Source: Pseudomonadota bacterium (GTDB taxonomy: Bacteria > Pseudomonadota > Gammaproteobacteria > Burkholderiales > JAJZQI01). From it: a stretch of 64,000 nucleotides of DNA. The notes under the pieces were generated by a model. The model did not search any database, was not told where the DNA came from, and was given only the letters and a program-made list of their open reading frames with translations. The DNA lies in assembly GCA_021851875.1 (NCBI GenBank), contig JAJZQI010000001.1, positions 19,511 through 83,510 on the forward strand, given 5' to 3'. Every line of letters begins with the position of its first letter. Positions within the stretch are counted from its first letter, which is position 1. Positions 1-64,000 of this stretch are shown piece after piece. The translations under genes and the position numbers were made by a program.

Positions 1-1
1 G

Positions 2-1480
2 ATCTTCGACCACTGGGGCATCGTCAAGGCCGATATCGGGCTCAAGAACGGCCGCATTCAGGCTATCGGCAAGGCGGGCAACCCCGATATCCAGCCCGGC
101 GTGACCATCGCCATCGGCGCAGGTACTGAAATCATTGCCGGTGAAGGCATGATCGTCACTGCCGGCGGCATCGATTCGCATATCCATTTCATCTGTCCGC
201 AGCAGATCGAGGAAGCGCTGATGTCTGGCGTCACCACCATGATCGGCGGCGGCACCGGCCCGGCGACCGGCACCTATGCCACCACCTGCACGCCGGGCCC
301 GTGGCATATTCACCGCATGCTGGAAGCAGCGGAAGCCTTTCCCATGAACCTGGGCTTTCTCGGCAAGGGCAACGCCTCGCTGCCGCTGCCGCTGGCGGAG
401 CAGGTGCAGGCCGGCGCTATCGGTCTGAAATTGCATGAGGACTGGGGCACCACGCCGGCGGCCATCGACAACTGCCTGTCGGTGGCGGATACCTTCGACG
501 TGCAGGTGGCCATCCATACCGACACGCTTAACGAAGCCGGCTTTGTCGAAACCACCGCGGCGGCCTTCAAGGGACGAGCGATCCATACTTACCATACCGA
601 AGGGGCGGGCGGCGGGCACGCGCCGGACATCGTCAAACTGGCCGGCTTGCCCAACGTGCTGCCGTCGTCCACCAACCCGACCCGGCCCTACACCGTGAAC
701 ACCATCGACGAGCATCTGGACATGCTGATGGTGTGCCACCATCTCGACCCGGCCATTGCCGAAGACGTGGCGTTTGCCGAGAGCCGCATCCGCCGCGAAA
801 CCATCGCCGCCGAAGACATCCTGCACGATCTGGGGGCGCTGTCGATGATGTCGAGCGACTCGCAGGCCATGGGGCGGGTGGGCGAAGTGATCATTCGCTG
901 CTGGCAGACGGCGCACAAGATGAAGGTGCAGCGCGGCGCGCTGGCAGGCGACAGTGCCCGCAACGACAACAGCCGCATCAAGCGCTACATCGCCAAATAC
1001 ACCATCAACCCGGCCATCACACATGGTGTGGCGCACGAAGTGGGCAGCATCGAAGCGGGCAAGCTGGCCGATCTGGTGCTGTGGAAACCGGCCTTTTTCG
1101 GCGTGAAGCCGAGCCTGATTCTGAAGGGCGGAATGATCGCCGCTGCCGCCATGGGCGATGCCAATGCCTCCATCCCCACGCCGCAGCCGGTGCATTACCG
1201 GCCCATGTTCGGCGCGTTCGGCAAGGCGCTCACCCGCTCGGTGACCTTCGTGTCGGCTGCCGCGCTGGAAAACCCGGCCGTGCTGGGGCTGGGCCTGGCG
1301 AAGTCTCTGGTGGCGGTGCGCAACACCCGCGCTATCGGTAAAAAAGACATGATTCACAACGCCTATACGCCGGAAATCACGGTCGACCCCGAAACCTACC
1401 TGGTGCACGCCGACGGCCAGCTTTTGCTGTGCGAGCCCGCCGCGAGCCTGCCCATGGCCCAACGTTATTTCCTCTTCTAA
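2..1480 (+). CDS. ureC: urease alpha subunit, 5' end outside window
   Basis: Frame is open from base 2 ([33 protein letters not shown]...). Contains the UreC hallmarks [29 protein letters not shown] and MVCHHLD. Confidence 0.97.
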
Positions 1481-1987
1481 ATGATTAGCCTGACTGAAAA
1501 ACTCGCTTCTCCAGAATCCTGGCAGGACGAACTGATTCTGCCTTTTGAACGACGTCAGCGCAGCCGCTTGCGCGTGACTTTGGCCTCCGGTGAGGATGCC
1601 GCGCTGATGGTGGAACGCGGCACGGTGCTGCGCGGCGGCGATCTGCTGCGCGCCAGCGACGGCCGTGTGATCCGCGTGGTGGCGGCCGACGAGCCGACCC
1701 TGCGCGTGACAGCCGCCAATGCCACCGAACTGGCACGCGCCGCCTACCACCTGGGCAACCGTCACGTGCCCTTGCAGGTGGGCGACGGCTGGCTGCGATT
1801 GGAACAGGATCATGTGCTGCAGGACATGCTGATCGGCCTGGGCGCTTCGGTCACGGCGGAACAGGCGCCGTTTGAACCGGAGGCCGGGGCCTACGGTGGC
1901 GGGCATCGACATCATGGACACGGTCATGACGAAGACGAACGGCCTTCCGTGTTGAATGTGCCCACCCGCTTGAGGAAAACCGCATGA
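1481..1987 (+). CDS. ureE: urease accessory protein UreE
   Basis: ATG abuts the ureC stop. His-rich tail [15 protein letters not shown]. Position in ureC-E-F-G order. Confidence 0.9.
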
Positions 1988-2667
1988 TCAATCCCAACCA
2001 ACTCCCCAAACTGTTGCAGCTGGCCAGCCCCATGCTGCCTGTCGGCGGCTACAGCTATTCGCAGGGGCTGGAATGGGCAATCGAGTCCGGCGCCGTGACA
2101 GTGGCCGAGGCCGTAGAGGAGTGGGTGAGCGACGTGATGGAGCTGGTGCTCGGCCGCTTCGAACTGCCGCTGCTCAAACGCATGGCCCTGGCCTGCGAAG
2201 AACATGATGCGACTGCCTTGCAGAACTGGAATGAACTGTTCGTGTCGGCCAGAGATACCGCGGAGTCGCGGGCTGAAACCCAGCAGATGGGGTTTTCGCT
2301 GACTCGTCTATTGCGCGACCTGCAAGGCGAGCGCGAGCCGCATCTGCAGCTGCTTAACGGCCTGAATCCGGTGTCCTTTCCGGCGGCCTATGCCTGTGCC
2401 GTGGCGCTGTGGAAACTGCCGCTGAAGGAAAGTCTTGAGGCGTACGGCTGGTCGTGGATTGAAAATCAGGTGGCGGTGGCGATGAAAACCATGCCGCTGG
2501 GGCAAGTGGCCGGTCAGCGGCTGATGCTGTCTTTGGGCGAGGCGTTGCCGGCTTGGGTGGAGCGTGCGTGGGAGCTGAGCGACGAGCAATTGTCCAATTT
2601 CGCCCCCTTGTACAGCATTGCCGGCTGTCGGCATGAAAGCCAGTACAGCCGTTTGTTCAGATCGTAA
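1984..2667 (+). CDS. ureF: urease accessory protein UreF
   Basis: ATGA overlap with ure[16 protein letters not shown] motif and operon position. Confidence 0.9.
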
Positions 2668-2681
2668 ATGGAGTATGCAGC

Positions 2682-3311
2682 ATGCTAAGCAATGAACCCC
2701 TGCGCAATGAACCCCTGCGCGTCGGTATCGGCGGCCCGGTCGGGTCGGGCAAGACAGCCCTGACACTGGCCTTGTGCAAGTCGCTGCGCGAGAAATACAA
2801 CATCGCCGTGGTGACCAACGATATTTACACGCGTGAAGACGCTGAGTTCCTCACCCGCAATGAAGCACTCGAACCGGAGCGCATCATCGGCGTGGAAACC
2901 GGCGGCTGCCCGCACACCGCCATCCGCGAGGATGCCTCGATGAATCTGGCGGCCGTTGCCACGCTGTGCGAGCGGTTCGAGAATCTCGATATTGTTTTCG
3001 TCGAAAGCGGCGGCGATAATTTGTCCGCGACTTTCAGCCCGGAATTGTCCGACCTGACCCTGTACGTCATCGACGTGTCCGCCGGCGACAAGATTCCCCG
3101 CAAGGGCGGCCCCGGCATCACCAAATCCGACCTGCTGGTGATCAACAAGATCGATCTGGCTCCCATGGTGGGGGCATCGCTGGAAGTGATGAAAACCGAC
3201 GCCACGCGCATGCGCGGCGAGCGGCCGTTTTACTTCAGCAATCTGAAAAGCGGACACGGCCTGGACGATATCATCCGCTTTATTGAACGGCGGGGTTTGA
3301 TGCAGGATTGA
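2682..3311 (+). CDS. ureG: urease accessory GTPase UreG
   Basis: P-loop [19 protein letters not shown] and NKIDL motifs. N-terminus carries a 15-bp tandem duplication ([10 protein letters not shown]). Confidence 0.95.
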
Positions 3312-3341
3312 TGCTTCTACAGAGCGCGGGCTGGCGGCGGC

Positions 3342-3995
3342 TCAGTTCGCCACAATCAGCAAGGCGGTTGCGGTGTGGGCGAACAGCAGCGGCCAGAGTT
3401 GCCGCCAGCGCCAGTACACCGCGCCGTACAGCAGGCCGATACCGGCAATTTCGAGTGACTCGGCCGGTCCCGCATCGATATGAGCCAGTACGCGCAGCAG
3501 GGTGCTGACGCCAATGATGAAAAGCGGCCCATGACCGGCTAGCGCCTTGAACAGGTAGCCGGAAAGGAATATCTCTTCGAATACGGCGTTGACGATGAAT
3601 GCCAGCAGAACGACAGGCAATGCCATCGCCACCGTGCTGCTGGCTGCGTGCAAATGACCGCTTGCATCGGCTAAGCCGGCGCTTGCCGTCAGCGCATGAA
3701 TCAGCAGCCCGACAAGGGCCAGCAGGGCGCCAAGGACAGTTGTTTGCCGGCACGGATGCCAGTCCAGCGAAGCAAGGGTCCAGCCGCGCAGGCGCAGGAA
3801 GGCGGCGGAAATCGCCAGCACGGGGAGTTCAACGGCCATGATCGAAGTCAGATAACCGCTATCAAAAGCGGCCAGCTTGTGCGAATGCAAGGTAACAAAG
3901 AGAGCGTGCATGGCTGCCCACCCCCAGTAATACGAACCGACGAAAAGAAACTCCCCCCAGCCGGGCATGCGTTTGATAACGGCAGCGAGGGTCAT
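3342..3995 (-). CDS. polytopic membrane protein, CPBP-like intramembrane protease family (variant motifs)
   Basis: Multiple hydrophobic spans. NAVFEEIFLSGYL resembles CPBP motif 1 (EExxxR, but R is replaced by S), with later His-containing segments. Confidence 0.5.
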   Translation of the reverse strand: MTLAAVIKRMPGWGEFLFVGSYYWGWAAMHALFVTLHSHKLAAFDSGYLTSIMAVELPVLAISAAFLRLRGWTLASLDWHPCRQTTVLGALLALVGLLIHALTASAGLADASGHLHAASSTVAMALPVVLLAFIVNAVFEEIFLSGYLFKALAGHGPLFIIGVSTLLRVLAHIDAGPAESLEIAGIGLLYGAVYWRWRQLWPLLFAHTATALLIVAN

Positions 3996-4157
3996 ACGGA
4001 AACTTCACAGCAAAAACGAAAATCAGATAGGCGTATTATCGCAGTTTTTTCGTCCTGGCGCTTGCTGAAACAAGTGCTTATGCAGTTACATGGTGATGCA
4101 ATCTGCCTTGCGCTATACTTCGGCGCATCCCACTGAAACCGTCCGTAAAGGCATACC

Positions 4158-4823
4158 ATGCGTTTGGCACTCTTTGATCTCGACAATACACTGCTTGCCG
4201 GCGACAGCGATTTTTCCTGGGCGCAGTACCTGATCGAACAGGGTGTGCTCGATCGTGAGGTGTACGAGGCCCGCAACGAAAAGTTCTACAGCGATTACAA
4301 GAACGGCACGCTGGATATCCACGCATTTCTCGAATTCCAGCTCAAACCGCTGGCCCGCCATCCGCGCTGGCAGCTGGATACCTGGCACGCCGGTTTCATG
4401 GAACGGAAAATCCGCCCCATTATTCTGCCCAAGGCCCGCGAACTGGTGGCACATCATCTGGAGCAGGCCGATCTGGTGGCTATCGTGACCGCCACCAATT
4501 CCTTCGTGACCCGGCCGATCGCCCAGGAATTCGGCATTCAGCACCTCATTGCCACCGAGCCGGAACACCACGAAGGGGAGTTTACCGGCGGTGTGATGGG
4601 CATCCCCAGCTTCCGCGAGGGCAAGGTGGCCCGTTTGAAGCAATGGCTGGAGGAAATCGGCACCGGCTGGGACAAGGTCAGCGAAAGCTGGTTCTACAGT
4701 GATTCGCTTAACGATCTGCCGCTGCTGTCCATTGTGAACAATCCCGTGGCAGTCGATCCCGATCCCACGCTGGAAAGCCATGCCAGACAGGCCGGCTGGC
4801 CGGTCATGAGTCTGCGCAACTGA
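4158..4823 (+). CDS. HAD-IB family hydrolase (SerB-like phosphatase fold)
   Basis: N-terminal DLDNTLL catalytic motif (MRLALFDLDNTLLAGDSD) and a C-terminal YSDSLNDLPLL acidic motif. Confidence 0.8.
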   Translation: MRLALFDLDNTLLAGDSDFSWAQYLIEQGVLDREVYEARNEKFYSDYKNGTLDIHAFLEFQLKPLARHPRWQLDTWHAGFMERKIRPIILPKARELVAHHLEQADLVAIVTATNSFVTRPIAQEFGIQHLIATEPEHHEGEFTGGVMGIPSFREGKVARLKQWLEEIGTGWDKVSESWFYSDSLNDLPLLSIVNNPVAVDPDPTLESHARQAGWPVMSLRN

Positions 4824-4825
4824 AT

Positions 4826-5758
4826 TTGCGCCTGATGCCGCGCATCTTTCTGCCCTTGGCGCTGGCCGCTCTGCTGAGCCTGGCGCTGGGGCTTCTGTGG
4901 GGCAGCGGGGGATTCTCCGTTGATGCCTTGCAGCTGTACTGGGATTTGCGCGCCCCCAGGACATTCGGCGCTTTTGCCTGCGGCGGGCTGCTGGCCCTGG
5001 CTGGCGCTCTGCTGCAGCTGCTGCTGCGCAATCCGCTGGCGGAACCCTATATGCTGGGCGTATCGGGCGGCGCGTCGGTCGCGGTATTCATTGCCGTGCT
5101 GCTCGGCGTGAGCTGGAGTGCCGCCTGGTGGGCCGGCGCGGCCGGCGCGCTGGCCGCGCTGGCGCTGACTTTCAGCTTGTCGCTGTCGGTGCGGGGTTTT
5201 CGCGCCGAGCGCTTGCTGCTGACCGGCGTGGCCCTGGCAGCCGGCTACAGTGCCCTGATTGCCCTGCTGTCCACCTTGGTGCCGCCTGCCGCCTTGCCCG
5301 GAATGAGTTTCTGGTTGCTGGGCGATACCGGCGCGATTGCCCATGTGCCGCTGATCTGGGCATTGCTGCTGGCGGGCCTGGTCATGGCCATAGCGCTTTC
5401 ACCCCGTCTCGACGTATTGCGCCTGGGCGACGACAAGGCGCGCAGCCTGGGGGTCAACCCCGTCGGCCTGCATGTTCTGCTGTTTGTGTTGTCCGCCGTT
5501 TTGACGGCAACCGCCGTCATGCAAGTCGGCGGAGTGGCTTTTGTGGGTTTGATCGGGCCACAGCTGGCGGGACTGTTGTGGGCCGGCAGCTACCGCGGTA
5601 CGGTGCTTGCCAGCGTGTTGGCGGGCGGTACGTTGCTGGTACTGGCCGACGTGCTGGGACGCAGCCTGATCGCCCCTTTGCAGATCCCCACCGGCGTGCT
5701 GACTGCCGCTTTGGGGGTGCCCTGGCTGATATTCCTGCTGCGGCGGAAGAGTTTCTGA
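4826..5758 (+). CDS. ABC transporter permease, FecCD/BtuC family
   Basis: About 9-10 hydrophobic segments. LLLRNPLAEPYMLGVSGGAS and IPTGVLTAALGVPWLIFLL are typical of the family. Confidence 0.85.
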   Translation: MRLMPRIFLPLALAALLSLALGLLWGSGGFSVDALQLYWDLRAPRTFGAFACGGLLALAGALLQLLLRNPLAEPYMLGVSGGASVAVFIAVLLGVSWSAAWWAGAAGALAALALTFSLSLSVRGFRAERLLLTGVALAAGYSALIALLSTLVPPAALPGMSFWLLGDTGAIAHVPLIWALLLAGLVMAIALSPRLDVLRLGDDKARSLGVNPVGLHVLLFVLSAVLTATAVMQVGGVAFVGLIGPQLAGLLWAGSYRGTVLASVLAGGTLLVLADVLGRSLIAPLQIPTGVLTAALGVPWLIFLLRRKSF

Positions 5759-6456
5759 TGCGGGCCGATCAGTTACGTTTCGGCTACAAAACAGCGCATC
5801 CCGCGGTATTTGAGTTTTCTGCCGCCGCGGGGCAGTTCTGGGCGATTTTGGGGCGCAACGGCGCCGGCAAGTCCGCCCTGCTCAAAACCCTGGCAGGCTT
5901 GCTGCCCCCGCTGGGAGGCGAGGTTTTCCTCGCCGATGAGAAAATGGCGTCGCTGCCATTGCTTACTCGCGCACGGCAGCTGGGTGTGCTATTACAAGAA
6001 GAGCTGTCCGCTTATTCGGGCCATGTGCGCGACTTCGTCAATTTGGGCGGCTATCCCTGGGGCGGCGATCCGGCCGGAAAAACCGACTGGGCCTTGCGGC
6101 AGCTGGCTGTGCAGCAGCTGGCCGGTGCGCGCCTCGATGAATTGTCCGGCGGCGAGCGCCAGCGTGTCAGGCTGGCGCAGCTGCTGGCGCAGGATACCGC
6201 GATTCTTTTGCTGGATGAGCCGTTACAGCATTTGGACTGGTGTCAGCAGCAACATGTGTTGCAACGATTGCGACAGGCCGCGGAGGAAGAAGGCAAAACC
6301 GTGATAGCGGTATTGCACGAGGTGCAATGGGTGGAGAAATACTGTACCCATGCCGTGCTGCTGCACGATGAAATCATACAACAGGGACGCGCCGCAGAAT
6401 TGCTGGACCCTTTGCTGCTGCAAAGGCTGTACCACTGTGGCGGGCGGGCGGGGTAA
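5758..6456 (+). CDS. ABC transporter ATP-binding protein (FecE/BtuD-like)
   Basis: ATG at 5758 overlaps the permease stop (TGATG). Walker A GRNGAGKS, signature LSGGERQR, Walker B LLLDEP. The track ORF 5128-6456 is an upstream in-frame extension lying inside the permease gene. Confidence 0.9.
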   Translation: MRADQLRFGYKTAHPAVFEFSAAAGQFWAILGRNGAGKSALLKTLAGLLPPLGGEVFLADEKMASLPLLTRARQLGVLLQEELSAYSGHVRDFVNLGGYPWGGDPAGKTDWALRQLAVQQLAGARLDELSGGERQRVRLAQLLAQDTAILLLDEPLQHLDWCQQQHVLQRLRQAAEEEGKTVIAVLHEVQWVEKYCTHAVLLHDEIIQQGRAAELLDPLLLQRLYHCGGRAG

Positions 6457-6545
6457 GGCAGGCCGGAGCAAAACGACTGCCTGGCTGAGGGCGCCTGCGC
6501 CATGTCCCATTGATGGCCTGGATGGCCTGTTTCGGGTGAGGGACC

Positions 6546-8933
6546 ATGGCTTATCTGCCGTTGCCGCGCACTTTGCTAATGCGCATCATGTTCGGGGTTG
6601 CCGTGCTGCAATTCTGCGTGGTTGGGCTGTTCAGCGCCTATCTGTTTTTCGACATGATGGGCAGCGAAGCCAACAACAGGCAAATGCTGGCGCAAAAGAT
6701 CGTTTCGCTCAGCGCGCCCGGCATTGAACATCTGCTGCAAACCCACGACGATAAAACGCTGCCTCAGTTTCTCGAACGGCTGGCGGGAGACAACAGTGTT
6801 TCCGGCGTTACCGTCAAACGACTCGATGGCACGGTCTATTTCCAGCGCAGCAAGGCATCCTATCCGCTCAATGCGCTGGCGGCGATGCTGTTTCCCCAAA
6901 CGCTCAATGAAGTCGTCAACAGCGACATCAGCAAAGACGGAAAGCCCTACGGCACCTTGACGGTGCGCCTGTCGAACAGGCCGTTCAACAATGCGGTGGA
7001 AAATTTCCTGGAAAACATCGGTCTGCTGTTCCTGATACTGCTCGGTTTCAACCTGCTCGCCATGCAATTGCTGATAAGGCATCTGGTGGCGCCGCTGAAA
7101 CCCTTGACTGAACTGGCGATGCAGATCGGCGAAGGCAAACTCGACGCCGTGATCGACGTGTCGGAGAACGAGAGTGAAGAGGTGGTGCACCTGGCCCAGG
7201 CTTTCCGCAAGAACATCGATGTCATGCGCCATCAGATCGACGACCTGCAGGAGGCGCGCAGGCGGCTTTCGGCAAGCGAAACCCGCCTGCGCGACTTGAT
7301 CGACAGCATGCAGGAAGTGCTGCTGGAACTGGATCGGGAGGGGCGCATCGTTTTTCTCAATCCAGTATGGGAAGCGCTCACGGGGTATTCTGTCAATGCC
7401 AGTCTCAACCAGCCATTCAGCAGCTTCGTGGTGCAGCCGGTGCAGCAGGCCATGTTCGTCGCCGCTCGATTGCAGGAGATTCTGTTGCGCAACCTGCTGA
7501 TCGAATTGCGGGCGCATGACGGACACGCCATCTGGATCCACATGAACAGCAATCTCAAACAGGATGAGCAGGGTGTCTTCAGCGGCGTGGTTTGCACGCT
7601 GAACGACATTACCGAACTGATTCGGTTGCAGGACAAACAGCGCCAGCACGAAGCGGAACTGTACCGCCTGTCCATTACCGATCCGCTGACGGGTTTGCAC
7701 AATCGCCGCTACTTTGACGAAATGCTGGAACAGATTCTGCACAAGGGTTACCAGGGCGAACCGCTCAGTCTGCTGATCATGGATGTCGACGGGTTCAAGT
7801 TCATCAACGACACCTATGGGCATCCGGTAGGCGACGAGGTGTTGCGGCTGGTGGCCGAGGCGCTGCAGGAAATCGTTCCCGCTTCGGCAACTCTGGTGCG
7901 CATGGCGGGCGACGAATTTGCCATCCTGCTGCGCGACACCACTGAAGCGCAAGCTACCCGTACCGCCCAGCACCTGCGTCAGGCCGTCAGTCGTTTGCTC
8001 GTTCCGCTGGCGGTGGGCACGCTGCAGGTGCGCTGTTCCATCGGCGTGGCGTCGGCGCCGACGCATGGGCGCCAGCCGCAGGATCTGGTGCGTTCCGCCG
8101 ATGTGGCGCTGTACCATGCCAAGAAAAGCGGGCGCGACCGCGTCGATGTGTTGCCGCACAATGTGGGTGAAGCCATCATGGATATCTTTTCCCAGGGTTT
8201 CGAGCTGCGCAATGCCTTGCAGGCCGGTATGATCGCGCCGTTCATCCAGCCCATCGTCAATCTGCAAACGCGGGAAATTTTCGCCTACGAAGTGCTGACG
8301 CGGCTGCGGCGCGGCGATAGCTATGTGGCGGCGGATGAATTCATCCCCATTGCGGAGGATCTGGGCCTGATACGCGAGATGGATTTGCATATCATTCGCG
8401 AAGCCCTGCGGCGCGTGCCGCCGAAAACACATCTGTTCATCAACATCAGCCTGAGTTCGTTCTATAACCCCGAATTCGCCACCGAGCTGAAAAAGATCCT
8501 GCTGTCTCCGGCAGGCCGCGAGCATGAAATCACCATCGAGTTTACCGAGCGTCAGACAACTGCAATCTCGGAAGATTTTTTGAATTATTTTGACGACTTG
8601 CGCGAAGCGGGCTGCCGCATTGCGCTGGATGATTTTGGCGTGGGCTATTCAACCTACGGCTACATGCTGCAGGTTAAACCGAACTACCTCAAGATCGACG
8701 GCAGTTTTGTCCTGGATGCCATCAGCAACGAACTGGATGCCATGATCGTCAGGCAAATAGCGGACATCGCCGTTGCCTCCAGCAGCCTGACCATCGCCGA
8801 GCACATTGAAGATGAGGCCACCATGCAGAAAGTCCTGTCGCTCGGGGCTCATTACGGCCAGGGATACTATTTTGGCCGCCCGAAACTGGTGGAGCATTAT
8901 TTTCCGGCGGCGAAGATGGGAGGTGAGGCGTGA
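6546..8933 (+). CDS. membrane-anchored HAMP-PAS-GGDEF-EAL signalling protein (c-di-GMP turnover)
   Basis: Two TM segments flank a roughly 130-aa loop. HAMP-like linker, PAS (LDREGRIVFLNPVWEALTGY), GGDEF domain with AGDEF at 7905-7919, and an EAL domain with EVL at 8289-8297 plus DDFGVGYST and KIDGSFV. Confidence 0.9.
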   Translation: MAYLPLPRTLLMRIMFGVAVLQFCVVGLFSAYLFFDMMGSEANNRQMLAQKIVSLSAPGIEHLLQTHDDKTLPQFLERLAGDNSVSGVTVKRLDGTVYFQRSKASYPLNALAAMLFPQTLNEVVNSDISKDGKPYGTLTVRLSNRPFNNAVENFLENIGLLFLILLGFNLLAMQLLIRHLVAPLKPLTELAMQIGEGKLDAVIDVSENESEEVVHLAQAFRKNIDVMRHQIDDLQEARRRLSASETRLRDLIDSMQEVLLELDREGRIVFLNPVWEALTGYSVNASLNQPFSSFVVQPVQQAMFVAARLQEILLRNLLIELRAHDGHAIWIHMNSNLKQDEQGVFSGVVCTLNDITELIRLQDKQRQHEAELYRLSITDPLTGLHNRRYFDEMLEQILHKGYQGEPLSLLIMDVDGFKFINDTYGHPVGDEVLRLVAEALQEIVPASATLVRMAGDEFAILLRDTTEAQATRTAQHLRQAVSRLLVPLAVGTLQVRCSIGVASAPTHGRQPQDLVRSADVALYHAKKSGRDRVDVLPHNVGEAIMDIFSQGFELRNALQAGMIAPFIQPIVNLQTREIFAYEVLTRLRRGDSYVAADEFIPIAEDLGLIREMDLHIIREALRRVPPKTHLFINISLSSFYNPEFATELKKILLSPAGREHEITIEFTERQTTAISEDFLNYFDDLREAGCRIALDDFGVGYSTYGYMLQVKPNYLKIDGSFVLDAISNELDAMIVRQIADIAVASSSLTIAEHIEDEATMQKVLSLGAHYGQGYYFGRPKLVEHYFPAAKMGGEA

Positions 8934-8978
8934 ACGGTGAACAGGGAACAGGGAACAGGGAACAGGGAACAGGGAACA
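8930..8978 (+). repeat. heptanucleotide tandem array (GTGAACG, GTGAACA, 5x GGGAACA)
   Basis: Read directly. Seven head-to-tail 7-nt units, and the first unit contains the TGA stop of the GGDEF-EAL gene. Confidence 0.95.
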
Positions 8979-8994
8979 GCCGCCCGGGTCTTCA

Positions 8995-9030
8995 CTTCCC
9001 TCTTTGAAAAAGAGGGATTGAGGGGGATTT
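8995..9030 (+). repeat. 36-nt hairpin repeat element, copy 1 (CTTCCCTCTTTGAAAAAGAGGGATTGAGGGGGATTT)
   Basis: 32/36 identical to 31944-31979. Stem CCCTCTTT/AAAGAGGG. Followed by the perfect 12-nt palindrome CAGCAGCTGCTG at 9041-9052. Confidence 0.9.
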
Positions 9031-9083
9031 ACTTCAGCGGCAGCAGCTGCTGAGAAATCCACCACGTCTACACTTTAGTGTCG

Positions 9084-9111
9084 CCCAACCCTTCACCCTT
9101 CACCCTTCACC
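9084..9111 (-). repeat. heptanucleotide tandem array (minus-strand reading: 3x GGTGAAG, then GGTTGGG)
   Basis: Read directly. Plus strand is CCCAACC followed by 3x CTTCACC. The TGA stop of the RDD gene (9107-9109) lies inside the array. Confidence 0.9.
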
Positions 9112-9565
9112 CCTTCGGCTGATTCACCAGCCGCGTTCCAGCCAGGCGATCGTGCAGATACTGTCCCTGCCGGTCGAACAACGCCCAGACCACGCCGATA
9201 CCGAGGCCGTAGCTCGGCAAGGCGTAGAGCGCGCGCAGGATGGCGGTTTTCGGGTCGAGCTTGCTGCCGTCGTTGCGTTCCAGCCGAATGCGCCAGGTTT
9301 TCATGCCCAGCGTCTGGCCGCGTTTTACCCAGAACAGCACGTAGTAGCCCATGCCGACGGCCAGCAGGTAAAGCTGGAACACGTAGCGGAGCGGACCTTG
9401 CAAAACGGTCAGCTGGGACGACTGGTGCGCCTGGCTGACCGATGTGCTGGAAGCCAGCAGGGAAAAGGCCGCGCCGGCCATGAAGATGACGGCCAGCACC
9501 AGCAGACTGTCATACAGCAGACTGGCAAGTCGGCGGGCGATGTTTACGTGCATCTCGGGGGTCAT
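9107..9565 (-). CDS. RDD family membrane protein
   Basis: Three hydrophobic segments and an RDD-type ending (LHDRLAGTRLV). Last gene of the ECF sigma module. Confidence 0.75.
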   Translation of the reverse strand: MTPEMHVNIARRLASLLYDSLLVLAVIFMAGAAFSLLASSTSVSQAHQSSQLTVLQGPLRYVFQLYLLAVGMGYYVLFWVKRGQTLGMKTWRIRLERNDGSKLDPKTAILRALYALPSYGLGIGVVWALFDRQGQYLHDRLAGTRLVNQPKG

Positions 9566-9599
9566 GTCGTGTGTCCTGTTAACTGGGTGGGTTTGCGGG

Positions 9600-9986
9600 C
9601 TATTTGCCCGGTTTGTTCTGGTGGCCCGCCTGCCATTCCTGGCGGAATTCCTCGCGTTGTTCCGGCGGCATCTGGCGCAGCTGACTGAAGTTTTCCCGCG
9701 CGCGGCTGCGCTGTTCCGGCGACAGGTCGGCCCACTGCTGCAACCGGCGGTGCAAGCGTTCCCTTTTGTCCGGCGGCAGGCTCGGGTACTGCTCGGCCAC
9801 CATCATCAGGCGGGCGCGTTGCAGGTCGGACATCTGATTCCATTCGCCGGCCAGCGGCGACAGCGCTTCCCGTTGCTGGGAGTTCAATTGTTCCCATAAG
9901 GGCGCTGTCGGCGCATCGGCGTGGCCAAGCAAGGCATGGCCGGCTAGCAAACAGGCGATCAGCGCCTGGCGGACTTGTCCGGCCAT
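9600..9986 (-). CDS. DUF3106-like periplasmic protein
   Basis: Trimmed to the internal ATG at 9986 (MAGQVRQALIACLLAGHALLGHA signal peptide). Repeated W/L-x-L-S-P-E-Q-R motifs (WEQLNSQQREAL, WADLSPEQRSRAREN, MPPEQREEFRQEW). Confidence 0.75.
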   Translation of the reverse strand: MAGQVRQALIACLLAGHALLGHADAPTAPLWEQLNSQQREALSPLAGEWNQMSDLQRARLMMVAEQYPSLPPDKRERLHRRLQQWADLSPEQRSRARENFSQLRQMPPEQREEFRQEWQAGHQNKPGK

Positions 9987-10351
9987 TGGGGTATGTCCTC
10001 GTTCAGATAAGCGGAGATAGGCAGATCGCCGGTCAGCAACTGCGTGTCGATGTCCTGGATGGGCAGGGCGTGGTGAGGCTGCATGCTGCTGTACAGGGCG
10101 ATGCTCAGCAAAGCGATAAACACGAACAGCGCCAGCACACGATACAACAGGGGGCTGCCGGCCTCGTCGAGCAGGTCGAAGTCGAATCCCTGGCCTGTGC
10201 TCAGTGTGACGGTGGCGTGCATGCGTTGACGGGCCGTTGCGGCAGCGGCCTCGCGCGCCTGGCGCAGGCGCCATTCGGCGTGCGCCGGCAAAGCGTCCAG
10301 ATTCTGGTCCAGCTGCGTTTTTACCCAGCCGGCAAATATGCGCTCATTCAT
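9959..10351 (-). CDS. DUF3619-like single-pass membrane protein, candidate anti-sigma factor
   Basis: 8-nt overlap with the sigma gene stop. One central TM (LLYRVLALFVFIALLSIALY). Position immediately 3' of the ECF sigma gene. Confidence 0.65.
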   Translation of the reverse strand: MNERIFAGWVKTQLDQNLDALPAHAEWRLRQAREAAAATARQRMHATVTLSTGQGFDFDLLDEAGSPLLYRVLALFVFIALLSIALYSSMQPHHALPIQDIDTQLLTGDLPISAYLNEDIPQWPDKSARR

Positions 10352-10919
10352 TGATGTCGATCCCCTTGTCCTTCAGGAATGCAGCCAGCGCATGGTTCGC
10401 GCGCGAACAATGCGTTTTTACGCTGCCTTCCGAACAGCCCATGATTTCTGCGGTCTCTGCCACATCCATATCTTCCCAATAACGCAGCAAAAAGGCTTCG
10501 CGTTGACGTGCCGGCAGCTGCGCCAGTCCTTGTTCGATCCAGTGCATGATTTCTTCCCGCGCCAGCAGCTTTTCCGGCCGGGTTTCCTGCGGTGGTTCGC
10601 CGGCCGGCTGTAGCGTGTCGAGCAGGTCGTGCTCGTCGTCATCGTCCTTATTGCCGCCAAAGGCGGAAAACAGGGTGATCCAGGTGGAGCGGGTTTTGCT
10701 GCGGCGGTAATGGTCGTGAATGGCGTTCTGCAGAATGCGCTGGAACAGCATGGGCCACTCTTCCGCCGGCCGGTCGGCATAGTGCTCGGCCAGTTTAAGC
10801 ATGGCATTCTGCACGATATCGAGCGCGGCTTCCTCGTCGCGCACGGCATAAAGCGCCTGTTTGAAGGCGCGTCGCTCGCTCTGGGCAAGGAAGGAGGAAA
10901 AGGCGTCCAGCGGATTCAG
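10344..10919 (-). CDS. ECF-type RNA polymerase sigma factor (start codon uncertain)
   Basis: Sigma-2 (RRAFKQALYAVRDEEAALDIVQNAMLKL, ILQNAIHDHYRR) and sigma-4 (LPARQREAFLLRYWEDMDVAETAEIMGCSEGSVKTHCSRA). There is no ATG or GTG near the expected N-terminus. Candidate starts are CTG at 10919, preceded by GGAG with a 6-nt spacer, or TTG at 10955. The track start at 11075 overlaps the divergent gene. Confidence 0.8.
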   Translation of the reverse strand: MNPLDAFSSFLAQSERRAFKQALYAVRDEEAALDIVQNAMLKLAEHYADRPAEEWPMLFQRILQNAIHDHYRRSKTRSTWITLFSAFGGNKDDDDEHDLLDTLQPAGEPPQETRPEKLLAREEIMHWIEQGLAQLPARQREAFLLRYWEDMDVAETAEIMGCSEGSVKTHCSRANHALAAFLKDKGIDINE

Positions 10920-11037
10920 GTGAAACTCCGGATGAGGGCACTGGCAAAGCGGCAATCTTAACAGACAGCAAAGTTTTGCGAAATTTTGCGCGGGTTTGGT
11001 ACCATCGTGCGTTTCGATGTATGACGGGTAGCAGTAG

Positions 11038-12603
11038 ATGGACAGCGATCTGAAGTCTCTGGAGTTCGACGGCATTCGCCGACTTCTCGAACGTTTGGCA
11101 TTGACCCCCTATGGCGCGGATGCGGCGCGCAATCTGGAGCCGGCTCCCAGTCTGGCCGTCGCCCGCGCCATGCAGCAGGCCGTGACGGCTTCGCGTCAGG
11201 TGGTGGACGGCTATCTGCTGCCGCGCCTGGGCAATGTGCCGGATATCCGCGCCTCGCTGCGTCAGGCCGATCAGCAGGGCGCCGCCCTGTCGCCCAGCGC
11301 GCTGTCGAATCTGCGGGTGGTGATGAATATCGTGCTGCAGCTGCGCGAGCTGGTGGCGCAATTCCCCGGGCTGTACCAGAACATCGGTCAGCTCAAGGCG
11401 CCCGCCACGCTGATGCAGGTGCTGGACAAGACCATTTCCCATGCCGGCCGCCTGAAGGAAGATGCCTCGCCCGAGCTGGCGGATCTGCATAAACAATATG
11501 TCGATATCCAGAAGCAGGTGGAAAACCATCTGAAGGACCTGATCCGCTCGCCCTCTTACACCGGTCTGTTCGACGAGGATGCCAAGCCGGGCTGGCAGGG
11601 CATTCGCGCTGTGCTGACCATTCGTGCGGTCAATGCCGACAAGATCAAGGGTGTGCGTCGCGGCACCTCGGGCGGCGGGCGCGACGCCCTGGTCGAGCCG
11701 ATCGAGGTGGTGGCCCACAACAACCGGCTGGAAACGCTGGGCGGTCAGATCGAGTCGCAGAACCAGATCGTCCTGCGCGCGGTGACGGATGACGTGCGCG
11801 CCCATCTGGCCGAGCTGGAGGGCGCCATCGACGCGCTGACCTGGATCGACCTGGCGTTTGCCGCCGGTCAGCTGTCGGCTGCCATGAACGCCGGCGCTCC
11901 GGCGCTGGTCGATGCCCCCATCGTGCGTCTGAACAAAGCCTACCACCCGCAGCTGATGCTGCAGTTCATGGACAAGCAGATCAGCCAGCTCAAGCCCCTG
12001 ACCATCCAGCTGGATGAAAACCAGCCGATGATGGTGATCACCGGGCCCAATACCGGCGGCAAGACGGTTGTGCTGAAAACCGTCGGCCTGCTGGCCACCA
12101 TGGCGCACTGCGGTCTGCATGTGCCGTCGGAAGAGTTGTGCGAGATCGGCGACTTCTCCCGCATTATCGTGGATGTGGGCGACAAGCAGAGCCTGCATCA
12201 CCACCTGTCCACCTTTGCCGGCCACGTGGAAGTATTGAAGCGGCTGCTGGGCGAGGCCGATGACCGCACGCTGGTGCTGATGGACGAGTTGGGCACCGGT
12301 ACCGATCCGGAAGAGGGCGCTTCGCTGGCCATGGCGGTGCTGGATGAGCTGTCCAGCCGCAAGGTGCACGGCATCGTCACGACCCACCTGTCACCGCTTA
12401 AGGGCTTTGCCGATGGTCACAGCTATTTGACCAACGCCTCCATGCGCTTCGATTTTGAAAATCTGTCGCCGACGTATGAACTTGAGCCGGGCAAGGCGGG
12501 TCAATCCCTGGGGTTGATCATTGCCGAGAAGAACGGCTTGCCCAGCGGTCTGGTGGAAAAGGCTCGCGGCTATCTGGCAACCCTGCACCCGAACGGGGGG
12601 TGA
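11038..12603 (+). CDS. MutS2-family ATPase lacking a Smr domain
   Basis: MutS domain V with Walker A (ITGPNTGGKTVVLKT) and Walker B (LMDELGTGTDPEEG). The protein ends about 80 aa after the ATPase, with no Smr-like C-terminus. Confidence 0.75.
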   Translation: MDSDLKSLEFDGIRRLLERLALTPYGADAARNLEPAPSLAVARAMQQAVTASRQVVDGYLLPRLGNVPDIRASLRQADQQGAALSPSALSNLRVVMNIVLQLRELVAQFPGLYQNIGQLKAPATLMQVLDKTISHAGRLKEDASPELADLHKQYVDIQKQVENHLKDLIRSPSYTGLFDEDAKPGWQGIRAVLTIRAVNADKIKGVRRGTSGGGRDALVEPIEVVAHNNRLETLGGQIESQNQIVLRAVTDDVRAHLAELEGAIDALTWIDLAFAAGQLSAAMNAGAPALVDAPIVRLNKAYHPQLMLQFMDKQISQLKPLTIQLDENQPMMVITGPNTGGKTVVLKTVGLLATMAHCGLHVPSEELCEIGDFSRIIVDVGDKQSLHHHLSTFAGHVEVLKRLLGEADDRTLVLMDELGTGTDPEEGASLAMAVLDELSSRKVHGIVTTHLSPLKGFADGHSYLTNASMRFDFENLSPTYELEPGKAGQSLGLIIAEKNGLPSGLVEKARGYLATLHPNGG

Positions 12604-12777
12604 CGGGGCTGTCGCAGCAGACGGGGTTATCCGCCTTGTCTGTAGGGGTTTTGCGCTGGCTCGGGGGTTAAATTTTCCTTGACCAAACTGGCATATGTCG
12701 GTAACTTCAAAGGTTTTTCGGTACGAAATAATCTGTCGGCGTTGGTGCTGGCGGAATTGATTTAAAGAGTTGAAAAA

Positions 12778-14481
12778 ATGGAACTCACTGGTGCGGAAAT
12801 AGTAGTTCGCTGCCTGGCTGACGAAGGGGTCGATTTTGTCTTCGGTTACCCCGGCGGCGCAGTGCTGAATATCTACGACGAGATTTTCAAGCAGGATAAA
12901 TTCAAGCATGTGCTGGTGCGCCATGAGCAGGCGGCCGTGCATGCGGCTGACGGGTATGCCCGTTCCACCGGGCGTGTCGGCGTGGCGCTGGTCACGTCCG
13001 GCCCGGGTGCGACCAATGCGGTCACCGGCATTGCCACCGCCTACATGGATTCCATTCCCATGGTGATTCTCACCGGCCAGGCGCCGGTGCCGGCCATCGG
13101 TCTCGATTCCTTCCAGGAAGTCGATACCGTCGGCATCACCCGTCCCTGCGTGAAGCACAACTTCCTGGTGAAGGATATCGCCGACCTGGCAGCCACCATC
13201 AAGAAGGCCTTCTACATCGCCGCGAGCGGCCGTCCGGGCCCCGTGCTGGTGGACATTCCCAAGGACGTGACCATTTACAAGCACGCCTACGAATACCCGA
13301 AAGAGGTGTCGCTGCGCTCCTACAATCCGGTCACCAAGGGCCATCCGGGCCAGATCAAGAAAGCCGTGCAGCTGCTGTTGTCGGCCAAACGCCCGATGAT
13401 CTATGCCGGCGGCGGCGTGGTGCTGTCCGACGCCTCCAAGCAGCTGATCGAGTTCGTCAAACTGCTGGGCGCGCCCTGCACCAACACTCTTATGGGGCTG
13501 GGCGCCTATCCGGCCAACGATCCGCAGTTTCTCGGCATGCCGGGCATGCACGGCACCTACGAAGCCAATATGGCCATGCAGCACTGCGATGTGCTGATCG
13601 GCATCGGCGCCCGCTTCGACGACCGCGTGATCGGCAACCCGGATCACTTCTTCCAGGATGAGAAAAAGATCATCCATGTCGACATCGACCCGGCCTCCAT
13701 CTCCAAGCGCGTGAAAGTGGATGTGCCCATCGTCGGCGGCGTGTCCGACGTGCTGGACGAGATGATCAAGATCCTCAAGGCCAGCAAGGAACGCCCGGAC
13801 GAGAAGGCCATGAAGTCCTGGTGGTCGCAGGTCGAACTGTGGCGCTCGCGCGAGTGCCTGAAGTTCAACAACAGCAGCGAGATCATCAAGCCGCAATACG
13901 TGGTGCAAACCCTGCATCAGGTCACCAACGGTGAGGCTTATGTGACCTCCGACGTGGGCCAGCACCAGATGTGGGCGGCGCAGTATTACGGCTTCAACAA
14001 GCCGCGCCACTGGATCAATTCCGGCGGCCTGGGCACCATGGGCTTCGGTCTGCCGTCTGCCATGGGCGTGCAGTTGGCGCATCCGGATGCGCAGGTGGCC
14101 TGCATTACCGGCGAAGCCTCCATCCAGATGTGTATTCAGGAATTGTCCACCTGCAAGCAGTACCACATGCCGGTGAAGATCATTAACCTGAACAACCGCT
14201 ATCTGGGCATGGTGCGTCAGTGGCAGGAATTCTTCTATGGCAACCGCTATGCCGAATCCTACATGGATGCGCTGCCGGATTTCGTCAAACTGGCGGAAGC
14301 CTACGGTCATGTCGGCATGAAGATCGAAAAGCCGTCCGACGTTGAGCCGGCGCTGAAGGAAGCCTTTTCGCCCAAGCTGAAAGAGCGTCTGGTGTTCATG
14401 GACTTCATTACCGACCAGACTGAAAACGTTTACCCGATGGTGCCGAACGGCAAGGGCCTGTCGGAAATGATTCTGTTGTGA
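12778..14481 (+). CDS. ilvI: acetolactate synthase large subunit
   Basis: 567 aa, ThDP enzyme motifs (GYPGGAVLNIYD, GGLGTMGFGLPSAMG), followed by the small subunit gene. Confidence 0.95.
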   Translation: MELTGAEIVVRCLADEGVDFVFGYPGGAVLNIYDEIFKQDKFKHVLVRHEQAAVHAADGYARSTGRVGVALVTSGPGATNAVTGIATAYMDSIPMVILTGQAPVPAIGLDSFQEVDTVGITRPCVKHNFLVKDIADLAATIKKAFYIAASGRPGPVLVDIPKDVTIYKHAYEYPKEVSLRSYNPVTKGHPGQIKKAVQLLLSAKRPMIYAGGGVVLSDASKQLIEFVKLLGAPCTNTLMGLGAYPANDPQFLGMPGMHGTYEANMAMQHCDVLIGIGARFDDRVIGNPDHFFQDEKKIIHVDIDPASISKRVKVDVPIVGGVSDVLDEMIKILKASKERPDEKAMKSWWSQVELWRSRECLKFNNSSEIIKPQYVVQTLHQVTNGEAYVTSDVGQHQMWAAQYYGFNKPRHWINSGGLGTMGFGLPSAMGVQLAHPDAQVACITGEASIQMCIQELSTCKQYHMPVKIINLNNRYLGMVRQWQEFFYGNRYAESYMDALPDFVKLAEAYGHVGMKIEKPSDVEPALKEAFSPKLKERLVFMDFITDQTENVYPMVPNGKGLSEMILL

Positions 14482-14491
14482 GCGCGACCCG

Positions 14492-14983
14492 ATGAGACAC
14501 ATTATTTCTTTGCTGATGGAAAACGAAGCCGGCGCGCTGTCACGCGTGGCCGGTCTGTTCTCGGCCCGCGGCTACAACATCGAGTCGCTGACCGTGGCGC
14601 CGACCGAAGACGAAACCCTGTCGCGCATGACCATCGTCACCCGTGGCTCCGATGACGTCATTGAGCAGATCATCAAGCAGCTGAACAAGCTGGTTGACGT
14701 GGTGAAGGTGCTGGACCTGAACGAAGGCGATCACATTGAGCGCGAGCTGATGCTGGTGAAGGTGAAAGCCGCCGGCAAGGACCGCGAAGAGATGAAGCGC
14801 ATGGCGGACATTTTCCGCGGCCGCATCATCGACGTGACCGACAAGACCTACACCATCGAGCTGACCGGTCCGGGCAGCAAGCTGGACGCCTTCCTGGAAG
14901 CGCTGGATGCCAGCGTGATCCTGGAAACCGTGCGTACCGGCGCATCCGGCATCGGCCGCGGCGACCGCATACTCCGAATTTGA
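14492..14983 (+). CDS. ilvH: acetolactate synthase small (regulatory) subunit
   Basis: 163 aa, ACT domain start MRHIISLLMENEAGALSRVAGLFSARGYNIESLTV. Confidence 0.95.
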   Translation: MRHIISLLMENEAGALSRVAGLFSARGYNIESLTVAPTEDETLSRMTIVTRGSDDVIEQIIKQLNKLVDVVKVLDLNEGDHIERELMLVKVKAAGKDREEMKRMADIFRGRIIDVTDKTYTIELTGPGSKLDAFLEALDASVILETVRTGASGIGRGDRILRI

Positions 14984-15016
14984 AATTAAGTGCGGCAGAG
15001 GCAAAAAAACGTAAAG

Positions 15017-15037
15017 CGCCTCACGCCTCACGTCTCA
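15017..15037 (+). repeat. heptanucleotide tandem array (CGCCTCA, CGCCTCA, CGTCTCA)
   Basis: Read directly in the ilvH-ilvC spacer. Confidence 0.8.
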
Positions 15038-15056
15038 CTATTAAACGAAAGGATAG

Positions 15057-16076
<1,020 letters not shown>

Positions 16077-16083
16077 TCAGGGC

Positions 16084-16161
16084 GTGAAGGGGGAAGGGAG
16101 AAGAGGGAAGGGCTGAGCCCGGCCTTCTTGCTCCCTTCCCCCTTCTCTCTTTTCCCTTCCC
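16084..16161. repeat. two inverted purine/pyrimidine heptamer arrays forming a long imperfect hairpin
   Basis: 16084-16111 reads GTGAAGG GGGAAGG GAGAAGA GGGAAGG. 16134-16161 reads CCTTCCC CCTTCTC TCTTTTC CCTTCCC. The arms are 23/28 complementary by my hand alignment. Located between the ilvC stop and the psd start. Confidence 0.85.
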
Positions 16162-16170
16162 AGGATTCCT

Positions 16171-16821
16171 ATGTCCAACTACCCCCATCCTATTCTTGCC
16201 CGCGAAGGCTGGCCCTTCATCGCCCTCTCCGTGGGAGCAGCCATTGCTGCAACACTCTGGTTCCCGGCTGCCCAATGGCCGCTGTGGATCATTGCCGGCT
16301 TCGTGGTGCAATTTTTCCGTGACCCGCCGCGCGAAATTCCGTCAGGCGAGGGCTTGGTGATTTCTCCGGCCGACGGCCGCATCGTGGCCATCGAAAAGAC
16401 CACCGATCCCTACCTGAACCGTCAGGCGCTGAAAATCAGCGTGTTCATGAACGTGTTCAACGTGCATTCCAATCGCAGTCCGGTCGACGGCGAAGTGAGG
16501 CAGCGCTGGTACAACCCGGGCAGGTTTCTCAATGCCGCGCTGGAAAAGGCCTCGCTGGAAAACGAGCGCAATGCCCTGTGGATCAAGACCGCCGACGGCC
16601 AGGACGTGACCTGCGTGCAGATCGCCGGCCTGGTGGCGCGTCGCATCCTGTGTTACGTCGACAAGGGTTCGCAACTGGCCCGCGGTCAGCGTTACGGCTT
16701 CATTCGCTTTGGCTCGCGCGTCGATGTATACTTGCCACCGAATGCCACCCCCAAAGTCGGTATGGGTGACAAGGTCAGCGCTACGGAAACGGTGCTGGCA
16801 CAACTGCATAGCGATGTCTGA
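16171..16821 (+). CDS. psd: phosphatidylserine decarboxylase proenzyme (short form)
   Basis: 216 aa. [10 protein letters not shown] contains the GS(R/T) self-cleavage site region. Adjacent to pssA. Confidence 0.88.
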
Positions 16822-16840
16822 CAGAGAGCCGTAAGCCGCA

Positions 16841-17629
16841 ATGGCACAAAACTACGAAAAACGCACTCACCGTTCGCTGATTGATCCCGCCATGAGCCGG
16901 CGGGGCATCTACCTGTTGCCCAATCTGTTCACCACCGGTGCCTTGTTTGCCGGTTTCTACAGCATCGTCCAAGCCATGAGCGGGCGGTGGGAGCATGCCG
17001 CCGTGGCCATTTTCATCGCCATGGTGCTGGACGGTCTGGATGGCCGGGTGGCGCGCATGACCCGCACCCAGAGCGCCTTCGGGGCGGAATACGACAGCCT
17101 GTCCGACATGGTGTCGTTTGGTGTGGCGCCGGCGCTGGTGATGTATGTCTGGGCGCTCAAAGGCATGGGCAAACTGGGCTGGATCGCCGCCTTCATCTAT
17201 TGCGCCGGTGCCGCATTACGTCTCGCGCGTTTCAACACCCAGCTGGAAGTGGCTGACAAACGTTACTTCCAGGGCTTGCCCAGCCCGGCTGCCGCCGCGC
17301 TGATCGCCGGTTTCATCTGGGTGCTGAACGACTATGACATTTCCGGCGTTACCGTGCACTGGGCTGCCTGGGTTCTGACCCTGTTTGCCGGCCTCAACAT
17401 GGTAAGCAACATGCGCTACTACAGCGGCAAGGACATTAACCTGCGTAAAAGCGTGCCGTTTGTCGTGATCGTAGGCATCGTACTGGCTTTTGTGCTGATT
17501 TCCTACCGCCCGCCTGAGGTGCTGTTCGGTCTGTTTGTGCTGTATGCCCTGTCGGCCTATGTGCTGGCGGTGGTCGGCTGGTTCAGGAAAGATAGCAAGA
17601 AGGGTGTTCCGCCAGCGGCAGGTCAGTGA
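16841..17629 (+). CDS. pssA: CDP-diacylglycerol--serine O-phosphatidyltransferase
   Basis: CDP-alcohol phosphatidyltransferase motif DGLDGRVARMTRTQSAFGAEYDSLSD within a polytopic protein. Confidence 0.92.
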   Translation: MAQNYEKRTHRSLIDPAMSRRGIYLLPNLFTTGALFAGFYSIVQAMSGRWEHAAVAIFIAMVLDGLDGRVARMTRTQSAFGAEYDSLSDMVSFGVAPALVMYVWALKGMGKLGWIAAFIYCAGAALRLARFNTQLEVADKRYFQGLPSPAAAALIAGFIWVLNDYDISGVTVHWAAWVLTLFAGLNMVSNMRYYSGKDINLRKSVPFVVIVGIVLAFVLISYRPPEVLFGLFVLYALSAYVLAVVGWFRKDSKKGVPPAAGQ

Positions 17630-17644
17630 GTGAGGCTGCAAACG

Positions 17645-17672
17645 GTGAACAGTGAACAGTGAACAGTGAACA
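17645..17672 (+). repeat. heptanucleotide tandem array (4x GTGAACA)
   Basis: Read directly, 16 nt after the pssA stop and followed by the degenerate unit GTAGCAA. Confidence 0.95.
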
Positions 17673-17680
17673 GTAGCAAC

Positions 17681-17710
17681 AAAAAAGCCCACGACAGCGT
17701 GGGCTTTTTT
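17681..17710. terminator. bidirectional rho-independent terminator
   Basis: AAAAAAGCCCACgacagcGTGGGCTTTTTT, a stem flanked by an A6 run and a T6 run, between convergent pssA and the helicase gene. Confidence 0.85.
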
Positions 17711-17757
17711 GTGGGGCGAGCGGCTAGTTTTCTGCTAACCGCTTGCTGTTCACCGTC

Positions 17758-19407
17758 TCAGTAACGCTTGTCGGCGTTGCTGCGCTTGGGGCGGCGCTCG
17801 CCGCCGAAGCGGTCGTTGTTGCCTTCTGCGCTGCGCGGACGACGATCAGCGTTGAAGCTGTTGCCTTCGCGCGGGGCGCGGTTGCCGAAGTTGTCGTCGC
17901 GGCGGGGAGCGGCATGGTTGTCCGTGCGCTGGCCGTAACCACCTTCACGGCGCTGACCACCAAAGCCACCTTCGCGCCGTTGGCCGTCAAACCCGCCTTC
18001 GCGACGCTGGCCGGCGAAACCGCCTTCGCGGCGTTGGCCCTCAAAGCCACCTTCGCGACGTTGACCGTCGAAACCACCTTCACGGCGCTGACCGCCAAAA
18101 CCGCCTTCACGACGTTGACCGCCGAAACCTTCGCCGCGGTTGCCGTAACCGGCCTTCTGGCCATGACGCGGCGGCTGGTTGCGACGGTCGCCACGGCGTT
18201 CCGGGCTCGGCTTGATTTTCGGTTCCAGACCTTCAATGGTGTGGATATCCATGGTCTTGGTGGTGTAGCGCTCGATGGCGCGCACCAGACCGCGCTCGCG
18301 TACGCTGGCCAGCGATACGGCGACGCCGGAGCGACCGGCACGGCCGGTACGGCCGATGCGGTGCACGTAATCTTCCACCTGGCGCGGCAGGTCGAAGTTG
18401 ATCACGTGGCTGACGCCGGCGACGTCGATGCCGCGGGCCGCCACGTCGGTGGCCACCAGCACGCGCATACGGCCCTGGCGCAGGGCCTGCAGGGTGCGGT
18501 TGCGCTGGCCCTGGTTCATGTCGCCGTGCAGTGCGCCGGCCTGGAAGCCGTTGGCGCGCAGTTCGCTGGAGATGTCTTCGGCCGCCATTTTGGTGGAGGT
18601 GAACACAACGGCCTGGTTCATGCTGACGTCGCGCAGCAGTGCATCGAGCAGGCGGGTCTTGTGGCCCAGATCGTCGGCAAACATCAGGCGCTGTTCGATT
18701 TTGGCTTCCTGTTGCGGCTGCTTGGCAATCTCGATACGCTGGGCATTACGGGTGATGCGGCTGGCCAGGTTGCCCACTACGCCGTCCAGCGTGGCTGAGA
18801 ACAGCAGGGTCTGGCGGTTGTCCGGCAGGCGGGCGATGATGCTTTCGATGTCGCCGATGAAGCCCATGTCCAGCATGCGGTCGGCTTCGTCGAGAATGAG
18901 GGTTTGAATATTGCCCATTTCAACGCGGCCGCGTTCCATGTGGTCCATCAGGCGGCCCGGCGTGGCGACGATGATGTCGACCGGCTGGCGCAGCAGTTGC
19001 AGCTGCTTGGCGTACGGTGCGCCGCCTACCAGGCAGACGGTGCGCAGACGGCGCAGTTCGCGACCGTAGGTGTCGGCGGCTTTTTGCACCTGCAGGGCCA
19101 GTTCGCGGGTCGGGGTCAGCACCAGCACGCTGGCGCCATTACCGGGACGGCCGGAGTCGGCCAGACGCTGCAGGCAGGGCAGCAGGAACGCGGCGGTTTT
19201 GCCGCTGCCGGTGTGCGAGGATACCAGCAGGTCGGACCCGCTCAGCGCGGCCGGGATAGCCTGTTGTTGTACCGGAGTCGGCTGGGTGTAGCCGGCGCGT
19301 GCCAGTGCCTTGGTAATAAAGGGGTTCAGTCCGAGCGAGTCGAACGTAACGGTGTCGGTTGCGGTTTCAGTGGACGCAACGGGGGTATTGCTTGCTTCAA
19401 CAGTCAT
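17758..19407 (-). CDS. rhlE: DEAD-box ATP-dependent RNA helicase with Arg/Gly-rich repeat tail
   Basis: Q motif, SHTGSGKTAAF, DEAD (ILDEADRM), SAT and HRIGRTGRAG motifs. C-terminal tail has about 7 tandem GQRREGGFx nonapeptides. Confidence 0.93.
   Translation of the reverse strand: MTVEASNTPVASTETATDTVTFDSLGLNPFITKALARAGYTQPTPVQQQAIPAALSGSDLLVSSHTGSGKTAAFLLPCLQRLADSGRPGNGASVLVLTPTRELALQVQKAADTYGRELRRLRTVCLVGGAPYAKQLQLLRQPVDIIVATPGRLMDHMERGRVEMGNIQTLILDEADRMLDMGFIGDIESIIARLPDNRQTLLFSATLDGVVGNLASRITRNAQRIEIAKQPQQEAKIEQRLMFADDLGHKTRLLDALLRDVSMNQAVVFTSTKMAAEDISSELRANGFQAGALHGDMNQGQRNRTLQALRQGRMRVLVATDVAARGIDVAGVSHVINFDLPRQVEDYVHRIGRTGRAGRSGVAVSLASVRERGLVRAIERYTTKTMDIHTIEGLEPKIKPSPERRGDRRNQPPRHGQKAGYGNRGEGFGGQRREGGFGGQRREGGFDGQRREGGFEGQRREGGFAGQRREGGFDGQRREGGFGGQRREGGYGQRTDNHAAPRRDDNFGNRAPREGNSFNADRRPRSAEGNNDRFGGERRPKRSNADKRY
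17935..18135 (-). repeat. in-frame 27-nt tandem repeat inside the helicase gene (GQRREGGF-x units)
   Basis: Seen in both the DNA and the translation. Units differ mainly at the 9th codon (G/D/E/A). Confidence 0.9.
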
Positions 19408-19843
19408 GATTTTTCCAGATTGAGGCGGCCCAAATTCAATAATGGGATGCCAACGCGTACAAAAAAGCGAGTAAGCTCACTTGGCCTACGCGTGAAGGCG
19501 GAGTGATCGCGACATGTCACCGGCTCTAACCAAAATTTGCAGTGAGTCGCTTGATCAGGAGAAGAACTGCTGATGAAGCCCTACGGGGGGTCAGGACGAT
19601 GAAATTACTACTCATTAAGCACAGAGTCTGTTCGTTACCCTGTTTGACAGATGTCATATACATGAAACGAACAGGCGCGAATGATAGGGGGTTTGCACGT
19701 TAAAGTAAAGTTATTTATTCACTTTTGTTGTTGTGGTCGATCTCCTTGTAATGTTTCGTAAAAAGGGTAAGCTAAAGCGTATCAAAAATAACAACAGCGG
19801 CGTTTGCAATGCGCCGGTTTTTACCAAAGAGGAGGGTGTACCA

Positions 19844-20236
19844 ATGAAAAAGAAAATCAGCGTGGCAATTCTTGGGCTGGGCAGGGTAGGCGAAGTGTTT
19901 GCCGAACATTTCCTCAGCAAGATTCAGGAATCACATGCCGATGTCGAAATCGTCGCCGTCGCCACGCGTAATATCCAATCGCCGGTCGCACTGGGCTTTG
20001 CCCATAATGGCGTGAGCGTGCTGGAGAATGCGCTCGATGTGGTCAAATTGGGCGACAGTGTGGACGTGGTCTTCGATCTGACCGGTGATCCGGCTTTGCG
20101 CAAATCGTTGCGTGAACACCTGCAGGCGGCCAACAACCGCCATACGGTAATTGCGCCCGAAGTGATGGCGCATCTGATTTGGGCGTTCTTTGGCGTTGGC
20201 AGTTTGCCGGAGGGTTCACATACTGGTTACGATTAA
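19844..20236 (+). CDS. small stand-alone NAD(P)-binding Rossmann-like protein, function unknown
   Basis: Trimmed to the ATG at 19844, preceded by AGGAGGGTG. MKKKISVAILGLGRVGEVFAEHF is a GxGxxG dinucleotide-binding start. Only 130 aa, so no catalytic domain follows. Confidence 0.5.
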   Translation: MKKKISVAILGLGRVGEVFAEHFLSKIQESHADVEIVAVATRNIQSPVALGFAHNGVSVLENALDVVKLGDSVDVVFDLTGDPALRKSLREHLQAANNRHTVIAPEVMAHLIWAFFGVGSLPEGSHTGYD

Positions 20237-20310
20237 TTGCGCGAGGCTGGTCGTGGCATGGCGGCTGTGTTAGTGTCTTATTTTGACACGATCTCAATCT
20301 GGAGCACGAC

Positions 20311-20685
20311 ATGGCCGTCATTGAAGCCACGCAGGACAATTTTGAAGACCTCATTCTGAACAACGATACGGTTATCGTCGATTTCTGGGCGCCCTGGTGC
20401 GCTCCCTGCCGTGGTTTCGCACCGACCTTCGAGGCGGCTTCGGAAAAGTATCCCGACATCACCTTCGTCAAGGTGAATACCGAGCAGGAACAGGAACTGG
20501 CCGGTTACTTCCAGATCCGTTCCATTCCCACGTTGATGGTGTTCCGCGAAAAAGTCATTCTGTACGCGGAAGCCGGTGCGTTGCCGGCCAAGCAGCTGGA
20601 CGATCTGATTACTCAGGTGCAGGCCGTCGACATGGCGCAGGTGCACAAGGAAATCGCCGAAGAACAGGCCAAGCAGCCGTCCTGA
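20311..20685 (+). CDS. trx: thioredoxin (WCAPC active site)
   Basis: VDFWAPWCAPCRGFAP and IRSIPTLMVF (cis-Pro loop). Confidence 0.9.
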   Translation: MAVIEATQDNFEDLILNNDTVIVDFWAPWCAPCRGFAPTFEAASEKYPDITFVKVNTEQEQELAGYFQIRSIPTLMVFREKVILYAEAGALPAKQLDDLITQVQAVDMAQVHKEIAEEQAKQPS

Positions 20686-20697
20686 TTCTGTCTGGCC

Positions 20698-20737
20698 CCA
20701 AGCAAAACGCCCGGTTCATGCCGGGCGTTTTGCTTGG
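20698..20737. terminator. bidirectional terminator hairpin
   Basis: Perfect 17-bp stem CCAAGCAAAACGCCCGG/CCGGGCGTTTTGCTTGG with a 6-nt loop, between convergent trx and leuA. Confidence 0.8.
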
Positions 20738-20746
20738 AGGTGCGGC

Positions 20747-22459
20747 TTAGGCCAACAGGCGCAAACCTTCGAGCGTAGCGGCGTGTTCCAGCCGATTGAC
20801 GCCGCTGACCAGCGCCTTGATCGAGGCCGTCACGATATTGCGATCCAGACCGACACCGTAGCGGTCGGAGCACCCCGCGGCACTGACTTCGATAAAGGCG
20901 CAGGCGTTGGCTTCGGCGCCATTTTCCTTTTCTTCGCCTGCCTTCCTGCCGGCCAGTGAACGCTCCCCGAAGCTGCGCACCTGCAGCTCGACGCCCATGC
21001 CGCGCAGGGCATGCACTGCCGCGTCAATCGGACCATTGCCTTCGCCGGTCAGCAAATGGGCGACGCCGCCGACATCCACCGTCAGCCGGATGCCCTGCGC
21101 CTTGCCGTGCTCGAACAGATGGTGCTCGACATAGCGCAGCGATTGTCCGCCGGTCAGATAGGTGGCTGAAAACAGCTGCCAGATGTCCGCGGCGCTCATT
21201 TCGCCGCCGTGCGCATCGGTGTGCTGCTGTACCACGCCGGAAAATTCCACCTGCAGACGGCGCGGCATGACGATACCGTATTCCGCTTCCAGCAGGTAGG
21301 CGATGCCACCCTTGCCGGACTGGCTGTTGACGCGGATCACCGAATCATAACTGCGCCCCAGGTCGGCCGGGTCGATGGGCAGGTAGGGGACGTTCCACGG
21401 CGCATCCGGTTGCTGCGCGGCAAAGCCTTTTTTGATCGCATCCTGGTGCGAGCCGGAGAAGGCGGTGAACACCATGTCGCCGACGTATGGGTGGCGCGGG
21501 TGAACGGGCAGCTGCGTACAGTATTCAGCCGTGCGGGCAATGGCATTGATATCGGAAAAATCCAGTCCGGGCGCTACGCCCTGGGTGTACAGATTCAAGG
21601 CCAGCGTAACGATGTCCACGTTGCCGGTGCGCTCGCCATTGCCGAACAGGCAGCCCTCCACCCGATCGGCGCCGGCCATCATGCCCAATTCCGCCGCGGC
21701 CACAGCGGTGCCGCGGTCGTTGTGCGGGTGCAGACTCAGGGTGATGCTGTCGCGGCGTGCCAGGTTGCGATGCATCCATTCAATCTGATCGGCGTAGACG
21801 TTCGGGCTGGCCACTTCCACCGTGGTCGGCAGGTTGAGAATGATTTTATTCTCCGGCGTGGCGCCCCAGGCTTCGGTTACTGCGTTGCACACTTCCAGAG
21901 CGAAATCCAGTTCGGTGGCGGTAAACGTTTCCGGGCTGTATTCCAGCACCCATTCGGTTTCCGGCTGTTCGGCGGCCAGCTCTTTGATCAGGCGCACGGC
22001 GGAAACAGCCATGTCCACCACTTCCTGTTTGCTCATGCGGAATACAACGTCGCGGAAAGTGGGCGAGGTGGCGTTGTACACATGCACGATGGCCCGCCGC
22101 GCACCGCGCAAGGCTTCCATGGTGCGGCGGATCAGGTGTTCGCGCGCCTGGGTCAGTACTTCAATGGTGACATCGGCGGGAATGTGCTTGCCTTCGATCA
22201 GTTGCCGTACGAAGTCGAAATCGGTTTGCGAGGCGGAGGGAAACGCCACCTCGATTTCCTTGAAACCGATGTCGCACAGGGTACGGAACATGCGCATTTT
22301 CCGGTCGGCATTCATCGGCTCGAACAGCGACTGGTTGCCGTCGCGCAGATCGGTCGACATCCATATCGGCGGGGTGGTCAATGTGCGGTTGGGCCATTGA
22401 CGGTCAGTCAATTGCACGGGTGCAAATGGACGGTATTTGCGGTCGGGTTGCTGCAACAT
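20747..22459 (-). CDS. leuA: 2-isopropylmalate synthase (long LeuA type)
   Basis: Trimmed to [12 protein letters not shown]... at 22459 (SD GAGGAAG upstream). [18 protein letters not shown] and a C-terminal regulatory domain. Confidence 0.95.
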
Positions 22460-22623
22460 GGTCGCTTCCTCGATGAATGTATTTCGATGGAAGTATTTTA
22501 GGACAGCCGGAGAGAAATTAAATTGCGAATCAGCCATTAAATTATTATTATTTGGAATATTTATCTAAAAATATAATATAATTGGCAATAATATGTCTTG
22601 TTTGTGCCTGTATTGGAAAATCG
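22460..22623. promoter_or_regulatory. very AT-rich divergent control region between leuA and an Lrp/AsnC regulator
   Basis: Runs such as AAATTATTATTATTTGGAATATTTATCTAAAAATATAATATAATTGG contrast strongly with the flanking GC-rich DNA. Individual sites were not resolved. Confidence 0.5.
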
Positions 22624-23097
22624 ATGCAACTTGATCGCTACGACCGGGAAATTTTGCGCATCCTGCAGGAGGACGGTCGCATCAACAATCAGGATTTGGC
22701 CGATCGCATCGGCCTGTCACCCTCCCCCTGCTTGCGCCGCGTGCGCGCACTGGAAGAGACCGGCCTGATCACCGGCTATCATGCGCGGCTGGATGCCAAG
22801 GCGCTGGGCTTGTCTCTCATGGCGCTGATTCACATTTCCATGGACAAGCATACGCCCGAGCGCTTTCGGAATTTCGAGGCCGAGGTGGCGCGTATTCCGG
22901 AAGTCATGGAATGCCTGCTGATCACCGGTCAGGCGGCCGATTACCAACTCAAGGTGGTGGTGGCCGATATGGATGCCTTTCAGCTGCTGCTGCTCGACCG
23001 GATCACCCGCATCGAGGGGGTGACCGGGGTGCATTCCAGTTTTGTTTTGCGCCGCGTGGTGGATAAGACCTCCTTGCCTGTGCCGGCGGGCAAATAG
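22624..23097 (+). CDS. lrp: Lrp/AsnC family transcriptional regulator
   Basis: Trimmed to MQLDRYDREILRILQEDGRINNQDLADRIGLSPSPCLRRVRALEE (HTH), followed by a RAM-type C-terminal domain. Confidence 0.9.
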   Translation: MQLDRYDREILRILQEDGRINNQDLADRIGLSPSPCLRRVRALEETGLITGYHARLDAKALGLSLMALIHISMDKHTPERFRNFEAEVARIPEVMECLLITGQAADYQLKVVVADMDAFQLLLLDRITRIEGVTGVHSSFVLRRVVDKTSLPVPAGK

Positions 23098-23104
23098 GTC
23101 GATG

Positions 23105-23134
23105 TTGACAGGCAGCGTAGCGACCCGCTATAGT
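23105..23134 (+). promoter_or_regulatory. candidate sigma-70 promoter (TTGACA, 18-nt spacer, TATAGT)
   Basis: Near-consensus hexamers read directly. An ATG lies 7 nt after the -10 hexamer (23141). Confidence 0.5.
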
Positions 23135-23313
23135 GGCCACATGAAAATTGCATATTTTTCACCGCTTTCATTGCTGTCCAAACGACTGTTGCTCTGGCTT
23201 CGCCCCACTGCCGCGGTGTCTTCCATCTGATTTTTTGACAAGGTAACCGCGGGTCGAACCGCGATGACCGTTGTCCCGTCCCAGCCAGCCGACCCGCAAT
23301 AGAAAGGGGTTGT

Positions 23314-24228
23314 ATGGCGCAGACAGATTCGCCTCCGTCAGCTTATCCAGTCTACGGCATCGCTTTGGCGGTGTTCGCGGCAGTCGGCTTTTCGGCCAAG
23401 GCGATTTTCATCAAATTGGCCTATCGTTACGGCGTCGATGCCGTGACCTTGCTGGCCCTGCGCATGGGGTTTTCCGCTCCCGTTTTCCTCGGTGTTGCGG
23501 CTTTAAGCCATAAGCGGGCAGATGCGCCGGCATTGCAACGGCAGGATTGGGCCGCGGTTCTCATGCTGGGCTGGCTGGGTTATTACCTGTCCAGCTTGCT
23601 GGATTTCTCCGGTTTGCAATACATCTCTGCCGGGCTGGAACGGCTGATCCTGTTTTTGTATCCGACCCTTGTTGTGTTGCTGTCCGCCTGGCTGTTCCGT
23701 CATCCCATCACGGCACGGCAACTGTTTGCCCTGTTATTGAGTTACGGCGGCATCGCCCTGGTGTTCGTGCATGATATGACGGGCTTGCGGCTCAGCATGC
23801 TGAGCGGTGCGGCGCTGGTGTTCGCCAGTGCCCTGAGCTATTCCGCCTATCTGATCGGTGCCGGCCGCTATATCGGGCGCATCGGCGCCGTCAGGTTTAC
23901 CGCCTATGCCATGTCGGTGGCCAGTCTGGCCACTTTCATGCAGTTCGGCCTGACGCACCCCGTGCAGCGTTTGCTGCAACCGCCGCCGGTTTATGAGCTG
24001 GCATTGGCGATGGCGATACTGTCGACCATTTTGCCGGTATTCATGCTGTCGGCTGCCATCCATCGCATCGGCTCAGGGCATACCGCACTGGCCGGTTCGG
24101 TCGGCCCGGTTGCAACCCTGTTGCTGGCCTACATTTTTCTGGGCGAACAGCTGGGGGGCGTGCAATTGCTGGGGTCGGCACTGGTGCTGGCGGGGGTGTT
24201 GACGATTACGCTGTCGCAGTCAAAATGA
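23314..24228 (+). CDS. EamA/DMT family transporter
   Basis: 304 aa, about 10 TM segments in two EamA-like halves. Confidence 0.85.
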   Translation: MAQTDSPPSAYPVYGIALAVFAAVGFSAKAIFIKLAYRYGVDAVTLLALRMGFSAPVFLGVAALSHKRADAPALQRQDWAAVLMLGWLGYYLSSLLDFSGLQYISAGLERLILFLYPTLVVLLSAWLFRHPITARQLFALLLSYGGIALVFVHDMTGLRLSMLSGAALVFASALSYSAYLIGAGRYIGRIGAVRFTAYAMSVASLATFMQFGLTHPVQRLLQPPPVYELALAMAILSTILPVFMLSAAIHRIGSGHTALAGSVGPVATLLLAYIFLGEQLGGVQLLGSALVLAGVLTITLSQSK

Positions 24229-24289
24229 AACCGACAACGATTCTGTGTGCTATAAATAAAGCCCATTGTTCATCGCACAGGAGGCTGTC

Positions 24290-24703
24290 ATGAACATCCA
24301 TACTCTACCCGATGCGATTCAGCGCGAACGCGAGGCGCTGCTCAGCGATGCCGTCGAATTGATGCAGGGCCAAGGCTATCGCGATCTGACCGTCCAGGAT
24401 CTGGGCGGCTACCAAGACCCCGCCGAGCTGCTGATTCCAATTCTGAATGTCCATATGCAACCGGATATCGTCGCCACCAATCGGGATGGCGACGATCAGC
24501 TGCTGGGGCTGGTCGAAGTCAGTACCGATCTGGGCGAAGAATTGTGCGGGCGGCGCTGGCAGGCATTCGACAGCTGGGCGAAAAGCCACCACGGCATGAT
24601 GCGTGTTTTCGTGCATCCGGAGGATCTGGCGCGTGCCGAGGAAATTGCCCGTTTGTGGCATATGCAGCCGGATTTCCTGATTCCGCTGGAACGCAAGCAC
24701 TGA
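24290..24703 (+). CDS. hypothetical cytoplasmic protein
   Basis: Trimmed to the ATG at 24290, preceded by CAGGAGG. I recognise no family. See findings for a weak nuclease-fold speculation. Confidence 0.4.
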   Translation: MNIHTLPDAIQREREALLSDAVELMQGQGYRDLTVQDLGGYQDPAELLIPILNVHMQPDIVATNRDGDDQLLGLVEVSTDLGEELCGRRWQAFDSWAKSHHGMMRVFVHPEDLARAEEIARLWHMQPDFLIPLERKH

Positions 24704-24839
24704 TCTTAAACAGTTCGCCGTGCCGCGCGAGAGAGGTTGCTTTTGTTACTATTCCTCCCGTTGGTGTGAACGTTTTGTCTGAGCGCTTGTCCATTTCCGG
24801 CAAGGGGTCTTTAAAAACAGGGCAACAACGGGGGGAGTC

Positions 24840-26162
24840 ATGGCTACAGTGTATTCAGCGTTCGGCAGGTTCTGGCTGTATTTTCTGGTGCTTATCGGTT
24901 TGCTGGCGCCATCCGTGTCGCAGGCTGTGCCGCTGTATGCCCGCCAAACGGGCATGACTTGCGAAGTCTGTCACTTCGGCGGTAACTTCCCCGAACTCAC
25001 GGAGACAGGCCGGGAATTCAAATTGACCGGCTACACCTGGGGCAAGGTCAACGGTTTGCCGCTGGCCGGCATGGTCCTGGCCGGCAAGTCCAGCCTGAGC
25101 AATACCAACGGCTCATCCGATCCCGCCAATGATTTTGCCCACGACAAGTCGGCCCAGTTGCAGCAAGTGAGCCTGTTCACCGGCGGCAGAATCAGCGACG
25201 CGCTGGGCGCATTCATCCAGTGGACTTATGACGGTGTGGCCCAGCATAGCAATCTGGACAACACCGATATCCGTTTTGCCTCGTCTACCCGACTGGCGGA
25301 CAAACCGATGATTTATGGCGTGACGCTGAACAACAATCCGTCCGTGCAAGATCTCTACAACACCACGCCGGCCTGGCGCTTTCCCTACGCCCAGCCTGGC
25401 AGCGCGTTCCAGGGTTATGGCAGCAGCACGCTGATCGAGGGCGCCTTGGCGCAACAGGTGGCGGGGCTGGGCGGCTATGTCGACTGGAATGGCCATGTGT
25501 ATGCCGAATTGAGCGCCTATCGCACCGCCGACAAAATTTTCTCTTTCCTGCGCACCGGTCAGGATGTGGCCGCCAACACCTATCCGCTCAGCGGCACCAG
25601 TCCCTACTGGCGGCTGGCCTATCATGACGCTGCCGGACAGTCGTCCTGGATGGCGGGCGCCTACGGCATGAACGCCGAAACCTTTACCGATCCGCAAGAC
25701 AATACCAGCCCTCGTAACCATTTCTACGATACCGGGGTGGATGGTCAATATCAGTGGGTGGATGGGGCGAATGAATGGTCGGCCCAGGGCACATGGATAC
25801 ATGAAAAAGCCAGCTGGGACGCCAGTAGCGGCAACAATGCGTCTGATACGCTCGACTCTCGCTGGCTCAAGGGCAGCTATTTCTACAACCACAAAATCGG
25901 CGGGACGGTCGGGCTGTTCGATATCAGCGGGAGTCAGGATGCGACTTTGTATGCCAATAACACCAGCCAGACGCCCGATACGCAAGGCTATGTGCTCGAT
26001 TTCAATTATCTGCCGATGAATACACTGAAACTGGGCGTGCAATACACCGGTTATACCAAGTTCAATGGTTCGGCCAGCAATTACGATGCCTCCGGCACGC
26101 TGCCTGGGCGCAATGCGAGGGACAATAACAGCCTGTATGTGTACGGCTGGCTGATGTTCTAG
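24840..26162 (+). CDS. cyc2: fused monoheme cytochrome c / outer-membrane beta-barrel, Cyc2-like
   Basis: Signal peptide ending SVSQA. PLYARQTGMTCEVCHF with a single CXXCH (aa 41-45). The remaining ~380 aa are Gly/Tyr/Asn/Ser-rich and porin-like, ending YVYGWLMF. Confidence 0.7.
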   Translation: MATVYSAFGRFWLYFLVLIGLLAPSVSQAVPLYARQTGMTCEVCHFGGNFPELTETGREFKLTGYTWGKVNGLPLAGMVLAGKSSLSNTNGSSDPANDFAHDKSAQLQQVSLFTGGRISDALGAFIQWTYDGVAQHSNLDNTDIRFASSTRLADKPMIYGVTLNNNPSVQDLYNTTPAWRFPYAQPGSAFQGYGSSTLIEGALAQQVAGLGGYVDWNGHVYAELSAYRTADKIFSFLRTGQDVAANTYPLSGTSPYWRLAYHDAAGQSSWMAGAYGMNAETFTDPQDNTSPRNHFYDTGVDGQYQWVDGANEWSAQGTWIHEKASWDASSGNNASDTLDSRWLKGSYFYNHKIGGTVGLFDISGSQDATLYANNTSQTPDTQGYVLDFNYLPMNTLKLGVQYTGYTKFNGSASNYDASGTLPGRNARDNNSLYVYGWLMF

Positions 26163-26172
26163 GGCTGCAGGC

Positions 26173-26200
26173 AAAAAACCCGGCGCCAGCCGGGTTTTTT
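26173..26200. terminator. bidirectional rho-independent terminator
   Basis: AAAAAACCCGGCgccaGCCGGGTTTTTT between convergent cyc2-like and rubredoxin reductase genes. Confidence 0.85.
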
Positions 26201-26205
26201 GCTTC

Positions 26206-27351
26206 TTACAGCCAGGCGGAAAGTCCTTTGAGCAATTCCTGGCGACGGCTGGTGGCGTTGCCTGCCAGAGCGAAACCGTTGGTGCTGCCGGTCGTGTCCT
26301 GATGTGTCAGGTTGATGCCTTCGGGCGTGGTTTCTCCTTGCCATTGGCCCGCGCTGCCATGCGGCGGCGGAGTGATCACCACCGGGCACCGCGGTGTTTT
26401 GACGATCACCGGCATGGCGGGGTAGGCCACTTCCGTCGGCGTGCCGGCAAGGGTTTTCGCCAGTGCCCGAGCCGCTTGCATGATGGGCTGCACATACGGC
26501 AACCACAGACCGTTCACTGCGGCACAGTCGCCCAGTGCATAGATGTCCGGTACACTGGTGGCCAGCGTGGTATCGACCGTGATCGCATGGCCGGTTTGCA
26601 AACCGGCCTCTTCTGCCAGGGCCGTTTGCGGCACCAGACCGATGGCCGAGAGCACGGCATCGACGACCAGTTGCTCGCCGTTGTTGAAGCGCACGGCCAG
26701 CGTGTTGTCGGGGCCTTCGTCGACGCGCTCAACCTTGGTCAGCGTGTGCATACGCACACCGATATCGCCCAGTTTGGCTGTCAGCCAGCCTGCCACATCC
26801 TCGGGGGCGAGCCGGTTGAGCACCTGGGCGGCCGGGTGCAGCAGGTGGACTTCGAATCCCGCGCTGTTCAGATCATGGGCAAATTCGCAGCCGATCAACC
26901 CGCCGCCGATGATGGCGATGCGCTTTTTTCCCGCAATCGTGTCACGGAAAACACGGTAATCGGCCAGCGTGTTGACGTGCATGATCCGGTCGGCAGCGCT
27001 GCCGGGCAGTTGCGGATCGCGCGGGGTGGCACCCAGGGCGAGCACCAGTTTGCTGTAGCTCATGCGGGCATTGCCCAGGCTAAGAGTGTGAGCGGCCGGA
27101 TCAATCGAATCGACCCGGCTGTGCGCGAGGATGGTCGCCTGCAGCGTGTTGGCCATGGCGACAGCGTCCTGCGACATCAGTTGGTCGGCCGATTTGTTCT
27201 GCGATAAGGCGGAAGACAGCATGGGTTTGGAGTAGAAGCCACCATCATCTGTGGTAATCAGGGTCAGGGGCGTCGTGCTGTCGAGCTTGCGGAATTCCCG
27301 CGCCAGCGTGTAGCCGGCAAGGCCGGTGCCGATAATGATGATGGGGTTCAT
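26206..27351 (-). CDS. rubredoxin-NAD(+) reductase (FAD pyridine nucleotide-disulfide oxidoreductase)
   Basis: MNPIIIIGTGLAGYTLAREFR FAD fold, a second GGGLIGCEFA NAD fold, and location 3' of a rubredoxin gene. Confidence 0.85.
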   Translation of the reverse strand: MNPIIIIGTGLAGYTLAREFRKLDSTTPLTLITTDDGGFYSKPMLSSALSQNKSADQLMSQDAVAMANTLQATILAHSRVDSIDPAAHTLSLGNARMSYSKLVLALGATPRDPQLPGSAADRIMHVNTLADYRVFRDTIAGKKRIAIIGGGLIGCEFAHDLNSAGFEVHLLHPAAQVLNRLAPEDVAGWLTAKLGDIGVRMHTLTKVERVDEGPDNTLAVRFNNGEQLVVDAVLSAIGLVPQTALAEEAGLQTGHAITVDTTLATSVPDIYALGDCAAVNGLWLPYVQPIMQAARALAKTLAGTPTEVAYPAMPVIVKTPRCPVVITPPPHGSAGQWQGETTPEGINLTHQDTTGSTNGFALAGNATSRRQELLKGLSAWL

Positions 27352-27393
27352 GGCGATTATCCTTTTAAACGCTTGCTGAATCAGGGCACGACT

Positions 27394-27424
27394 ACCTGAC
27401 CGGCGGGCTAACCCGCCGGTAGGT
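27394..27424 (-). other. intercistronic stem-loop between the rubredoxin and reductase genes
   Basis: ACCTgACCGGCGGGctaaCCCGCCGGTAGGT, 13 bp with one bulge and no U-run. Possibly a processing/stability element or a partial terminator. Confidence 0.5.
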
Positions 27425-27432
27425 CCGTCATA

Positions 27433-27597
27433 TCAGATTTCAATCATTTCAAAATCGGCTTTCGCCACACCGCAATCGGGGCAGGCCCAGTCGACCGGAA
27501 TGTCTTCCCACCTGGTGCCCGCGGCGATGCCTTCTTCCGGCAAGCCTTCCGCTTCGTTGTAGATAAAGCCGCATACGATACATTGCCAAACTTTCAT
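27433..27597 (-). CDS. rubredoxin (54 aa, absent from the supplied ORF track)
   Basis: My translation: [54 protein letters not shown]. Two CxxCG knuckles (CIVCG, CPDCG). SD AGGAGA sits 5 nt upstream. Confidence 0.93.
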
Positions 27598-27632
27598 GAT
27601 GTTCTCCTGTGTTCTGTCTATTTACTGTTCAA

Positions 27633-28109
27633 TTACTTGCCGGTCACGCCCGCGAGGGTTTCGCGGTAGTGGTTGGCGTGTTTCTCTTCCACCTTGGCCA
27701 GGGCGGCAAACCGCTTGGCGGCTTTTTCCAGGGTGGCGGCAAAGCGCTCGGCATGCTCCTTGGATTCGGCGATCTGTTCGTCGATTTCCCTGACCGCCGC
27801 TTCGTTCTTCTCCTGCTCGGCCATGTGGCGGAAAGAAGGGTACATTTCGGTATACTCGTGGGTTTCCCCTGCAATCGCCATCTCCAGGCACTTGGCCGGG
27901 GTCATCTCGTCTTTCGGGTACAGCAGATCGAGGTGGCCGAAGGCATGCATGACTTCCTGTGCAGCGGTTTCCTCGAACACTTTTGCCGTCGTTTCGTCGC
28001 CGGCGGCACGGCAGACGCGGGCAAAGTACATGTATTTGATGTGGGCCATGGATTCGCCGGCAAAGGCGGATTCGATGTTTTTTACAGTTACGGATTCGGT
28101 CGCTTGCAT
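27633..28109 (-). CDS. rubrerythrin-family diiron protein without a rubredoxin domain (erythrin-like)
   Basis: Four-helix ferritin-like pattern with E...ExxH twice (FAGESMAH, QEVMHAFGH, AGETHEYTEMY, EEKHANHY). 158 aa with no C-terminal CxxC pair. Confidence 0.8.
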   Translation of the reverse strand: MQATESVTVKNIESAFAGESMAHIKYMYFARVCRAAGDETTAKVFEETAAQEVMHAFGHLDLLYPKDEMTPAKCLEMAIAGETHEYTEMYPSFRHMAEQEKNEAAVREIDEQIAESKEHAERFAATLEKAAKRFAALAKVEEKHANHYRETLAGVTGK

Positions 28110-28169
28110 GATTCATCTCCTGTCGATTGATTTACCATTTGCACCGCGAAACTGCAGTGCATGGATTGC

Positions 28170-28198
28170 ATCTTACGGAGATGAGTTAGATAGGTAAA
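28170..28198 (-). promoter_or_regulatory. candidate promoter for the erythrin operon (TTTACC, 17-nt spacer, TAAGAT) in an AT-rich spacer
   Basis: Hexamers read on the minus strand. CTAT/ATAG-containing AT-rich DNA upstream could be an OxyR site but does not match the consensus spacing. Confidence 0.3.
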
Positions 28199-28227
28199 AT
28201 TAATTGTTTGAATATATGTGATAGTAA

Positions 28228-29145
28228 TTAGCTATTGATAAGTGATACGCACGGAATATCGCTCGCCAGAATGGCTTGGCGCAAAGCGGCCACAGCCTCG
28301 GGGCGGGGAAAACTCTTGCGCCAGGCCAGGGCGATGGTCCGCTGCGGCACCGGCTCGGCAAAGGGCAGGTAGCGCAGCAAAGGGTTTGCTCCAGCGGCCG
28401 TGCAGGGCAGGACGGTTACGCCTGTGCCCGAGGCAACCATGTGACGGATGGTTTCCAGCGAGCTGCCTTCCAGGGTTTTCTGCATTTCGCCCGGCTGCGA
28501 GCTGGGGCGGTTAAGTTCCGGGCAGGCCTGCAATACCTGGTCACGGAAACAATGGCCGGTACCCAGCAGCAGGGTGGTTTCGTCAGCCAGCTCGTCCGGC
28601 TGGACGGTCGTGTGGCTGTGCCAGGGATGGTCGTGCGGCACCGCAACCGTAAAGGGCTCATGGTACAGCGGCTGGATATCCACGCCGGGTTCAATAAACG
28701 GCAAGGCAATGATGATGACGTCGACTTCTCCCTGGCGCAGCCGTTCTGTCAGGCGGGAGGTGAAGTTTTCTTCCAGCAGCAGGTGCAGCTGCGGCGTCGT
28801 GCGTTGCAGCGCGGGAATCAGGCGCGGGTAGAGATAGGGCGCCACGGTGTAGATGGCGCCTACCTTGAGCGGTTCGGCCAAAGGGTCGCGCCCGGATTCG
28901 GCAATTTTCTTGATCAGCCCGGCCTCTTCCAGTACTCGTGCGGCCTGGGCAACAATCCGTTCGCCCACGGCGGTGAGCCGGACTTCCTGTTTGTCTCTTT
29001 CAAATAGCGCAACGCCAAGTTCGTCTTCCAGTTTGCGGATGCCGACCGAGAGGGTGGGCTGGCTGACGAAACACTTGTCCGCCGCGCGGCCAAAATGGCG
29101 TTCGTTGGCAACGGCGACAATGTATTTGAGTTCGGTCAGGGTCAT
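28228..29145 (-). CDS. oxyR: LysR-family hydrogen peroxide sensor OxyR
   Basis: HTH start MTLTELKYIVAVANERHFGRAADKCFVSQPTLS. Redox pair context LLGTGHCFRDQVLQAC, equivalent to OxyR C199/C208. Confidence 0.85.
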   Translation of the reverse strand: MTLTELKYIVAVANERHFGRAADKCFVSQPTLSVGIRKLEDELGVALFERDKQEVRLTAVGERIVAQAARVLEEAGLIKKIAESGRDPLAEPLKVGAIYTVAPYLYPRLIPALQRTTPQLHLLLEENFTSRLTERLRQGEVDVIIIALPFIEPGVDIQPLYHEPFTVAVPHDHPWHSHTTVQPDELADETTLLLGTGHCFRDQVLQACPELNRPSSQPGEMQKTLEGSSLETIRHMVASGTGVTVLPCTAAGANPLLRYLPFAEPVPQRTIALAWRKSFPRPEAVAALRQAILASDIPCVSLINS

Positions 29146-29167
29146 GGCAATCGCAATGGAGTTTCGC

Positions 29168-30016
29168 TCAGCTTAACGCAAATCCGTGCTGCATGCATTT
29201 TCTCGCAGCGATGGAGTTGGCATGAGCCAGTGCCTGGGAAAACGACAGATTGCGCGCCAGCGCGTCGATTAAACCGGCATTGAACGCGTCGCCGGCGCCC
29301 AATGTGTCGACCGGCCGGTCAATTCTGGCGGCCGCTGCGTGCAGCCGCTGCCCGTCCGCATCGCCAAATGCGCCCTGTTCGCCCCAGGCCAGTGCGATAC
29401 GCGCCTGCGGGCTGCGGGCGCGCAACCAGTCGAGCATGGCGGCCGGGGTGTTCAGGTCAAGGTGAGCGGCCAAGGCTTTGCCGGCAATCAGCACATCCGG
29501 CAGCGGCAGAACGGATTCCAGCTGGTCGCGCCATTTTTCCGCTTCCAGCGAAACGGTGCAGGGAGGACATTCGGCGCGAACCCGGGCGATCATCCGGCGC
29601 AGTTCGGCAATGGCGCGGCCTTCAAAATGCACCCATTGCACGTCGTGCAGGGGGACGGCGGCAAATTCGTCGGCGGTCAGCTCGGGCAGATCGCGGTAAT
29701 GCACGATCGTGCGCGAGCGGGCGGTGAGGGTGATGGACGACGTGGGCGGACGGCCCGTATGGCGGGCCGCATGGCGGTAGTCGATGCAGTATTGATCCAG
29801 CTCGCCGGTAATGATCGCCGATTCGGGGGTGTTCGCCAGCACGCCGGCCCAGCGGCAGGCATGTCCCAACTGGCTCAGCATCACCAGGGTGTTGGTGGCA
29901 TTGCCGCCACGGCTGATGCGCAGGCTCTGGGCACGCGTTTCCTCGTCCTCGGCCGGGTAGTGGTCGGTGCCGAAAACGAGGTCAAGCGTGGCAATACCGA
30001 CTGCCAGAATGTTCAT
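29168..30016 (-). CDS. PfkB-family sugar/nucleoside kinase (ketohexokinase-like)
   Basis: N-terminal GIATLDLV and GGNATN motifs, and C-terminal DTLGAGDAFNAG ATP-site motif. Confidence 0.8.
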   Translation of the reverse strand: MNILAVGIATLDLVFGTDHYPAEDEETRAQSLRISRGGNATNTLVMLSQLGHACRWAGVLANTPESAIITGELDQYCIDYRHAARHTGRPPTSSITLTARSRTIVHYRDLPELTADEFAAVPLHDVQWVHFEGRAIAELRRMIARVRAECPPCTVSLEAEKWRDQLESVLPLPDVLIAGKALAAHLDLNTPAAMLDWLRARSPQARIALAWGEQGAFGDADGQRLHAAAARIDRPVDTLGAGDAFNAGLIDALARNLSFSQALAHANSIAARKCMQHGFALS

Positions 30017-30022
30017 TCGGGC

Positions 30023-30406
30023 TTACCAGCGATACTGCTCGAAGAACAGCGGCAACTTGCTAACGACCTCGTCCCGCTCGAAGAAACGGTCGGCGCGCGA
30101 CAGGCGGGCTTCGTCGCGTTCTTCCGGGCTGCCGCCGAAACAGAAAATCGGCAGATTGAGCATCCATTCCATGCGTACCTGACGGATCACGTCCAGCGGG
30201 TCGAATACGGTCAGGTCGTCCAGATCGAGGAACAGAAAGCGATGCAGCAGCACGTCCTGATACTCGCCCAGGTCGTCCAGGCTGTCGGTGCGGATCATCT
30301 CCCAGTCGGCTGGAGTGACGGCACGGATCTGCTCAGCGAGAGGTTCGTCGTGCGTCATCAGGATGAAGCGTTTTTTCAGGCGTTCTGCAATGGTCGGAAT
30401 GGCCAT
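30023..30406 (-). CDS. receiver-like (CheY-fold) protein with degenerate phosphorylation pocket
   Basis: 127 aa. KRFILMTHDE (beta1), HRFLFLDLDD (beta3 acidic site), LPIFCFGG (beta4). No conserved Lys segment is evident. The 1-nt TAATG junction with the upstream gene implies translational coupling. Confidence 0.45.
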   Translation of the reverse strand: MAIPTIAERLKKRFILMTHDEPLAEQIRAVTPADWEMIRTDSLDDLGEYQDVLLHRFLFLDLDDLTVFDPLDVIRQVRMEWMLNLPIFCFGGSPEERDEARLSRADRFFERDEVVSKLPLFFEQYRW

Positions 30407-31422
30407 TAGTCGTTCTCAAAATGGGCGGTTTGTACAATGCGCTCGGCCCACAGGCCGGCTTCGTCGGTATGCGACTGTAGCACAGCCGTCAGGCTGGTGG
30501 TGTCCGGGGTACATTGCAGCAACTCGGTCAATACCGTTTCGCCAAGGGATAATGACAGAGCCAGCCGTTCCAGTTTGTCGCCCCGGGTTTGCGCGCGCAC
30601 CCAGTCGTCGCCATGAGCGGTAACATAGTGCCGCTCCGTGAGAAAGCGACGGGCATTCAGCTTGATGCCATGGGGCACGAGCCGCTGGCGGGCCGGATAT
30701 ATTTCATTCTCGTCGGGCTGATAGGCTGCAATGGCGGTTTGTTCCGCGGCAGTCAGGACGCTGTGTGTGATTGCGCAGCCAAGATGGGTTTTCAGCTCAC
30801 GCTGCAGTTGTTGCATCAGCTCGCACTGGGCCGGCACAGGGGCAATGCTGTGCCAGTCCGTCACCGCTTCGCCGAGCGCTTCGCCGAGCCACTGGCGGAA
30901 GCCGGCGGAGGGCGCTGCAATGCAGGCGGCGAAGTGTTCAGCCGGAAAGCGAAACAGAAAACTGCTGGCAACCAGGCCGGCGCGACCCATGCTGGCCGCC
31001 CCGCTGCCGGCCAGTTTTTTGCCCTGAAACCACAGGTCATGCACTACGCGCTCAGCTGCAATGCCGAAATGTGCGTAGGTTTTGCGCATGGGCTGCAACA
31101 GGGCATCAAACCACTGTGTCGGGCGTTTGCCGCTGATCCAGTTGTGCGGCAGGATCAGCACCAGCAGCAGCTGCTGTTCGTCGAGCCATACGCCGCCGCC
31201 GCCCAATGGGCGTTGCAGCACGGGTATATTGCAGGTCGGGGCCAATTCAAGCGACTGACCCTGATGCGCGCCCAAGCAAAAATGCGCCGGTGTGCGGCCG
31301 CATAAGAGAATTGGATTGCCTTCGGCTGGCAGGGATTCCGCCAGATGCTGATAGGCTTTGTGCCAGACATCGGCCTGCACCAGGCCCAGGTCGACCAGGC
31401 GCAAGGCGTTTTTCTCAGGCAT
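30406..31422 (-). CDS. lipoate/biotin protein ligase family (LplA-like) with unique C-terminal domain
   Basis: Trimmed to MPEKNALRLVD at 31422. QRPLGGGGVWLDEQQL matches the RRxSGGGAVyHD pattern of LplA. QGKKLAGSGA matches the catalytic-lysine segment GrKIsGSA. Confidence 0.7.
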   Translation of the reverse strand: MPEKNALRLVDLGLVQADVWHKAYQHLAESLPAEGNPILLCGRTPAHFCLGAHQGQSLELAPTCNIPVLQRPLGGGGVWLDEQQLLLVLILPHNWISGKRPTQWFDALLQPMRKTYAHFGIAAERVVHDLWFQGKKLAGSGAASMGRAGLVASSFLFRFPAEHFAACIAAPSAGFRQWLGEALGEAVTDWHSIAPVPAQCELMQQLQRELKTHLGCAITHSVLTAAEQTAIAAYQPDENEIYPARQRLVPHGIKLNARRFLTERHYVTAHGDDWVRAQTRGDKLERLALSLSLGETVLTELLQCTPDTTSLTAVLQSHTDEAGLWAERIVQTAHFEND

Positions 31423-31819
31423 CGTCCCCGGCGGGCTGTTCGGCGTCGGATTTGAAGAATTTGCCGAAATAGAAGTCGCGGCGATCCAGGTCTTGCAGTT
31501 GGGCGGCACGTTCCTGCACGCCCTGGCGCAGAATCTCTGCCAGGTAACCGCCCTGTTCGCGATCGACGATGTGGATCTGACCCATCAGGTCTTCATCCAG
31601 ATTGAGGATGTGTTCGGCCAGGCCTTCGGGGTAGGACAAATGCAGCAGCCAGGCCTGGTTTTCGGCATCTTCCGGATCCAGCGGGCTGAGCGTGATTTTG
31701 CCGAGCCAGGCCAGACGCGCGGCCATATTGAACTGGCGGATGTCGAGTTTTTTGCCCTTTTTGTACTTGTTCAGCTCGTTCTTGATCTGACCCACGTCAG
31801 TCACTTTGATCTGTTTCAT
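31415..31819 (-). CDS. hypothetical acidic protein (134 aa), first gene of the operon
   Basis: Codon usage matches the neighbours. 8-nt overlap with the next gene. No family recognised. Confidence 0.5.
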   Translation of the reverse strand: MKQIKVTDVGQIKNELNKYKKGKKLDIRQFNMAARLAWLGKITLSPLDPEDAENQAWLLHLSYPEGLAEHILNLDEDLMGQIHIVDREQGGYLAEILRQGVQERAAQLQDLDRRDFYFGKFFKSDAEQPAGDDA

Positions 31820-31886
31820 CAGGTACTTCCGAATGCGCTATCGAAAGCAGAGGAGTTTCCGCGAAAACGGGGTTTTGTGCAACCCT

Positions 31887-31921
31887 GAAGGGAGAAGGGA
31901 GAAGGGAGAAGGGAGAAGGGA
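31887..31921 (+). repeat. heptanucleotide tandem array (5x GAAGGGA)
   Basis: Read directly; perfect units. Confidence 0.95.
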
Positions 31922-31943
31922 GCGGTGGCCGGTAAGCGGGGGG

Positions 31944-31979
31944 CTTCCCCCTTTGTAAAAGGGGGATTGAGGGGGATTC
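31944..31979 (+). repeat. 36-nt hairpin repeat element, copy 2 (CTTCCCCCTTTGTAAAAGGGGGATTGAGGGGGATTC)
   Basis: 32/36 identical to 8995-9030. Stem CCCCCTTT/AAAGGGGG carries a compensatory T:A to C:G change relative to copy 1. Confidence 0.9.
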
Positions 31980-31982
31980 AAT

Positions 31983-32006
31983 AAAAACCCCGCCGGAGCG
32001 GGGTTT
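31983..32006 (-). terminator. rho-independent terminator of the 290-aa periplasmic protein gene
   Basis: Minus strand reads AAACCCCGCtccgGCGGGGTTTTTAT, 24 nt after the stop at 32030. Confidence 0.8.
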
Positions 32007-32029
32007 GGGGTGTTGCTGAAAGGTTCAGC

Positions 32030-32902
32030 TTAGAACGAGCTGGATTTTTCGTATACGCCGCCGGCCACGCCGGTCAGGGTTTCCAGGATCTGGTCCGGGG
32101 TATCGGAAATGCTCATGAAGGTGCCCATGCCCAGCTTCGGCCAGCCCAGAGCGATACGGTAGCGGCCGTAGAGGGCCTCCACCTTGTTGCCGACGATAAA
32201 GATCTCATACGGCAGCGCGGCCATTTGGGAGGAGCCGATTTTCTTCAGCCAGGCGCCTTCGCCGGTGCTCGGGTCGTTCATCTCAACACCGAATACGGCG
32301 ATTTTCTTGTCCGCCATCACGATTTCATAACTCTTGGAGCAGTTGTTCTTGCCTTTGGTCAGGTTGTCGCGTACAGCGGCAACGGCCTGATCAAAACTGC
32401 CATAGGTTTTCAGATCGTTCTTGTCGGAATCGAAGCGTTCCATGCCGAACATGTAGCGGTAGTTGGCCAGTTCGCCGGCAGCCACGTCGCCGCCGAATTC
32501 CTTGCCGGCGCCCAGTGCCTGGGTCAGCTTGTCATGCACCGCCTTCTCTGCTGCTTCGGCGCCGTTGAACTGCTTGCGGAAATAGGCGCGGCCCCAGTAG
32601 TTCGGATTGGCATAGGAAACGGTGCCGTCTGGCTGAACGGCAACGCGGATCGGTGCGGCTACGATGGCGGTACCGCCGGCTGTACGCACGGCGTTCAGCA
32701 AACCTTCGTCAGTGGCGATAATAATGGCCCCGCCGACGCCCTTGGGGGTATGCTCGCCGATCACCTTGAAGCCGGCTGCGGTCAGTTTTTGTTTTACCGC
32801 CGAAACACCGCCCGGGGTCTTGTCGCCATACACATACGGTTGTACGGCCAAGGCCAGGGGGGCCCACAAGGCAAACAAAGCGGTTGCTACGAGTTTCTTC
32901 AT
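32030..32902 (-). CDS. secreted/periplasmic protein of unknown function
   Basis: Trimmed to MKKLVATALFALWAPLALA (signal peptide) at 32902 with SD GAGGAG. A possible two-domain (DUF302-like?) arrangement is only a weak impression. Confidence 0.45.
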   Translation of the reverse strand: MKKLVATALFALWAPLALAVQPYVYGDKTPGGVSAVKQKLTAAGFKVIGEHTPKGVGGAIIIATDEGLLNAVRTAGGTAIVAAPIRVAVQPDGTVSYANPNYWGRAYFRKQFNGAEAAEKAVHDKLTQALGAGKEFGGDVAAGELANYRYMFGMERFDSDKNDLKTYGSFDQAVAAVRDNLTKGKNNCSKSYEIVMADKKIAVFGVEMNDPSTGEGAWLKKIGSSQMAALPYEIFIVGNKVEALYGRYRIALGWPKLGMGTFMSISDTPDQILETLTGVAGGVYEKSSSF

Positions 32903-33313
32903 GAGACTCCTCACTTAATCTATTTTGGTTGGTGCAGAAAGTGGCTGTTATTATCAGGAAAGCCGCTCACAATGGCGTATTAGGGTGGCGTCTGCGCGCA
33001 TGCCTGGTGATGCTGAGACGGCGGTTCCATGCCCTCTGGCGGAGCATGGTTGGTAATACTACTGCATCCAGTCTGTTAATACTAGTAACTTGTTACATCT
33101 TTTAGTATGGCAACCCGCCGGATATCGGCCGCGTTGATGTTTTTTTTTGCAATACCTGGACTGCTGTGCGCGGTTATAATAAACGCACCCGTCGCTGCAC
33201 AGCATTAATTTCGCCGGAGTTTTCCGGCATAAAAATTATCGCGTCCGCGGCACTCTGGCGGGATGGCATGATTAAAACCGTACTTTGAAAGCAATACGGA
33301 AATAGGTTCAAAA

Positions 33314-33826
33314 ATGAAATTTTTGCGTTACTTCGGCCCTTTTTTGCTGTTCTTCGTGCTGCCGCTGCTGGCGGTGTTCTGGAAAATGGGCGGTTTCGCC
33401 TCCGTGACCATCGATTACGCCCAACGCGGTCCGTACTACTACGCCTATCTTGAAAGCACGGGCGATCTGGGCAAGCTGATCGATACCCAGGGCAAGGTGT
33501 TCGATGCCCTCAGGGCCGACAAGATCGAACCCGGCATGCCGATTTCGCTCTTGCTGAACAACCCCATGGAAGTGAAGCGATCGCAGCGCATGGGCCAGGC
33601 CGGCTATGTCATTCCGCCGGCAACACTGGTTCGCACGCCGTTGCTGACCGCCACCATTCCGGCCCGCAAGGTGCTGCTGGTGCAGGTGCAAGCCAGTCCG
33701 ATGATCGCTCCCAGCAAAGCCTATACCGCCTTGATGGAATACCTCGACGCGCACCACATGACTCTGCGTTTGCCCACCGTCGAGGTTTACCACGACGGGG
33801 TGTTTTACCTGGAAATGAACGTATAA
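33314..33826 (+). CDS. membrane-anchored protein with GyrI-like/effector-binding-type domain (tentative)
   Basis: N-terminal TM (FGPFLLFFVLPLLAVFW). The C-terminal ~140 aa, ending VEVYHDGVFYLEMNV, resembles GyrI-like small-molecule-binding folds. Confidence 0.4.
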   Translation: MKFLRYFGPFLLFFVLPLLAVFWKMGGFASVTIDYAQRGPYYYAYLESTGDLGKLIDTQGKVFDALRADKIEPGMPISLLLNNPMEVKRSQRMGQAGYVIPPATLVRTPLLTATIPARKVLLVQVQASPMIAPSKAYTALMEYLDAHHMTLRLPTVEVYHDGVFYLEMNV

Positions 33827-33832
33827 GCCGTT

Positions 33833-34762
33833 ATGACACTTAACCTGCTGTCTTTGATGATCGCACTTGGCCTGGCCTGGTGGCGGCCCTTTGCCGCACA
33901 CGAAAGGATGTGGCCGGTCTTGCGGCATTTCAATCTCTGGCTGGAGCGTTCTCTCAATGCCGGCGGCAAGCGTCATGGGCTGTTGGGCTGGCTGGTCGTG
34001 GTCGGCTCGATGACGCTGCTGGCCTGGCTGGGGCATGAATTGGCCGGCGTGTTCGGCAGACTGTTTGTACTGGCCTGGAATGTCGTGGTCCTGTATGTCC
34101 TGCTGGGATATTTTTTCCGCCTGGAGCAGCATCGCCAGCTTGCTTCCGTGATGCAAATAGGCGATATGACGAAGGCTGCGGACAGCCTGGCGCAGCAACT
34201 GCAGCGCGATGGCCGGGGCTGGGATGAGAACACCGTGGCGCGCTTGGCGATAGAGCGGCTGTTTATCGATGCGGGGCATGCCCTCTTCGGCGTGATTTTC
34301 TGGTTCATATTGGGCAGCGCGTTCGGCCCGGCCGGGGCTGTCTTGTATGTGCTCAGTCTGCGTACTGCGGGCGATTGGCATGCGGAACCGGAAAACTTTC
34401 GCTTTGCCTTGCCGGCCGTGACGATTGCCCGCTGGCTGGACGGAATATCCATACGGCTGGCGGCGGTCAGCTTTGCCGTCGTCGGCGATTTCGAGGATGC
34501 CCTGTTTTGCTGGCGCACGCAGGCACGCAACTGGGGCAATATGGCGCAGGGCATTTTGCTGTCCAGCGCGGCCGGCGCCTTGGGCATCCGGCTGGGTGAT
34601 CCCGTACAGGCCGGCGCAACGGTGGAGTACCGGCCCGAAATAGGGATTCACGACCCCGTCGGCGTCGAGGATATGCGCAGCGCCGACGCGCTCATTTGGC
34701 GGGCTTTGGCACTCTGGCTGGCGGTGCTGTTGCTGGTGATGCTGGCGCGCTGGACGACATGA
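33833..34762 (+). CDS. CobD/CbiB family membrane protein
   Basis: Polytopic, 309 aa. SSAAGALGIRLGDP matches the conserved AGALGVxLGG segment of CbiB/CobD. No other cob genes are nearby. Confidence 0.6.
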   Translation: MTLNLLSLMIALGLAWWRPFAAHERMWPVLRHFNLWLERSLNAGGKRHGLLGWLVVVGSMTLLAWLGHELAGVFGRLFVLAWNVVVLYVLLGYFFRLEQHRQLASVMQIGDMTKAADSLAQQLQRDGRGWDENTVARLAIERLFIDAGHALFGVIFWFILGSAFGPAGAVLYVLSLRTAGDWHAEPENFRFALPAVTIARWLDGISIRLAAVSFAVVGDFEDALFCWRTQARNWGNMAQGILLSSAAGALGIRLGDPVQAGATVEYRPEIGIHDPVGVEDMRSADALIWRALALWLAVLLLVMLARWTT

Positions 34763-34796
34763 GTCTATCATTCCCCCTCATCGATGACAGGGAGAT

Positions 34797-35114
34797 ATGC
34801 CGGTGAGATTTTGGCTGCTGCGGCTGCTGCTGCTCGCGTCACTGCTGTTCGGGCAAGTGGCCGGGTTCGCGCACGCGCTGACTCACCTGGCGCCCGGCAC
34901 CCCCAACAGGGTGATCGACAAAGGGCTGACGCACCACTCTTCCGTCTGCGATCTGTGTGCAACCTACGACGCGATGGGCAGCGCGCCCACCGCCGCGGGT
35001 TTCCGCTTGCCCTCCGTGCCGCTTGCCACGCTGGCGTATGTGCTGCTGGCGGCGGCCGCTGTCTTTCGCTTCTCCTTTCCCTACCGCAGCCGAGCTCCTC
35101 CTGCCCTGATTTGA
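34797..35114 (+). CDS. DUF2946-like small membrane protein (His/Cys metal-related motifs)
   Basis: Signal/TM start, then FAHALTHL, HHSSVCDLC. Located immediately upstream of an OMP and ZnuAB-like genes. Confidence 0.5.
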   Translation: MPVRFWLLRLLLLASLLFGQVAGFAHALTHLAPGTPNRVIDKGLTHHSSVCDLCATYDAMGSAPTAAGFRLPSVPLATLAYVLLAAAAVFRFSFPYRSRAPPALI

Positions 35115-35167
35115 ATAGCTGAAGCAGGCCCCCGCGGGGGCCGTATATTCATTTCAGGAGTGTATCA

Positions 35168-36559
35168 ATGAGAGTGACCCCAATTTTGTTGGGCGTGCTG
35201 GCTTTGCCTTTGCCTATGGCCGCGCACGCCTCGACCCGTTCCGACGTGGCCCAGTTGCGCGCAGAGCTGGAAGCCATGCGCAGCAGCTATGAAAGCCGTA
35301 TCGCCCAGCTGGAAAAACGTCTGGCCGAATCCGAGAAAAAAGAAAATGCCTTGGCGCAAAACCGGGAACAAACTCCGCCGGCCTACTCGGCGCCGGTGGC
35401 GGATGCCGCTGTAATGCAAGCGCCTTCCGCGCCGACAACCGACGTGATGCCGAAAATCTCCCTGGTGCTGCAAGGCGGTTACAGGGCGGAGAAGGACATT
35501 GCCAACCGCACGCCGGTGGGATTTTTGCCGGCCTCGAGCGATACCGGCAGCAAACGCGGTTTCAGCGTCGATGAATCGGAACTGGTGCTGGATGCCAATG
35601 TGGACCCGTACTGGAAAGGTCACGCCACGTTTTCAATTATCGATGGCGCGGCCAATGTCGAAGAGGCCTGGTTCCAGTCGCTGCAATTGGGGGATGGGCT
35701 GACGGCCAAGGGCGGGCGTTTTCTGTCGAATATCGGCTACCTGAACAATCAGCATCCGCATATGTGGGACTTTGCCGATGCTCCGCTGATGTATCAGGTG
35801 ATGTTCGGCGACCGTCTGTCGCAAGACGGCGTGCAGGTCACCTGGCTGGCGCCGACCGACCAGTATCTGGAAGTCGGCGCGGAAATCGGCAACGGCAACG
35901 CATACCCCGGCACGTCTCATCCCGGGGCGGGCGATTGGACGGTGTTTGCCCATACCGGCGGCGATGTGGGCATTTCCAGCAACTGGCGGGCCGGTATTTC
36001 CTATGTGCAGGCCAGGGCGGACAATCGCAAGGGCACGATCAACGATCTGAACGATGTCAGCGCAGATACCTATTTCAGCGGCAAGAGCCGTGCCTGGCTG
36101 GCCGATTTCATCTGGAAATGGGCGCCCAATGGCAACAATCATAATCAGTACTTCAAGCTGCAGAGCGAATATTTCCATCGCAATGAAGGCGGGCAGCTGG
36201 ATTGCAGCAATAATCTGGCCTCCGGCGGCAGCTGCGTCGGCCTGACCGACAATTACACCAGTCAGCAATCCGGCTGGTATCTGCAAGGGGTGTATCAGTT
36301 CATGCCGCGCTGGCGCGTCGGTTTGCGGCAGGATCAGCTCAACGTCGGTACGGTCGATCTGAGCGGCAATGCGGCTTACTTGCCGGCGACCAGCTACAAA
36401 CCGGAGAAGACCAGCATCATGCTGGATTATTCGCCGTCCGAATTTTCGCGCTTCCGCGTGCAGTGGGCGCAGGACAGGTCGATCCAGAACCTGCCTGACA
36501 ATGTGCTGACGCTGCAATACATCATGAGTCTCGGTGCTCATGGTGCGCATACCTACTAA
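35168..36559 (+). CDS. outer-membrane beta-barrel protein with N-terminal coiled coil
   Basis: Signal peptide (ALPLPMAAHA). Heptad-like VAQLRAELEAMRSSYESRIAQLEKRLAESEKKE. Porin-like Gly/Tyr/Asn-rich body ending GAHGAHTY. Confidence 0.6.
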   Translation: MRVTPILLGVLALPLPMAAHASTRSDVAQLRAELEAMRSSYESRIAQLEKRLAESEKKENALAQNREQTPPAYSAPVADAAVMQAPSAPTTDVMPKISLVLQGGYRAEKDIANRTPVGFLPASSDTGSKRGFSVDESELVLDANVDPYWKGHATFSIIDGAANVEEAWFQSLQLGDGLTAKGGRFLSNIGYLNNQHPHMWDFADAPLMYQVMFGDRLSQDGVQVTWLAPTDQYLEVGAEIGNGNAYPGTSHPGAGDWTVFAHTGGDVGISSNWRAGISYVQARADNRKGTINDLNDVSADTYFSGKSRAWLADFIWKWAPNGNNHNQYFKLQSEYFHRNEGGQLDCSNNLASGGSCVGLTDNYTSQQSGWYLQGVYQFMPRWRVGLRQDQLNVGTVDLSGNAAYLPATSYKPEKTSIMLDYSPSEFSRFRVQWAQDRSIQNLPDNVLTLQYIMSLGAHGAHTY

Positions 36560-36571
36560 GGGGAGATGGAA

Positions 36572-37471
36572 ATGAAATATCTGGCTCTGTTGTTCGGCCT
36601 GTTGTCCGCCTTGCCGGCTGTGCCGGCCCAGGCGGCTTTGAAGGTGTTCGCCTGCGAACCGGAATGGGGGGCATTGACCCAGGAACTGGGGGGAGCTTTG
36701 GTGTCGGTTTATTCCGCTACCATGGCACAGCAGGACCCGCATCATATCGAGGCGCGTCCCAGTCTGCTGGCGCGTACCCGTAACGCCGATTTGCTGATCT
36801 GCACCGGCGCCGGTCTGGAGGCCGGCTGGCTGCCGGTTTTGCTGGCGCAGTCGGGTAATGCCAAGGTGCAAACCGGCCAGCCCGGCTGGTTCATGGCAAC
36901 CGATGGCCTGGCCTTGCTGGAAAAACCCATCAAGCTGGATCGGGCCATGGGGGATGTGCACGCGGCCGGCAACCCGCACATCCAACAGGACCCGCACATG
37001 ATCGCCGCGGTCGCACAGCGTCTTAACCAGCGCTTGCAACAGATCGATCCGGCCAATGCCGCGACCTACCAGCATAACTATGACAGCTTCAATCAGCGCT
37101 GGCAGGTTGCCATGGCCCGCTGGGAGCGGGAAGCCGCTCCCTTGCGCGGCAAACTGATGGTGAGTCACCACAAAGCCTTTACCTATCTGTACCACTGGCT
37201 GGGCATGACCGAGGTGGGGACGCTGGAACCCTTGCCGGGGATCGATCCGTCGGCCCAGAGTCTGGTGACGCTGCTGCAGCAGCTCAAAGGCAAGAGCGTG
37301 TACGCCATCGTGCGGGCGCCGTATAACGATGCGCGCGCCTCCGAATGGTTGCATGACCATATCGGTGCCCCGGCCGTCGAACTGCCTTTTACCATCGGCG
37401 GCGAGTCGGGGACGGACAATCTGTTCGGTTTCTTCGATGTGACTGTCAAACGCCTGCTGGAGGCGCATTGA
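36572..37471 (+). CDS. znuA: periplasmic metal-binding protein, ZnuA/TroA family
   Basis: MKYLALLFGLLSALPAVPAQA signal peptide. DPHHIEARPS and GNPHIQQDPH metal-site segments. The ATG at 36572 has better SD spacing (AAGGGGAG + 6 nt) than the track start at 36566. Confidence 0.75.
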   Translation: MKYLALLFGLLSALPAVPAQAALKVFACEPEWGALTQELGGALVSVYSATMAQQDPHHIEARPSLLARTRNADLLICTGAGLEAGWLPVLLAQSGNAKVQTGQPGWFMATDGLALLEKPIKLDRAMGDVHAAGNPHIQQDPHMIAAVAQRLNQRLQQIDPANAATYQHNYDSFNQRWQVAMARWEREAAPLRGKLMVSHHKAFTYLYHWLGMTEVGTLEPLPGIDPSAQSLVTLLQQLKGKSVYAIVRAPYNDARASEWLHDHIGAPAVELPFTIGGESGTDNLFGFFDVTVKRLLEAH

Positions 37472-38217
37472 TGAATCTGTCGGTCGATTGGAGTCTGATC
37501 GGCCCCGGGTTGCTGGCGGGCATGCTGGTTTTGGCCACGCATGTCCCGCTGGGTCTGCGGGTGCTGGCGAAGGGAATTATCTTTATCGATCTGGCCATCG
37601 CCCAGGTGGCCGTGCTGGGCGGCGTGATCGGGCATGTCTTCCTGCCCGAAGATGCCGTGCCGTTTGCCGCCGGGGCGGGGGCGCTGCTTGCCGCCATATT
37701 GTTTGCCTGGCTGGAAAAGAAGTCCGTGCGGCATCTGGAGGCGTTGATCGGGGTTATTTATGTGCTGGCGGCTACCTCGGGCATGGTGATGGTGGCGCAT
37801 GATCCGCACGGCGCCGAGGTCTGGCGCGATATGTCGGCCGGCCAGGTGCTGTGGGTGACGCCGTCGCAATTGCATGCGATGCTGTGGGTGACGTTGGTTG
37901 CCGGCGCGGCCATGCGGCTGTTCCGGCAGCGGGGCGTATTGCTCGGTTTCTATTTGCCGTTTGCGCTGGCGATCACTTCGGCCGTGGGGCAGGTGGGTGT
38001 GTTCCTGGTATTCGCCAGTCTGATCATTCCGGCACTGGCGGTCAGCGGCATGGAGCGGTTCCGTTTGCCGCTGGCCTGGCTGACCGGCGCGCTGGGCATG
38101 TTCCTGGGCATGCTCATCTCGCTGTGGCTGGACTGGCCGACCGGGCCGGCCATGGTGCTGTTGATGGCCGGCACGGCTGCCGTTATTGCGTTGTTGCGCA
38201 AGCTGTTCAGGTTTTAA
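37468..38217 (+). CDS. znuB: ABC-3 family permease, ZnuB-like
   Basis: ATGA overlap with znuA. 249 aa, about 7-8 TM, GIIFIDLAIAQVAVLG typical of the family. Confidence 0.75.
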   Translation: MMNLSVDWSLIGPGLLAGMLVLATHVPLGLRVLAKGIIFIDLAIAQVAVLGGVIGHVFLPEDAVPFAAGAGALLAAILFAWLEKKSVRHLEALIGVIYVLAATSGMVMVAHDPHGAEVWRDMSAGQVLWVTPSQLHAMLWVTLVAGAAMRLFRQRGVLLGFYLPFALAITSAVGQVGVFLVFASLIIPALAVSGMERFRLPLAWLTGALGMFLGMLISLWLDWPTGPAMVLLMAGTAAVIALLRKLFRF

Positions 38218-40687
38218 GCTGTTCCACCTGCCAGATTTGCCGGGCGTATTCGCTGATGGTGCGGTCACTGGAGAACTTGCCCATGCGGGCGACGTTGAGG
38301 ATGGATTTGCGGGTCCATGCATGCTGTTCGCGGTACAGCGCGTCGACATTCTCCTGCATGGCGATATAGGCCGCATAGTCGGCCAGCAATAGATAGTGAT
38401 CGCCCTGCTCGGTGAGCAGATCGAACAGCGGCCGATGCCGCGTCAGTTCGTCCGGCGAAAAAAAGCCGTCGCGCAGCATGTCCAGTGCTTCGCGCAATTC
38501 CCAGTTGCCATGGTAGTAGTCCCACGGGTTGTACCCGTCGCGGCGAAGCTCTGCCGCCTCGGCAGCGGTCAGGCCAAAAATGAAGAAGTTGTCTTCCCCT
38601 ACTTCCTCGCGCATTTCGACATTGGCTCCGTCCAGGGTGCCGATGGTCAATGCACCGTTGAGCGCCAGTTTCATGTTGCCGGTGCCGGATGCTTCGGTGC
38701 CGGCGGTGGAAATCTGTTCCGACAAGTCGGCCGCGGGGATGATTTCCAGCGCGGTGGAAACGGAATAGTTGGGAATGAACACCATTTTGAGCAAACCGCG
38801 CACGGCCGGGTCATTATTGACGACTTCCGCGACGTCGTTAATCAGTTTGATGATGCGTTTGGCGGTGACATAACCCGGCGCCGCCTTGCCGGCAACGATG
38901 ATGGTGCGGGGTACGGGGTTTTCCAGCCGATTATGGCGGATACGGTTGTAGCGGGTGATGGCGTGCAGCACGTTGAGCAGCTGGCGTTTGTATTCGTGGA
39001 TGCGCTTTACCTGCACGTCGAACAGCGAGTCGGGGTTGAGTTCGACCTTGAGCAATTGCTGAACGCGTTCGGCCAGAAAGGCCTTTTTGCTGCGTTTGAC
39101 ATGGCGGAACGCCTGCTGGAACGCGCTGTCATCGGTAAACTGTTCCAGCTGGCGCAGCTGGGATAAATCGGTGATCCAACCCTGGCCGATTTTGCTGCTG
39201 ATGAGACTGGAGAGTTCATTGTTGGCCTGCAGCATCCACAGTCTGGGCGTGACCCCGTTGGTCATGTTGACGATTTTTTCCGGGCAAATGCGGTAAAAAT
39301 CGGCGAAGATCGTCGATTTCATCAGTTCAGTATGCAGCCGGGCGACCCCGTTGATCCTGTGGCTGCCCACCGTTGCCAGGTGAGCCATGCGGATGCGTTT
39401 TTCCGGCTCCTCCTGGATGAGGGATACGCGCTTGAGCAATTCCATGTCGCCTGGAAACATGTGCGAGACATGCCGGATGAAGTGATGATTGATCTCGTAA
39501 ATGATCTGCAAATGCCGCGGCAGCAGACGCTCGAACATTTCCACCGGCCACGTTTCCAGGGCTTCCGGCAGCAGGGTATGGTTGGTGTAGGAGAAGATGC
39601 GCGTGGTCAGTTCCCAGGCCTGATCCCAGTCGAGATGATGGGTATCGAGCAGCAGGCGCATCATTTCGGCTACCGCAACGGCGGGGTGGGTGTCGTTCAT
39701 CTGGATGGCGACCTTGTCCGGCAGGTTTTCCACCTGGTTGGCCGGGTTGCGGAAAAAACGCCGCAGAATGTCCTGTAACGAGGCGGATACAAAGAAGAAT
39801 TGCTGCTTGAGGCGCAGCTCCTTGCCGTTGGTGGTGGTGTCGTTGGGGTACAGCACCTTGGACAGGTTCTCCGAGGCGTTTTTTTCCTGCACCGCCTTGA
39901 TGTAGTTGCCCTCGTTGAAATATTGCAGCTCGAAGTCGCGCGAGGCCTTGGCCGCCCATAAACGCATGTTGTTGGTGGTGCTGGTGGCGTAGCCGGGAAT
40001 GGGCGTGTCGTAGGCCATGGCCATCACATCGGTGGTGTCGACCCAGTGATGGCGGATTTTTCCTTCTTCGTCCGGGTATTCCACCACGCGGCCGCCGAAA
40101 TGCACGCAAAAGAGGATTTCGGCACGGGGAAATTCCCATGGATTGCCATAGCGCAGCCAGTTGTCCGGATGCTCCACCTGATAGCCGTTTTCAATCTGCT
40201 GGTTGAACATGCCGTATTCGTAGCGGATGCCGTAGCCGTGGGCCGGGATATTCAGCGTCGACAGGGAATCGAGAAAACAGGCGGCCAGGCGGCCGAGACC
40301 GCCATTGCCCAGGGCGGCATCGCTTTCCACTTCCCTCAGTTCGTCCAGATCCAGCCCCATTTCATCCGCCGCCTGTTTGAACGGCTCGTACAGGCCGACA
40401 TTGATCATGCTGCTGGTGAACAGGCGGCCGATCAGGAACTCCAGCGACAGGTAGTAGACCCGCTTGGGATCTTCCTTCTGGTAGCTGCGCATGGTTTCCA
40501 TCCAGTTTTCCATCATGCGGTTGCGTACCGTATGCGCCGCGGCGCTGAACCAGTCGCGCGCGGTGGATGTGTGGGGGTCTTTGCCTATAGTGTAGGTCAG
40601 GCTGTCGGCGAGCGAGTGCTGAATGGAGGCGACATCCTTGCTCAGGTGCGAGTATTTGAATTTTTGCGTATTGATCTTTTTCTTCAT
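38207..40687 (-). CDS. glgP: glycogen/maltodextrin phosphorylase
   Basis: Trimmed to MKKKINTQKF at 40687 (SD GGAGGAC). EASGTGNMKLALNG pyridoxal-phosphate site. 826 aa. Confidence 0.95.
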   Translation of the reverse strand: MKKKINTQKFKYSHLSKDVASIQHSLADSLTYTIGKDPHTSTARDWFSAAAHTVRNRMMENWMETMRSYQKEDPKRVYYLSLEFLIGRLFTSSMINVGLYEPFKQAADEMGLDLDELREVESDAALGNGGLGRLAACFLDSLSTLNIPAHGYGIRYEYGMFNQQIENGYQVEHPDNWLRYGNPWEFPRAEILFCVHFGGRVVEYPDEEGKIRHHWVDTTDVMAMAYDTPIPGYATSTTNNMRLWAAKASRDFELQYFNEGNYIKAVQEKNASENLSKVLYPNDTTTNGKELRLKQQFFFVSASLQDILRRFFRNPANQVENLPDKVAIQMNDTHPAVAVAEMMRLLLDTHHLDWDQAWELTTRIFSYTNHTLLPEALETWPVEMFERLLPRHLQIIYEINHHFIRHVSHMFPGDMELLKRVSLIQEEPEKRIRMAHLATVGSHRINGVARLHTELMKSTIFADFYRICPEKIVNMTNGVTPRLWMLQANNELSSLISSKIGQGWITDLSQLRQLEQFTDDSAFQQAFRHVKRSKKAFLAERVQQLLKVELNPDSLFDVQVKRIHEYKRQLLNVLHAITRYNRIRHNRLENPVPRTIIVAGKAAPGYVTAKRIIKLINDVAEVVNNDPAVRGLLKMVFIPNYSVSTALEIIPAADLSEQISTAGTEASGTGNMKLALNGALTIGTLDGANVEMREEVGEDNFFIFGLTAAEAAELRRDGYNPWDYYHGNWELREALDMLRDGFFSPDELTRHRPLFDLLTEQGDHYLLLADYAAYIAMQENVDALYREQHAWTRKSILNVARMGKFSSDRTISEYARQIWQVEQLKT

Positions 40688-40704
40688 GACGTCCTCCATG
40701 GCTG

Positions 40705-41205
40705 TCAGCGGGTGGATTCCAGACTCTGGTTGCGGATCAGGATGCGCGGGCTGATCATGGCATAGCCCTGTTGCTGCCAATAGGACATTTCCGCCATGGC
40801 CGAGGGGACGACCTTGATGAAATCCTGGAAGTCCTTGACGCTGTAGCCATAGTCTCCGGCGGCCAGGGCGCAGACGCGAAAATCCACTCCCAGGCTGGCG
40901 TAATAGCGCATGCGATCGACCGCATCCTTGTATTTCTCATAGTTTTTCGTCGCCACCGTGGCGATTTCGGTGCCATGGATCAGGACGATGATTTTCATGT
41001 CCTCCGGTTGCATGTTGTAAGGCGGTTCCATCAAGGGGTTGATTTGCGAGCGCAGCCAATACAGGGCGCTGTTGATGTAATCGGGGTTGTCGAAATAGAA
41101 CTCGTACAGCGTCTTGGGGGCCTGATAAGGTGTTTCTTCGTAGGTTCCGGCTGCCTGCGCGGCAGGCTGGAACAACAGGCAGAGTAATAGGAATAAGCAG
41201 CGCAT
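40705..41205 (-). CDS. DsrE/DsrF-like family protein with signal peptide
   Basis: MRCLFLLLCLLFQPAAQA. KIIVLIHGTEIATV and FRVCALAAGDYG resemble the DsrE-fold COG1416 group. Confidence 0.5.
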   Translation of the reverse strand: MRCLFLLLCLLFQPAAQAAGTYEETPYQAPKTLYEFYFDNPDYINSALYWLRSQINPLMEPPYNMQPEDMKIIVLIHGTEIATVATKNYEKYKDAVDRMRYYASLGVDFRVCALAAGDYGYSVKDFQDFIKVVPSAMAEMSYWQQQGYAMISPRILIRNQSLESTR

Positions 41206-41284
41206 GGCCGTCTCCTCATGGATTTGTTATGACTGGAGTATAGGAAGGCTGGCGCTAAATGCCAGTTTGATATCCGTGGCGGTG

Positions 41285-42154
41285 TCAGACGGGGTAGGTT
41301 TTAAGCAGCTTGCGATAGGTTGCCAGGCGACCGGGGTGGATCTTGCCGTCCGCGGCGGCCTGCAAAATGGCGCAGCCGGGCTCCTTGTCGTGGCGGCAGT
41401 TATGGAAGCGGCACTGGCCGAGATAGGGGCGGAACTCGACAAACGCCCGCTGGATTTCCTGCAAACTCAGGTGACCCAGACCGAATTCCTGCATGCCGGG
41501 GGAGTCGATGATGCTGCCGCCGTGCGGCAGCAGATAGAGTTCGCTGTGGGTGGTGGTGTGGCGGCCGGAGTCGAGCGCCGCGGAAATGTCGCGGGTGGCT
41601 GCCCGGGCAGCGGGAATGATGGCATTGAGCAGGCTGGATTTGCCCATGCCGGACTGGCCGATAAACAGGCTGTTCTTGTTGGCGAGATAGGGCAGCAAGG
41701 GGCCGCTGTCCTGTCGCGCGGACAGCCTGAGAATCTCGTAACCCAGTTCGGCATAGGGCGCGAGCCGCGGCCAGGCTGCCTCGGCCTCGGCCGATAAATC
41801 CGCTTTGTTATACACGATCAGGCTGGATGTGTCCGCTGCTTCGGCGGCAATCAGGCAGCGGTCGATAAATTCGGGGTAAAAGCTCGGTACCGGGGCGACG
41901 ACGATGACAATCTGGTCGAGATTGGCCGCGATCAGCTTGCTTTTGAAGGCATCCGAGCGGTAAAACAGGTTGTGGCGGGGGAGAATGCGTTCGATAACGG
42001 CATTTTCGTCGTCTTGCGGCGTGATTTCCACTTCATCGCCGCACACCACGCCGGATTTTTTTCCGCGCGTGGTGGCGCGCCACTGATGGCCCGAGGCGTC
42101 AGCGACAGAATAATGCCGACCGTGGCTGACGACGACGCGGCCGGACTGACTCAC
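41285..42154 (-). CDS. rsgA: ribosome small-subunit-dependent GTPase A
   Basis: Circularly permuted GTPase (VYNKADL, GQSGMGKSSLLN) and zinc knuckle CRFHNCRHDKEPGCA. Confidence 0.93.
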   Translation of the reverse strand: MSQSGRVVVSHGRHYSVADASGHQWRATTRGKKSGVVCGDEVEITPQDDENAVIERILPRHNLFYRSDAFKSKLIAANLDQIVIVVAPVPSFYPEFIDRCLIAAEAADTSSLIVYNKADLSAEAEAAWPRLAPYAELGYEILRLSARQDSGPLLPYLANKNSLFIGQSGMGKSSLLNAIIPAARAATRDISAALDSGRHTTTHSELYLLPHGGSIIDSPGMQEFGLGHLSLQEIQRAFVEFRPYLGQCRFHNCRHDKEPGCAILQAAADGKIHPGRLATYRKLLKTYPV

Positions 42155-42456
42155 TTTTTGAAGTGATAGTAGGTCAGATTGAGGTAGGCGGCAATGTGCG
42201 CTTCGTCATCCGGGAACAGGCCGGCGTTGGTGTTGGTATTGCAGGCGCGAATGCGGCTCACCAGCGCATCGTAGCTCTTGATCATGTGGTCTGGGCGGGA
42301 ATAGACGCTGTCGTCATGGCAGCGCGAACATTTCTGGCTGACCAGCATCTTGCCGATCTTGGGGTCGCCTTTGGTATCTGCCGCCTTGGTGTCGGCCATG
42401 GCATGGCCGGCAAGCAACAGGCTGCTGACTAAAACCGCAAACAGTGAAGGTTTCAT
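42151..42456 (-). CDS. small periplasmic monoheme c-type cytochrome (putative)
   Basis: Signal peptide (LLLAGHAMA) and a single CSRCH. Its stop overlaps the rsgA start by 4 nt. Confidence 0.55.
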   Translation of the reverse strand: MKPSLFAVLVSSLLLAGHAMADTKAADTKGDPKIGKMLVSQKCSRCHDDSVYSRPDHMIKSYDALVSRIRACNTNTNAGLFPDDEAHIAAYLNLTYYHFKK

Positions 42457-42509
42457 TCGATTATCCTCGTAAAAGTTGCCATTTCGTCATAAATACTTGA
42501 GTACGACTC

Positions 42510-43766
42510 TCAGGAATTATGCCCTTGCACCTGCAAATGCGCAATGCGCAACGGGGCCGGCGGGTGCGAATCGTAGTAGCGCGAATACCAGGGGTCCGGC
42601 GTCAGTGTGGCGGCATTGTCCCGGTACAGTTTGATCAGCGCCGAAATCAGGTCGCTGGCCGGCGTCTGGCTGGCGGCATAGGCGTCCGCCTGGTATTCGT
42701 GCAGGCGCGAATGGAGACTGGTAAAGGGATGCAGTAAAAAGGTGAACACCGGCAGCACCAGAAAGAACAGCAGCAGCGCCATGGCCGTGCCCGGTTGGCT
42801 CACGCCGAGCCCTTGATAAAACCAGTCCGTTTGCTGCAACTGGCTCAGCAGCCACAGCAATACGAGGCTGAGGCTGAACATCAGGAGCATGCGCTTGCGG
42901 ATGTGATGATGCTTGAAATGCCCCAGTTCGTGCGCCAGTACGGCTTCGATTTCCTGCGGCGACAGCTGCTTGAGCAGCGTATCGAAAAAGACGATGCGCT
43001 TGCTGGTGCCCAGGCCGGTGAAGTAGGCGTTGCCGTGGCTGCTGCGGCGCGAGCCGTCCATGACGAACACGCCGTTGGAATGAAAGCCGCAGCGTTGCAG
43101 CAGGGCTTCGATGCGTTGCCGCAGGGCCGCGTCTTCCAGCGGCAGGAATTTGTTGAACAGCGGTGCGATGAAGGTCGGAAAGACGGCCATGATCAGCAGG
43201 TTGAAGCCGACCCAGACGGCCCAGGTATACAACCACCACACATCGCCGGCCGTCTGCATGAACCACAATACGACATACAGCAGCGGCAGTCCGAGCGCCA
43301 GTCCCAGCAGCCACTGTTTGATGTGGTCGGCGATAAACAGTCCGGGTGTCATCTGGTTGAAACCGAAGCGGGCTTCAATGTTGAACGTCTGGTACCAGGC
43401 CAATGGCAGTTCGATGAGCGAAATCAGGCTCAGCGTCAGCACGATGAACAACCCGCCGCGCAGCAGGTCGTAGGGAATGAAACCGTGCAGCGCCTGCTGC
43501 AGCAGCTCCAGCCCGCCGCCAAGCGTGAGCGCCAGTAAGATGGCGCCGTCCAGCAGGATCTGCACCAGACTCAGGCGGTTTTTCGCCAGATTGTAGTCGG
43601 CGGCCTTTTGATGCGCCTCGAGCGGAATGCTTTCGCTGAACGATGCCGGCACGGCCTGGCGGTGCTGACGTATATGGCGCATCTGGCGGAAAGCCAGCAG
43701 CAGGCGGGTCAGCAGGTTGAGGGATAAAACAATGCAGAACAGCGCAGTCCAGTGTGTGGGTGTCAT
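42510..43766 (-). CDS. M48 family (Ste24/HtpX-like) zinc metalloprotease
   Basis: HELGHFKHHH zinc motif in a polytopic 418-aa protein. Confidence 0.88.
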   Translation of the reverse strand: MTPTHWTALFCIVLSLNLLTRLLLAFRQMRHIRQHRQAVPASFSESIPLEAHQKAADYNLAKNRLSLVQILLDGAILLALTLGGGLELLQQALHGFIPYDLLRGGLFIVLTLSLISLIELPLAWYQTFNIEARFGFNQMTPGLFIADHIKQWLLGLALGLPLLYVVLWFMQTAGDVWWLYTWAVWVGFNLLIMAVFPTFIAPLFNKFLPLEDAALRQRIEALLQRCGFHSNGVFVMDGSRRSSHGNAYFTGLGTSKRIVFFDTLLKQLSPQEIEAVLAHELGHFKHHHIRKRMLLMFSLSLVLLWLLSQLQQTDWFYQGLGVSQPGTAMALLLFFLVLPVFTFLLHPFTSLHSRLHEYQADAYAASQTPASDLISALIKLYRDNAATLTPDPWYSRYYDSHPPAPLRIAHLQVQGHNS

Positions 43767-43861
43767 ATCGGTGTGCCATGCTCTAGGGTACTTCAGCGGA
43801 AATCGGCTGAACAGGTCCGAGCTGTGCGAAAATAAACGTTCTTTAAACAGGAATTGGAATT

Positions 43862-44407
43862 ATGGCACAAGACAAGAGCTATCTCACCTGGCTTGATATG
43901 GAAATGAGCGGCCTGAATCCGGCCAGCGACCATAGTCTCGAATTGGCTGTGGTGATCACCGACGCAAATCTGCAAACTGTCGCCGAGTCGCCCGTGCTGG
44001 TGGTGCACCAGTCGGACGCGGTGCTCGACGGCATGGATGCCTGGAATAAGGGCACCCATGGCAAGTCCGGCCTGATCGACAAGGTCAAGGCCTCTACGCT
44101 GGCCGATGCCGATGCGGAAGCCGAGATGCTGGCCTTCATCAAGCAGTATGTGCCGGAACGCGCTTCACCCATGTGCGGCAATTCCATTTGTCAGGATCGT
44201 CGTTTCATGGCGCGCTACATGCCCAAACTGGAGGCCTGGTTCCATTACCGCAATCTCGACGTGTCGACCCTGAAGGAGCTGGCTGCACGCTGGAAGCCGG
44301 AACTCAAGGACGGCTTCAAGAAGGCCAACAACCACACGGCGCTGGCGGATATCTACGAGTCGATCGAAGAGCTGAAATATTATCGCGAGCATTTCATTCG
44401 TATCTGA
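43862..44407 (+). CDS. orn: oligoribonuclease
   Basis: [13 protein letters not shown] (DEDDh exo I), [11 protein letters not shown] and [14 protein letters not shown]. Confidence 0.95.
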
Positions 44408-44450
44408 TTCGTCTAGACTGAGTCATCGGGATTAAGGCAGGAGCATAAAC

Positions 44451-45149
44451 ATGTACTCACAGCAAGGCCGTCGTTTCAGGCAATTTCTGCTGGCAATTGT
44501 CTTGATGGTGATGCTCTTGCCTGTGTGGGCCGCTTCGCTGAGCCAGCAGGAAACCTCGGCCGGACTGAAAGAAGCGCTCATCAAATCGGCCGAGGCGGCC
44601 GTCAAACAGCTGGGGCAGGAAAACGGCTTTCTCGCGAACGACAAGGTGAAAATCCCCTTGCCGCCAACGCTGGCCCGTGCAGAGTCGCTGATGCGGGCGG
44701 TAGGGATGGGTAAACAGGCTGACGATCTGGTCGTTTCGATGAACCGGGCGGCCGAAGCGGCTGTGCCCGAGACGCAGAAATTGCTGGTCGATGCGGTGAA
44801 GCGCATGACGCTGGATGATGCCAAGGCGATTCTGACCGGCGGCGACGATGCCGCAACGAACTATTTTCGCCAGCAGACCGAAAGCACCTTGTCGACAAAG
44901 CTGTTGCCGATCGTGAAGAAGACAACGGACCGCGTCCGGCTGGCTCAACGCTATGACGAATTGGCCGGCAAGGCCTCGCGTTTCGGTCTGCTGTCCGGCG
45001 ACGATGCCAGCATAGAACGCTATGTGACGCAGAAGACCCTGGACGGGCTGTACACCGTTATCGCCGAGCAGGAAAAAGCCATTCGCCACGATCCGTTGGG
45101 ATACGGCAGCAAGCTGATCGGCAAGGTGTTCGGCAGCGTGCTGAACTAG
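44451..45149 (+). CDS. DUF4197-like periplasmic protein
   Basis: Signal peptide. GLKEALIKSAEAAVKQLGQENGFLANDKVKIPLP and MTLDDAKAILTGGDDAATNYF match my recollection of this family. Confidence 0.6.
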   Translation: MYSQQGRRFRQFLLAIVLMVMLLPVWAASLSQQETSAGLKEALIKSAEAAVKQLGQENGFLANDKVKIPLPPTLARAESLMRAVGMGKQADDLVVSMNRAAEAAVPETQKLLVDAVKRMTLDDAKAILTGGDDAATNYFRQQTESTLSTKLLPIVKKTTDRVRLAQRYDELAGKASRFGLLSGDDASIERYVTQKTLDGLYTVIAEQEKAIRHDPLGYGSKLIGKVFGSVLN

Positions 45150-45154
45150 CGGGT

Positions 45155-46600
45155 TTAAGTCCTGAGCAGATCCTGGTATAGCCGCACGTACTGGGCCGCG
45201 CTCTTATCCCAGCTGAAATCCCGGTTCATGCCATTGCGCTGGAGTTGTTCCCAGCTGGTTTTGTCCTGCCGCAACGACAATGCGCGCAACAAGGCCGAAT
45301 GCAGCGTATCCTCGTTCAGCGGAGCAAAGACAAAGCCTGTGGCAAGGCCGTTGGCAATGGTATCCGGCTGGGCATCGACGACCGTATCGGCCAGCCCGCC
45401 GGTGGCATTGACGATGGGCGGTGTGCCGTAGCGCATGCTGTACATCTGGTTCAGACCGCACGGCTCGAAACGTGACGGCATGGCAAAGACATCGGCGCCG
45501 GCCTCGATCAGGTGGGACAGCGACTCGTCAAAACCGATGTGCGCAGCAACCTTGCCCGGATATTGCGCCGCAAGATGGCGGTAGCCCTGTTCCAGGGCCT
45601 GTTCGCCGGAGCCCAGCAAGGCCAGCTGTACAGGTTGTTCCAGCAGGCGGGGTAATACCTGCAGCAGCACGTCGAGCCCTTTCTGGTGCGCCAAACGGCT
45701 GATGGCGCCGATCAGCAGCACCTCGTCGCGCACCTCCAGCCCCATCCGCCGCTGCAGGGCGGCCTTGTTGAGCGCCTTGTCCGGCAGATTGTGCAGGGAA
45801 AAGGGCGCCGGGATATTGTGATCATTCGCCGGGCACCAGTCCCGCACATCAATACCGTTGACGATGCCGGTCAATTGCAGCTGGCGGTGCTGCAGCAGGC
45901 CCTGCATGCCGAAACCCAGTTCATCCGTCTGAATTTCCTGGGCATAGGTGGGGCTTACCGTCGTGATGTGGTCGGCGTAATTCAGGCCTGCCTTGAGCAG
46001 GGAAAAGTTGCCGTAGTATTCCACTCCGTGCAGGCCGTAAGCCGATTCCGGCAGCCCGACATCCGTCACCCCCCAGGAGGGGAAAATTCCCTGATAGGCC
46101 AGATTGTGAATGGTCATGACCGACTTGATGTGGCGGTGTTCCCAGAAGTGCAAATAGGCCGGTGTCAGTCCGGTTTGCCAGTCGTTGCAATGGACCAGCG
46201 ACGGATGCCAGTCGAGCGGGCTGGCGTGGCCCGCCAGCAGGGCGGCGCATTTGGATAACAGGGCAAAGCGCATCAGGTTGTCGTGCCAGTCCTGCCCATG
46301 TTCGTCCTGATAGGGACCGCCGGGGCGGTCGTAATACGCGGGATAGTCCACCAGCAACACGGTGACGCCAGTTTCTTCGATGAATGTCTCGCGAATGACG
46401 ACCTTTTCTTCGCCGCGCATGTCCGGCAGGGTGCAAATCGGCCGGGCATGCGGCAATTTGGTTTTTACCTGGCGGTAGGCCGGCAGCAGAACTTTGACTT
46501 CAACGCCCATCCGCTGCAGTGCCGCAGGCAACGCACTGCTGACATCGGCCAAGCCGCCGGTCTTGATGAACGGATGCATTTCCGAGGTGACGAACAGCAT
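45155..46600 (-). CDS. glgA: glycogen synthase (ADP-glucose type)
   Basis: Trimmed to MLFVTSEMHPFIKTGGLADV at 46600. C-terminal SRFEPCGLNQMY motif. Confidence 0.95.
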   Translation of the reverse strand: MLFVTSEMHPFIKTGGLADVSSALPAALQRMGVEVKVLLPAYRQVKTKLPHARPICTLPDMRGEEKVVIRETFIEETGVTVLLVDYPAYYDRPGGPYQDEHGQDWHDNLMRFALLSKCAALLAGHASPLDWHPSLVHCNDWQTGLTPAYLHFWEHRHIKSVMTIHNLAYQGIFPSWGVTDVGLPESAYGLHGVEYYGNFSLLKAGLNYADHITTVSPTYAQEIQTDELGFGMQGLLQHRQLQLTGIVNGIDVRDWCPANDHNIPAPFSLHNLPDKALNKAALQRRMGLEVRDEVLLIGAISRLAHQKGLDVLLQVLPRLLEQPVQLALLGSGEQALEQGYRHLAAQYPGKVAAHIGFDESLSHLIEAGADVFAMPSRFEPCGLNQMYSMRYGTPPIVNATGGLADTVVDAQPDTIANGLATGFVFAPLNEDTLHSALLRALSLRQDKTSWEQLQRNGMNRDFSWDKSAAQYVRLYQDLLRT

Positions 46601-46655
46601 GCAGATTTCCAGCGGGCTGGGGCAGTAATTGTGCGGCATGGATGGATTTCCTGGC

Positions 46656-49394
46656 TTAGCCCAATTTGGCCAATTGGTCGTTCAGCTGCTCAAGAGTGGC
46701 GGTAAAAGCGGTCAGACGGCCTTTCTCCTGTTCCACCACGGCAGCCGGCGCCTTGTCGACGAAGCTGGGGTTGGTCAGCTTGCCGTTGGCCTTGGCGATC
46801 TCGCCGCTGATGCGGTCGATTTCCTTGCTGAGGCGCGCTCGCTCGGCATCCTTGTCGATTTCCACTTGCAGCATCAGCCGGCATTCGGCCGCCAGGGCCA
46901 TCGGGGCGTTGGCTTCCGGCAGGGTATCCACCACCTGTACCTCGGACAGCTTGGCCAGCGCCGCGATGTAGGGAGCGAATTCATTCAGCAGGGCCGTGTT
47001 GCCGCTGGCGAACAGCGGGACTTTCTGGGCCGGCGAGAGGCCCATTTCGGCGCGCAGGCCGCGGGTGGCGTTGACGATGGCTTTGAGGTTTTCCACCTGG
47101 CCTGCGGCAGCGGCGTCGAATTTGTCCGCCTGGGCCTGCGGGTAGGCCTGCAGCATGATGGTTTCACCCTGTCTGCCCGCCAGCGGAGCGACAATTTGCC
47201 ACAACTCTTCGGTAATGAAGGGAATCAGCGGGTGTGCCAGGCGCAGGGTGGCTTCCAGCACGCGCACCAGGGTGCGGCGGGTGCCGCGCTGGGCGGCTTC
47301 GTCGCCGGTTTGCAGTTGCACCTTGGCCAGCTCCACGTACCAGTCGCAGTATTCATCCCAGGCGAATTCGTACACAGTGCGGGCGGCCATGTCGAAGCGG
47401 TAGTGGGTAAACGCTTCTTCCATGGATTGCTCCGCTTCCTGCAGGCGGGTGATGATCCACTTGTCGGCGGCGGACAGGGTGGCCGGCAGGCTGTCGTCCA
47501 GCCCCACGTCCTTGCCTTCGCAGTTCATCAGCACGTAGCGGGTGGCGTTCCACAATTTGTTGCAGAAATTGCGGTAGCCGTCGCAACGCGACAGGTCGAA
47601 TTTGATGTCGCGGCCATGGGTGGCCAGCGAGGCAAAGGTAAAACGCAGTGCGTCGGTGCCAAAGGCCGGAATGCCGTCGGGGAAGTCTTTCTTCGTCTGC
47701 TTGGCGATGGATTCAGCCTGTTTCGGATTCATCAGGTTGCTGGTGCGCTTGGCCACCAGGTCATCCAGCGAAATGCCGTCGATCAGATCGAGCGGGTCGA
47801 GCACGTTGCCCTTGGATTTGGACATTTTCTGTCCATGCGCATCGCGCACCAGACCGGTCACGTACACGTCCTGGAACGGCACTTTATCAGTGAAATGCAG
47901 AGTCATCATGATCATGCGGGCAACCCAGAAGAAAATGATGTCGAAGCCGGTGACCAGCACGCTGCTGGGCAGGAAGGTGTTCAGTTCCGCCGTCTTGTCC
48001 GGCCAGCCCAGGGTGGAGAAGGGCCACAGGGCGGAGGAGAACCAGGTGTCGAGCACGTCGTCGTCCTGCTTGAGGACCTTGTCGCCGGCCTGTTTTTGCG
48101 CTTCTTCCTGGTTGCGGGCGACATAGATGTTGCCGTCCTCGTCGTACCAGGCGGGAATGCGGTGACCCCACCACAGCTGGCGGGAAATACACCAGTCCTG
48201 GATGTTGGTGAGCCACTGGTTGTAGGTGTTGGTCCAGTTTTCCGGCACAAAGCGCACCTCGCCGTCGGCCACGGCTTTGAGGGCACGGTTGGCCATGCCT
48301 TCCATGGCGACAAACCACTGGTCGGTCAGCATGGGCTCGATGACAGCGTGGGTGCGGTCGCCGCGCGGCACCATCAGTTTGTGCGGCTTGGCAGCCACCA
48401 GCAGCCCCTGGGCTTCGAGGTCCTGCAGCATTTTTTTGCGTGCGTCGTAGCGGTCCATGCCCTGATACTCGGCCGGGGCAATGTCGTTGATCTTGGCATC
48501 CAGCGTGAAAATGCTGATCGGCACCAGTTTGTGGCGCTGACCCACGGCGTAGTCGTTGAAGTCGTGTGCCGGGGTGATTTTGACGCAGCCGGTACCGAAA
48601 GCTGGGTCAACATACTCGTCGCCGATGATGGGAATGCTGCGCTCGGCCAGCGGCAGGCGCATCATTTTGCCGATCAGGTGCTTGTAACGCTCGTCTTCCG
48701 GGTGCACGGCTACAGCTACGTCACCGAGCAGGGTTTCCGGCCGGGTGGTGGCCACTTCCAGTTTGCCGCTGCCGTCTTCCAGCGGGTAGTGGATATGCCA
48801 CATGAAACCGTCTTCTTCCTCGGAAATCACTTCCAGGTCGGATACTGCGGTCATCAGCACCGGGTCCCAGTTCACCAGGCGCTTGCCGCGGTAAATCAGG
48901 CCCTGCTCGTAGAGGGTGACGAAAACCTGGGTCACGGCGCGGGACAGTCCTTCGTCCATGGTAAAACGTTCGCGTTGCCAGTCGCAGGAGGTACCCAGAC
49001 GGCGCATCTGGCGGGTGATGGTGGAGCCGGATTGTTCTTTCCACTCCCATACTTTGTCGAGAAACGCTTCGCGGCCGAGATCGTGGCGGGAAATGCCCTT
49101 CTGGTCGAGCTGGCGTTCCACCACGATTTGCGTGGCGATACCGGCGTGGTCGGTGCCGGGCTGCCACAGGGTGTTGTCGCCCTTCATGCGGTGGTAGCGG
49201 ATCAGGCAGTCCATCAGGGTGTGCTGGAAGCCGTGCCCCATGTGCAGGGTGCCGGTTACGTTGGGCGGCGGCAGCTGAATGCAGTAGGCGGGTTGCTCGC
49301 TGGCGGGCTGGGCGGCAAAGTAACCGGCCTGTTCCCATTGTTTGTACCAGCGCTGTTCAATGTCTTTGGGCTCGAAGCTTTTGGCGAGTTCCAT
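46656..49394 (-). CDS. valS: valyl-tRNA synthetase
   Basis: [13 protein letters not shown] (HIGH), KMSKSKGN (KMSKS), C-terminal coiled coil. 912 aa. Confidence 0.98.
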
Positions 49395-49470
49395 GCGTGT
49401 TCGCTATAGTGAGGGGGGTTATACAAAACCCGTAATTATACCTGATCGTTATTGGGGGGCTTGAGCAAAA

Positions 49471-49845
49471 CTACCGACGTTTCTTTTGCAAGGCTTCCTG
49501 CAAGGCGTCTTCAATCAGTTGCGGCAGCAGTTCCTTGTACTGGGCTACCAGTTCGGCCGCTGCGATTTCGATGATTTCTGCCAGATGTTGCTGCAGCGAT
49601 TGCCGGATTTGCTCCAGTTGCTGCTGGCTCAAGCTGCTGGTGTTGCTGACGGGTTCCGGCAGGGCGAGTGGGGGTTCAGTGGGCCGGGACGCGGCGATGC
49701 CCTTGGCGATTTCGGTCAATACCGGAATGTTGGCGTGACTTGTCTTTTCGGTCAGCATGGGGGGGCTGTCCCGTTGCGGGTCGGCCGGCTGATGCCTGCG
49801 CATCAGCGCGTCCATTTTGCCCAGCACGTCGTTTTCGCTGCTCAT
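49471..49845 (-). CDS. hypothetical protein between holC and valS
   Basis: 4-nt overlap with the holC stop. Low-complexity middle and a helical acidic C-terminus. No family recognised. Confidence 0.45.
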   Translation of the reverse strand: MSSENDVLGKMDALMRRHQPADPQRDSPPMLTEKTSHANIPVLTEIAKGIAASRPTEPPLALPEPVSNTSSLSQQQLEQIRQSLQQHLAEIIEIAAAELVAQYKELLPQLIEDALQEALQKKRR

Positions 49846-50279
49846 CCTTTATTCGCTTTGAGTTGTTGCACGTTGTGCGCTTGCATCGGGTAGCCCCGGT
49901 CCTTATAGAATTTGTAGCGTTCCCTGCCGGCTGCGGCGTCCGCATCCTCCAGCGCGACAATTTCAATCAGCCGCTGGTAGCGGCTGAAGAACGGGGGTAT
50001 GTCGCGATGCAGATTGATGAGGATGTCGTCGTGGACGAAGCGCGCCGGATCATGGTTGATCAACACCGGCGTCCGATCCGCTAACGCTGCATCGGCCAGG
50101 CAGTGCGGCAGAAATCCCAGGGGCGGGTTCTGCCACAGGCTGCGATCAACGGTTTCGCTCAGCTGCGCATCGCCGGTATAGATGAACACCCGCTTGCCCT
50201 GCTGCAAGGCTTTGGCCGACAAACTGGCCAGAATCGCCATTTTGTCGGCCACGTGCGTGTAAAAATCGACTTGCGTCAA
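49842..50279 (-). CDS. holC: DNA polymerase III chi subunit (TTG start)
   Basis: The last 145 codons of track ORF 49842-50831 read (L/M)TQVDFYTHVADKMAILASLSAKALQQGKRVFIYTGD, typical of HolC. The TTG at 50279 overlaps the pepA TGA (TTGA). Confidence 0.8.
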   Translation of the reverse strand: MTQVDFYTHVADKMAILASLSAKALQQGKRVFIYTGDAQLSETVDRSLWQNPPLGFLPHCLADAALADRTPVLINHDPARFVHDDILINLHRDIPPFFSRYQRLIEIVALEDADAAAGRERYKFYKDRGYPMQAHNVQQLKANKG

Positions 50280-51787
50280 TGTTCGGCCGCCTTGCCTTTT
50301 GTCGCAGCCTGGTTCAGCAGGAAGCGCACCAGCAGGGGTACCGGACGGCCCGTAGCGCCCTTGTCCTTGCCGCTTTTCCAGGCTGTGCCGGCGATATCCA
50401 GATGCGCCCAGGAGTATTTCTTGGTGAAACGCGACAGGAAGCAGGCTGCCGTAATGGTGCCGCCGGAACGGCCGCCGATATTCTGCATGTCGGCGAATGG
50501 GCTCTTGAGCTGCTCCTGATAGTCGTCCCACAGCGGCAGTTGCCAGGCGCGGTCGTGCATTTCTTCGCCGGCGGTCAGAAGGTGGCGCGCCAGGGAGTCG
50601 TCGTTGGCCAGCAGCCCGGATGCGTGATGACCCAGGGCAATCACGCAAGCGCCCGTCAGCGTGGCGATATCCACCACCGCCTTGGGCTCGAAACGCTCGG
50701 CGTAGGTCAGCGCGTCGCACAGGATCAGCCGGCCTTCTGCGTCGGTGTTGAGGATTTCGATGGTCTGGCCGGACATGCTGGTGACAATGTCGCCCGGCTT
50801 GTTGGCGTTGCCGTCCGGCAGGTTCTCGCATGTCGGTATCAGGCCGACGACATTCAGTTTCGGTTGCAGGTTTTCCAGCGCGCGGAATGTTCCCAGCACG
50901 CTCGCCGCGCCGCCCATGTCGTATTTCATTTCATCCATTTCGGCCGCCGGTTTGAGCGAGATGCCGCCCGCATCGAAGGTAATGCCTTTGCCGACCAGAA
51001 CAATCGGTTTGTCGCTGGTCTTGCTGCCCTTGTATTGCAACACGATGAAGCGGGGCGGCTGACGGCTGCCCTTGGCAACGGACAGGAAAGAGCCCATACC
51101 CAGCTTCTCGATCGCCGGCTGGTCCATGACCTCAATCTCAAAACCGGCCCGCTTGGCCATTTCCGTGGCCTGTTCGGCCAGATAACTCGGGGTGCAGTAA
51201 TTGCCGGGCAGATTGCCCAGGTCGCGCGTCAGGTTCATGCCCTCGGCAATGGCCAGGCCCGTCGCCAGGCCATCTTCGCCTTCAGCCAGTTCGCCGCGGC
51301 GGTTGACGCACAAGGTCAGTCGCTTGAGCGAACGTTTGTTGTCGTCTTCCTTGGATTTGAGACGGTCGAATTTGTACAGCGCGTCCATGGAGACGATGAC
51401 GGCCTGCTCGATACGCCAGTTGACTTCGCGTTTCTTGACGGGCAGTTCGGTCAGATAGGAAACGGCATCGATCGAGCCGGTGGCCGACAGGGCTGCCGTC
51501 ATGGCGCGGATGGCATCGCGGTACTGCTTGTCGCCGAAGTCGCGCTCTTTGCCCAGACCAACCAGCAGAACGCGGTCGCTCAAGGTGTTGGGCACGCGCT
51601 GCAGTAGGAGAGTGCTGCCCAGGCTGCCGTCCATGTCGCCGCGCTTCAGCACTTCGGCAATGTAGCCTTCCGACGCGCGGTCCATTTGCACCGCTGCAAT
51701 CGACAGTTTGCGCGATTCATAGATGCCCACGACGACACAGGCTGAACGTTGTTTCTCAGGACTGCCGCTTTTTATGCTAAATTCCAC
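50276..51787 (-). CDS. pepA: leucyl aminopeptidase (M17)
   Basis: NTDAEGRLILCDAL signature and VGKGITFDAGGISLKP. Confidence 0.96.
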   Translation of the reverse strand: MEFSIKSGSPEKQRSACVVVGIYESRKLSIAAVQMDRASEGYIAEVLKRGDMDGSLGSTLLLQRVPNTLSDRVLLVGLGKERDFGDKQYRDAIRAMTAALSATGSIDAVSYLTELPVKKREVNWRIEQAVIVSMDALYKFDRLKSKEDDNKRSLKRLTLCVNRRGELAEGEDGLATGLAIAEGMNLTRDLGNLPGNYCTPSYLAEQATEMAKRAGFEIEVMDQPAIEKLGMGSFLSVAKGSRQPPRFIVLQYKGSKTSDKPIVLVGKGITFDAGGISLKPAAEMDEMKYDMGGAASVLGTFRALENLQPKLNVVGLIPTCENLPDGNANKPGDIVTSMSGQTIEILNTDAEGRLILCDALTYAERFEPKAVVDIATLTGACVIALGHHASGLLANDDSLARHLLTAGEEMHDRAWQLPLWDDYQEQLKSPFADMQNIGGRSGGTITAACFLSRFTKKYSWAHLDIAGTAWKSGKDKGATGRPVPLLVRFLLNQAATKGKAAEH

Positions 51788-52001
51788 TTTTGATTCTCTC
51801 CTGCTACTGTGGTTGCAAGTTCAGGCAAGCCGTTTTGGCGCGGGTTACGTTCAGCGGACGTACTGGCAGTAAAACATGGCTCTAGCTGTTTGCAATGTGT
51901 GATGATGTTAAGTGTGGCCGGTCCGGTGATTTGTAAATTCGCTGAAACTTTGGGCGGCACACGTTAAATTTTTACCTAGATCGAAAAATACTCAATTTTT
52001 C

Positions 52002-53084
52002 ATGCTTTATCAACGTTTTCTTCGGCGCGAACTGCTTGGCCACCTCGGGGCGGTGTTTACAGTTTTGCTGACCATTACAGCCACCACCTTCTTTGTCCGC
52101 CTGCTTGGGCAGGCGGCAAGCGGCAAAATCGCGCCCGACGGAATTTTGCTGTTTCTGGCATTTATCATTTTGAACAACCTGCCGGTGCTGCTTTCGGTCA
52201 GTTTGTTCGTCGGCATCATGATGACCTTCAATCGTTATTACCGCGACAGCGAAATGACTGTCTGGGCGGCGTCCGGTCTGGGTATCGCGGGGTGGGTGCG
52301 GCCGGTGATGAGCATTGTTGTGCCTACTGTGGTTGCGGTTGCTGTGCTCAGTTTTGTGCTGGTCCCCTGGTCGTATGAAAAAAACGATGAAATCAAGTCG
52401 AAATTTGAGAATCGGGATGATTTATCCAATGTGGCGCCCGGCGTGTTTCGTGAATCTCCCGAGCAGGACCGCGTTTATTTCGTCGAACATTACTTGTCGA
52501 ACCAACAGACCGTCGCCAACGTATTTTTGCAGAACTGGCAGGATGGCAGGCTGGGTATTGTTTCCGCCAGCGCAGGGCAGCTGGAGGCGGCTGGCAATGG
52601 CGATCGGTTTTTGGTTTTGCAGCAAGGCCGCCGCTATGAGGGGACAGCGGGACAAGCGGATTACAAGGTGATTGCGTTCGACCGCTATGGGGTCCGCGTG
52701 GAAACACATGAGGAAATCCTGCCGCCGCCGACCGTCAAGGCACTTTCGGTCGCGCAGTTGTTGGTGCAGCAGAGTCCCCAGCACATGGCTGAATTGATGT
52801 GGCGGATCAATTTGCCTTTGTCTGCCTTGATGCTGGGTCTGCTGGCCATCCCGCTCGGCTATGTCAATATTCGGGCAACGCGCTCGCTCAACCTGTTCTT
52901 CGGCGTACTGGCCTACATGGTTTACAGCAATCTGATGAGCGTCATGCAGGCCTGGATCGCGAAACAGCAGGTGGAGCCCCTGGTGGCCATGCTGGCCTTG
53001 CACGGATCGATGCTCTTGTTGGCGCTGCTGCTGTATCTGCGGCGCATCTACAGCCATGTGCGCTTATGGAGACTGCGCTGGTGA
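52002..53084 (+). CDS. lptF: LPS export ABC permease LptF
   Basis: YjgP/YjgQ family, 360 aa, divergent from pepA and followed by lptG (conserved arrangement). Confidence 0.88.
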   Translation: MLYQRFLRRELLGHLGAVFTVLLTITATTFFVRLLGQAASGKIAPDGILLFLAFIILNNLPVLLSVSLFVGIMMTFNRYYRDSEMTVWAASGLGIAGWVRPVMSIVVPTVVAVAVLSFVLVPWSYEKNDEIKSKFENRDDLSNVAPGVFRESPEQDRVYFVEHYLSNQQTVANVFLQNWQDGRLGIVSASAGQLEAAGNGDRFLVLQQGRRYEGTAGQADYKVIAFDRYGVRVETHEEILPPPTVKALSVAQLLVQQSPQHMAELMWRINLPLSALMLGLLAIPLGYVNIRATRSLNLFFGVLAYMVYSNLMSVMQAWIAKQQVEPLVAMLALHGSMLLLALLLYLRRIYSHVRLWRLRW

Positions 53085-53089
53085 AACAG

Positions 53090-54166
53090 ATGAATCGCTA
53101 CCTGTCGCGCGAGATCATGCAGGGCATTTTCTTCACCTTGATCAGCCTGCTGTTGCTGTTCAGCTTTTTCGATGTCATCAATCAGCTGGACGATGTCGGC
53201 AAGGGCAGCTATACGCTCGGCAAAGTCTTTCTGTACGTATTGCTCAACGCGCCCAGTCACATCTATGAGCTGTTTCCCGTTGCCGCCTTGATCGGCTCGA
53301 TTGTCGCCCTGGCGGGCTTGGCCTCGCGTTCGGAAATTACCGCCATGCGGGTGGCCGGGCTGGCGCCGAGAAACTTCGCTGTTGTGCTGGTCGGGATCGG
53401 TCTGGCCTTGGCCCTGCTGACTCTGGTGCTGGGCGAATTGATTGTGCCGGTCACCGGGCGCAGCGCCGAGCAGATGCGCCTGAAGGCAACCAATAGCGTC
53501 GTGTCGCAGGAATTCCGCTCCGGCATCTGGCTGAAAGACGACAACAGCTTCGTCAATATCCGTGAAGTCATGCCGGATGCTTCTTTGGCGGGTATCAAAA
53601 TCTATTCTTTCGACCAGGCGCACCATTTGCGCGAGATTACCTATGCGGATCGTGGCTCGCACTTGTCCAGCGGCCGCTGGCAGCTGGAGCACGTCAGCCA
53701 GACGCAATTCGATCTGGCGGGCAAGGTGCAGGTGTCCCAGCTGGACAAAGCGATATGGGTGTCAGTGCTTAACCCGGATATTCTTTCGGTCGTGTCAGCG
53801 ACGCCGGAACAGATGACCGCATGGAATTTGGCTAAATATGTTGAGCATTTGCGGCTGAACGGGCAGAAAACCACGCGTTATGAAATTGCCCTGTGGGTCA
53901 AGCTGATTTACCCCTTGGGTATCGTCGTGATGCTGCTGCTGGCCTTGCCCTTTGCTTTTCAGCAGGTTAGGGCTGGGGGAATGGGCGCGCGGGTATTTCT
54001 GGGCATTATGGTGGGCTTGGGCGTATTCCTGTTCAATCGGCTTTTTTCCCACATGGGGCTGATCTACGGCTGGTCGCCAATCTTGAGTGCAGTTATGCCG
54101 ACACTTATCCTATTTTTGCTTGCATTGTTATTAATTCTTCGCCAATCAGGTGGAAGAATGATGTAA
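53090..54166 (+). CDS. lptG: LPS export ABC permease LptG
   Basis: Trimmed to MNRYLSREIMQGIFFTLISLL at 53090. The track ORF start at 52799 lies inside lptF. Confidence 0.88.
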   Translation: MNRYLSREIMQGIFFTLISLLLLFSFFDVINQLDDVGKGSYTLGKVFLYVLLNAPSHIYELFPVAALIGSIVALAGLASRSEITAMRVAGLAPRNFAVVLVGIGLALALLTLVLGELIVPVTGRSAEQMRLKATNSVVSQEFRSGIWLKDDNSFVNIREVMPDASLAGIKIYSFDQAHHLREITYADRGSHLSSGRWQLEHVSQTQFDLAGKVQVSQLDKAIWVSVLNPDILSVVSATPEQMTAWNLAKYVEHLRLNGQKTTRYEIALWVKLIYPLGIVVMLLLALPFAFQQVRAGGMGARVFLGIMVGLGVFLFNRLFSHMGLIYGWSPILSAVMPTLILFLLALLLILRQSGGRMM

Positions 54167-54331
54167 TCAAGTGGTGTAAATGCAACACTTGATCTTGCGG
54201 GCATGGTCCAAGTGAACTAGTCGGCTTGCGCAAAAACGATGTTGGTGTATGATAGGTCTGCAAAATAAAAATAATAATTTAATAAAAACTTCAAAATTCC
54301 CTATACAACAATCCCATCGCGGAGGATATCA

Positions 54332-55732
54332 ATGAAGCTGAAGAAAATCGTCAGTGCGGTTCTGCTCGCCACTGCTCCTGTTGCCGCATTTGCAACCAAT
54401 GGTATGAACCTGGAAGGTTATGGTCCGGTCGCCACCGCTATGGGCGGCGCATCCATGGCTTACGACAACGGCGCTGCAGCCATGATGAATAACCCGGCAA
54501 CCCTGGGCTTGATGTCTGAAGGCAGCGGCATCGGCGTGGCACTGGGCTTTTTGGGCCCGGACGTTTCCACCACTGTTCCGGTATCTTCCGGCGGTAGCGG
54601 TACGGCTGCGAAATCCGGTGGTAACGCATATTACATGCCGGCAATCGGTTATGTTACCAAGACTGGTCAACTGACTTACGGCGTGGGCGTGTATTCCCAG
54701 GGCGGCATGGGTACCGAATACAGCTCAACCAGCGATCTGGCATTGGGCACCAACCAGAATGTGCGCTCAGAAGTGGGCGTGGGGCGTCTGATTTTCCCGT
54801 TGGCCTATAACGTCAACGACAAGCTGACCGTCGGTGGTTCTATCGACTGGGTTTGGGCGACGATGGACATCAAAATGGCTGCCACCGCGCAACAGTTTAT
54901 GGCGATGGCAACCAATATGTCTTCTGGTATGTACTCCACCATGGGTACCCTGATGAGCAGCTATGGCGCGAATACCTTCCGCCTGGATTTTTCCGACAAC
55001 AACGACTTTAGTGGTGCAGCCAAAGGCACCGGTTTCGCCGGCAAACTGGGCCTGACCTATAAAATCAGCCCGGTCCTGACCATTGGTGCGACTTACCACT
55101 CCAAGACCGATTTGGGTGATATGGAGACCAGCACCAGCGGTGCAGCCTTCTCTGCGTACAATAGCGGCGCTTCGCTGGGCCCGGCAGTGACTGGCAAAAT
55201 CACCATTCACAACTTCCAATGGCCGGAAACCTATGGTCTGGGTATGTCCTACCAGGTTAACGATGCCTGGATGGTGGCGGCTGACTACAAGCGCATCAAC
55301 TGGTCTAGCGTCATGAAAGACTTCAAGATGACCTATACCACCTCCAACCTGGGTACCGGCGCCACCGAATATGCCGATTTCAAGATCAACCAGAACTGGA
55401 GTGATCAGGATGTGTTCGAGATCGGTGCATCCTATAAGTACAGTGATGCGCTGACCCTGCGTTTCGGTGCGAACATCGCCAACAACCCGGTACCGAACGA
55501 CCAGGTGAACCCGCTGTTCCCCGCCATTGAGAAAAACCACATCACCGCCGGTTTCGGTTACCGTCTGAGCAAGCAAAGCGGTATCGACTTCTCCGTGACC
55601 CATGCGCAGCGCGTAACTGTGACGGGTAGCGGTGTAACGGGCGCTGCGGGCAGTGGCGATATGGGTAACTATGGCACCACCATTACCCACTCCCAGACCA
55701 ACTGGCAAATCCAGTACGGTTATCGCTGGTAA
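54332..55732 (+). CDS. outer-membrane transport protein, OMPP1/FadL/TodX family
   Basis: Signal peptide ending AAFA. NGMNLEGYGPVATAMGGASMA N-terminal hatch motif. Barrel ending WQIQYGYRW. Confidence 0.85.
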   Translation: MKLKKIVSAVLLATAPVAAFATNGMNLEGYGPVATAMGGASMAYDNGAAAMMNNPATLGLMSEGSGIGVALGFLGPDVSTTVPVSSGGSGTAAKSGGNAYYMPAIGYVTKTGQLTYGVGVYSQGGMGTEYSSTSDLALGTNQNVRSEVGVGRLIFPLAYNVNDKLTVGGSIDWVWATMDIKMAATAQQFMAMATNMSSGMYSTMGTLMSSYGANTFRLDFSDNNDFSGAAKGTGFAGKLGLTYKISPVLTIGATYHSKTDLGDMETSTSGAAFSAYNSGASLGPAVTGKITIHNFQWPETYGLGMSYQVNDAWMVAADYKRINWSSVMKDFKMTYTTSNLGTGATEYADFKINQNWSDQDVFEIGASYKYSDALTLRFGANIANNPVPNDQVNPLFPAIEKNHITAGFGYRLSKQSGIDFSVTHAQRVTVTGSGVTGAAGSGDMGNYGTTITHSQTNWQIQYGYRW

Positions 55733-55755
55733 TCAGTTAGACCGCAGCGATCTTT

Positions 55756-55783
55756 AAGGGCGGAGTTTCCGCCCTTTTTATTT
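55756..55783 (+). terminator. rho-independent terminator
   Basis: AAGGGCGGagtttCCGCCCTTTTTATTT, 24 nt after the stop. Confidence 0.85.
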
Positions 55784-55843
55784 GCATAAAAAAACAAGAA
55801 TATCAGAATAAGACAATCAGCTTGCGCACATTCGCGAGATGAC

Positions 55844-56220
55844 ATGAAACTGACGAATAAATTAGCCATTGCAGTGCAGTTGGCGTGACTGCCCAGCGTT
55901 GCTCCTTGAAAATGGCCGTGGTGCAGCATCCGATTTCGCCGCAATGGCGGGTGGCGCATGCGGCATTATCTTGTCTGGCAGCGCCATGGCTCGTCTTGGC
56001 GGGTGCCGGAATGTGTGCCGCCCGGATTTTTCCGATAACAGCGATTTCAGCGGCAAGGCATTCGGTTCCGGTTTCGCCGGTAAACCGGACTTGCTATCTA
56101 AGGTCAGTCCGGCTCCCAGCCTGGGTCTCTGACTTACCATTCCAAGACTTCTCCGGGTGATCTGGAAACCCGCGATGGCGGCGCTTCAGCGTCTGCGGCA
56201 AAGCGAGTGTGCCGGATTTT
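55844..56220 (+). pseudogene. decayed, internally deleted paralogue of the upstream FadL-family gene
   Basis: MKLTNKLAIAVQLA* start. Frame-shifted matches to the NLEGYGPVATAMGGAS region (ENGRGAASDFAAMAGGA) and to the DFSDNNDFSGAAKGTGFAGKLGLTYKISPVLTIGATYHSKTDLGD region (DFSDNSDFSGKAFGSGFAGKPDLLSKVSPAPSLGL*LTIPRL). About 430 bp of intervening sequence is missing. Confidence 0.8.
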
Positions 56221-56357
56221 GCCTATTTCTGTTTTTGGCAGGCTTTGTATCGAATTGTATTTGAAGAAGCCCCCGAGGTCGGGCTAGAATCAGGGTTAAT
56301 TCGGGTGTGGCTGTACGCCCTGAACCAGCACAACACAGAACAAAAGCAGGGAGAGCA

Positions 56358-57551
56358 ATGGATCTGACTCCATATTTCAAATACATGGCCGAACGTAAAG
56401 CGTCGGACTTGTTCATTTCTGCCGGCGCGCCGGTTTATATCAAGATCGAAGGCGAGTTGAAGGCGGCAAACAAGCAGCCGCTGACGGCCGCCCAGGCAAA
56501 AGAGGCCATTTACGCGCTGATGACGGAAGCGCACAGGGCTGAATTTGAACGCGAACAGGAACTCAATTTCGGCTTTTCCGTACAGGATCTGGGGCGGTTC
56601 CGTGTCAACGTGTTTTATCAGCGCGGCAGTGTGGCGCTGGTGGTGCGATTCATTCAGAATGATGTGCCATCGATCGAAGCGCTTCATCTTCCGCCGGTAC
56701 TGGGCGATCTGGCGCTGGAAAAACGCGGTCTCGTGCTGGTGGTGGGCGCCACCGGTTCGGGCAAATCGACGACACTGGCCTCGATGCTCAATTACCGCAA
56801 TACCCATCGTGCCGGCCATATTCTGACCGTAGAAGACCCGATTGAGTACGTACACAAACACAAGCGTTCCATCGTCAATCAGCGTGAAGTCGGCGTGGAC
56901 ACCAAGTCATTTAACAATGCCTTGGTGAATGCCATGCGCGAAGCCCCCGATGTGCTGATGATCGGCGAGATCCGCGATGAAAACAGCATGCGCCAGGCCA
57001 TGATCTATACCCAGACAGGACATTTGTGCCTGGCGACGTTGCATGCCAATAACGCCTACCATGCGCTGACGCGCATTGTCAGCTTCTTCCCGCCCGAGTC
57101 GCGCGAACACCATCTGCATGATTTGTCCGTCAGCCTGAAGGCCATTATTTCCCAGCGTCTGGTGCGCGGCCTTGATGGCAAACGCATCGCGGCAACGGAG
57201 ATTCTGCAGAATTCCTTGCACATTGCCGAATTGATCATCAAGCAGGATGTCGATGCCATCAAGGAGGCCATGGAGCGTTCCATGGTGGATGGAACCCAGA
57301 CTTTCGAACAGGCGCTCTATTATCTTTATAAATCGGGCAAAATCAGCCTGGACGAGGCGCTGGGCAATGCCGATTCGCGGACCAACCTGGAGTGGCTGAT
57401 CAAGAATACCGGCAAAGATAACAAAACGATGGAAACGGTCATGCGCAATGCGGGAGAGGGGCAGGGTCGCAATAGCTTCGAGAACATTACCATCATGCCG
57501 GAAATGCTCGACCAGGGGCGGCCGAGCCAAATCAAGGACAGCGAACAGTAA
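56358..57551 (+). CDS. pilU: type IV pilus retraction ATPase, PilU/PilT family
   Basis: Trimmed to MDLTPYFKYMAERKASDLFISAGAP at 56358. Walker A GATGSGKSTT, and Asp/His boxes (VLMIGEIRD, TGHLCLATLHAN). 397 aa favours PilU. Confidence 0.85.
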   Translation: MDLTPYFKYMAERKASDLFISAGAPVYIKIEGELKAANKQPLTAAQAKEAIYALMTEAHRAEFEREQELNFGFSVQDLGRFRVNVFYQRGSVALVVRFIQNDVPSIEALHLPPVLGDLALEKRGLVLVVGATGSGKSTTLASMLNYRNTHRAGHILTVEDPIEYVHKHKRSIVNQREVGVDTKSFNNALVNAMREAPDVLMIGEIRDENSMRQAMIYTQTGHLCLATLHANNAYHALTRIVSFFPPESREHHLHDLSVSLKAIISQRLVRGLDGKRIAATEILQNSLHIAELIIKQDVDAIKEAMERSMVDGTQTFEQALYYLYKSGKISLDEALGNADSRTNLEWLIKNTGKDNKTMETVMRNAGEGQGRNSFENITIMPEMLDQGRPSQIKDSEQ

Positions 57552-57577
57552 TTTGTCTTCGCGGGCCAGGCGGACAA

Positions 57578-57862
57578 TCAGTCCGGCCCTAAATGGCCAA
57601 CGGTTTTATTGAATGCCGGCTGTTCCCACAGGTTGGTGTCGTGCGGAGCGTTGTCGATGTGTACGCGGGTTGCATTCAGCAACTTGAGAAAAATCAGTTC
57701 GCTGATGACCGTGTCGGGGAAGCCTTTTCTGTCGCCGCGATCATCCAGCAGCAGGTGATCCAGGTGCAATTCCAGTTCCGGATAGCCCCACAGTTCAACG
57801 ATCCTGGGCAACAGGCGCGGAAACTCCTTTTCCAGCTCAGAGGCATAACGGATGTCTGCCAT
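57578..57862 (-). CDS. hypothetical protein (94 aa)
   Basis: ORF with neighbour-like codon usage. No family recognised. Confidence 0.35.
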   Translation of the reverse strand: MADIRYASELEKEFPRLLPRIVELWGYPELELHLDHLLLDDRGDRKGFPDTVISELIFLKLLNATRVHIDNAPHDTNLWEQPAFNKTVGHLGPD

Positions 57863-57933
57863 ACTCCCCTCCTTGTAAAATATAATTCCAGTTTCATCTT
57901 AGCATATCTAATTGCCTGCTCACGTCCTGAAAT

Positions 57934-58866
57934 ATGTCTGAAAGCCCCGATAGCACTGATATGAGCGCGCGCGGATCAGTCGGCCGGTTTGCCCCGTCAC
58001 CGACCGGGCCTTTGCATTTCGGTTCACTTGTCGCGGCAATCGGCAGTTTCGTTCATGCCCGCGCCAAGGGTGGGGCATGGCTGGTGCGCATGGAAGATGT
58101 CGATAAACCAAGAGAAATGCCGGGTGCGGCAGACGGCATCTTGCGTACCCTGGAGCGTTTCGGACTGGAATGGGACGGCGCGGTGATGTACCAAAGTCGG
58201 CGTACCGACGCCTATGTCCAGGCACTGGAGGAATTGTGCGACAGGGGCTTGGTTTATGGCTGCGCCTGTTCGCGCAAGGACATCGCCGAGCATGCGCATA
58301 TGGGAATGGACGGACCGGTTTACCCCGGCACGTGCCGGGGGCGGCTAGGGCGCGCAAGGGCGACCCGGGCGTGGCGTTTTGTCGTGCCCGAGCAGCCCGT
58401 CTGTTTCACCGATGCCATTCTGGGCAAGCACTGTTTCGACATGGCGCGCGATCTGGGCGATTTTGTGGTGCGGCGCGCGGATGGCCTGTTTGCCTATCAG
58501 CTGGCGGTTGTCGTGGACGATGCCGGGCAAGGCGTGACCGAAGTCGTGCGAGGGGCCGATTTATTGCTTTCCACTCCGCGCCAGCTTGTCCTGCAACAGG
58601 CATTGGGCTTGCCTGTGCCGGAGTATGCCCATTTGCCGCTCGCACTCAATGAGCAAGGGGAAAAGCTGTCCAAACAGACCCTGGCTCCTGCAGTTGCGGC
58701 AGCGGATGTTGCTTCGCTGTGGCGGCAGGTGTTGCGTTTCCTGGGGCAGGACCTGCCGGCTGGGCTGGAGCGGGCACCCATGCGCGAATTGCGCACGTGG
58801 GCCACGCGAAACTGGCAGCCAGGCCGCGTCCCGCAGCATTCTTCCCGTGTTGTCGTACAGCTGTAA
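57934..58866 (+). CDS. gluQ: glutamyl-Q tRNA(Asp) synthetase
   Basis: GRFAPSPTGPLHFGSL (HIGH-type) and KLSKQ. Truncated GluRS-like, 310 aa, with no anticodon-binding domain. Confidence 0.9.
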   Translation: MSESPDSTDMSARGSVGRFAPSPTGPLHFGSLVAAIGSFVHARAKGGAWLVRMEDVDKPREMPGAADGILRTLERFGLEWDGAVMYQSRRTDAYVQALEELCDRGLVYGCACSRKDIAEHAHMGMDGPVYPGTCRGRLGRARATRAWRFVVPEQPVCFTDAILGKHCFDMARDLGDFVVRRADGLFAYQLAVVVDDAGQGVTEVVRGADLLLSTPRQLVLQQALGLPVPEYAHLPLALNEQGEKLSKQTLAPAVAAADVASLWRQVLRFLGQDLPAGLERAPMRELRTWATRNWQPGRVPQHSSRVVVQL

Positions 58867-58918
58867 CATCAAGGGGTTAAAGTAAGCCACTTTTGCTGCT
58901 AGCCGGAAGGGCGGCCTC

Positions 58919-60112
58919 ATGCGTATCTTGATGTTGTCGGATGTGTATTTCCCTCGTGTAAATGGTGTTTCCACATCCATCATGACCTTTCGCGAGGAAC
59001 TTGAGCGAATGGGGCATGAAGTCGTCTTGGTTGCCCCCCGCTACGGCGTCGCCGGCGAGGAGGAAAGCGAGCAAGTGGTGCGCGTGCCGTCCAGTCGCGT
59101 CATTTTGGATCCCGAAGACCGCATGATGCACTGGGGAGCCTTGCATGAGCAGCTGGAGACATTATGGCGGGAGCGCCCCTTTGATCTGCTGCACATCCAC
59201 ACCCCTTTTGTGGCGCATTATGCCGGTGTACGGTGGGCCAAGCGCCACGGTATTCCCTGCGTGGAAACCTATCACACCTTTTTCGAGGCCTATCTGCATC
59301 ACTACATTCCGTTCATGCCGCGTTTTGTGATGCGCGCCATGGCGCGGCGCTTTTCACGCGAGCAGTGCAACAATGTCGATGGCCTGGTCGTGCCGTCCAC
59401 GCTCATGCAGGCGGAATTGGGGCGTTACGGTGTGAGCGTGACAAGCGAGGTCATTCCGACCGGGATCGAACTGGAGGAATTCAGTACCGGCGACGGGCTG
59501 CGTTTCCGTGCAACCCACGGCATCAGTCCTGCAAGACCCGTGCTGCTTTATCTCGGCCGGGTGGCATTCGAAAAGAACATCGCTTTCTTGCTGGATATGC
59601 TGGTGCAGGTGTTGCGCGACAAGCCGGATACGCTGCTTGTCGTCGCCGGAGAAGGGCCAGCCGAGAAAAGTCTGCACGAACGGGCAAAACGGCTTGGCTT
59701 GCAAAATAGCGTCCTCTTTGTCGGCTATCTCAAACGCGGGCCGGAGTTGCTGGACTGTTACAAGGCGGCAGACGTGTTCGTTTTTGCGTCGCGCACGGAA
59801 ACGCAGGGGCTGGTGCTGCTTGAAGCCATGGCGCTGGGGGTGCCGGTAGTCGCATTGTCGATCATGGGAACCCGCGATATCCTGCAGCCGGGCAGTGGAG
59901 CGCTGGTGCCCGAGGATGATGTAAATGACTTTGCCGACGAGGTGCTCAAGCTGTTGCGCGACGAAGAGCTGCGCAAATGGCTGGGGGCCGAGGGCGTGCA
60001 GTATGTCCAGAACTGGAAGGCAGACCGTCTTGCGGTACGGTTGGATACATTCTATTCGCAAATACAGCAGGCGTATTCCTCTAAAGGCGTGTTGGCCGGA
60101 CAGACAGTCTGA
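58919..60112 (+). CDS. glycosyltransferase family 4 (GT-B)
   Basis: MRILMLSDVYFPRVNGVSTSI N-terminus and C-terminal E(x7)E region (SRTETQGLVLLEAMALGVPVV). Confidence 0.8.
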   Translation: MRILMLSDVYFPRVNGVSTSIMTFREELERMGHEVVLVAPRYGVAGEEESEQVVRVPSSRVILDPEDRMMHWGALHEQLETLWRERPFDLLHIHTPFVAHYAGVRWAKRHGIPCVETYHTFFEAYLHHYIPFMPRFVMRAMARRFSREQCNNVDGLVVPSTLMQAELGRYGVSVTSEVIPTGIELEEFSTGDGLRFRATHGISPARPVLLYLGRVAFEKNIAFLLDMLVQVLRDKPDTLLVVAGEGPAEKSLHERAKRLGLQNSVLFVGYLKRGPELLDCYKAADVFVFASRTETQGLVLLEAMALGVPVVALSIMGTRDILQPGSGALVPEDDVNDFADEVLKLLRDEELRKWLGAEGVQYVQNWKADRLAVRLDTFYSQIQQAYSSKGVLAGQTV

Positions 60113-60166
60113 TTTGTCGGTCAGCTCTGATAAAATGGCTTTTTTATCAGATTTGGCCTGACTTTC

Positions 60167-61039
60167 ATGGAACACGACAAGCTTCAGCGGTTTATGTTTG
60201 AACATGGTGAAGTGCGCGGCGAACTCGTTCGCCTGACCGACAGCTGGCGCCACGTGCTGGAACGTCGTGACTATCCTCCGGTAATCCGCTCGCTGCTGGG
60301 GGAAATGATGGCTTCCGCTGTCATGCTGGCTGCCATGCTCAAGTTTGACGGCACTCTGGTGATGCAGATGCAGGGCAGCGGCCCTATCCGTTTGCTGGTT
60401 GTAGAGTGCCGCAGTGATCTGGCAATACGTGCCACCGCCAAGCATGATGATTGCGCCGACCTGGCGAATCTGCCCGACTTGCTCGGCAAAGGACACTTTG
60501 TCATTACCCTGGACCCGGCCGACCCCGATCAAACCGCCTATCAGGGTATAGTTCCGCTGCATGGCAACACGGTGGCCGAGGCGCTGGAACATTACCTGAT
60601 GCAATCCGAGCAACTGCCGACCCGTATCTGGCTGGCCGTCGATGAGCAATCGTCCGCCGGCATGATGCTGCAGCGTATGCCGGGCGCCAGCAGCGATGAG
60701 TTGTGGCAAGAAGCGCTGGCCCCGGCTGCGACAGTCAAGGCGGACGAATTGCTGAAACTCGACTTCATGACGCTGCTGCACCGCTTGTTCAACGAACACG
60801 ATACGCGTGTCTTCGAATCCATGCCAGTGCGCTTTTCCTGCACCTGCTCACGTGAGAAGGTGGCAGGCATGCTGCGCATGCTGGGGCCGGACGAGGTCGA
60901 GGCCGCTCTGGCTGAACAAGCTGAAATCGATGTGGCGTGCGAGTTTTGCGGCCAGCATTATCTGTTTGATGCAGTTGATGCTGCGCAGTTGTTCGCTGCT
61001 CCTGAGAGTCTTGCGGAAGACTCGAAAAAACTGCACTGA
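60167..61039 (+). CDS. hslO: redox-regulated chaperone Hsp33
   Basis: C-terminal zinc centre CTCSREKV...CEFCGQHY. Confidence 0.93.
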   Translation: MEHDKLQRFMFEHGEVRGELVRLTDSWRHVLERRDYPPVIRSLLGEMMASAVMLAAMLKFDGTLVMQMQGSGPIRLLVVECRSDLAIRATAKHDDCADLANLPDLLGKGHFVITLDPADPDQTAYQGIVPLHGNTVAEALEHYLMQSEQLPTRIWLAVDEQSSAGMMLQRMPGASSDELWQEALAPAATVKADELLKLDFMTLLHRLFNEHDTRVFESMPVRFSCTCSREKVAGMLRMLGPDEVEAALAEQAEIDVACEFCGQHYLFDAVDAAQLFAAPESLAEDSKKLH

Positions 61040-61043
61040 GCGC

Positions 61044-61078
61044 GACCGGGGCTGCACCGCTCGCCGTGGTGCCCGGTC
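61044..61078. terminator. hairpin between convergent hslO and the Panacea-domain gene
   Basis: GACCGGG...CCCGGTC outer stem plus CACC/GGTG inner stem with a bulge. No clear U-run. Confidence 0.4.
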
Positions 61079-61084
61079 TGAATT

Positions 61085-61576
61085 TCAGCTGACGCGCGAT
61101 TGAATACGGCGGCGCAATTTAATACGGCTGCCGTAATACTCCTGCATCATCTCGCGGGTGATCCGACTGTCGCTCGGATGGTGCGGGAAGGCTTCGGCCC
61201 GGGCGGCCAGCCAGGGTTCTTCCTGATGGGTCAGTTCTTCCAGTTTGGTGGCCGAAAACTGACCATAGACTTCCCAGACTTCGTCGAGAAAATCATGTAC
61301 CTCCCGCGGCAATAGCGACGGGTCGGTCAGCATCATTGTCGGCGGGATCGGATGCCAGGACAGCTGGCGGAAGCGGGCGTAAATCTCTCGGCAGACCGGC
61401 CCATGCCGCCACGCTTCCAGCCGGTTGTGGAACAACTCCTTGCCGTGCATGGCCAGATGCCATGCCTGCGCGTAGTAAAGCAGCTTTTGCAGCTTCAGGT
61501 GGGTCATATTGTCGCCCGCCTTACGGTCTACCTTCAGAATGAAATAATCTGCAATCTGGTGAACACTGATATCCAT
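61085..61576 (-). CDS. Panacea/DUF4065 domain protein (PanA/SocA-type antitoxin family)
   Basis: THLKLQKLLYYAQAWHLAMHGKELFHNRLEAWRHGPVCREIYARF matches the LKLQKLLYY...AW.yGPV core of DUF4065. Confidence 0.8.
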   Translation of the reverse strand: MDISVHQIADYFILKVDRKAGDNMTHLKLQKLLYYAQAWHLAMHGKELFHNRLEAWRHGPVCREIYARFRQLSWHPIPPTMMLTDPSLLPREVHDFLDEVWEVYGQFSATKLEELTHQEEPWLAARAEAFPHHPSDSRITREMMQEYYGSRIKLRRRIQSRVS

Positions 61577-61645
61577 GGGCCCGGTTCTCCATGAGGGTCA
61601 TCTGGTCAAGATCAGGATGTGCGGGGGAGTGCACATATACTTTTC

Positions 61646-61673
61646 AGTATAGAAGTGTGAATTGGATTTGCAA
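61646..61673 (-). promoter_or_regulatory. candidate promoter of the Panacea-domain gene (TTGCAA, 16-nt spacer, TATACT), with -10 overlapping an imperfect palindrome
   Basis: Hexamers read on the minus strand. The palindrome CACATATACTtttcAGTATAgaAGTG at 61632-61657 overlaps the -10. Confidence 0.4.
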
Positions 61674-61717
61674 AACAATTATTTCGTTTGTTTCCATTGT
61701 GAATTACGGCCGGGGAG

Positions 61718-61746
61718 TTGGGCGGCGACAGGCTCTTTGCTATGAT
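61718..61746 (+). promoter_or_regulatory. candidate promoter of the 184-aa gene (TTGGGC, 17-nt spacer, TGcTATGAT extended -10)
   Basis: Hexamers read directly. RBS GGGAGAG sits 6 nt before the ATG at 61786. Confidence 0.4.
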
Positions 61747-61785
61747 AAAACCTCAGTGAGATGAAGTCCGATAGGGAGAGCCTGT

Positions 61786-62340
61786 ATGGCGCAATTGCCA
61801 CCCAAACACCAGCAAATTATCCAGACCCACGCCGCCCTCATCGTGAAAGTGGTCGAAACATGCGCCAATCCGGCACAACGCCCGCAGCTGGAGAAGGCGC
61901 TGGATATTTCCGCCCAGAATGGCTGGGGCAAGCTGGTTGCCGCCATTCGCGCTATTCTCGACGGCAAGCGGGATCAGGCTGTCCTGGGCGGTCTGGATGA
62001 AGAGGACGGCATCATCGTGGAAGCCATCCTGCGCGGCCTGCAGGACCCCGCGACATTGCCCGACCCCAATGCCGAGCCGGATGCTTCGGTGGCCGCACCT
62101 GCCTTGGCCAGCCTGATTCAGGCGGCTGGCACGGGCAATGCCATGGCGCTTAAAATGCTGGCCGACATGGCGGAACAGATGTCCAAAGCCGGCGGAGAAA
62201 TGACACGCCTTGGCGGCATCATGCGCCATATGGTCAACGGCGAGCGCGATCCTGACGTGCTGACCAAAAACATGGGCAGCGATACCCGTCAGTTGGTGAT
62301 GCAGATTCTGGAAGAACTGTCGAAATTGACGGTGCACTGA
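61786..62340 (+). CDS. hypothetical helical protein with an internal ~35-aa duplication
   Basis: The two repeat units are LVAAIRAILDGKRDQAVLGGLDEEDGIIVEAILRGL and LGGIMRHMVNGERDPDVLTKNMGSDTRQLVMQILEEL. No family recognised. Confidence 0.5.
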   Translation: MAQLPPKHQQIIQTHAALIVKVVETCANPAQRPQLEKALDISAQNGWGKLVAAIRAILDGKRDQAVLGGLDEEDGIIVEAILRGLQDPATLPDPNAEPDASVAAPALASLIQAAGTGNAMALKMLADMAEQMSKAGGEMTRLGGIMRHMVNGERDPDVLTKNMGSDTRQLVMQILEELSKLTVH

Positions 62341-62610
62341 ATGCGACGTATTTCCTGGGTAAGGGGGCAGGTAGTCAGATGCGGCGGCGGAGTCAAATCA
62401 TTGCCGGCGGCTAATGATGGTACAATAGCCCACTCGTTATTGGCTTTCAGTTTGCGCCACACAGCGTTTGCATATTGCTTTGTTGCATCAACACTCCCAG
62501 CGTATGATTGCCGCATCACTTTCACCTCGATGATCTCTGTTTTTAGCGCTGGTCTGGCTTGAGATTACTCGCTGGCATGAACTTCTCACCCCTGAAAGAT
62601 ACTCACCGTA

Positions 62611-63657
62611 ATGGCTCTGCTTTCTTGTTTGCAGCTTGATAAGAATGAGCTGGATTGGCAGTCAACGGACTGGATTGAGCGAACTCTTGGGATAATTCGG
62701 GTTGGGTCCGCGTATGAATCCGGAATAGAAGGGATTCCTCTCCAGCTGGTTAATATGCCCTTGCTTGGCAGTGATAAGGGCATGGTGTCCGATGTCTGGC
62801 TTGCTGGTGGGGCATGCCGTTCGGGGGGGCAGAATGGATTAAGTTACCGTTACAATGGTCATGTTCTGTTCGCGGTGCTGACGCTGGACGAGCACCTGTT
62901 GACCGCATTGGCCGGTTCGCTGCCGCTGCAACGGGCGACTGAACAGGCTTATGAGCGGCTTTTCCGTTTGCTGGATGAGCAGGGTTATCCCTATTTGTGG
63001 CGGGTTTGGAATTATCTGGCTGATATCAATGTTGAAGAGGGCGGGCTTGAGCGGTACCGGCAGTTCAATGTGGGACGTCAGCTTGCCTATGAAAAATGCG
63101 GACGGGCGGTGGGTGGTTATGCTTCTGCAGCTTGCGCTCTTGGAACAGCCGCAGGCCCCCTGACTGTCGCAGTGATGGCGGGAAAAACGGCGCCGGTTTT
63201 GCTGGAAAATCCGCGGCAAGTGCGGGCGTGCGATTATCCCTCGGTATACGGTCCGCGCAGTCCGGTATTTTCCCGTGCGGCATTGGCGAAACTGCCAGGG
63301 CAGGAATTGCTTTTCATTTCTGGCACCGCCAGTATCGTTGGGCATCGGACCATGCATGTCGGCGATGTGGCAGCGCAAACGCGCGAAACACTGGCCAATA
63401 TTGCGGCGGTGCTGCAAGAGGCCAATCGGGTGGCACCGGGTTTGCCGTTCACGCTTTCCCAATTGAGCTACCGGACTTATATCCGTCATGCGGCCGATTT
63501 GGATGCGGTGCGTGCGGAGGTGCAACGGCAGGTTGGCGGTGCGCAGGTCCAGTATGTTCAGGCGGATGTGTGCCGTAGCGATTTGCTGGTGGAAATAGAG
63601 GCCATGGCCAGCCGAACGGCGGAACAACAGGATGCTGCCGGGGTGGGTGTGGCATGA
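62611..63657 (+). CDS. XanB2/FkbO-Hyg5-type chorismatase (often annotated pteridine-dependent deoxygenase-like); start uncertain
   Basis: C-terminal YjgF/RidA-like segment LLFISGTASIVGHRTMHVGDVAAQTRETLANIAAVL, and an N-terminal domain resembling XanB2 homologues (VWLAGG...YRYNGHVLFAVLTLDE). Confidence 0.65.
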   Translation: MALLSCLQLDKNELDWQSTDWIERTLGIIRVGSAYESGIEGIPLQLVNMPLLGSDKGMVSDVWLAGGACRSGGQNGLSYRYNGHVLFAVLTLDEHLLTALAGSLPLQRATEQAYERLFRLLDEQGYPYLWRVWNYLADINVEEGGLERYRQFNVGRQLAYEKCGRAVGGYASAACALGTAAGPLTVAVMAGKTAPVLLENPRQVRACDYPSVYGPRSPVFSRAALAKLPGQELLFISGTASIVGHRTMHVGDVAAQTRETLANIAAVLQEANRVAPGLPFTLSQLSYRTYIRHAADLDAVRAEVQRQVGGAQVQYVQADVCRSDLLVEIEAMASRTAEQQDAAGVGVA

Positions 63658-64000
63658 TCGCCCAGCCATCCGCCGCCCGTTCATTCGTGTGGTCGTTCTA
63701 CGAATACGCGGCCATGGTCATGGGGCTGCTGGTCTTGCTGCTGTTTTGTCTAATCTGGCTGCCTTTTGCGCTGGTTCTGCCGCTATTGCTGCCAAGCGAG
63801 GCCGGTCGGCGGATAGGGCGCTGGATGATCGCTTTGGGTTTCCGGTTGTACCTGGCTTTCCTGCAATGGACATGCTCCAGCCGCTTTGACCTCGCTGAAC
63901 TGGATGCCCTGCGCGACCAGGGGCCGCTGATTCTGGTGGCCAATCATCCTTCTTTGATCGATGCGGTGCTGGTCGTGTCGCGCTTGCCCAATGCGGTGTG
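63654..64000 (+). CDS. lysophospholipid (PlsC-type) acyltransferase, 3' end outside window
   Basis: ATGA overlap with the previous gene. My translation: MIAQPSAARSFVWSFYEYAAMVMGLLVLLLFCLIWLPF...GPLILVANHPSLIDAVLVVSRLPNAV, containing the HX4D motif (NHPSLID). Not in the track because there is no stop in the window. Confidence 0.7.
   Translation, partial: MIAQPSAARSFVWSFYEYAAMVMGLLVLLLFCLIWLPFALVLPLLLPSEAGRRIGRWMIALGFRLYLAFLQWTCSSRFDLAELDALRDQGPLILVANHPSLIDAVLVVSRLPNAV

Follow-up and report, generated by a model that had tools for sequence, protein, structure and literature searches.

Seven head-to-tail arrays of period 7 lie at six loci of a 64-kb stretch of DNA (the window, analyzed at its full length) from an uncultured betaproteobacterium of a genus-level lineage related to Sulfuricellaceae and Gallionellaceae. 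The arrays are probably heptanucleotide long simple-sequence repeats (LSSRs) that arose by slippage, a reading of both identity and origin favored because a sister species shows rapid change in place. They are real, and they represent a mixed-unit example of a repeat kind already described in Xanthomonas, Burkholderia, and cyanobacteria.

Arrays and their gene context

Tandem Repeats Finder and a separate period scan of the window located all seven arrays that an earlier, sequence-only reading had claimed. The first (A1, 8930 to 8979, plus strand) consists of GTGAACG, GTGAACA, and then five GGGAACA units, with 100% matches and five G3 tracts. Its G-rich strand is the sense strand of a GGDEF-EAL gene (6546 to 8933), whose TGA stop codon (8931 to 8933) sits in the first GTGAA.. 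unit. The second (A2, about 9084 to 9112, minus strand) has three GTGAAGG (GGGTGAA) units and five G tracts, and appears in Tandem Repeats Finder as 3.6 copies of ACCCTTC on the plus strand. Its G-rich strand is the sense strand of an RDD gene (9107 to 9565, minus strand), and that gene's TGA stop codon (9107 to 9109, minus strand) also falls in the first GTGAA.. unit, so that the coordinates bear out the placement of both stops within a first unit.

The next three arrays lie in the spacers on either side of ilvC. A3 (15017 to 15038, minus strand) reads CGCCTCA, CGCCTCA, CGTCTCA on the plus strand (3.1 copies; GTGAGGC-type on the minus strand) and lies between ilvH and ilvC, 21 nt ahead of the ilvC ATG, with its G-rich strand antisense and no G3 tracts. 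A4a (about 16084 to 16112, plus strand) starts 7 nt past the ilvC stop as GTGAAGG GGGAAGG GAGAAGA GGGAAGG, is imperfect (80% matches), and forms the purine arm of a long hairpin. Its inverted partner A4b (16133 to 16161, minus strand; imperfect, 72% matches) supplies the pyrimidine arm on the plus strand and ends 9 nt ahead of the psd ATG, with its G-rich strand antisense to psd. A5 (17641 to 17674, plus strand) comprises 4.9 copies of GTGAACA with no G tracts and starts 11 to 15 nt past the stop of pssA (CDP-OH_P_transf); directly 3′ is a bidirectional intrinsic terminator (17681 to 17710) between pssA and a DEAD-box helicase gene (17758 to 19407, minus strand). A6 (31887 to 31922, plus strand) is a homopurine run of 5.1 GAAGGGA units with five G3 tracts, 67 nt upstream of the ATG of a minus-strand gene of 134 amino acids (31415 to 31819), to which its G-rich strand is antisense.

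A single orientation rule covers all of these sites. The nearest open reading frame (ORF) lies 5′ of the G-rich strand in 7/7 arrays, and in 7/7 that strand is either sense after a stop codon or antisense before a start codon. The claim that arrays begin at or just after stops holds for A1, A2, A4a, and A5 but not for A6, which is upstream of a minus-strand gene instead. Similarly, a 3′-untranslated region (3′-UTR) or terminator-proximal location fits four of the seven; the remaining three closely precede a start codon and have an antisense G-rich strand.

The frequency of GTGA[AG], present at 9/57 gene ends versus a background of 3.6%, supports TGA stop codons as seeds. An exact 11-mer, ACGGTGAACAG, occurs just past the stop codons of three different genes. 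One occurrence (17746 to 17756, minus strand) is a single unexpanded seed copy 4 nt past the stop of the DEAD-box helicase gene, and forms an inverted pair with the first A5 unit. The units had been described as related, G-rich, and locus specific; the first two descriptions stand, but strict locus specificity does not, as the same 11-mer recurs at three gene ends. The units are a loose family, GNGAR... Slippage alone leaves the three gene-end copies of ACGGTGAACAG, the recurrence of unit types within a genome, and the orientation rule unexplained.

Period-7 excess and change between relatives

Arrays of at least three units number five for period 7, one for period 6, and two for period 5 in the window, and the period scan returned none for periods 8 to 12. 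Across 100 order-3 Markov simulations of the window, period-7 arrays averaged 0.15 and numbered 2 at most, and no period is over-represented except period 7 (5 observed versus 0.15 expected). This excess applies to the window, which together with 8.5 kb upstream makes up the ∼72 kb of readable DNA from this genome. Every array is confined to 8.9 to 32 kb, with no further arrays at 32 to 64 kb or in the 8.5 kb upstream. All arrays are outside ORFs save for 4 to 6 bases overlapping a stop codon, as the sequence-only reading had noted; non-coding DNA is 11.8% of the window, and the chance of all six loci falling there is ∼3 × 10^−6.

The arrays are not assembly artefacts, because they are unchanged in independent assemblies from other samples, those at 15017 to 17674 in L081 and L082 and those at 8930 to 9112 in L216. 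Copy-number variation was not seen among three assemblies of the window's own strain. The arrays are restricted to their host's lineage: the ilvC regions of 80 other beta- and gammaproteobacteria (1.38 Mb) contained just two such arrays, and the more distant relatives (L087, L088 to L090, L214, and L215) had none.

Change is evident in a sister species with ∼88% DNA identity to the window. Downstream of pssA, it has one GTGAACA versus four in the window, between conserved flanks. At the RDD stop, it has GTGAGGC and six GTTAGGC units versus three GTGAAGG units in the window. The site orthologous to A6 carries 4.9, 10.1, and 5.1 copies of GGGGTGA across three assemblies of the sister species, in which a decayed window-type remnant (CTCTTCC CCCTTCT) adjoins the new array. 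Between two of the sister assemblies (L212 and L213), the difference inside one array is exactly 35 nt, or five units. In the sister species, A3 still has three units and carries a different substitution, and A1 is absent from its assembly L085. Overall, array position is kept at 4/6 sites, and copy number at orthologous sites spans 1 to 10. Length thus varies across relatives, both between the window and the sister species and among sister assemblies, and the one-versus-four GTGAACA comparison and the five-unit difference uphold the proposal of expansion in place rather than mobile spread.

Under the slippage reading, a short G-rich GNGAR.. seed, often the gene's own stop context (G-TGA-A/G), would first have been duplicated. 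The array would then have grown or shortened one unit at a time, presumably by strand slippage during replication or repair, and point mutation would yield variant units to be amplified in their turn. Because a 7-nt insertion or deletion shifts the reading frame, arrays would survive only in non-coding DNA and accumulate against gene boundaries; this frameshift argument, already made from the sequence, is in line with all arrays being outside ORFs. The orientation rule and G-rich composition may in addition reflect a structural effect, through a G-quadruplex or hairpin in 3′-UTR or promoter-proximal DNA, an idea also put forward for the repeats of Xanthomonas and Nostoc (PMC4692102).

Alternative explanations

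A conceivable but distinctly less probable explanation is that the arrays owe their presence at gene boundaries to selection for the structures they would form (G-quadruplexes, H-DNA, or long hairpins), with slippage only as a means of tuning. Their effects might then be on transcription termination, mRNA 3′-end stability, or promoter activity, a proposal that is equally tentative. The predicted RNA hairpin of A4a and A4b has 27 bp (−55.1 kcal/mol; z, −3.1) and is kept in L083 and L088 (three species with the window) with one compensatory pair, and the A4 spacer of a more distant relative contains a different hairpin. G-quadruplexes are predicted for A1, A2, A4a, and A6, which have at least four G3 tracts and loops of ≤6 nt; each gains ∼10 kcal/mol over the quadruplex-free fold, and these arrays account for four of the seven canonical G4 motifs in the window. 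The 7/7 orientation rule and the positions kept in the sister species despite unit change also favor selected structure, as does the finding that most Xanthomonas arrays are transcribed and that the repeats can adopt G4 structures in vitro (PMC4692102). However, the GTGAACA and CGCCTCA arrays and the sister's GTTAGGC array lack G3 tracts. These three and the weak A4b can form no canonical G-quadruplex, and a quadruplex role is therefore not general. Arrays other than A4 have no Watson-Crick structure (z, −0.3 to +0.7), copy number varies widely at orthologous sites, A1 is missing from the sister species, and the well-studied Xanthomonas repeats yielded no function (PMC4692102).

It is improbable that the arrays are multi-site platforms for protein or ribosome binding, whether as CsrA-type ANGGA sites, as Shine-Dalgarno-like purine runs holding post-termination ribosomes, or through a stop triplet per unit. 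AGGGA/GGAG motifs are repeated in A1, A4a, and A6, and each unit has a TGA in A2 and A5 and a TAG in the sister's RDD array. Since 7 is coprime with 3, a stop triplet per unit closes all three frames within 21 nt, and comparable ideas have been put forward for TAACTGA repeats (PMC4679880). Yet the arrays share no single motif, stop triplets are lacking in GGGAACA, GGGAGAA, and GGGAAGG, three arrays lie antisense to their closest gene, and the sister species has replaced units at the same sites. Comparison of the arrays with Rfam gave no family match beyond terminator-like hits.

Two further explanations are very unlikely. In one, the arrays belong to a small mobile or dispersed element (MITE/REP-like) inserting at gene ends, perhaps with a 35-nt C-tract/G-tract/G-tract hairpin element. 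One copy of this element, CTTCCCTCTTTGAAAAAGAGGGATTGAGGGGGATT (8995 to 9029, plus strand), is 15 nt 3′ of A1, and a second, CTTCCCCCTTTGTAAAAGGGGGATTGAGGGGGATT (31944 to 31978, plus strand), is 21 nt 3′ of A6 and is followed by the terminator of a 294-amino-acid gene (31980 to 32006). On metagenome contigs bearing the element, 9/22 period-7 arrays are within 250 nt of it, a statistic confounded by the intergenic location of both features; in L160 an array is likewise followed by the hairpin, and the recurrence of ACGGTGAACAG would also suit a dispersed element. Against this, copy number changes between identical flanks, the element is not near 5/7 arrays, units differ from locus to locus, and no terminal inverted repeats, target duplications, or transposase were seen. 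In the other, the arrays are phase-variation (contingency) loci whose promoter-proximal copy number toggles a gene; A6 adjoins a possible −35 hexamer (TTGCAC, read by eye) and its sister ortholog has ∼5 to 10 copies, but a consensus promoter scan was negative at A6, most arrays follow stop codons, the neighbors are housekeeping genes (ilvHC, psd, pssA, a lipoate-ligase-like operon, and the DEAD helicase), and such a role was likewise rejected for the repeats of Xanthomonas (PMC4692102).

Known heptamer repeat systems

The belief that no equivalent was described beyond cyanobacteria was mistaken, because the arrays match both the heptamers of Xanthomonas and Nostoc (Rehm et al. 2015, PLoS One; PMC4692102) and the LSSRs of Mrázek, Guo, and Shah (2007, PNAS); as those repeats are presented in PMC4692102 and PMC4679880, heptamers are known in Xanthomonas and Burkholderia. 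Rehm et al. described G-rich heptameric simple-sequence repeats (GGGAATC in Xanthomonas and GGGGA[C/T]T in Nostoc) that are ∼90% intergenic, typically have at least 4 units, and show no link to surface or virulence genes. Their sense strand is within 50 bp of or overlaps a stop, or they are antisense just upstream of a start. The arrays here share the period, G-rich units in which an A follows the G run, intergenic location, a nearer ORF 5′ of the G-rich strand, convergent or inverted pairs, and the lack of a link to surface or virulence genes. Position is likewise mostly kept between sister species (here 4/6 sites) while length and sequence vary. Unlike Xanthomonas, the window has no GGGAATC but mixed units (GGGAACA, GGGTGAA, GGGAGAA, GTGAACA, and GTGAGGC); unlike both systems, three arrays lack G3 tracts, so that quadruplex capacity is not general, and the host is an uncultured betaproteobacterium. 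The density of 7 in 64 kb, a tiny sample, is higher than the ∼37 per Mb in X. campestris (PMC4692102).

The 2007 statistical survey covered LSSRs with 5- to 11-nt units. As cited in PMC4679880 and PMC4692102, heptanucleotides outnumber every other long class in many prokaryotes, Burkholderia (Betaproteobacteria) and Xanthomonas among them, and LSSRs occur in nonpathogens with a G+C content of ∼60% or more. The proposed origin was slippage, and 7 nt was suggested to correspond to the DNA stretch held by the polymerase. The arrays share the heptanucleotide unit and the intergenic location of a unit that is not a multiple of three; as represented in those two papers, the survey describes neither a unit family nor an orientation rule nor turnover at orthologous sites for the lineage of this host.

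STRR heptamers of heterocystous cyanobacteria are also tandem, non-coding, and present at many loci. The arrays are an analogue rather than a member of STRR, because the host is not a cyanobacterium and the units differ (CCCCAGT, TTGGTCA, and CAACAGT in cyanobacteria). TAACTGA direct repeats of marine Beggiatoaceae, cyanobacteria, and Bacteroidetes (MacGregor 2015, PMC4679880) and the four-unit heptanucleotide elements of Geobacter metallireducens (GGACCGG; MTYCTGA; PMC2700814) are similarly short arrays (2 to 6 units) that occupy a great many intergenic sites and are limited to particular lineages, with stop triplets in some units. Unlike the arrays here, both have one fixed unit per family, TAACTGA arrays directly precede start codons in forward orientation (PMC4679880), and GGACCGG elements are found within genes too (PMC2700814).

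Period-7 arrays in non-coding DNA

Tandem Repeats Finder (TRF) and an independent period scan both recovered heptanucleotide tandem arrays at six intergenic loci, as a sequence-only reading of the window had proposed. At the stop codon of the PAS-GGDEF-EAL gene (6546-8933), array A1 was reported at 8939-8979 as GAACAGG ×5.9 with 100% matches, and it reaches back to 8930 via GTGAACG and GTGAACA units. The other arrays were ACCCTTC ×3.6 at the stop of the RDD gene (A2, 9088-9112), CGCCTCA ×3.1 between ilvH and ilvC (A3, 15017-15038), an imperfect pair between ilvC and psd (A4a, 16086-16112, 80% matches; A4b, 16133-16161, 72% matches), AACAGTG ×4.9 downstream of pssA (A5, 17641-17674), and GAAGGGA ×5.1 upstream of a gene encoding a 134-aa protein (A6, 31887-31922). 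TRF scores were 37 to 82, with 93-100% matches, for five of the arrays.

Head-to-tail, near-perfect and longer than expected by chance, the arrays have the properties of long simple sequence repeats with 5- to 11-nt units, and period 7 was the dominant long-unit class within the window. Counting arrays with three or more units, the period scan of the 64-kb window found five with period 7, one with period 6, two with period 5, and none with periods from 8 to 12; 100 order-3 Markov simulations of the window gave a mean of 0.15 and a maximum of 2 period-7 arrays. Weak TRF matches at 5280, 29405, 42536, and 52108 had just 2.1 to 2.7 units each, and the one at 52108 looked, when read by eye, like lptF-like coding sequence. 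Extending the sequence 8.5 kb to the left of the window revealed no arrays.

When genes were mapped from ORFs, GC3, and the annotations on related contigs, non-coding DNA made up 11.8% of the window. Each of the six loci (6/6) falls in this fraction except for 4 to 6 bases overlapping a stop codon, an outcome with a chance probability of ~3e-6, so the proposed confinement to non-coding DNA held. Two genes, PAS-GGDEF-EAL and RDD (9107-9565, minus strand), do have their TGA stops inside the first GTGAA.. unit. Because the arrays were base-for-base the same in independent assemblies from other samples (loci L081/L082 and L216, all from the window's species) and their length of 22 to 50 nt is shorter than one sequencing read, they are not assembly artefacts, a possibility the sequence-only reading had flagged. 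Elsewhere in the window, an Rfam match to 5_ureB_sRNA (100 bits, gathering threshold, 1-215, minus strand) was most likely a coding-sequence match rather than an sRNA, being inside the urease alpha-subunit gene.

Lineage restriction and change between sister species

The gene order ilvI-ilvH-ilvC-psd-pssA and the nearest proteins (from Sulfurirhabdus, Sulfuricella, Gallionellaceae, and Azonexus) are betaproteobacterial, placing the window in an uncultured betaproteobacterium. Among the matches listed, IlvC was 87-89% identical to proteins of Pseudomonadota, Gallionellaceae, and Azonexus; PssA was ~78% identical to those of Sulfurirhabdus and Sulfuricella, and the 134-aa protein was 67% identical to one from Sulfuriferula. 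One metagenome-assembled genome, GCA_027356545.1, was near-identical to the window, with 4 mismatches in 13.3 kb.

A control set of loci centred on ilvC, taken from 80 other beta- and gammaproteobacteria among the matches listed (1.38 Mb, host not included) contained two period-7 arrays, or 1.4 per Mb, versus 78 per Mb in the window. No arrays were found in nearer relatives (L087, PssA 81% identical; L088-90, PssA 91%; L214; L215), save for an ilvC-psd hairpin retained in L088. A sister species (L083-86 and L211-213) with ~88% DNA identity to the window, 98% in PssA and 96% in the 134-aa protein, was array-bearing. Because this sister species has arrays and slightly more distant relatives lack them, the sequence comparison indicates a recent trait, limited to roughly genus level.

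Site-by-site alignment of the two species showed how individual arrays differ. Downstream of pssA, the sister species has one GTGAACA unit (..GCGGTGAACAGCAACAACAAAAAAGCCCAC..), while the window has four between the same flanks (..ACGGTGAACA GTGAACA GTGAACA GTGAACA GTAGCAACAAAAAAGCCCAC..). At the RDD stop, TGAAGGG ×3 in the window is replaced by GTGAGGC and six GTTAGGC units in the sister species, both beginning within the stop codon. The ilvH-ilvC array has three units in both species with a different substitution in each, the ilvC-psd inverted pair is retained, and no array occurs at the GGDEF-EAL stop of the sister species. The array upstream of the 134-aa gene, read in the direction of that gene, consists of five TCCCTTC units in the window; the sister species has a decayed remnant of this type (CTCTTCC CCCTTCT CTCCTC) and, distal to it, CTCACCC ×4.9 (L211), ×10.1 (L212), and ×5.1 (L213). 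L212 and L213 have the same flanks on both sides, the difference between them being a single 35-nt gap, or exactly five units. The cross-strain comparison of copy number suggested in the sequence-only reading returned whole-unit changes between close relatives at both pssA and the 134-aa gene. Changes of this kind are the signature of microsatellites that are born, homogenised, decay, and are replaced through slippage.

The array upstream of the 134-aa gene is also a synteny breakpoint (L212 121-300, L213 74-290, L211 424-930). What lies on its upstream side varies: L211 has an HTH gene there, L212 and L213 have a GC-rich element in duplicate (GGCCTCGTTGGGCCAGGACGGGCGGCTTCGGCCGCCG), and the window has a hairpin element with a gene for a 294-aa secreted protein. 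The sister contigs L212 and L213 end less than ~450 nt from the 134-aa gene, and L211 ends ~930 nt away. Both species also have contigs, in several independent assemblies, that begin exactly at window position ~12756, 23 nt upstream of ilvI, where there is no repeat; the assembly graph probably breaks here over a conserved stretch common to two co-occurring species.

In many bacteria heptamers are more common than any other long microsatellite, and to our knowledge there is no accepted explanation for the period of 7, for the occurrence of one unit type at many loci, or for any role of the arrays. The window arrays are a clean comparative example of this phenomenon. The lineage offers a compact natural experiment, in which two co-occurring sister species differ at orthologous arrays in three ways: array birth (1 to 4 copies), unit replacement, and within-species length variation (~5 versus 10 copies). 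With slightly more distant relatives lacking arrays, the onset of the process can be dated, and a comparative search for a change in replication or repair becomes possible. For annotation, the arrays mark gene boundaries, can break or mislead assemblies, and should not be taken for regulatory RNA.

Seeds, structures, and candidate mechanisms

With every unit read on its G-rich strand, the common pattern is G-N-G-A-R-(S)-N. Units in the window were GTGAACG/A, GGGAACA, GTGAAGG, GGGAAGG, GAGAAGG, and GTGAGGC, and those of the sister species included GTGAGGG and GTTAGGC, the latter a one-step variant. The ORF closest to each of the seven arrays is positioned 5' of its G-rich strand (binomial probability, 0.008). 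The G-rich strand of A1, A2, A4a, and A5 is the sense strand, 0 to 15 nt past a stop codon, so an earlier proposal of 3'-untranslated-region elements suits four of seven arrays; it fails for A3, A4b, and A6, where the G-rich strand is antisense, 9 to 67 nt ahead of a start codon. Cumulative GC skew climbs steadily across the window, which makes the plus strand the leading strand, and with arrays on either strand no bias towards the leading or lagging strand is seen.

Candidate seeds are visible at gene ends. Nine of the 57 gene ends carry GTGA[AG], versus a 3.6% background, and in six of these nine the TGA is the stop codon itself. The 11-mer ACGGTGAACAG is found exactly, 3 to 15 nt past the stop, after the GGDEF-EAL gene (8934-8944, plus), pssA (17642-17652, plus), and a DEAD-box helicase gene (17746-17756, minus), where it is a single, unexpanded copy. 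The pssA and helicase copies form an inverted repeat around a bidirectional terminator, with a folding energy of −62 kcal/mol (z −6.6) for the whole spacer. The helicase gene (17758-19407, minus) has its own 27-nt (9-codon) in-frame tandem repeat of ~7 copies in its C-terminal part (17937-18129; periods of 54 and 81 nt were reported too), and its product is 17 residues longer in the sister species (566 versus 549 aa). A 413-aa PssA-like product (P0001) on a 1.4-kb contig outscores full-length orthologs and may be a fusion or read-through.

In the best-supported account, short G-rich seeds at gene ends would be expanded into arrays by replication or repair slippage, and selection against 7-nt frameshifts would restrict them to non-coding DNA. 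Local slippage was also the mechanism favoured in the sequence-only reading, and unit-wise indels and turnover between conserved flanks argue that it was largely right. Yet slippage alone leaves unexplained the orientation rule, the recurrence of unit types across loci of one genome, and the shared 11-mer, and these leave room for structural, binding, or copying accounts.

A selected structural role would involve quadruplexes, H-DNA, or hairpins. A4a and A4b pair into a hairpin of 27 bp (−55.1 kcal/mol, z −3.1), which two other species retain, one base pair having changed in a compensatory way. Four arrays (A1, A2, A4a, and A6) have at least four G3 tracts each and are predicted quadruplexes by motif scan and the ViennaRNA gquad option, accounting for 4 of just 7 canonical G4 motifs in the window. 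For A3, A5, and the GTTAGGC array of the sister species, a canonical quadruplex is impossible; A4b only weakly satisfies the four-tract rule. Watson-Crick folding of single arrays against shuffled controls found no extra structure except at A4 and the pssA/helicase spacer. Rfam assigned no family to the arrays or hairpin element, with terminator-like matches only in E-value mode.

There is likewise room for binding by the ribosome or a protein, and for an unfamiliar process that copies units between loci. The most elaborate version combines these, with a GNGAR heptamer copied to many gene ends by a templated process, anchored by its 5' end against the ORF, and read by a ribosome or an RNA- or DNA-binding factor as genome-specific punctuation of gene boundaries. 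The exact 11-mer at three stops and the unit types recurring within each species favour the copying part, but we consider the whole scheme improbable. Possible modes of reading would be Shine-Dalgarno-like purine runs, stop triplets, which would block every reading frame since 7 and 3 are coprime, or a quadruplex or triplex formed with an adjacent hairpin element. CsrA-sponge, Shine-Dalgarno-like, and all-frame-stop ideas each fit just some arrays.

Two other explanations fared worse. Insertion of MITE- or REP-type blocks is at odds with whole-unit differences between conserved flanks, the 11-mer seed being the sole sequence shared between loci. Phase-variation contingency repeats would be expected in the 5' coding region or core promoter of surface, virulence, or restriction genes, while the neighbours here are ilvH/ilvC, psd, pssA, DEAD helicase, GGDEF-EAL, RDD, and a lipoate-ligase-like operon, and a promoter scan returned no match.

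The adjacent hairpin is a 35-nt element, CTTCCCYCTTTGWAAAAGRGGGATTGAGGGGGATT, present 15 nt after A1 (8995-9029) and 21 nt after A6 (31944-31978). It consists of a C tract, loop, G tract, loop, and second G tract, and by layout is likened to the class II (C-G-G) intrastrand triplex motifs, TMECO/BoxC type, of Holder et al. 2015 (PMC4666352). The element was not found in Rfam. Its 21-mer core was matched exactly in at least 120 metagenome contigs of 41-63% G+C, where a AAATCCCCCCTnnCCCCCCTTTnnAAAGGGGGGA-type partner frequently accompanies it, and on Pseudanabaena plasmids (plasmid BLAST, unannotated sites only). Element-bearing contigs among the matches listed (L091-L210, 696 kb) contained 22 period-7 arrays, a density of 32 per Mb and ~20 times that of the control loci; this suggests that repeat-tolerant genomes accumulate both features. 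Nine of the 22 were within 250 nt of the element (binomial p 5e-5), but both features are intergenic and an estimated 25-29% of intergenic bases fall in that zone, so proximity may reflect this shared location and a physical tie is unproven. In L160, (GGGAAYC)12 is placed 28 nt 5' of the element. Several arrays flank the element as inverted pairs (e.g., L160 4223-4306, L134 9379-9606, L188 1385-1608, and L154 9155-9275), and unit types recur across unrelated organisms in these contigs (GGGAAYC, GGGAAGG, GTGAGGC, and xTGAACx), many with GAA or TGA.

Comparison with described heptamer repeats

The view that such repeats had no equivalent outside cyanobacteria was overstated, as heptamers have been described in Xanthomonas, Burkholderia, and Geobacter. 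As cited in later work (PMC4679880, PMC4692102), Mrázek, Guo & Shah 2007 reported that in most prokaryotic genomes no long SSR class is more abundant than heptanucleotides, listed four Burkholderia (Betaproteobacteria), Xanthomonas, cyanobacteria, and actinobacteria among genomes rich in long SSRs, and proposed that 7 nt matches the DNA stretch held by the polymerase. The repeats studied by Rehm et al. 2015 (PMC4692102), GGGAATC in Xanthomonas and GGGGA(C/T)T in Nostoc, were 89-93% intergenic, a mean of 28 nt from the 5' neighbouring ORF, with 70 to 75 convergent inverted pairs per genome and 83% of positions common to sister species, while length and sequence varied; a function was not found. 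All of these properties recur in the window arrays, and their rule that repeats are intergenic with the nearest ORF 5' of the G-rich strand holds for 7/7. Their convergent pairs have counterparts in the inverted A4a/A4b pair and in A1 and A2, which converge across one spacer.

The units themselves differ. GGGAATC is absent from the window arrays, and none follows (GGGANTN)n: GGGAACA, GGGAGAA, and GGGAAGG share GGGA at positions 1 to 4 but lack T at position 6, and GGGTGAA, GTGAACA, and GTGAGGC have neither. Cyanobacterial STRR sequences (CCCCAGT, TTGGTCA, and CAACAGT, in heterocystous hosts) are analogues only, as unit and host differ. Further analogues are the TAACTGA repeats of MacGregor 2015 (PMC4679880) and the GGACCGG ×4 at 49 sites and MTYCTGA ×5 of the Geobacter metallireducens genome (PMC2700814). 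The TAACTGA class of translational repeats does not describe the window, where units are mixed and arrays upstream of start codons are antisense. If punctuation of gene boundaries were real, one general mechanism would account for the heptamers of Xanthomonas, Nostoc, Beggiatoaceae, and Geobacter, a prospect we regard as doubtful. Because the properties of described heptamer repeats recur in them, the window arrays belong to an already known kind; what differs is an uncultured host and a mixed set of units, some unable to form quadruplexes.

Follow-up and report, generated by a model that had tools for sequence, protein, structure and literature searches.

The cyc2-like gene on the forward strand of the window (the whole 64,000-nucleotide stretch of DNA analysed here) encodes a true member of the known Cyc2 family, in which a monoheme cytochrome c is fused to an outer-membrane porin and with which some bacteria draw electrons from dissolved iron (Table 1). 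Purifying selection acts on the gene (dN/dS about 0.1), most strongly on the heme domain. With moderate confidence, we regard the product as an outer-membrane protein of the Acidithiobacillus ferrooxidans type (Cluster 2-like) that works by the steps proposed below. Since the family is common, also in soil bacteria, the gene alone is no proof of living by iron oxidation.

Table 1. Features of the cyc2-like gene and its immediate surroundings (window positions)
Feature	Position	Strand	Basis
cyc2-like gene, 440-aa fused monoheme cytochrome c / 16-strand porin	24840..26162, stop codon included	+	ORF, homologues, dN/dS
Predicted signal peptide, aa 1-29, cleavage between SQA and VP	24840..24926	+	By-eye reading of sequence
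Family-defining motif A-V-P-L-Y-A-R-Q-T (AXPX[F/Y]AR[Q/K][T/Y]), A29-T37	24924..24950	+	Definition in PMC8406198
Heme c attachment site CEVCH, aa 41-45	24960..24974	+	C41, C44 and H45 invariant in relatives
PXL motif, P51-E-L53	24990..24998	+	E52 and L53 invariant in relatives
Predicted 16-strand beta-barrel porin domain, aa 75-439, with beta-signal-like YVYGWLMF end	25062..26156	+	AF2 model
Bidirectional intrinsic terminator, common to the cyc2-like gene and the convergent rubredoxin-reductase gene	26169..26204	both	Folding
Block upstream of the gene that is conserved in the orthologous locus L001, possibly the gene's promoter	24766..24820	+	Inferred only

The reading frame begins with ATG and is present as originally predicted, including its single heme motif and the C-terminal Phe that closes the sequence YVYGWLMF. 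Keffer et al. (2021; PMC8406198) define Cyc2 by the motif AXPXFAR[Q/K][T/Y] (PXFAR[Q/K][T/Y] in its screening form), a single N-terminal CXXCH, PXL, a length of at least 365 residues with an N-terminal signal peptide, and a 16-strand porin. The protein exceeds that length, and its signal peptide is predicted by eye from R10, the hydrophobic stretch FWLYFLVLIGLLAP and SVSQA, with small residues at -3 and -1. The predicted junction and mature N-terminus read QA followed by VPLYARQTGMTCEVCHFGGNFPEL. In all homologues the family motif starts at the -1 Ala of the predicted cleavage site, and in the AF2 model of the present protein residues 23-30 are disordered, with low pLDDT.

The Cyc2 signature expected ahead of the heme site is found as AVPLYARQT-x3-CxxCH, in keeping with the family definition. 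Of 258 relatives, 230 carry the motif with the same gap of three residues before the first Cys. Within it, P31 and Q36 never vary among the relatives, and A29, A34, R35 and T37 are at least 90 % conserved. Position 33 is Tyr, not Phe; the two interchange freely among close relatives, and the corresponding motif of the Acidithiobacillus Cyc2 reference is ALPSFARQT. CEVCH, which lies exactly where the original prediction had placed it, is the sole CXXCH of the protein. Conservation of this motif among relatives was proposed as a check, and exactly one CXXCH at the same position occurs in 120/120 best homologues and in 258/258 full-length relatives sampled; the 11 relatives devoid of it are N-terminal truncations. 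PXL follows the heme His at +6, the canonical position being +4; the shift is due to a two-residue GG insertion that hhalign also reports as an insertion relative to Acidithiobacillus Cyc2. Among the 258 relatives, 148 have the Pro at +4 and 73 have it at +6. A PXL four residues past CXXCH is part of the Cyc2 consensus, is no screening criterion and also occurs outside Cyc2 (PMC8406198).

The protein has more than 3000 homologues. Pfam, NCBIfam and PDB sequence searches returned nothing useful; these libraries hold no curated Cyc2 model. A Cyc2 reference was reached through the diheme neighbour found in related loci, from the PDB 1H1O Cyc1 to Cyc1 homologues and from these to rus operon DNA. 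The reference is the Cyc2 of an A. ferrivorans-like locus (L082) that carries a complete cyc2-cyc1-cup-coxBACD-rus operon. It is 80-82 % identical (over aligned positions or the shorter length) to the 5'-truncated Cyc2 of locus L081, where the Cyc1 is a 98 % match to 1H1O. The BLAST comparison with Cyc2 that had been suggested yields an end-to-end alignment with this rus-operon protein (BLASTP 1e-38, 27 % identity over aa 20-440), and hhalign gives a probability of 100 % (E 3.6e-61, 433 columns). Global identity to Acidithiobacillus Cyc2 is 28-33 %. These values measure homology to the A. ferrivorans-like protein; the one tested biochemically is that of A. ferrooxidans. With the family motifs and the predicted 16-strand barrel, they bear out the identification as Cyc2-like.

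Published identities between Cyc2 proteins are 26-35 % within Cluster 2, whose types are A. ferrooxidans, Thiomonas, Ferrovum and Dechloromonas RCB, and 17-23 % between clusters. Since the 27-33 % identity to Acidithiobacillus Cyc2 falls within the published range, and because of the literature on Sulfuricellaceae, our comparison, made with Acidithiobacillus sequences and that literature alone, points to Cluster 2. The published SSN connects AfCyc2 with the same taxa as recovered here. The likeness to Cyc2 thus appears to hold for the A. ferrooxidans-type cluster, whereas the Cluster 1 proteins of neutrophilic iron oxidisers, which had also been implied, are a weaker analogy, given the low published identity between clusters. 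Cyc2 of Mariprofundus ferrooxydans PV-1 and Gallionellaceae, compared by description, has the same architecture and consensus motif (PMC8406198). With Acidithiobacillus ferrooxidans/ferrivorans Cyc2 (rus operon; Cluster 2, McAllister 2020 / Keffer 2021) the present protein shares the signal peptide, A-x-P-x-F/Y-A-R-Q-T, a single CXXCH, PXL, the 16-strand porin, an aromatic C-terminus and alignment over the full length. It differs in being 440 rather than 485 residues long, in its GG insertion with PXL at +6, and in having Tyr for the motif Phe. The hosts differ too, Acidithiobacillus being an extreme acidophile and the window coming from a neutrophile-type betaproteobacterial lineage.

By ValS comparison, the window's organism stands at 75-78 % from Sulfuricellaceae and Gallionellaceae (75-77 % for Sulfuricellaceae). 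It belongs to an uncultured lineage related to both the sulfur-oxidising Sulfuricellaceae and the iron-oxidising Gallionellaceae, from which it is about equally far. An identical ValS occurs on GCA_027356545.1. Sulfuricellaceae are the nearest named taxonomic neighbourhood, and the Sulfuricella and Sulfurirhabdus homologues are 57-59 % identical. A cluster-2-like cyc2 is reported in all described Sulfuriferula species, whose genomes reportedly contain cyc1 too, and Sulfuriferula isolates with this gene grew on Fe2+ in gradient tubes (PMC12285272). No match named Sulfuriferula appears among the homologues listed, so that the likeness is to the published description of its cyc2. Given that Sulfuricellaceae in culture with such a cluster-2-like gene grew on Fe(II), the product may fairly be called a "candidate Fe(II) oxidase".

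The gene lacks the partner that usually accompanies it. A gene for a periplasmic c-type cytochrome lies directly downstream in 66 of 83 related loci (about 80 %), and in 61 of the 83 it is a Cyc1-like diheme form, with A. ferrooxidans Cyc1 (structure 1H1O, E 3e-42) as its closest counterpart. In the closest clade with long contigs, a monoheme cytochrome partner is found 10-30 bp downstream, but both the window and L001, the locus of the 81 % identical orthologue, are without it. Sulfurirhabdus and a 62 % relative likewise have a monoheme cytochrome directly downstream; the window has neither this nor the cyc1 reported for Sulfuriferula. In contrast to the rus-type operon, where cyc2 is followed by the diheme c4 Cyc1, aa3 oxidase and rusticyanin, it has none of cyc1, cup, cox and rus in its vicinity. 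Pfam annotation, covering the window and 10 kb past each end, yielded housekeeping genes only, with no cyc1, mtoAB, terminal oxidase, diheme cytochrome, COX1/COX2 or cupredoxin; over these roughly 84 kb there is also no electron acceptor, oxidase or iron-related gene. The claim that no cyc1, mtoAB or terminal oxidase adjoins the gene is therefore upheld over this wider range. The description "stand-alone" is equally apt: there is no downstream cytochrome, a terminator closes the gene, and what follows is a convergent gene. Elsewhere in the 64 kb just one credible c-type cytochrome ORF exists, for a 101-aa monoheme protein (42151-42456, minus strand). It was considered as a relocated Sulfurirhabdus-type partner and rejected, the likeness being confined to the signal peptide and heme site.

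The terminator, a GC-rich stem between an A-run and a T-run, folds strongly on both strands, as had been claimed (dG -27.4 and -24.7 kcal/mol, z -4.9 and -3.7 for plus and minus, respectively; 0/200 shuffles as stable). A simple terminator scanner was negative here and was overridden by direct folding, the A/U runs having probably been taken into the stem. Upstream the picture is less clear-cut. A conserved same-strand ORF ends 136 bp before the gene, and a search of the upstream sequence revealed no sigma-70 consensus. The block GAACGTTTT...TTGTCCAT is kept in L001 while the remaining spacer has diverged, and its conservation makes it a possible promoter of the gene's own. The gene is plausibly monocistronic.

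The following sequence of events can be proposed for the protein. The Sec signal peptide would be cut off after SQA, and one heme c would become covalently attached to C41/C44 of a small N-terminal domain of about 45 residues, H45 serving as its proximal ligand. The other ~365 residues would form an outer-membrane porin of 16 strands. If the protein behaves like the three Cyc2 proteins tested biochemically, dissolved Fe2+ would meet its one heme, through the pore or at it, and be oxidised. The electron would pass to a soluble periplasmic c-type cytochrome and from there to a terminal oxidase, or uphill via bc1, and in this way the protein may contribute to growth. Because the usual adjacent cytochrome partner is missing, the electron acceptor would have to be encoded elsewhere in the genome.

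A different role for a real Cyc2 cytochrome-porin is suggested by the distribution of its relatives. Those at 38-47 % identity come from Burkholderia, Paraburkholderia, Ralstonia, Massilia, Chromobacterium, Pseudomonas fluorescens, Dyella and Rhodanobacter; this branch of Cyc2 is widespread in heterotrophs not known as iron oxidisers, ordinary soil bacteria included. Many Burkholderia, Ralstonia and Xanthomonas sequences existed in the data of Keffer et al. and were dropped as over-sampled; the same authors allow for additional functions of Cyc2 (PMC8406198). The Cyc2 literature treats as uncertain what Cluster 2/3 homologues do when they are distant from the tested proteins, and warns that Cluster 2/3 homologues call for supporting context. 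The protein might then serve as a general outer-membrane redox gate rather than in energy-conserving Fe(II) oxidation, for instance by oxidising Fe2+ protectively before it enters the periplasm, by exchanging electrons with other soluble or surface donors, or by redox sensing. This would presumably also be its role in the many heterotrophs that carry the gene. Such a role would agree with the lack of a linked respiratory partner in the window and with the LysR (OxyR-like) regulator gene that adjoins cyc2 in both the window and L001. On the other hand, all three biochemically tested members of the family oxidise Fe(II), related Sulfuricellaceae with the same type of gene grew on Fe2+, and some 80 % of relatives retain a Cyc1-like or other cytochrome partner, like the iron-respiration operon of A. 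ferrooxidans. The linkage to peroxide genes does not help either, as it is convergent and only partly conserved. The rubrerythrin and rubredoxin-reductase genes beside cyc2 lie beyond the terminator, and at L001 only the LysR gene is present. A functional unit of peroxide-defence genes and cyc2 was rejected on these grounds. Altogether, we consider the redox-gate role possible but rather unlikely.

The missing partner could also mean that the gene is an orphan remnant, no longer a conduit and either decaying or kept only as a porin. Its stand-alone state, set against the adjacent cytochrome of most related loci and of the closest long-contig clade, fits this reading. However, the reading frame and every family motif are intact, and dN/dS against the L001 orthologue is 0.10 for the whole gene and falls to 0.02 for the heme domain. 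Moreover, stand-alone copies of cyc2 are reported in Acidithiobacillus (PMC10654088), and the layout is common to the 81 % and 57 % relatives. It is a minority state in the family, yet, being so shared, a stable one and no recent accident. An orphan remnant of either kind is thus most improbable.

As far as the number of strands goes, the structure check that had been proposed for the barrel turned out in its favour: the AF2 model (pLDDT 85.3, pTM 0.82) predicts with confidence a barrel of 16 strands, from aa 75 to 439, that follows a small heme domain at the N-terminus. Nearly all Foldseek matches listed are classical trimeric general porins (OmpT, OmpC/F, PhoE, Omp32), the best PDB folds having 16 strands (probability 1.00, E about 1e-8, TM 0.55-0.63 on target length). 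Of 269 relatives, 232 end in F, Y or W. Although the lack of a Pfam or NCBIfam match and the proximity to general porins (9-15 % identity among the 50 best matches) might suggest an ordinary heme-less porin with a chance CXXCH, this is refuted by the CXXCH and flanking motif common to all full-length relatives and by direct homology to Acidithiobacillus Cyc2, and its probability is negligible. General trimeric porins (OmpF/OmpC/PhoE/Omp32; OprP/OprO) share the 16-strand barrel fold but carry no heme domain, and the present protein has no Pfam porin match. As an outer-membrane electron conduit combining a beta-barrel with c-type heme, it would resemble MtoAB, PioAB and MtrCAB. However, these are assembled from two or three separate proteins, among them a decaheme cytochrome and a barrel of 26 strands, whereas here a single polypeptide would provide 16 strands and one heme.

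Returning to the reading as an A. ferrooxidans-type Cyc2, what it implies for the organism is a separate matter. The original prediction had concluded on a microaerophilic iron-oxidising lifestyle. This is not supported, since the branch is common in heterotrophs, the peroxide genes are not conserved beside cyc2 (they are convergent, past the terminator and absent from L001) and the likeness appears to be to the A. ferrooxidans-type cluster, not to Cluster 1. The organism could be a facultative neutrophilic Fe(II) oxidiser that has so far gone unrecognised. It would use a partner-less, Cluster-2-type Cyc2 of the GG-insertion sub-clade, not the Cluster 1 type usual in Gallionellaceae, together with a periplasmic carrier encoded elsewhere. 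We put this forward tentatively, as a possibility with the odds somewhat against it.

No marker gene for microbial iron oxidation is used more widely than cyc2, and the present case shows both the value and the limits of that marker. The gene is confidently recognisable from sequence, yet its branch is spread through heterotrophs, and therefore an iron-oxidising lifestyle cannot be deduced from its presence. If this lineage does oxidise Fe(II), it would join the recent evidence from Sulfuriferula for Cluster 2 Cyc2 at near-neutral pH. A partner-less neutrophilic oxidiser would extend Cluster 2 Fe(II) oxidation at circumneutral pH beyond Sulfuriferula, and would mean that an adjacent Cyc1-type partner is dispensable.

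The N-terminus of the Cyc2-like protein resembles a Sec signal peptide by sequence (R10, a hydrophobic core and SVSQA, directly followed by VPLYARQTGMTCEVCHFGGNFPEL) and its C-terminus reads YVYGWLMF. The hairpin 3' of the gene is highly stable in both orientations, with dG of -27.4 and -24.7 kcal/mol and z of -4.9 and -3.7, indicating a bidirectional terminator shared with the convergent reductase gene. Reading frame, heme motif, C-terminus and terminator are borne out as originally predicted in all particulars visible in the sequence. A consensus terminator scanner made no call at this hairpin, which is among the strongest possible: its A-run pairs with the T-run, so that the stem absorbs the T-tail. 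The scanner may systematically overlook bidirectional terminators of this kind. The small gene directly upstream of cyc2 encodes a protein with neither a Pfam match nor a signal peptide. It is kept at the same position (4703-5116) in L001, the orthologous locus with an 81% identical Cyc2-like protein, but not in any of the other related loci, and may share a transcript with cyc2.

Coordinates of the cyc2-like gene and of other features in the window
Feature	Position	Strand	Remarks
cyc2-like ORF	24840-26162	+	440 aa
Heme motif CEVCH	aa 41-45, nt 24960-24974	+	sole CXXCH of the protein
GC-rich hairpin with flanking A-run and T-run	26169-26204	both	3' of cyc2-like ORF
Upstream small gene	24266-24703	+	137-145 aa; probable start 24290
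Rubredoxin-NAD(+) reductase-like flavoprotein	26206-27351	-	Pyr_redox_2 and Rbx_binding; convergent with cyc2
Rubrerythrin	27633-28109	-	convergent, beyond terminator
LysR/OxyR-like regulator	28228-29145	-	convergent, beyond terminator
Signal-peptide protein	35168-36559	+	463 aa; no Pfam match
ZnuA-like and ABC-3 metal-uptake genes	36566-38217
DsrE-like gene	40705-41205		near the secreted cytochrome gene
Secreted monoheme cytochrome c (CSRCH)	42151-42456	-	101 aa; no Pfam match; between rsgA and M48 peptidase gene
SocA/Panacea antitoxin domain protein	61085-61576	-	amid housekeeping DNA

The protein has no match in Pfam, NCBIfam or the PDB sequences. Cyc2 has been defined by a signal peptide, one CXXCH with PXL downstream, a length of at least 365 aa and a 16-strand porin, and the motif AXPXFAR[Q/K][T/Y] just upstream of CXXCH is described as 'unique to Cyc2' (Keffer et al. 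2021, PMC8406198). The window's protein reads A29-V-P-L-Y-A-R-Q-T37, then CEVCH, then PEL, with Tyr replacing Phe as in many close relatives. An AlphaFold2 model built from a 56-sequence alignment is confident (pLDDT 85.3, pTM 0.82) and predicts short helices between residues 31 and 62 and then exactly 16 beta-strands within residues 75-439. Classical trimeric general porins (OmpT, OmpC/F, PhoE, Omp32) make up nearly all of the 50 Foldseek matches listed against the PDB, at probability 1.00 and, for most, TM 0.55-0.63 on target length. On barrel closure, and on whether the heme domain would lie inside, only this fold match speaks.

More than 3,000 homologues emerged when 5.8 billion proteins were searched. 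Among the top 120, lengths run from 420 to 490 aa, almost all end in an aromatic residue, and each carries a single CXXCH at the same site, inside A-[VI]-P-x-[FY]-A-R-Q-T-x3-CxxCH. P31, Q36, C41, C44, H45, E52 and L53 are invariant in the 56-sequence alignment. When 1.84 billion cluster representatives were searched exhaustively with HMMER, 2,194 relatives came out at E <= 1e-3; with both samples pooled, exactly one CXXCH is present in every one of the 258 relatives of full length. Eleven sequences without the motif all start downstream of the heme site, and are therefore truncations or miscalled starts. The best homologues thus carry the heme motif, and it is conserved among orthologues; its constant position throughout the full-length relatives excludes a porin with a chance CXXCH. 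A two-residue GG insertion after the heme His, which shifts PXL from +4 to +6, is a sub-clade feature and occurs in 73 of the 258 relatives.

A reference Cyc2 was reached through its operon partner. The family's recurrent diheme neighbour best matches the A. ferrooxidans Cyc1 structure 1H1O (E 3e-42, versus 2e-32 for Pseudomonas cytochrome c4). The 1H1O sequence, used as query, recovered Acidithiobacillus Cyc1 proteins, and the DNA around one of them (locus L082) holds a complete cyc2-cyc1-cup-coxBACD-rus operon. The alignment of its Cyc2 (485 aa, as against 440) with the window's protein extends from residue 20 of the latter to its C-terminal residue (BLASTP E 1e-38, 27% identity; hhalign probability 100%, E 3.6e-61, 433 columns). 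The original identification as a Cyc2-like cytochrome-porin is correct and well argued. Global identity to Acidithiobacillus Cyc2 is 28-33%; in the literature, pairs from the A. ferrooxidans/Thiomonas/Dechloromonas/Ferrovum group share 26-35% and pairs from different clusters 17-23%. An SSN study ties AfCyc2 to homologues from Rhodanobacteraceae, Burkholderiales, Chromobacteriaceae and Nitrosomonadales (PMC10654088), the same taxa as recovered here, and Sulfuriferula cyc2 is reported as 'most similar to cluster 2' (PMC12285272). These comparisons, with Acidithiobacillus Cyc2 as the sole reference, point indirectly to Cluster 2.

Pattern matching across 185,579 species genomes gave at least 600 hits (577 confirmed). 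Among the best 80 loci, which were kept, the closest belong to unclassified MAGs (81, 57 and 50% identity); Burkholderia lata, Paraburkholderia, Trinickia, Massilia, Pseudoduganella, Chromobacterium, Crenobacter, Pseudomonas fluorescens HK44, Dyella, Rhodanobacter and Methylophilaceae follow at 38-47%. The family also occurs on Ralstonia solanacearum megaplasmids and on Caballeronia and Acidiphilium plasmids, including those of A. cryptum and A. multivorum (32% identity). Most of these carriers are heterotrophs without reported iron oxidation. Among the plasmid matches H13-H15 (CP084173.1, NC_009469.1, NC_015179.1), a 79.7-kb plasmid labelled Acidithiobacillus ferrooxidans equals that of Acidiphilium cryptum JF-5 in query range, identity, E-value and bit score, which points to horizontal transfer or to an error in how the record was assigned.

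In 83 loci with enough downstream sequence, cyc2 is directly followed by a diheme cytochrome c (61), a monoheme (4), a tetraheme (1) or no cytochrome (17). The closest well-assembled relatives, among them Sulfurirhabdus autotrophica (59%) and a 62% relative, have a monoheme cytochrome of about 105 aa 10-30 bp downstream. No partner of any kind accompanies cyc2 in the window, in L001 or in L002, a 57% relative. Between the window and L001, cyc2 as a whole has a dN/dS of 0.10 (heme domain 0.02, barrel 0.08), so purifying selection acts on it despite its stand-alone layout. The cyc2/Cyc1-like diheme c4 pair (L005, L009, L018 and L041 among others) is widespread in heterotrophs such as P. fluorescens HK44, Burkholderia, Chromobacterium, Dyella and Rhodanobacter; the tetraheme partner in L045 resembles two fused c4 units.

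The window's ValS has a 100% identical counterpart on the NCBI TPA MAG GCA_027356545.1 and shares only 75-78% identity with those of Sulfurimicrobium, Sulfuriferula, Sulfuricella, Sulfurirhabdus, Nitrotoga and Ferriphaselus, which places the source in an uncultured lineage beside Sulfuricellaceae and Gallionellaceae. The window and 10 kb past each end are housekeeping DNA (urease, ilv/leu, ValS, Lpt, glycogen genes); a heme-copper oxidase, MtoAB, a cupredoxin and a diheme cytochrome are all missing from this stretch. The secreted cytochrome is the only other credible c-type cytochrome ORF in the 64-kb window and is a possible periplasmic electron carrier; comparison showed it to be non-orthologous to the Sulfurirhabdus-type monoheme partner, ruling out relocation. 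Elsewhere, the signal-peptide protein encoded immediately upstream of the metal-uptake genes may form an uncharacterised channel in the outer membrane through which metals are taken up, and the SocA/Panacea gene may be half of a toxin-antitoxin pair.

We consider it fairly probable, by analogy, that the protein is an outer-membrane monoheme cytochrome-porin oxidising Fe2+. Dissolved Fe2+ would be oxidised at or in the pore, and electrons would pass from the heme protein to a periplasmic cytochrome encoded elsewhere. This reading draws on the three Cyc2-family members for which Fe(II) oxidation has been demonstrated and on obligately chemolithoautotrophic Sulfuriferula isolates with a cluster-2-like cyc2, which grow on Fe2+ in gradient tubes (PMC12285272). 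The same evidence weighs against the main rival, another or broader redox role for this branch, which fits its spread among heterotrophs and cautions in the literature but seems rather unlikely. An orphan remnant of a cyc2 operon is disfavoured by the purifying selection. The original prediction had gone further, to a microaerophilic iron-oxidising lifestyle, citing a neighbouring peroxide-defence operon; this is unsupported, given the heterotrophic carriers and the lack of that operon in L001. Of the three convergent genes, beside which no rubredoxin gene was seen, L001 has LysR only, so the operon is no conserved partner of cyc2, and the genes for reductase and rubrerythrin appear to be an insertion specific to this lineage.

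The protein is an addition to a known, already catalogued family, and cyc2 has been reported in Sulfuricellaceae, namely in Sulfuriferula spp. (PMC12285272). Mildly notable is the layout found here, conserved, selected and partner-less, in an uncultured lineage that lies between sulfur oxidisers and iron oxidisers.
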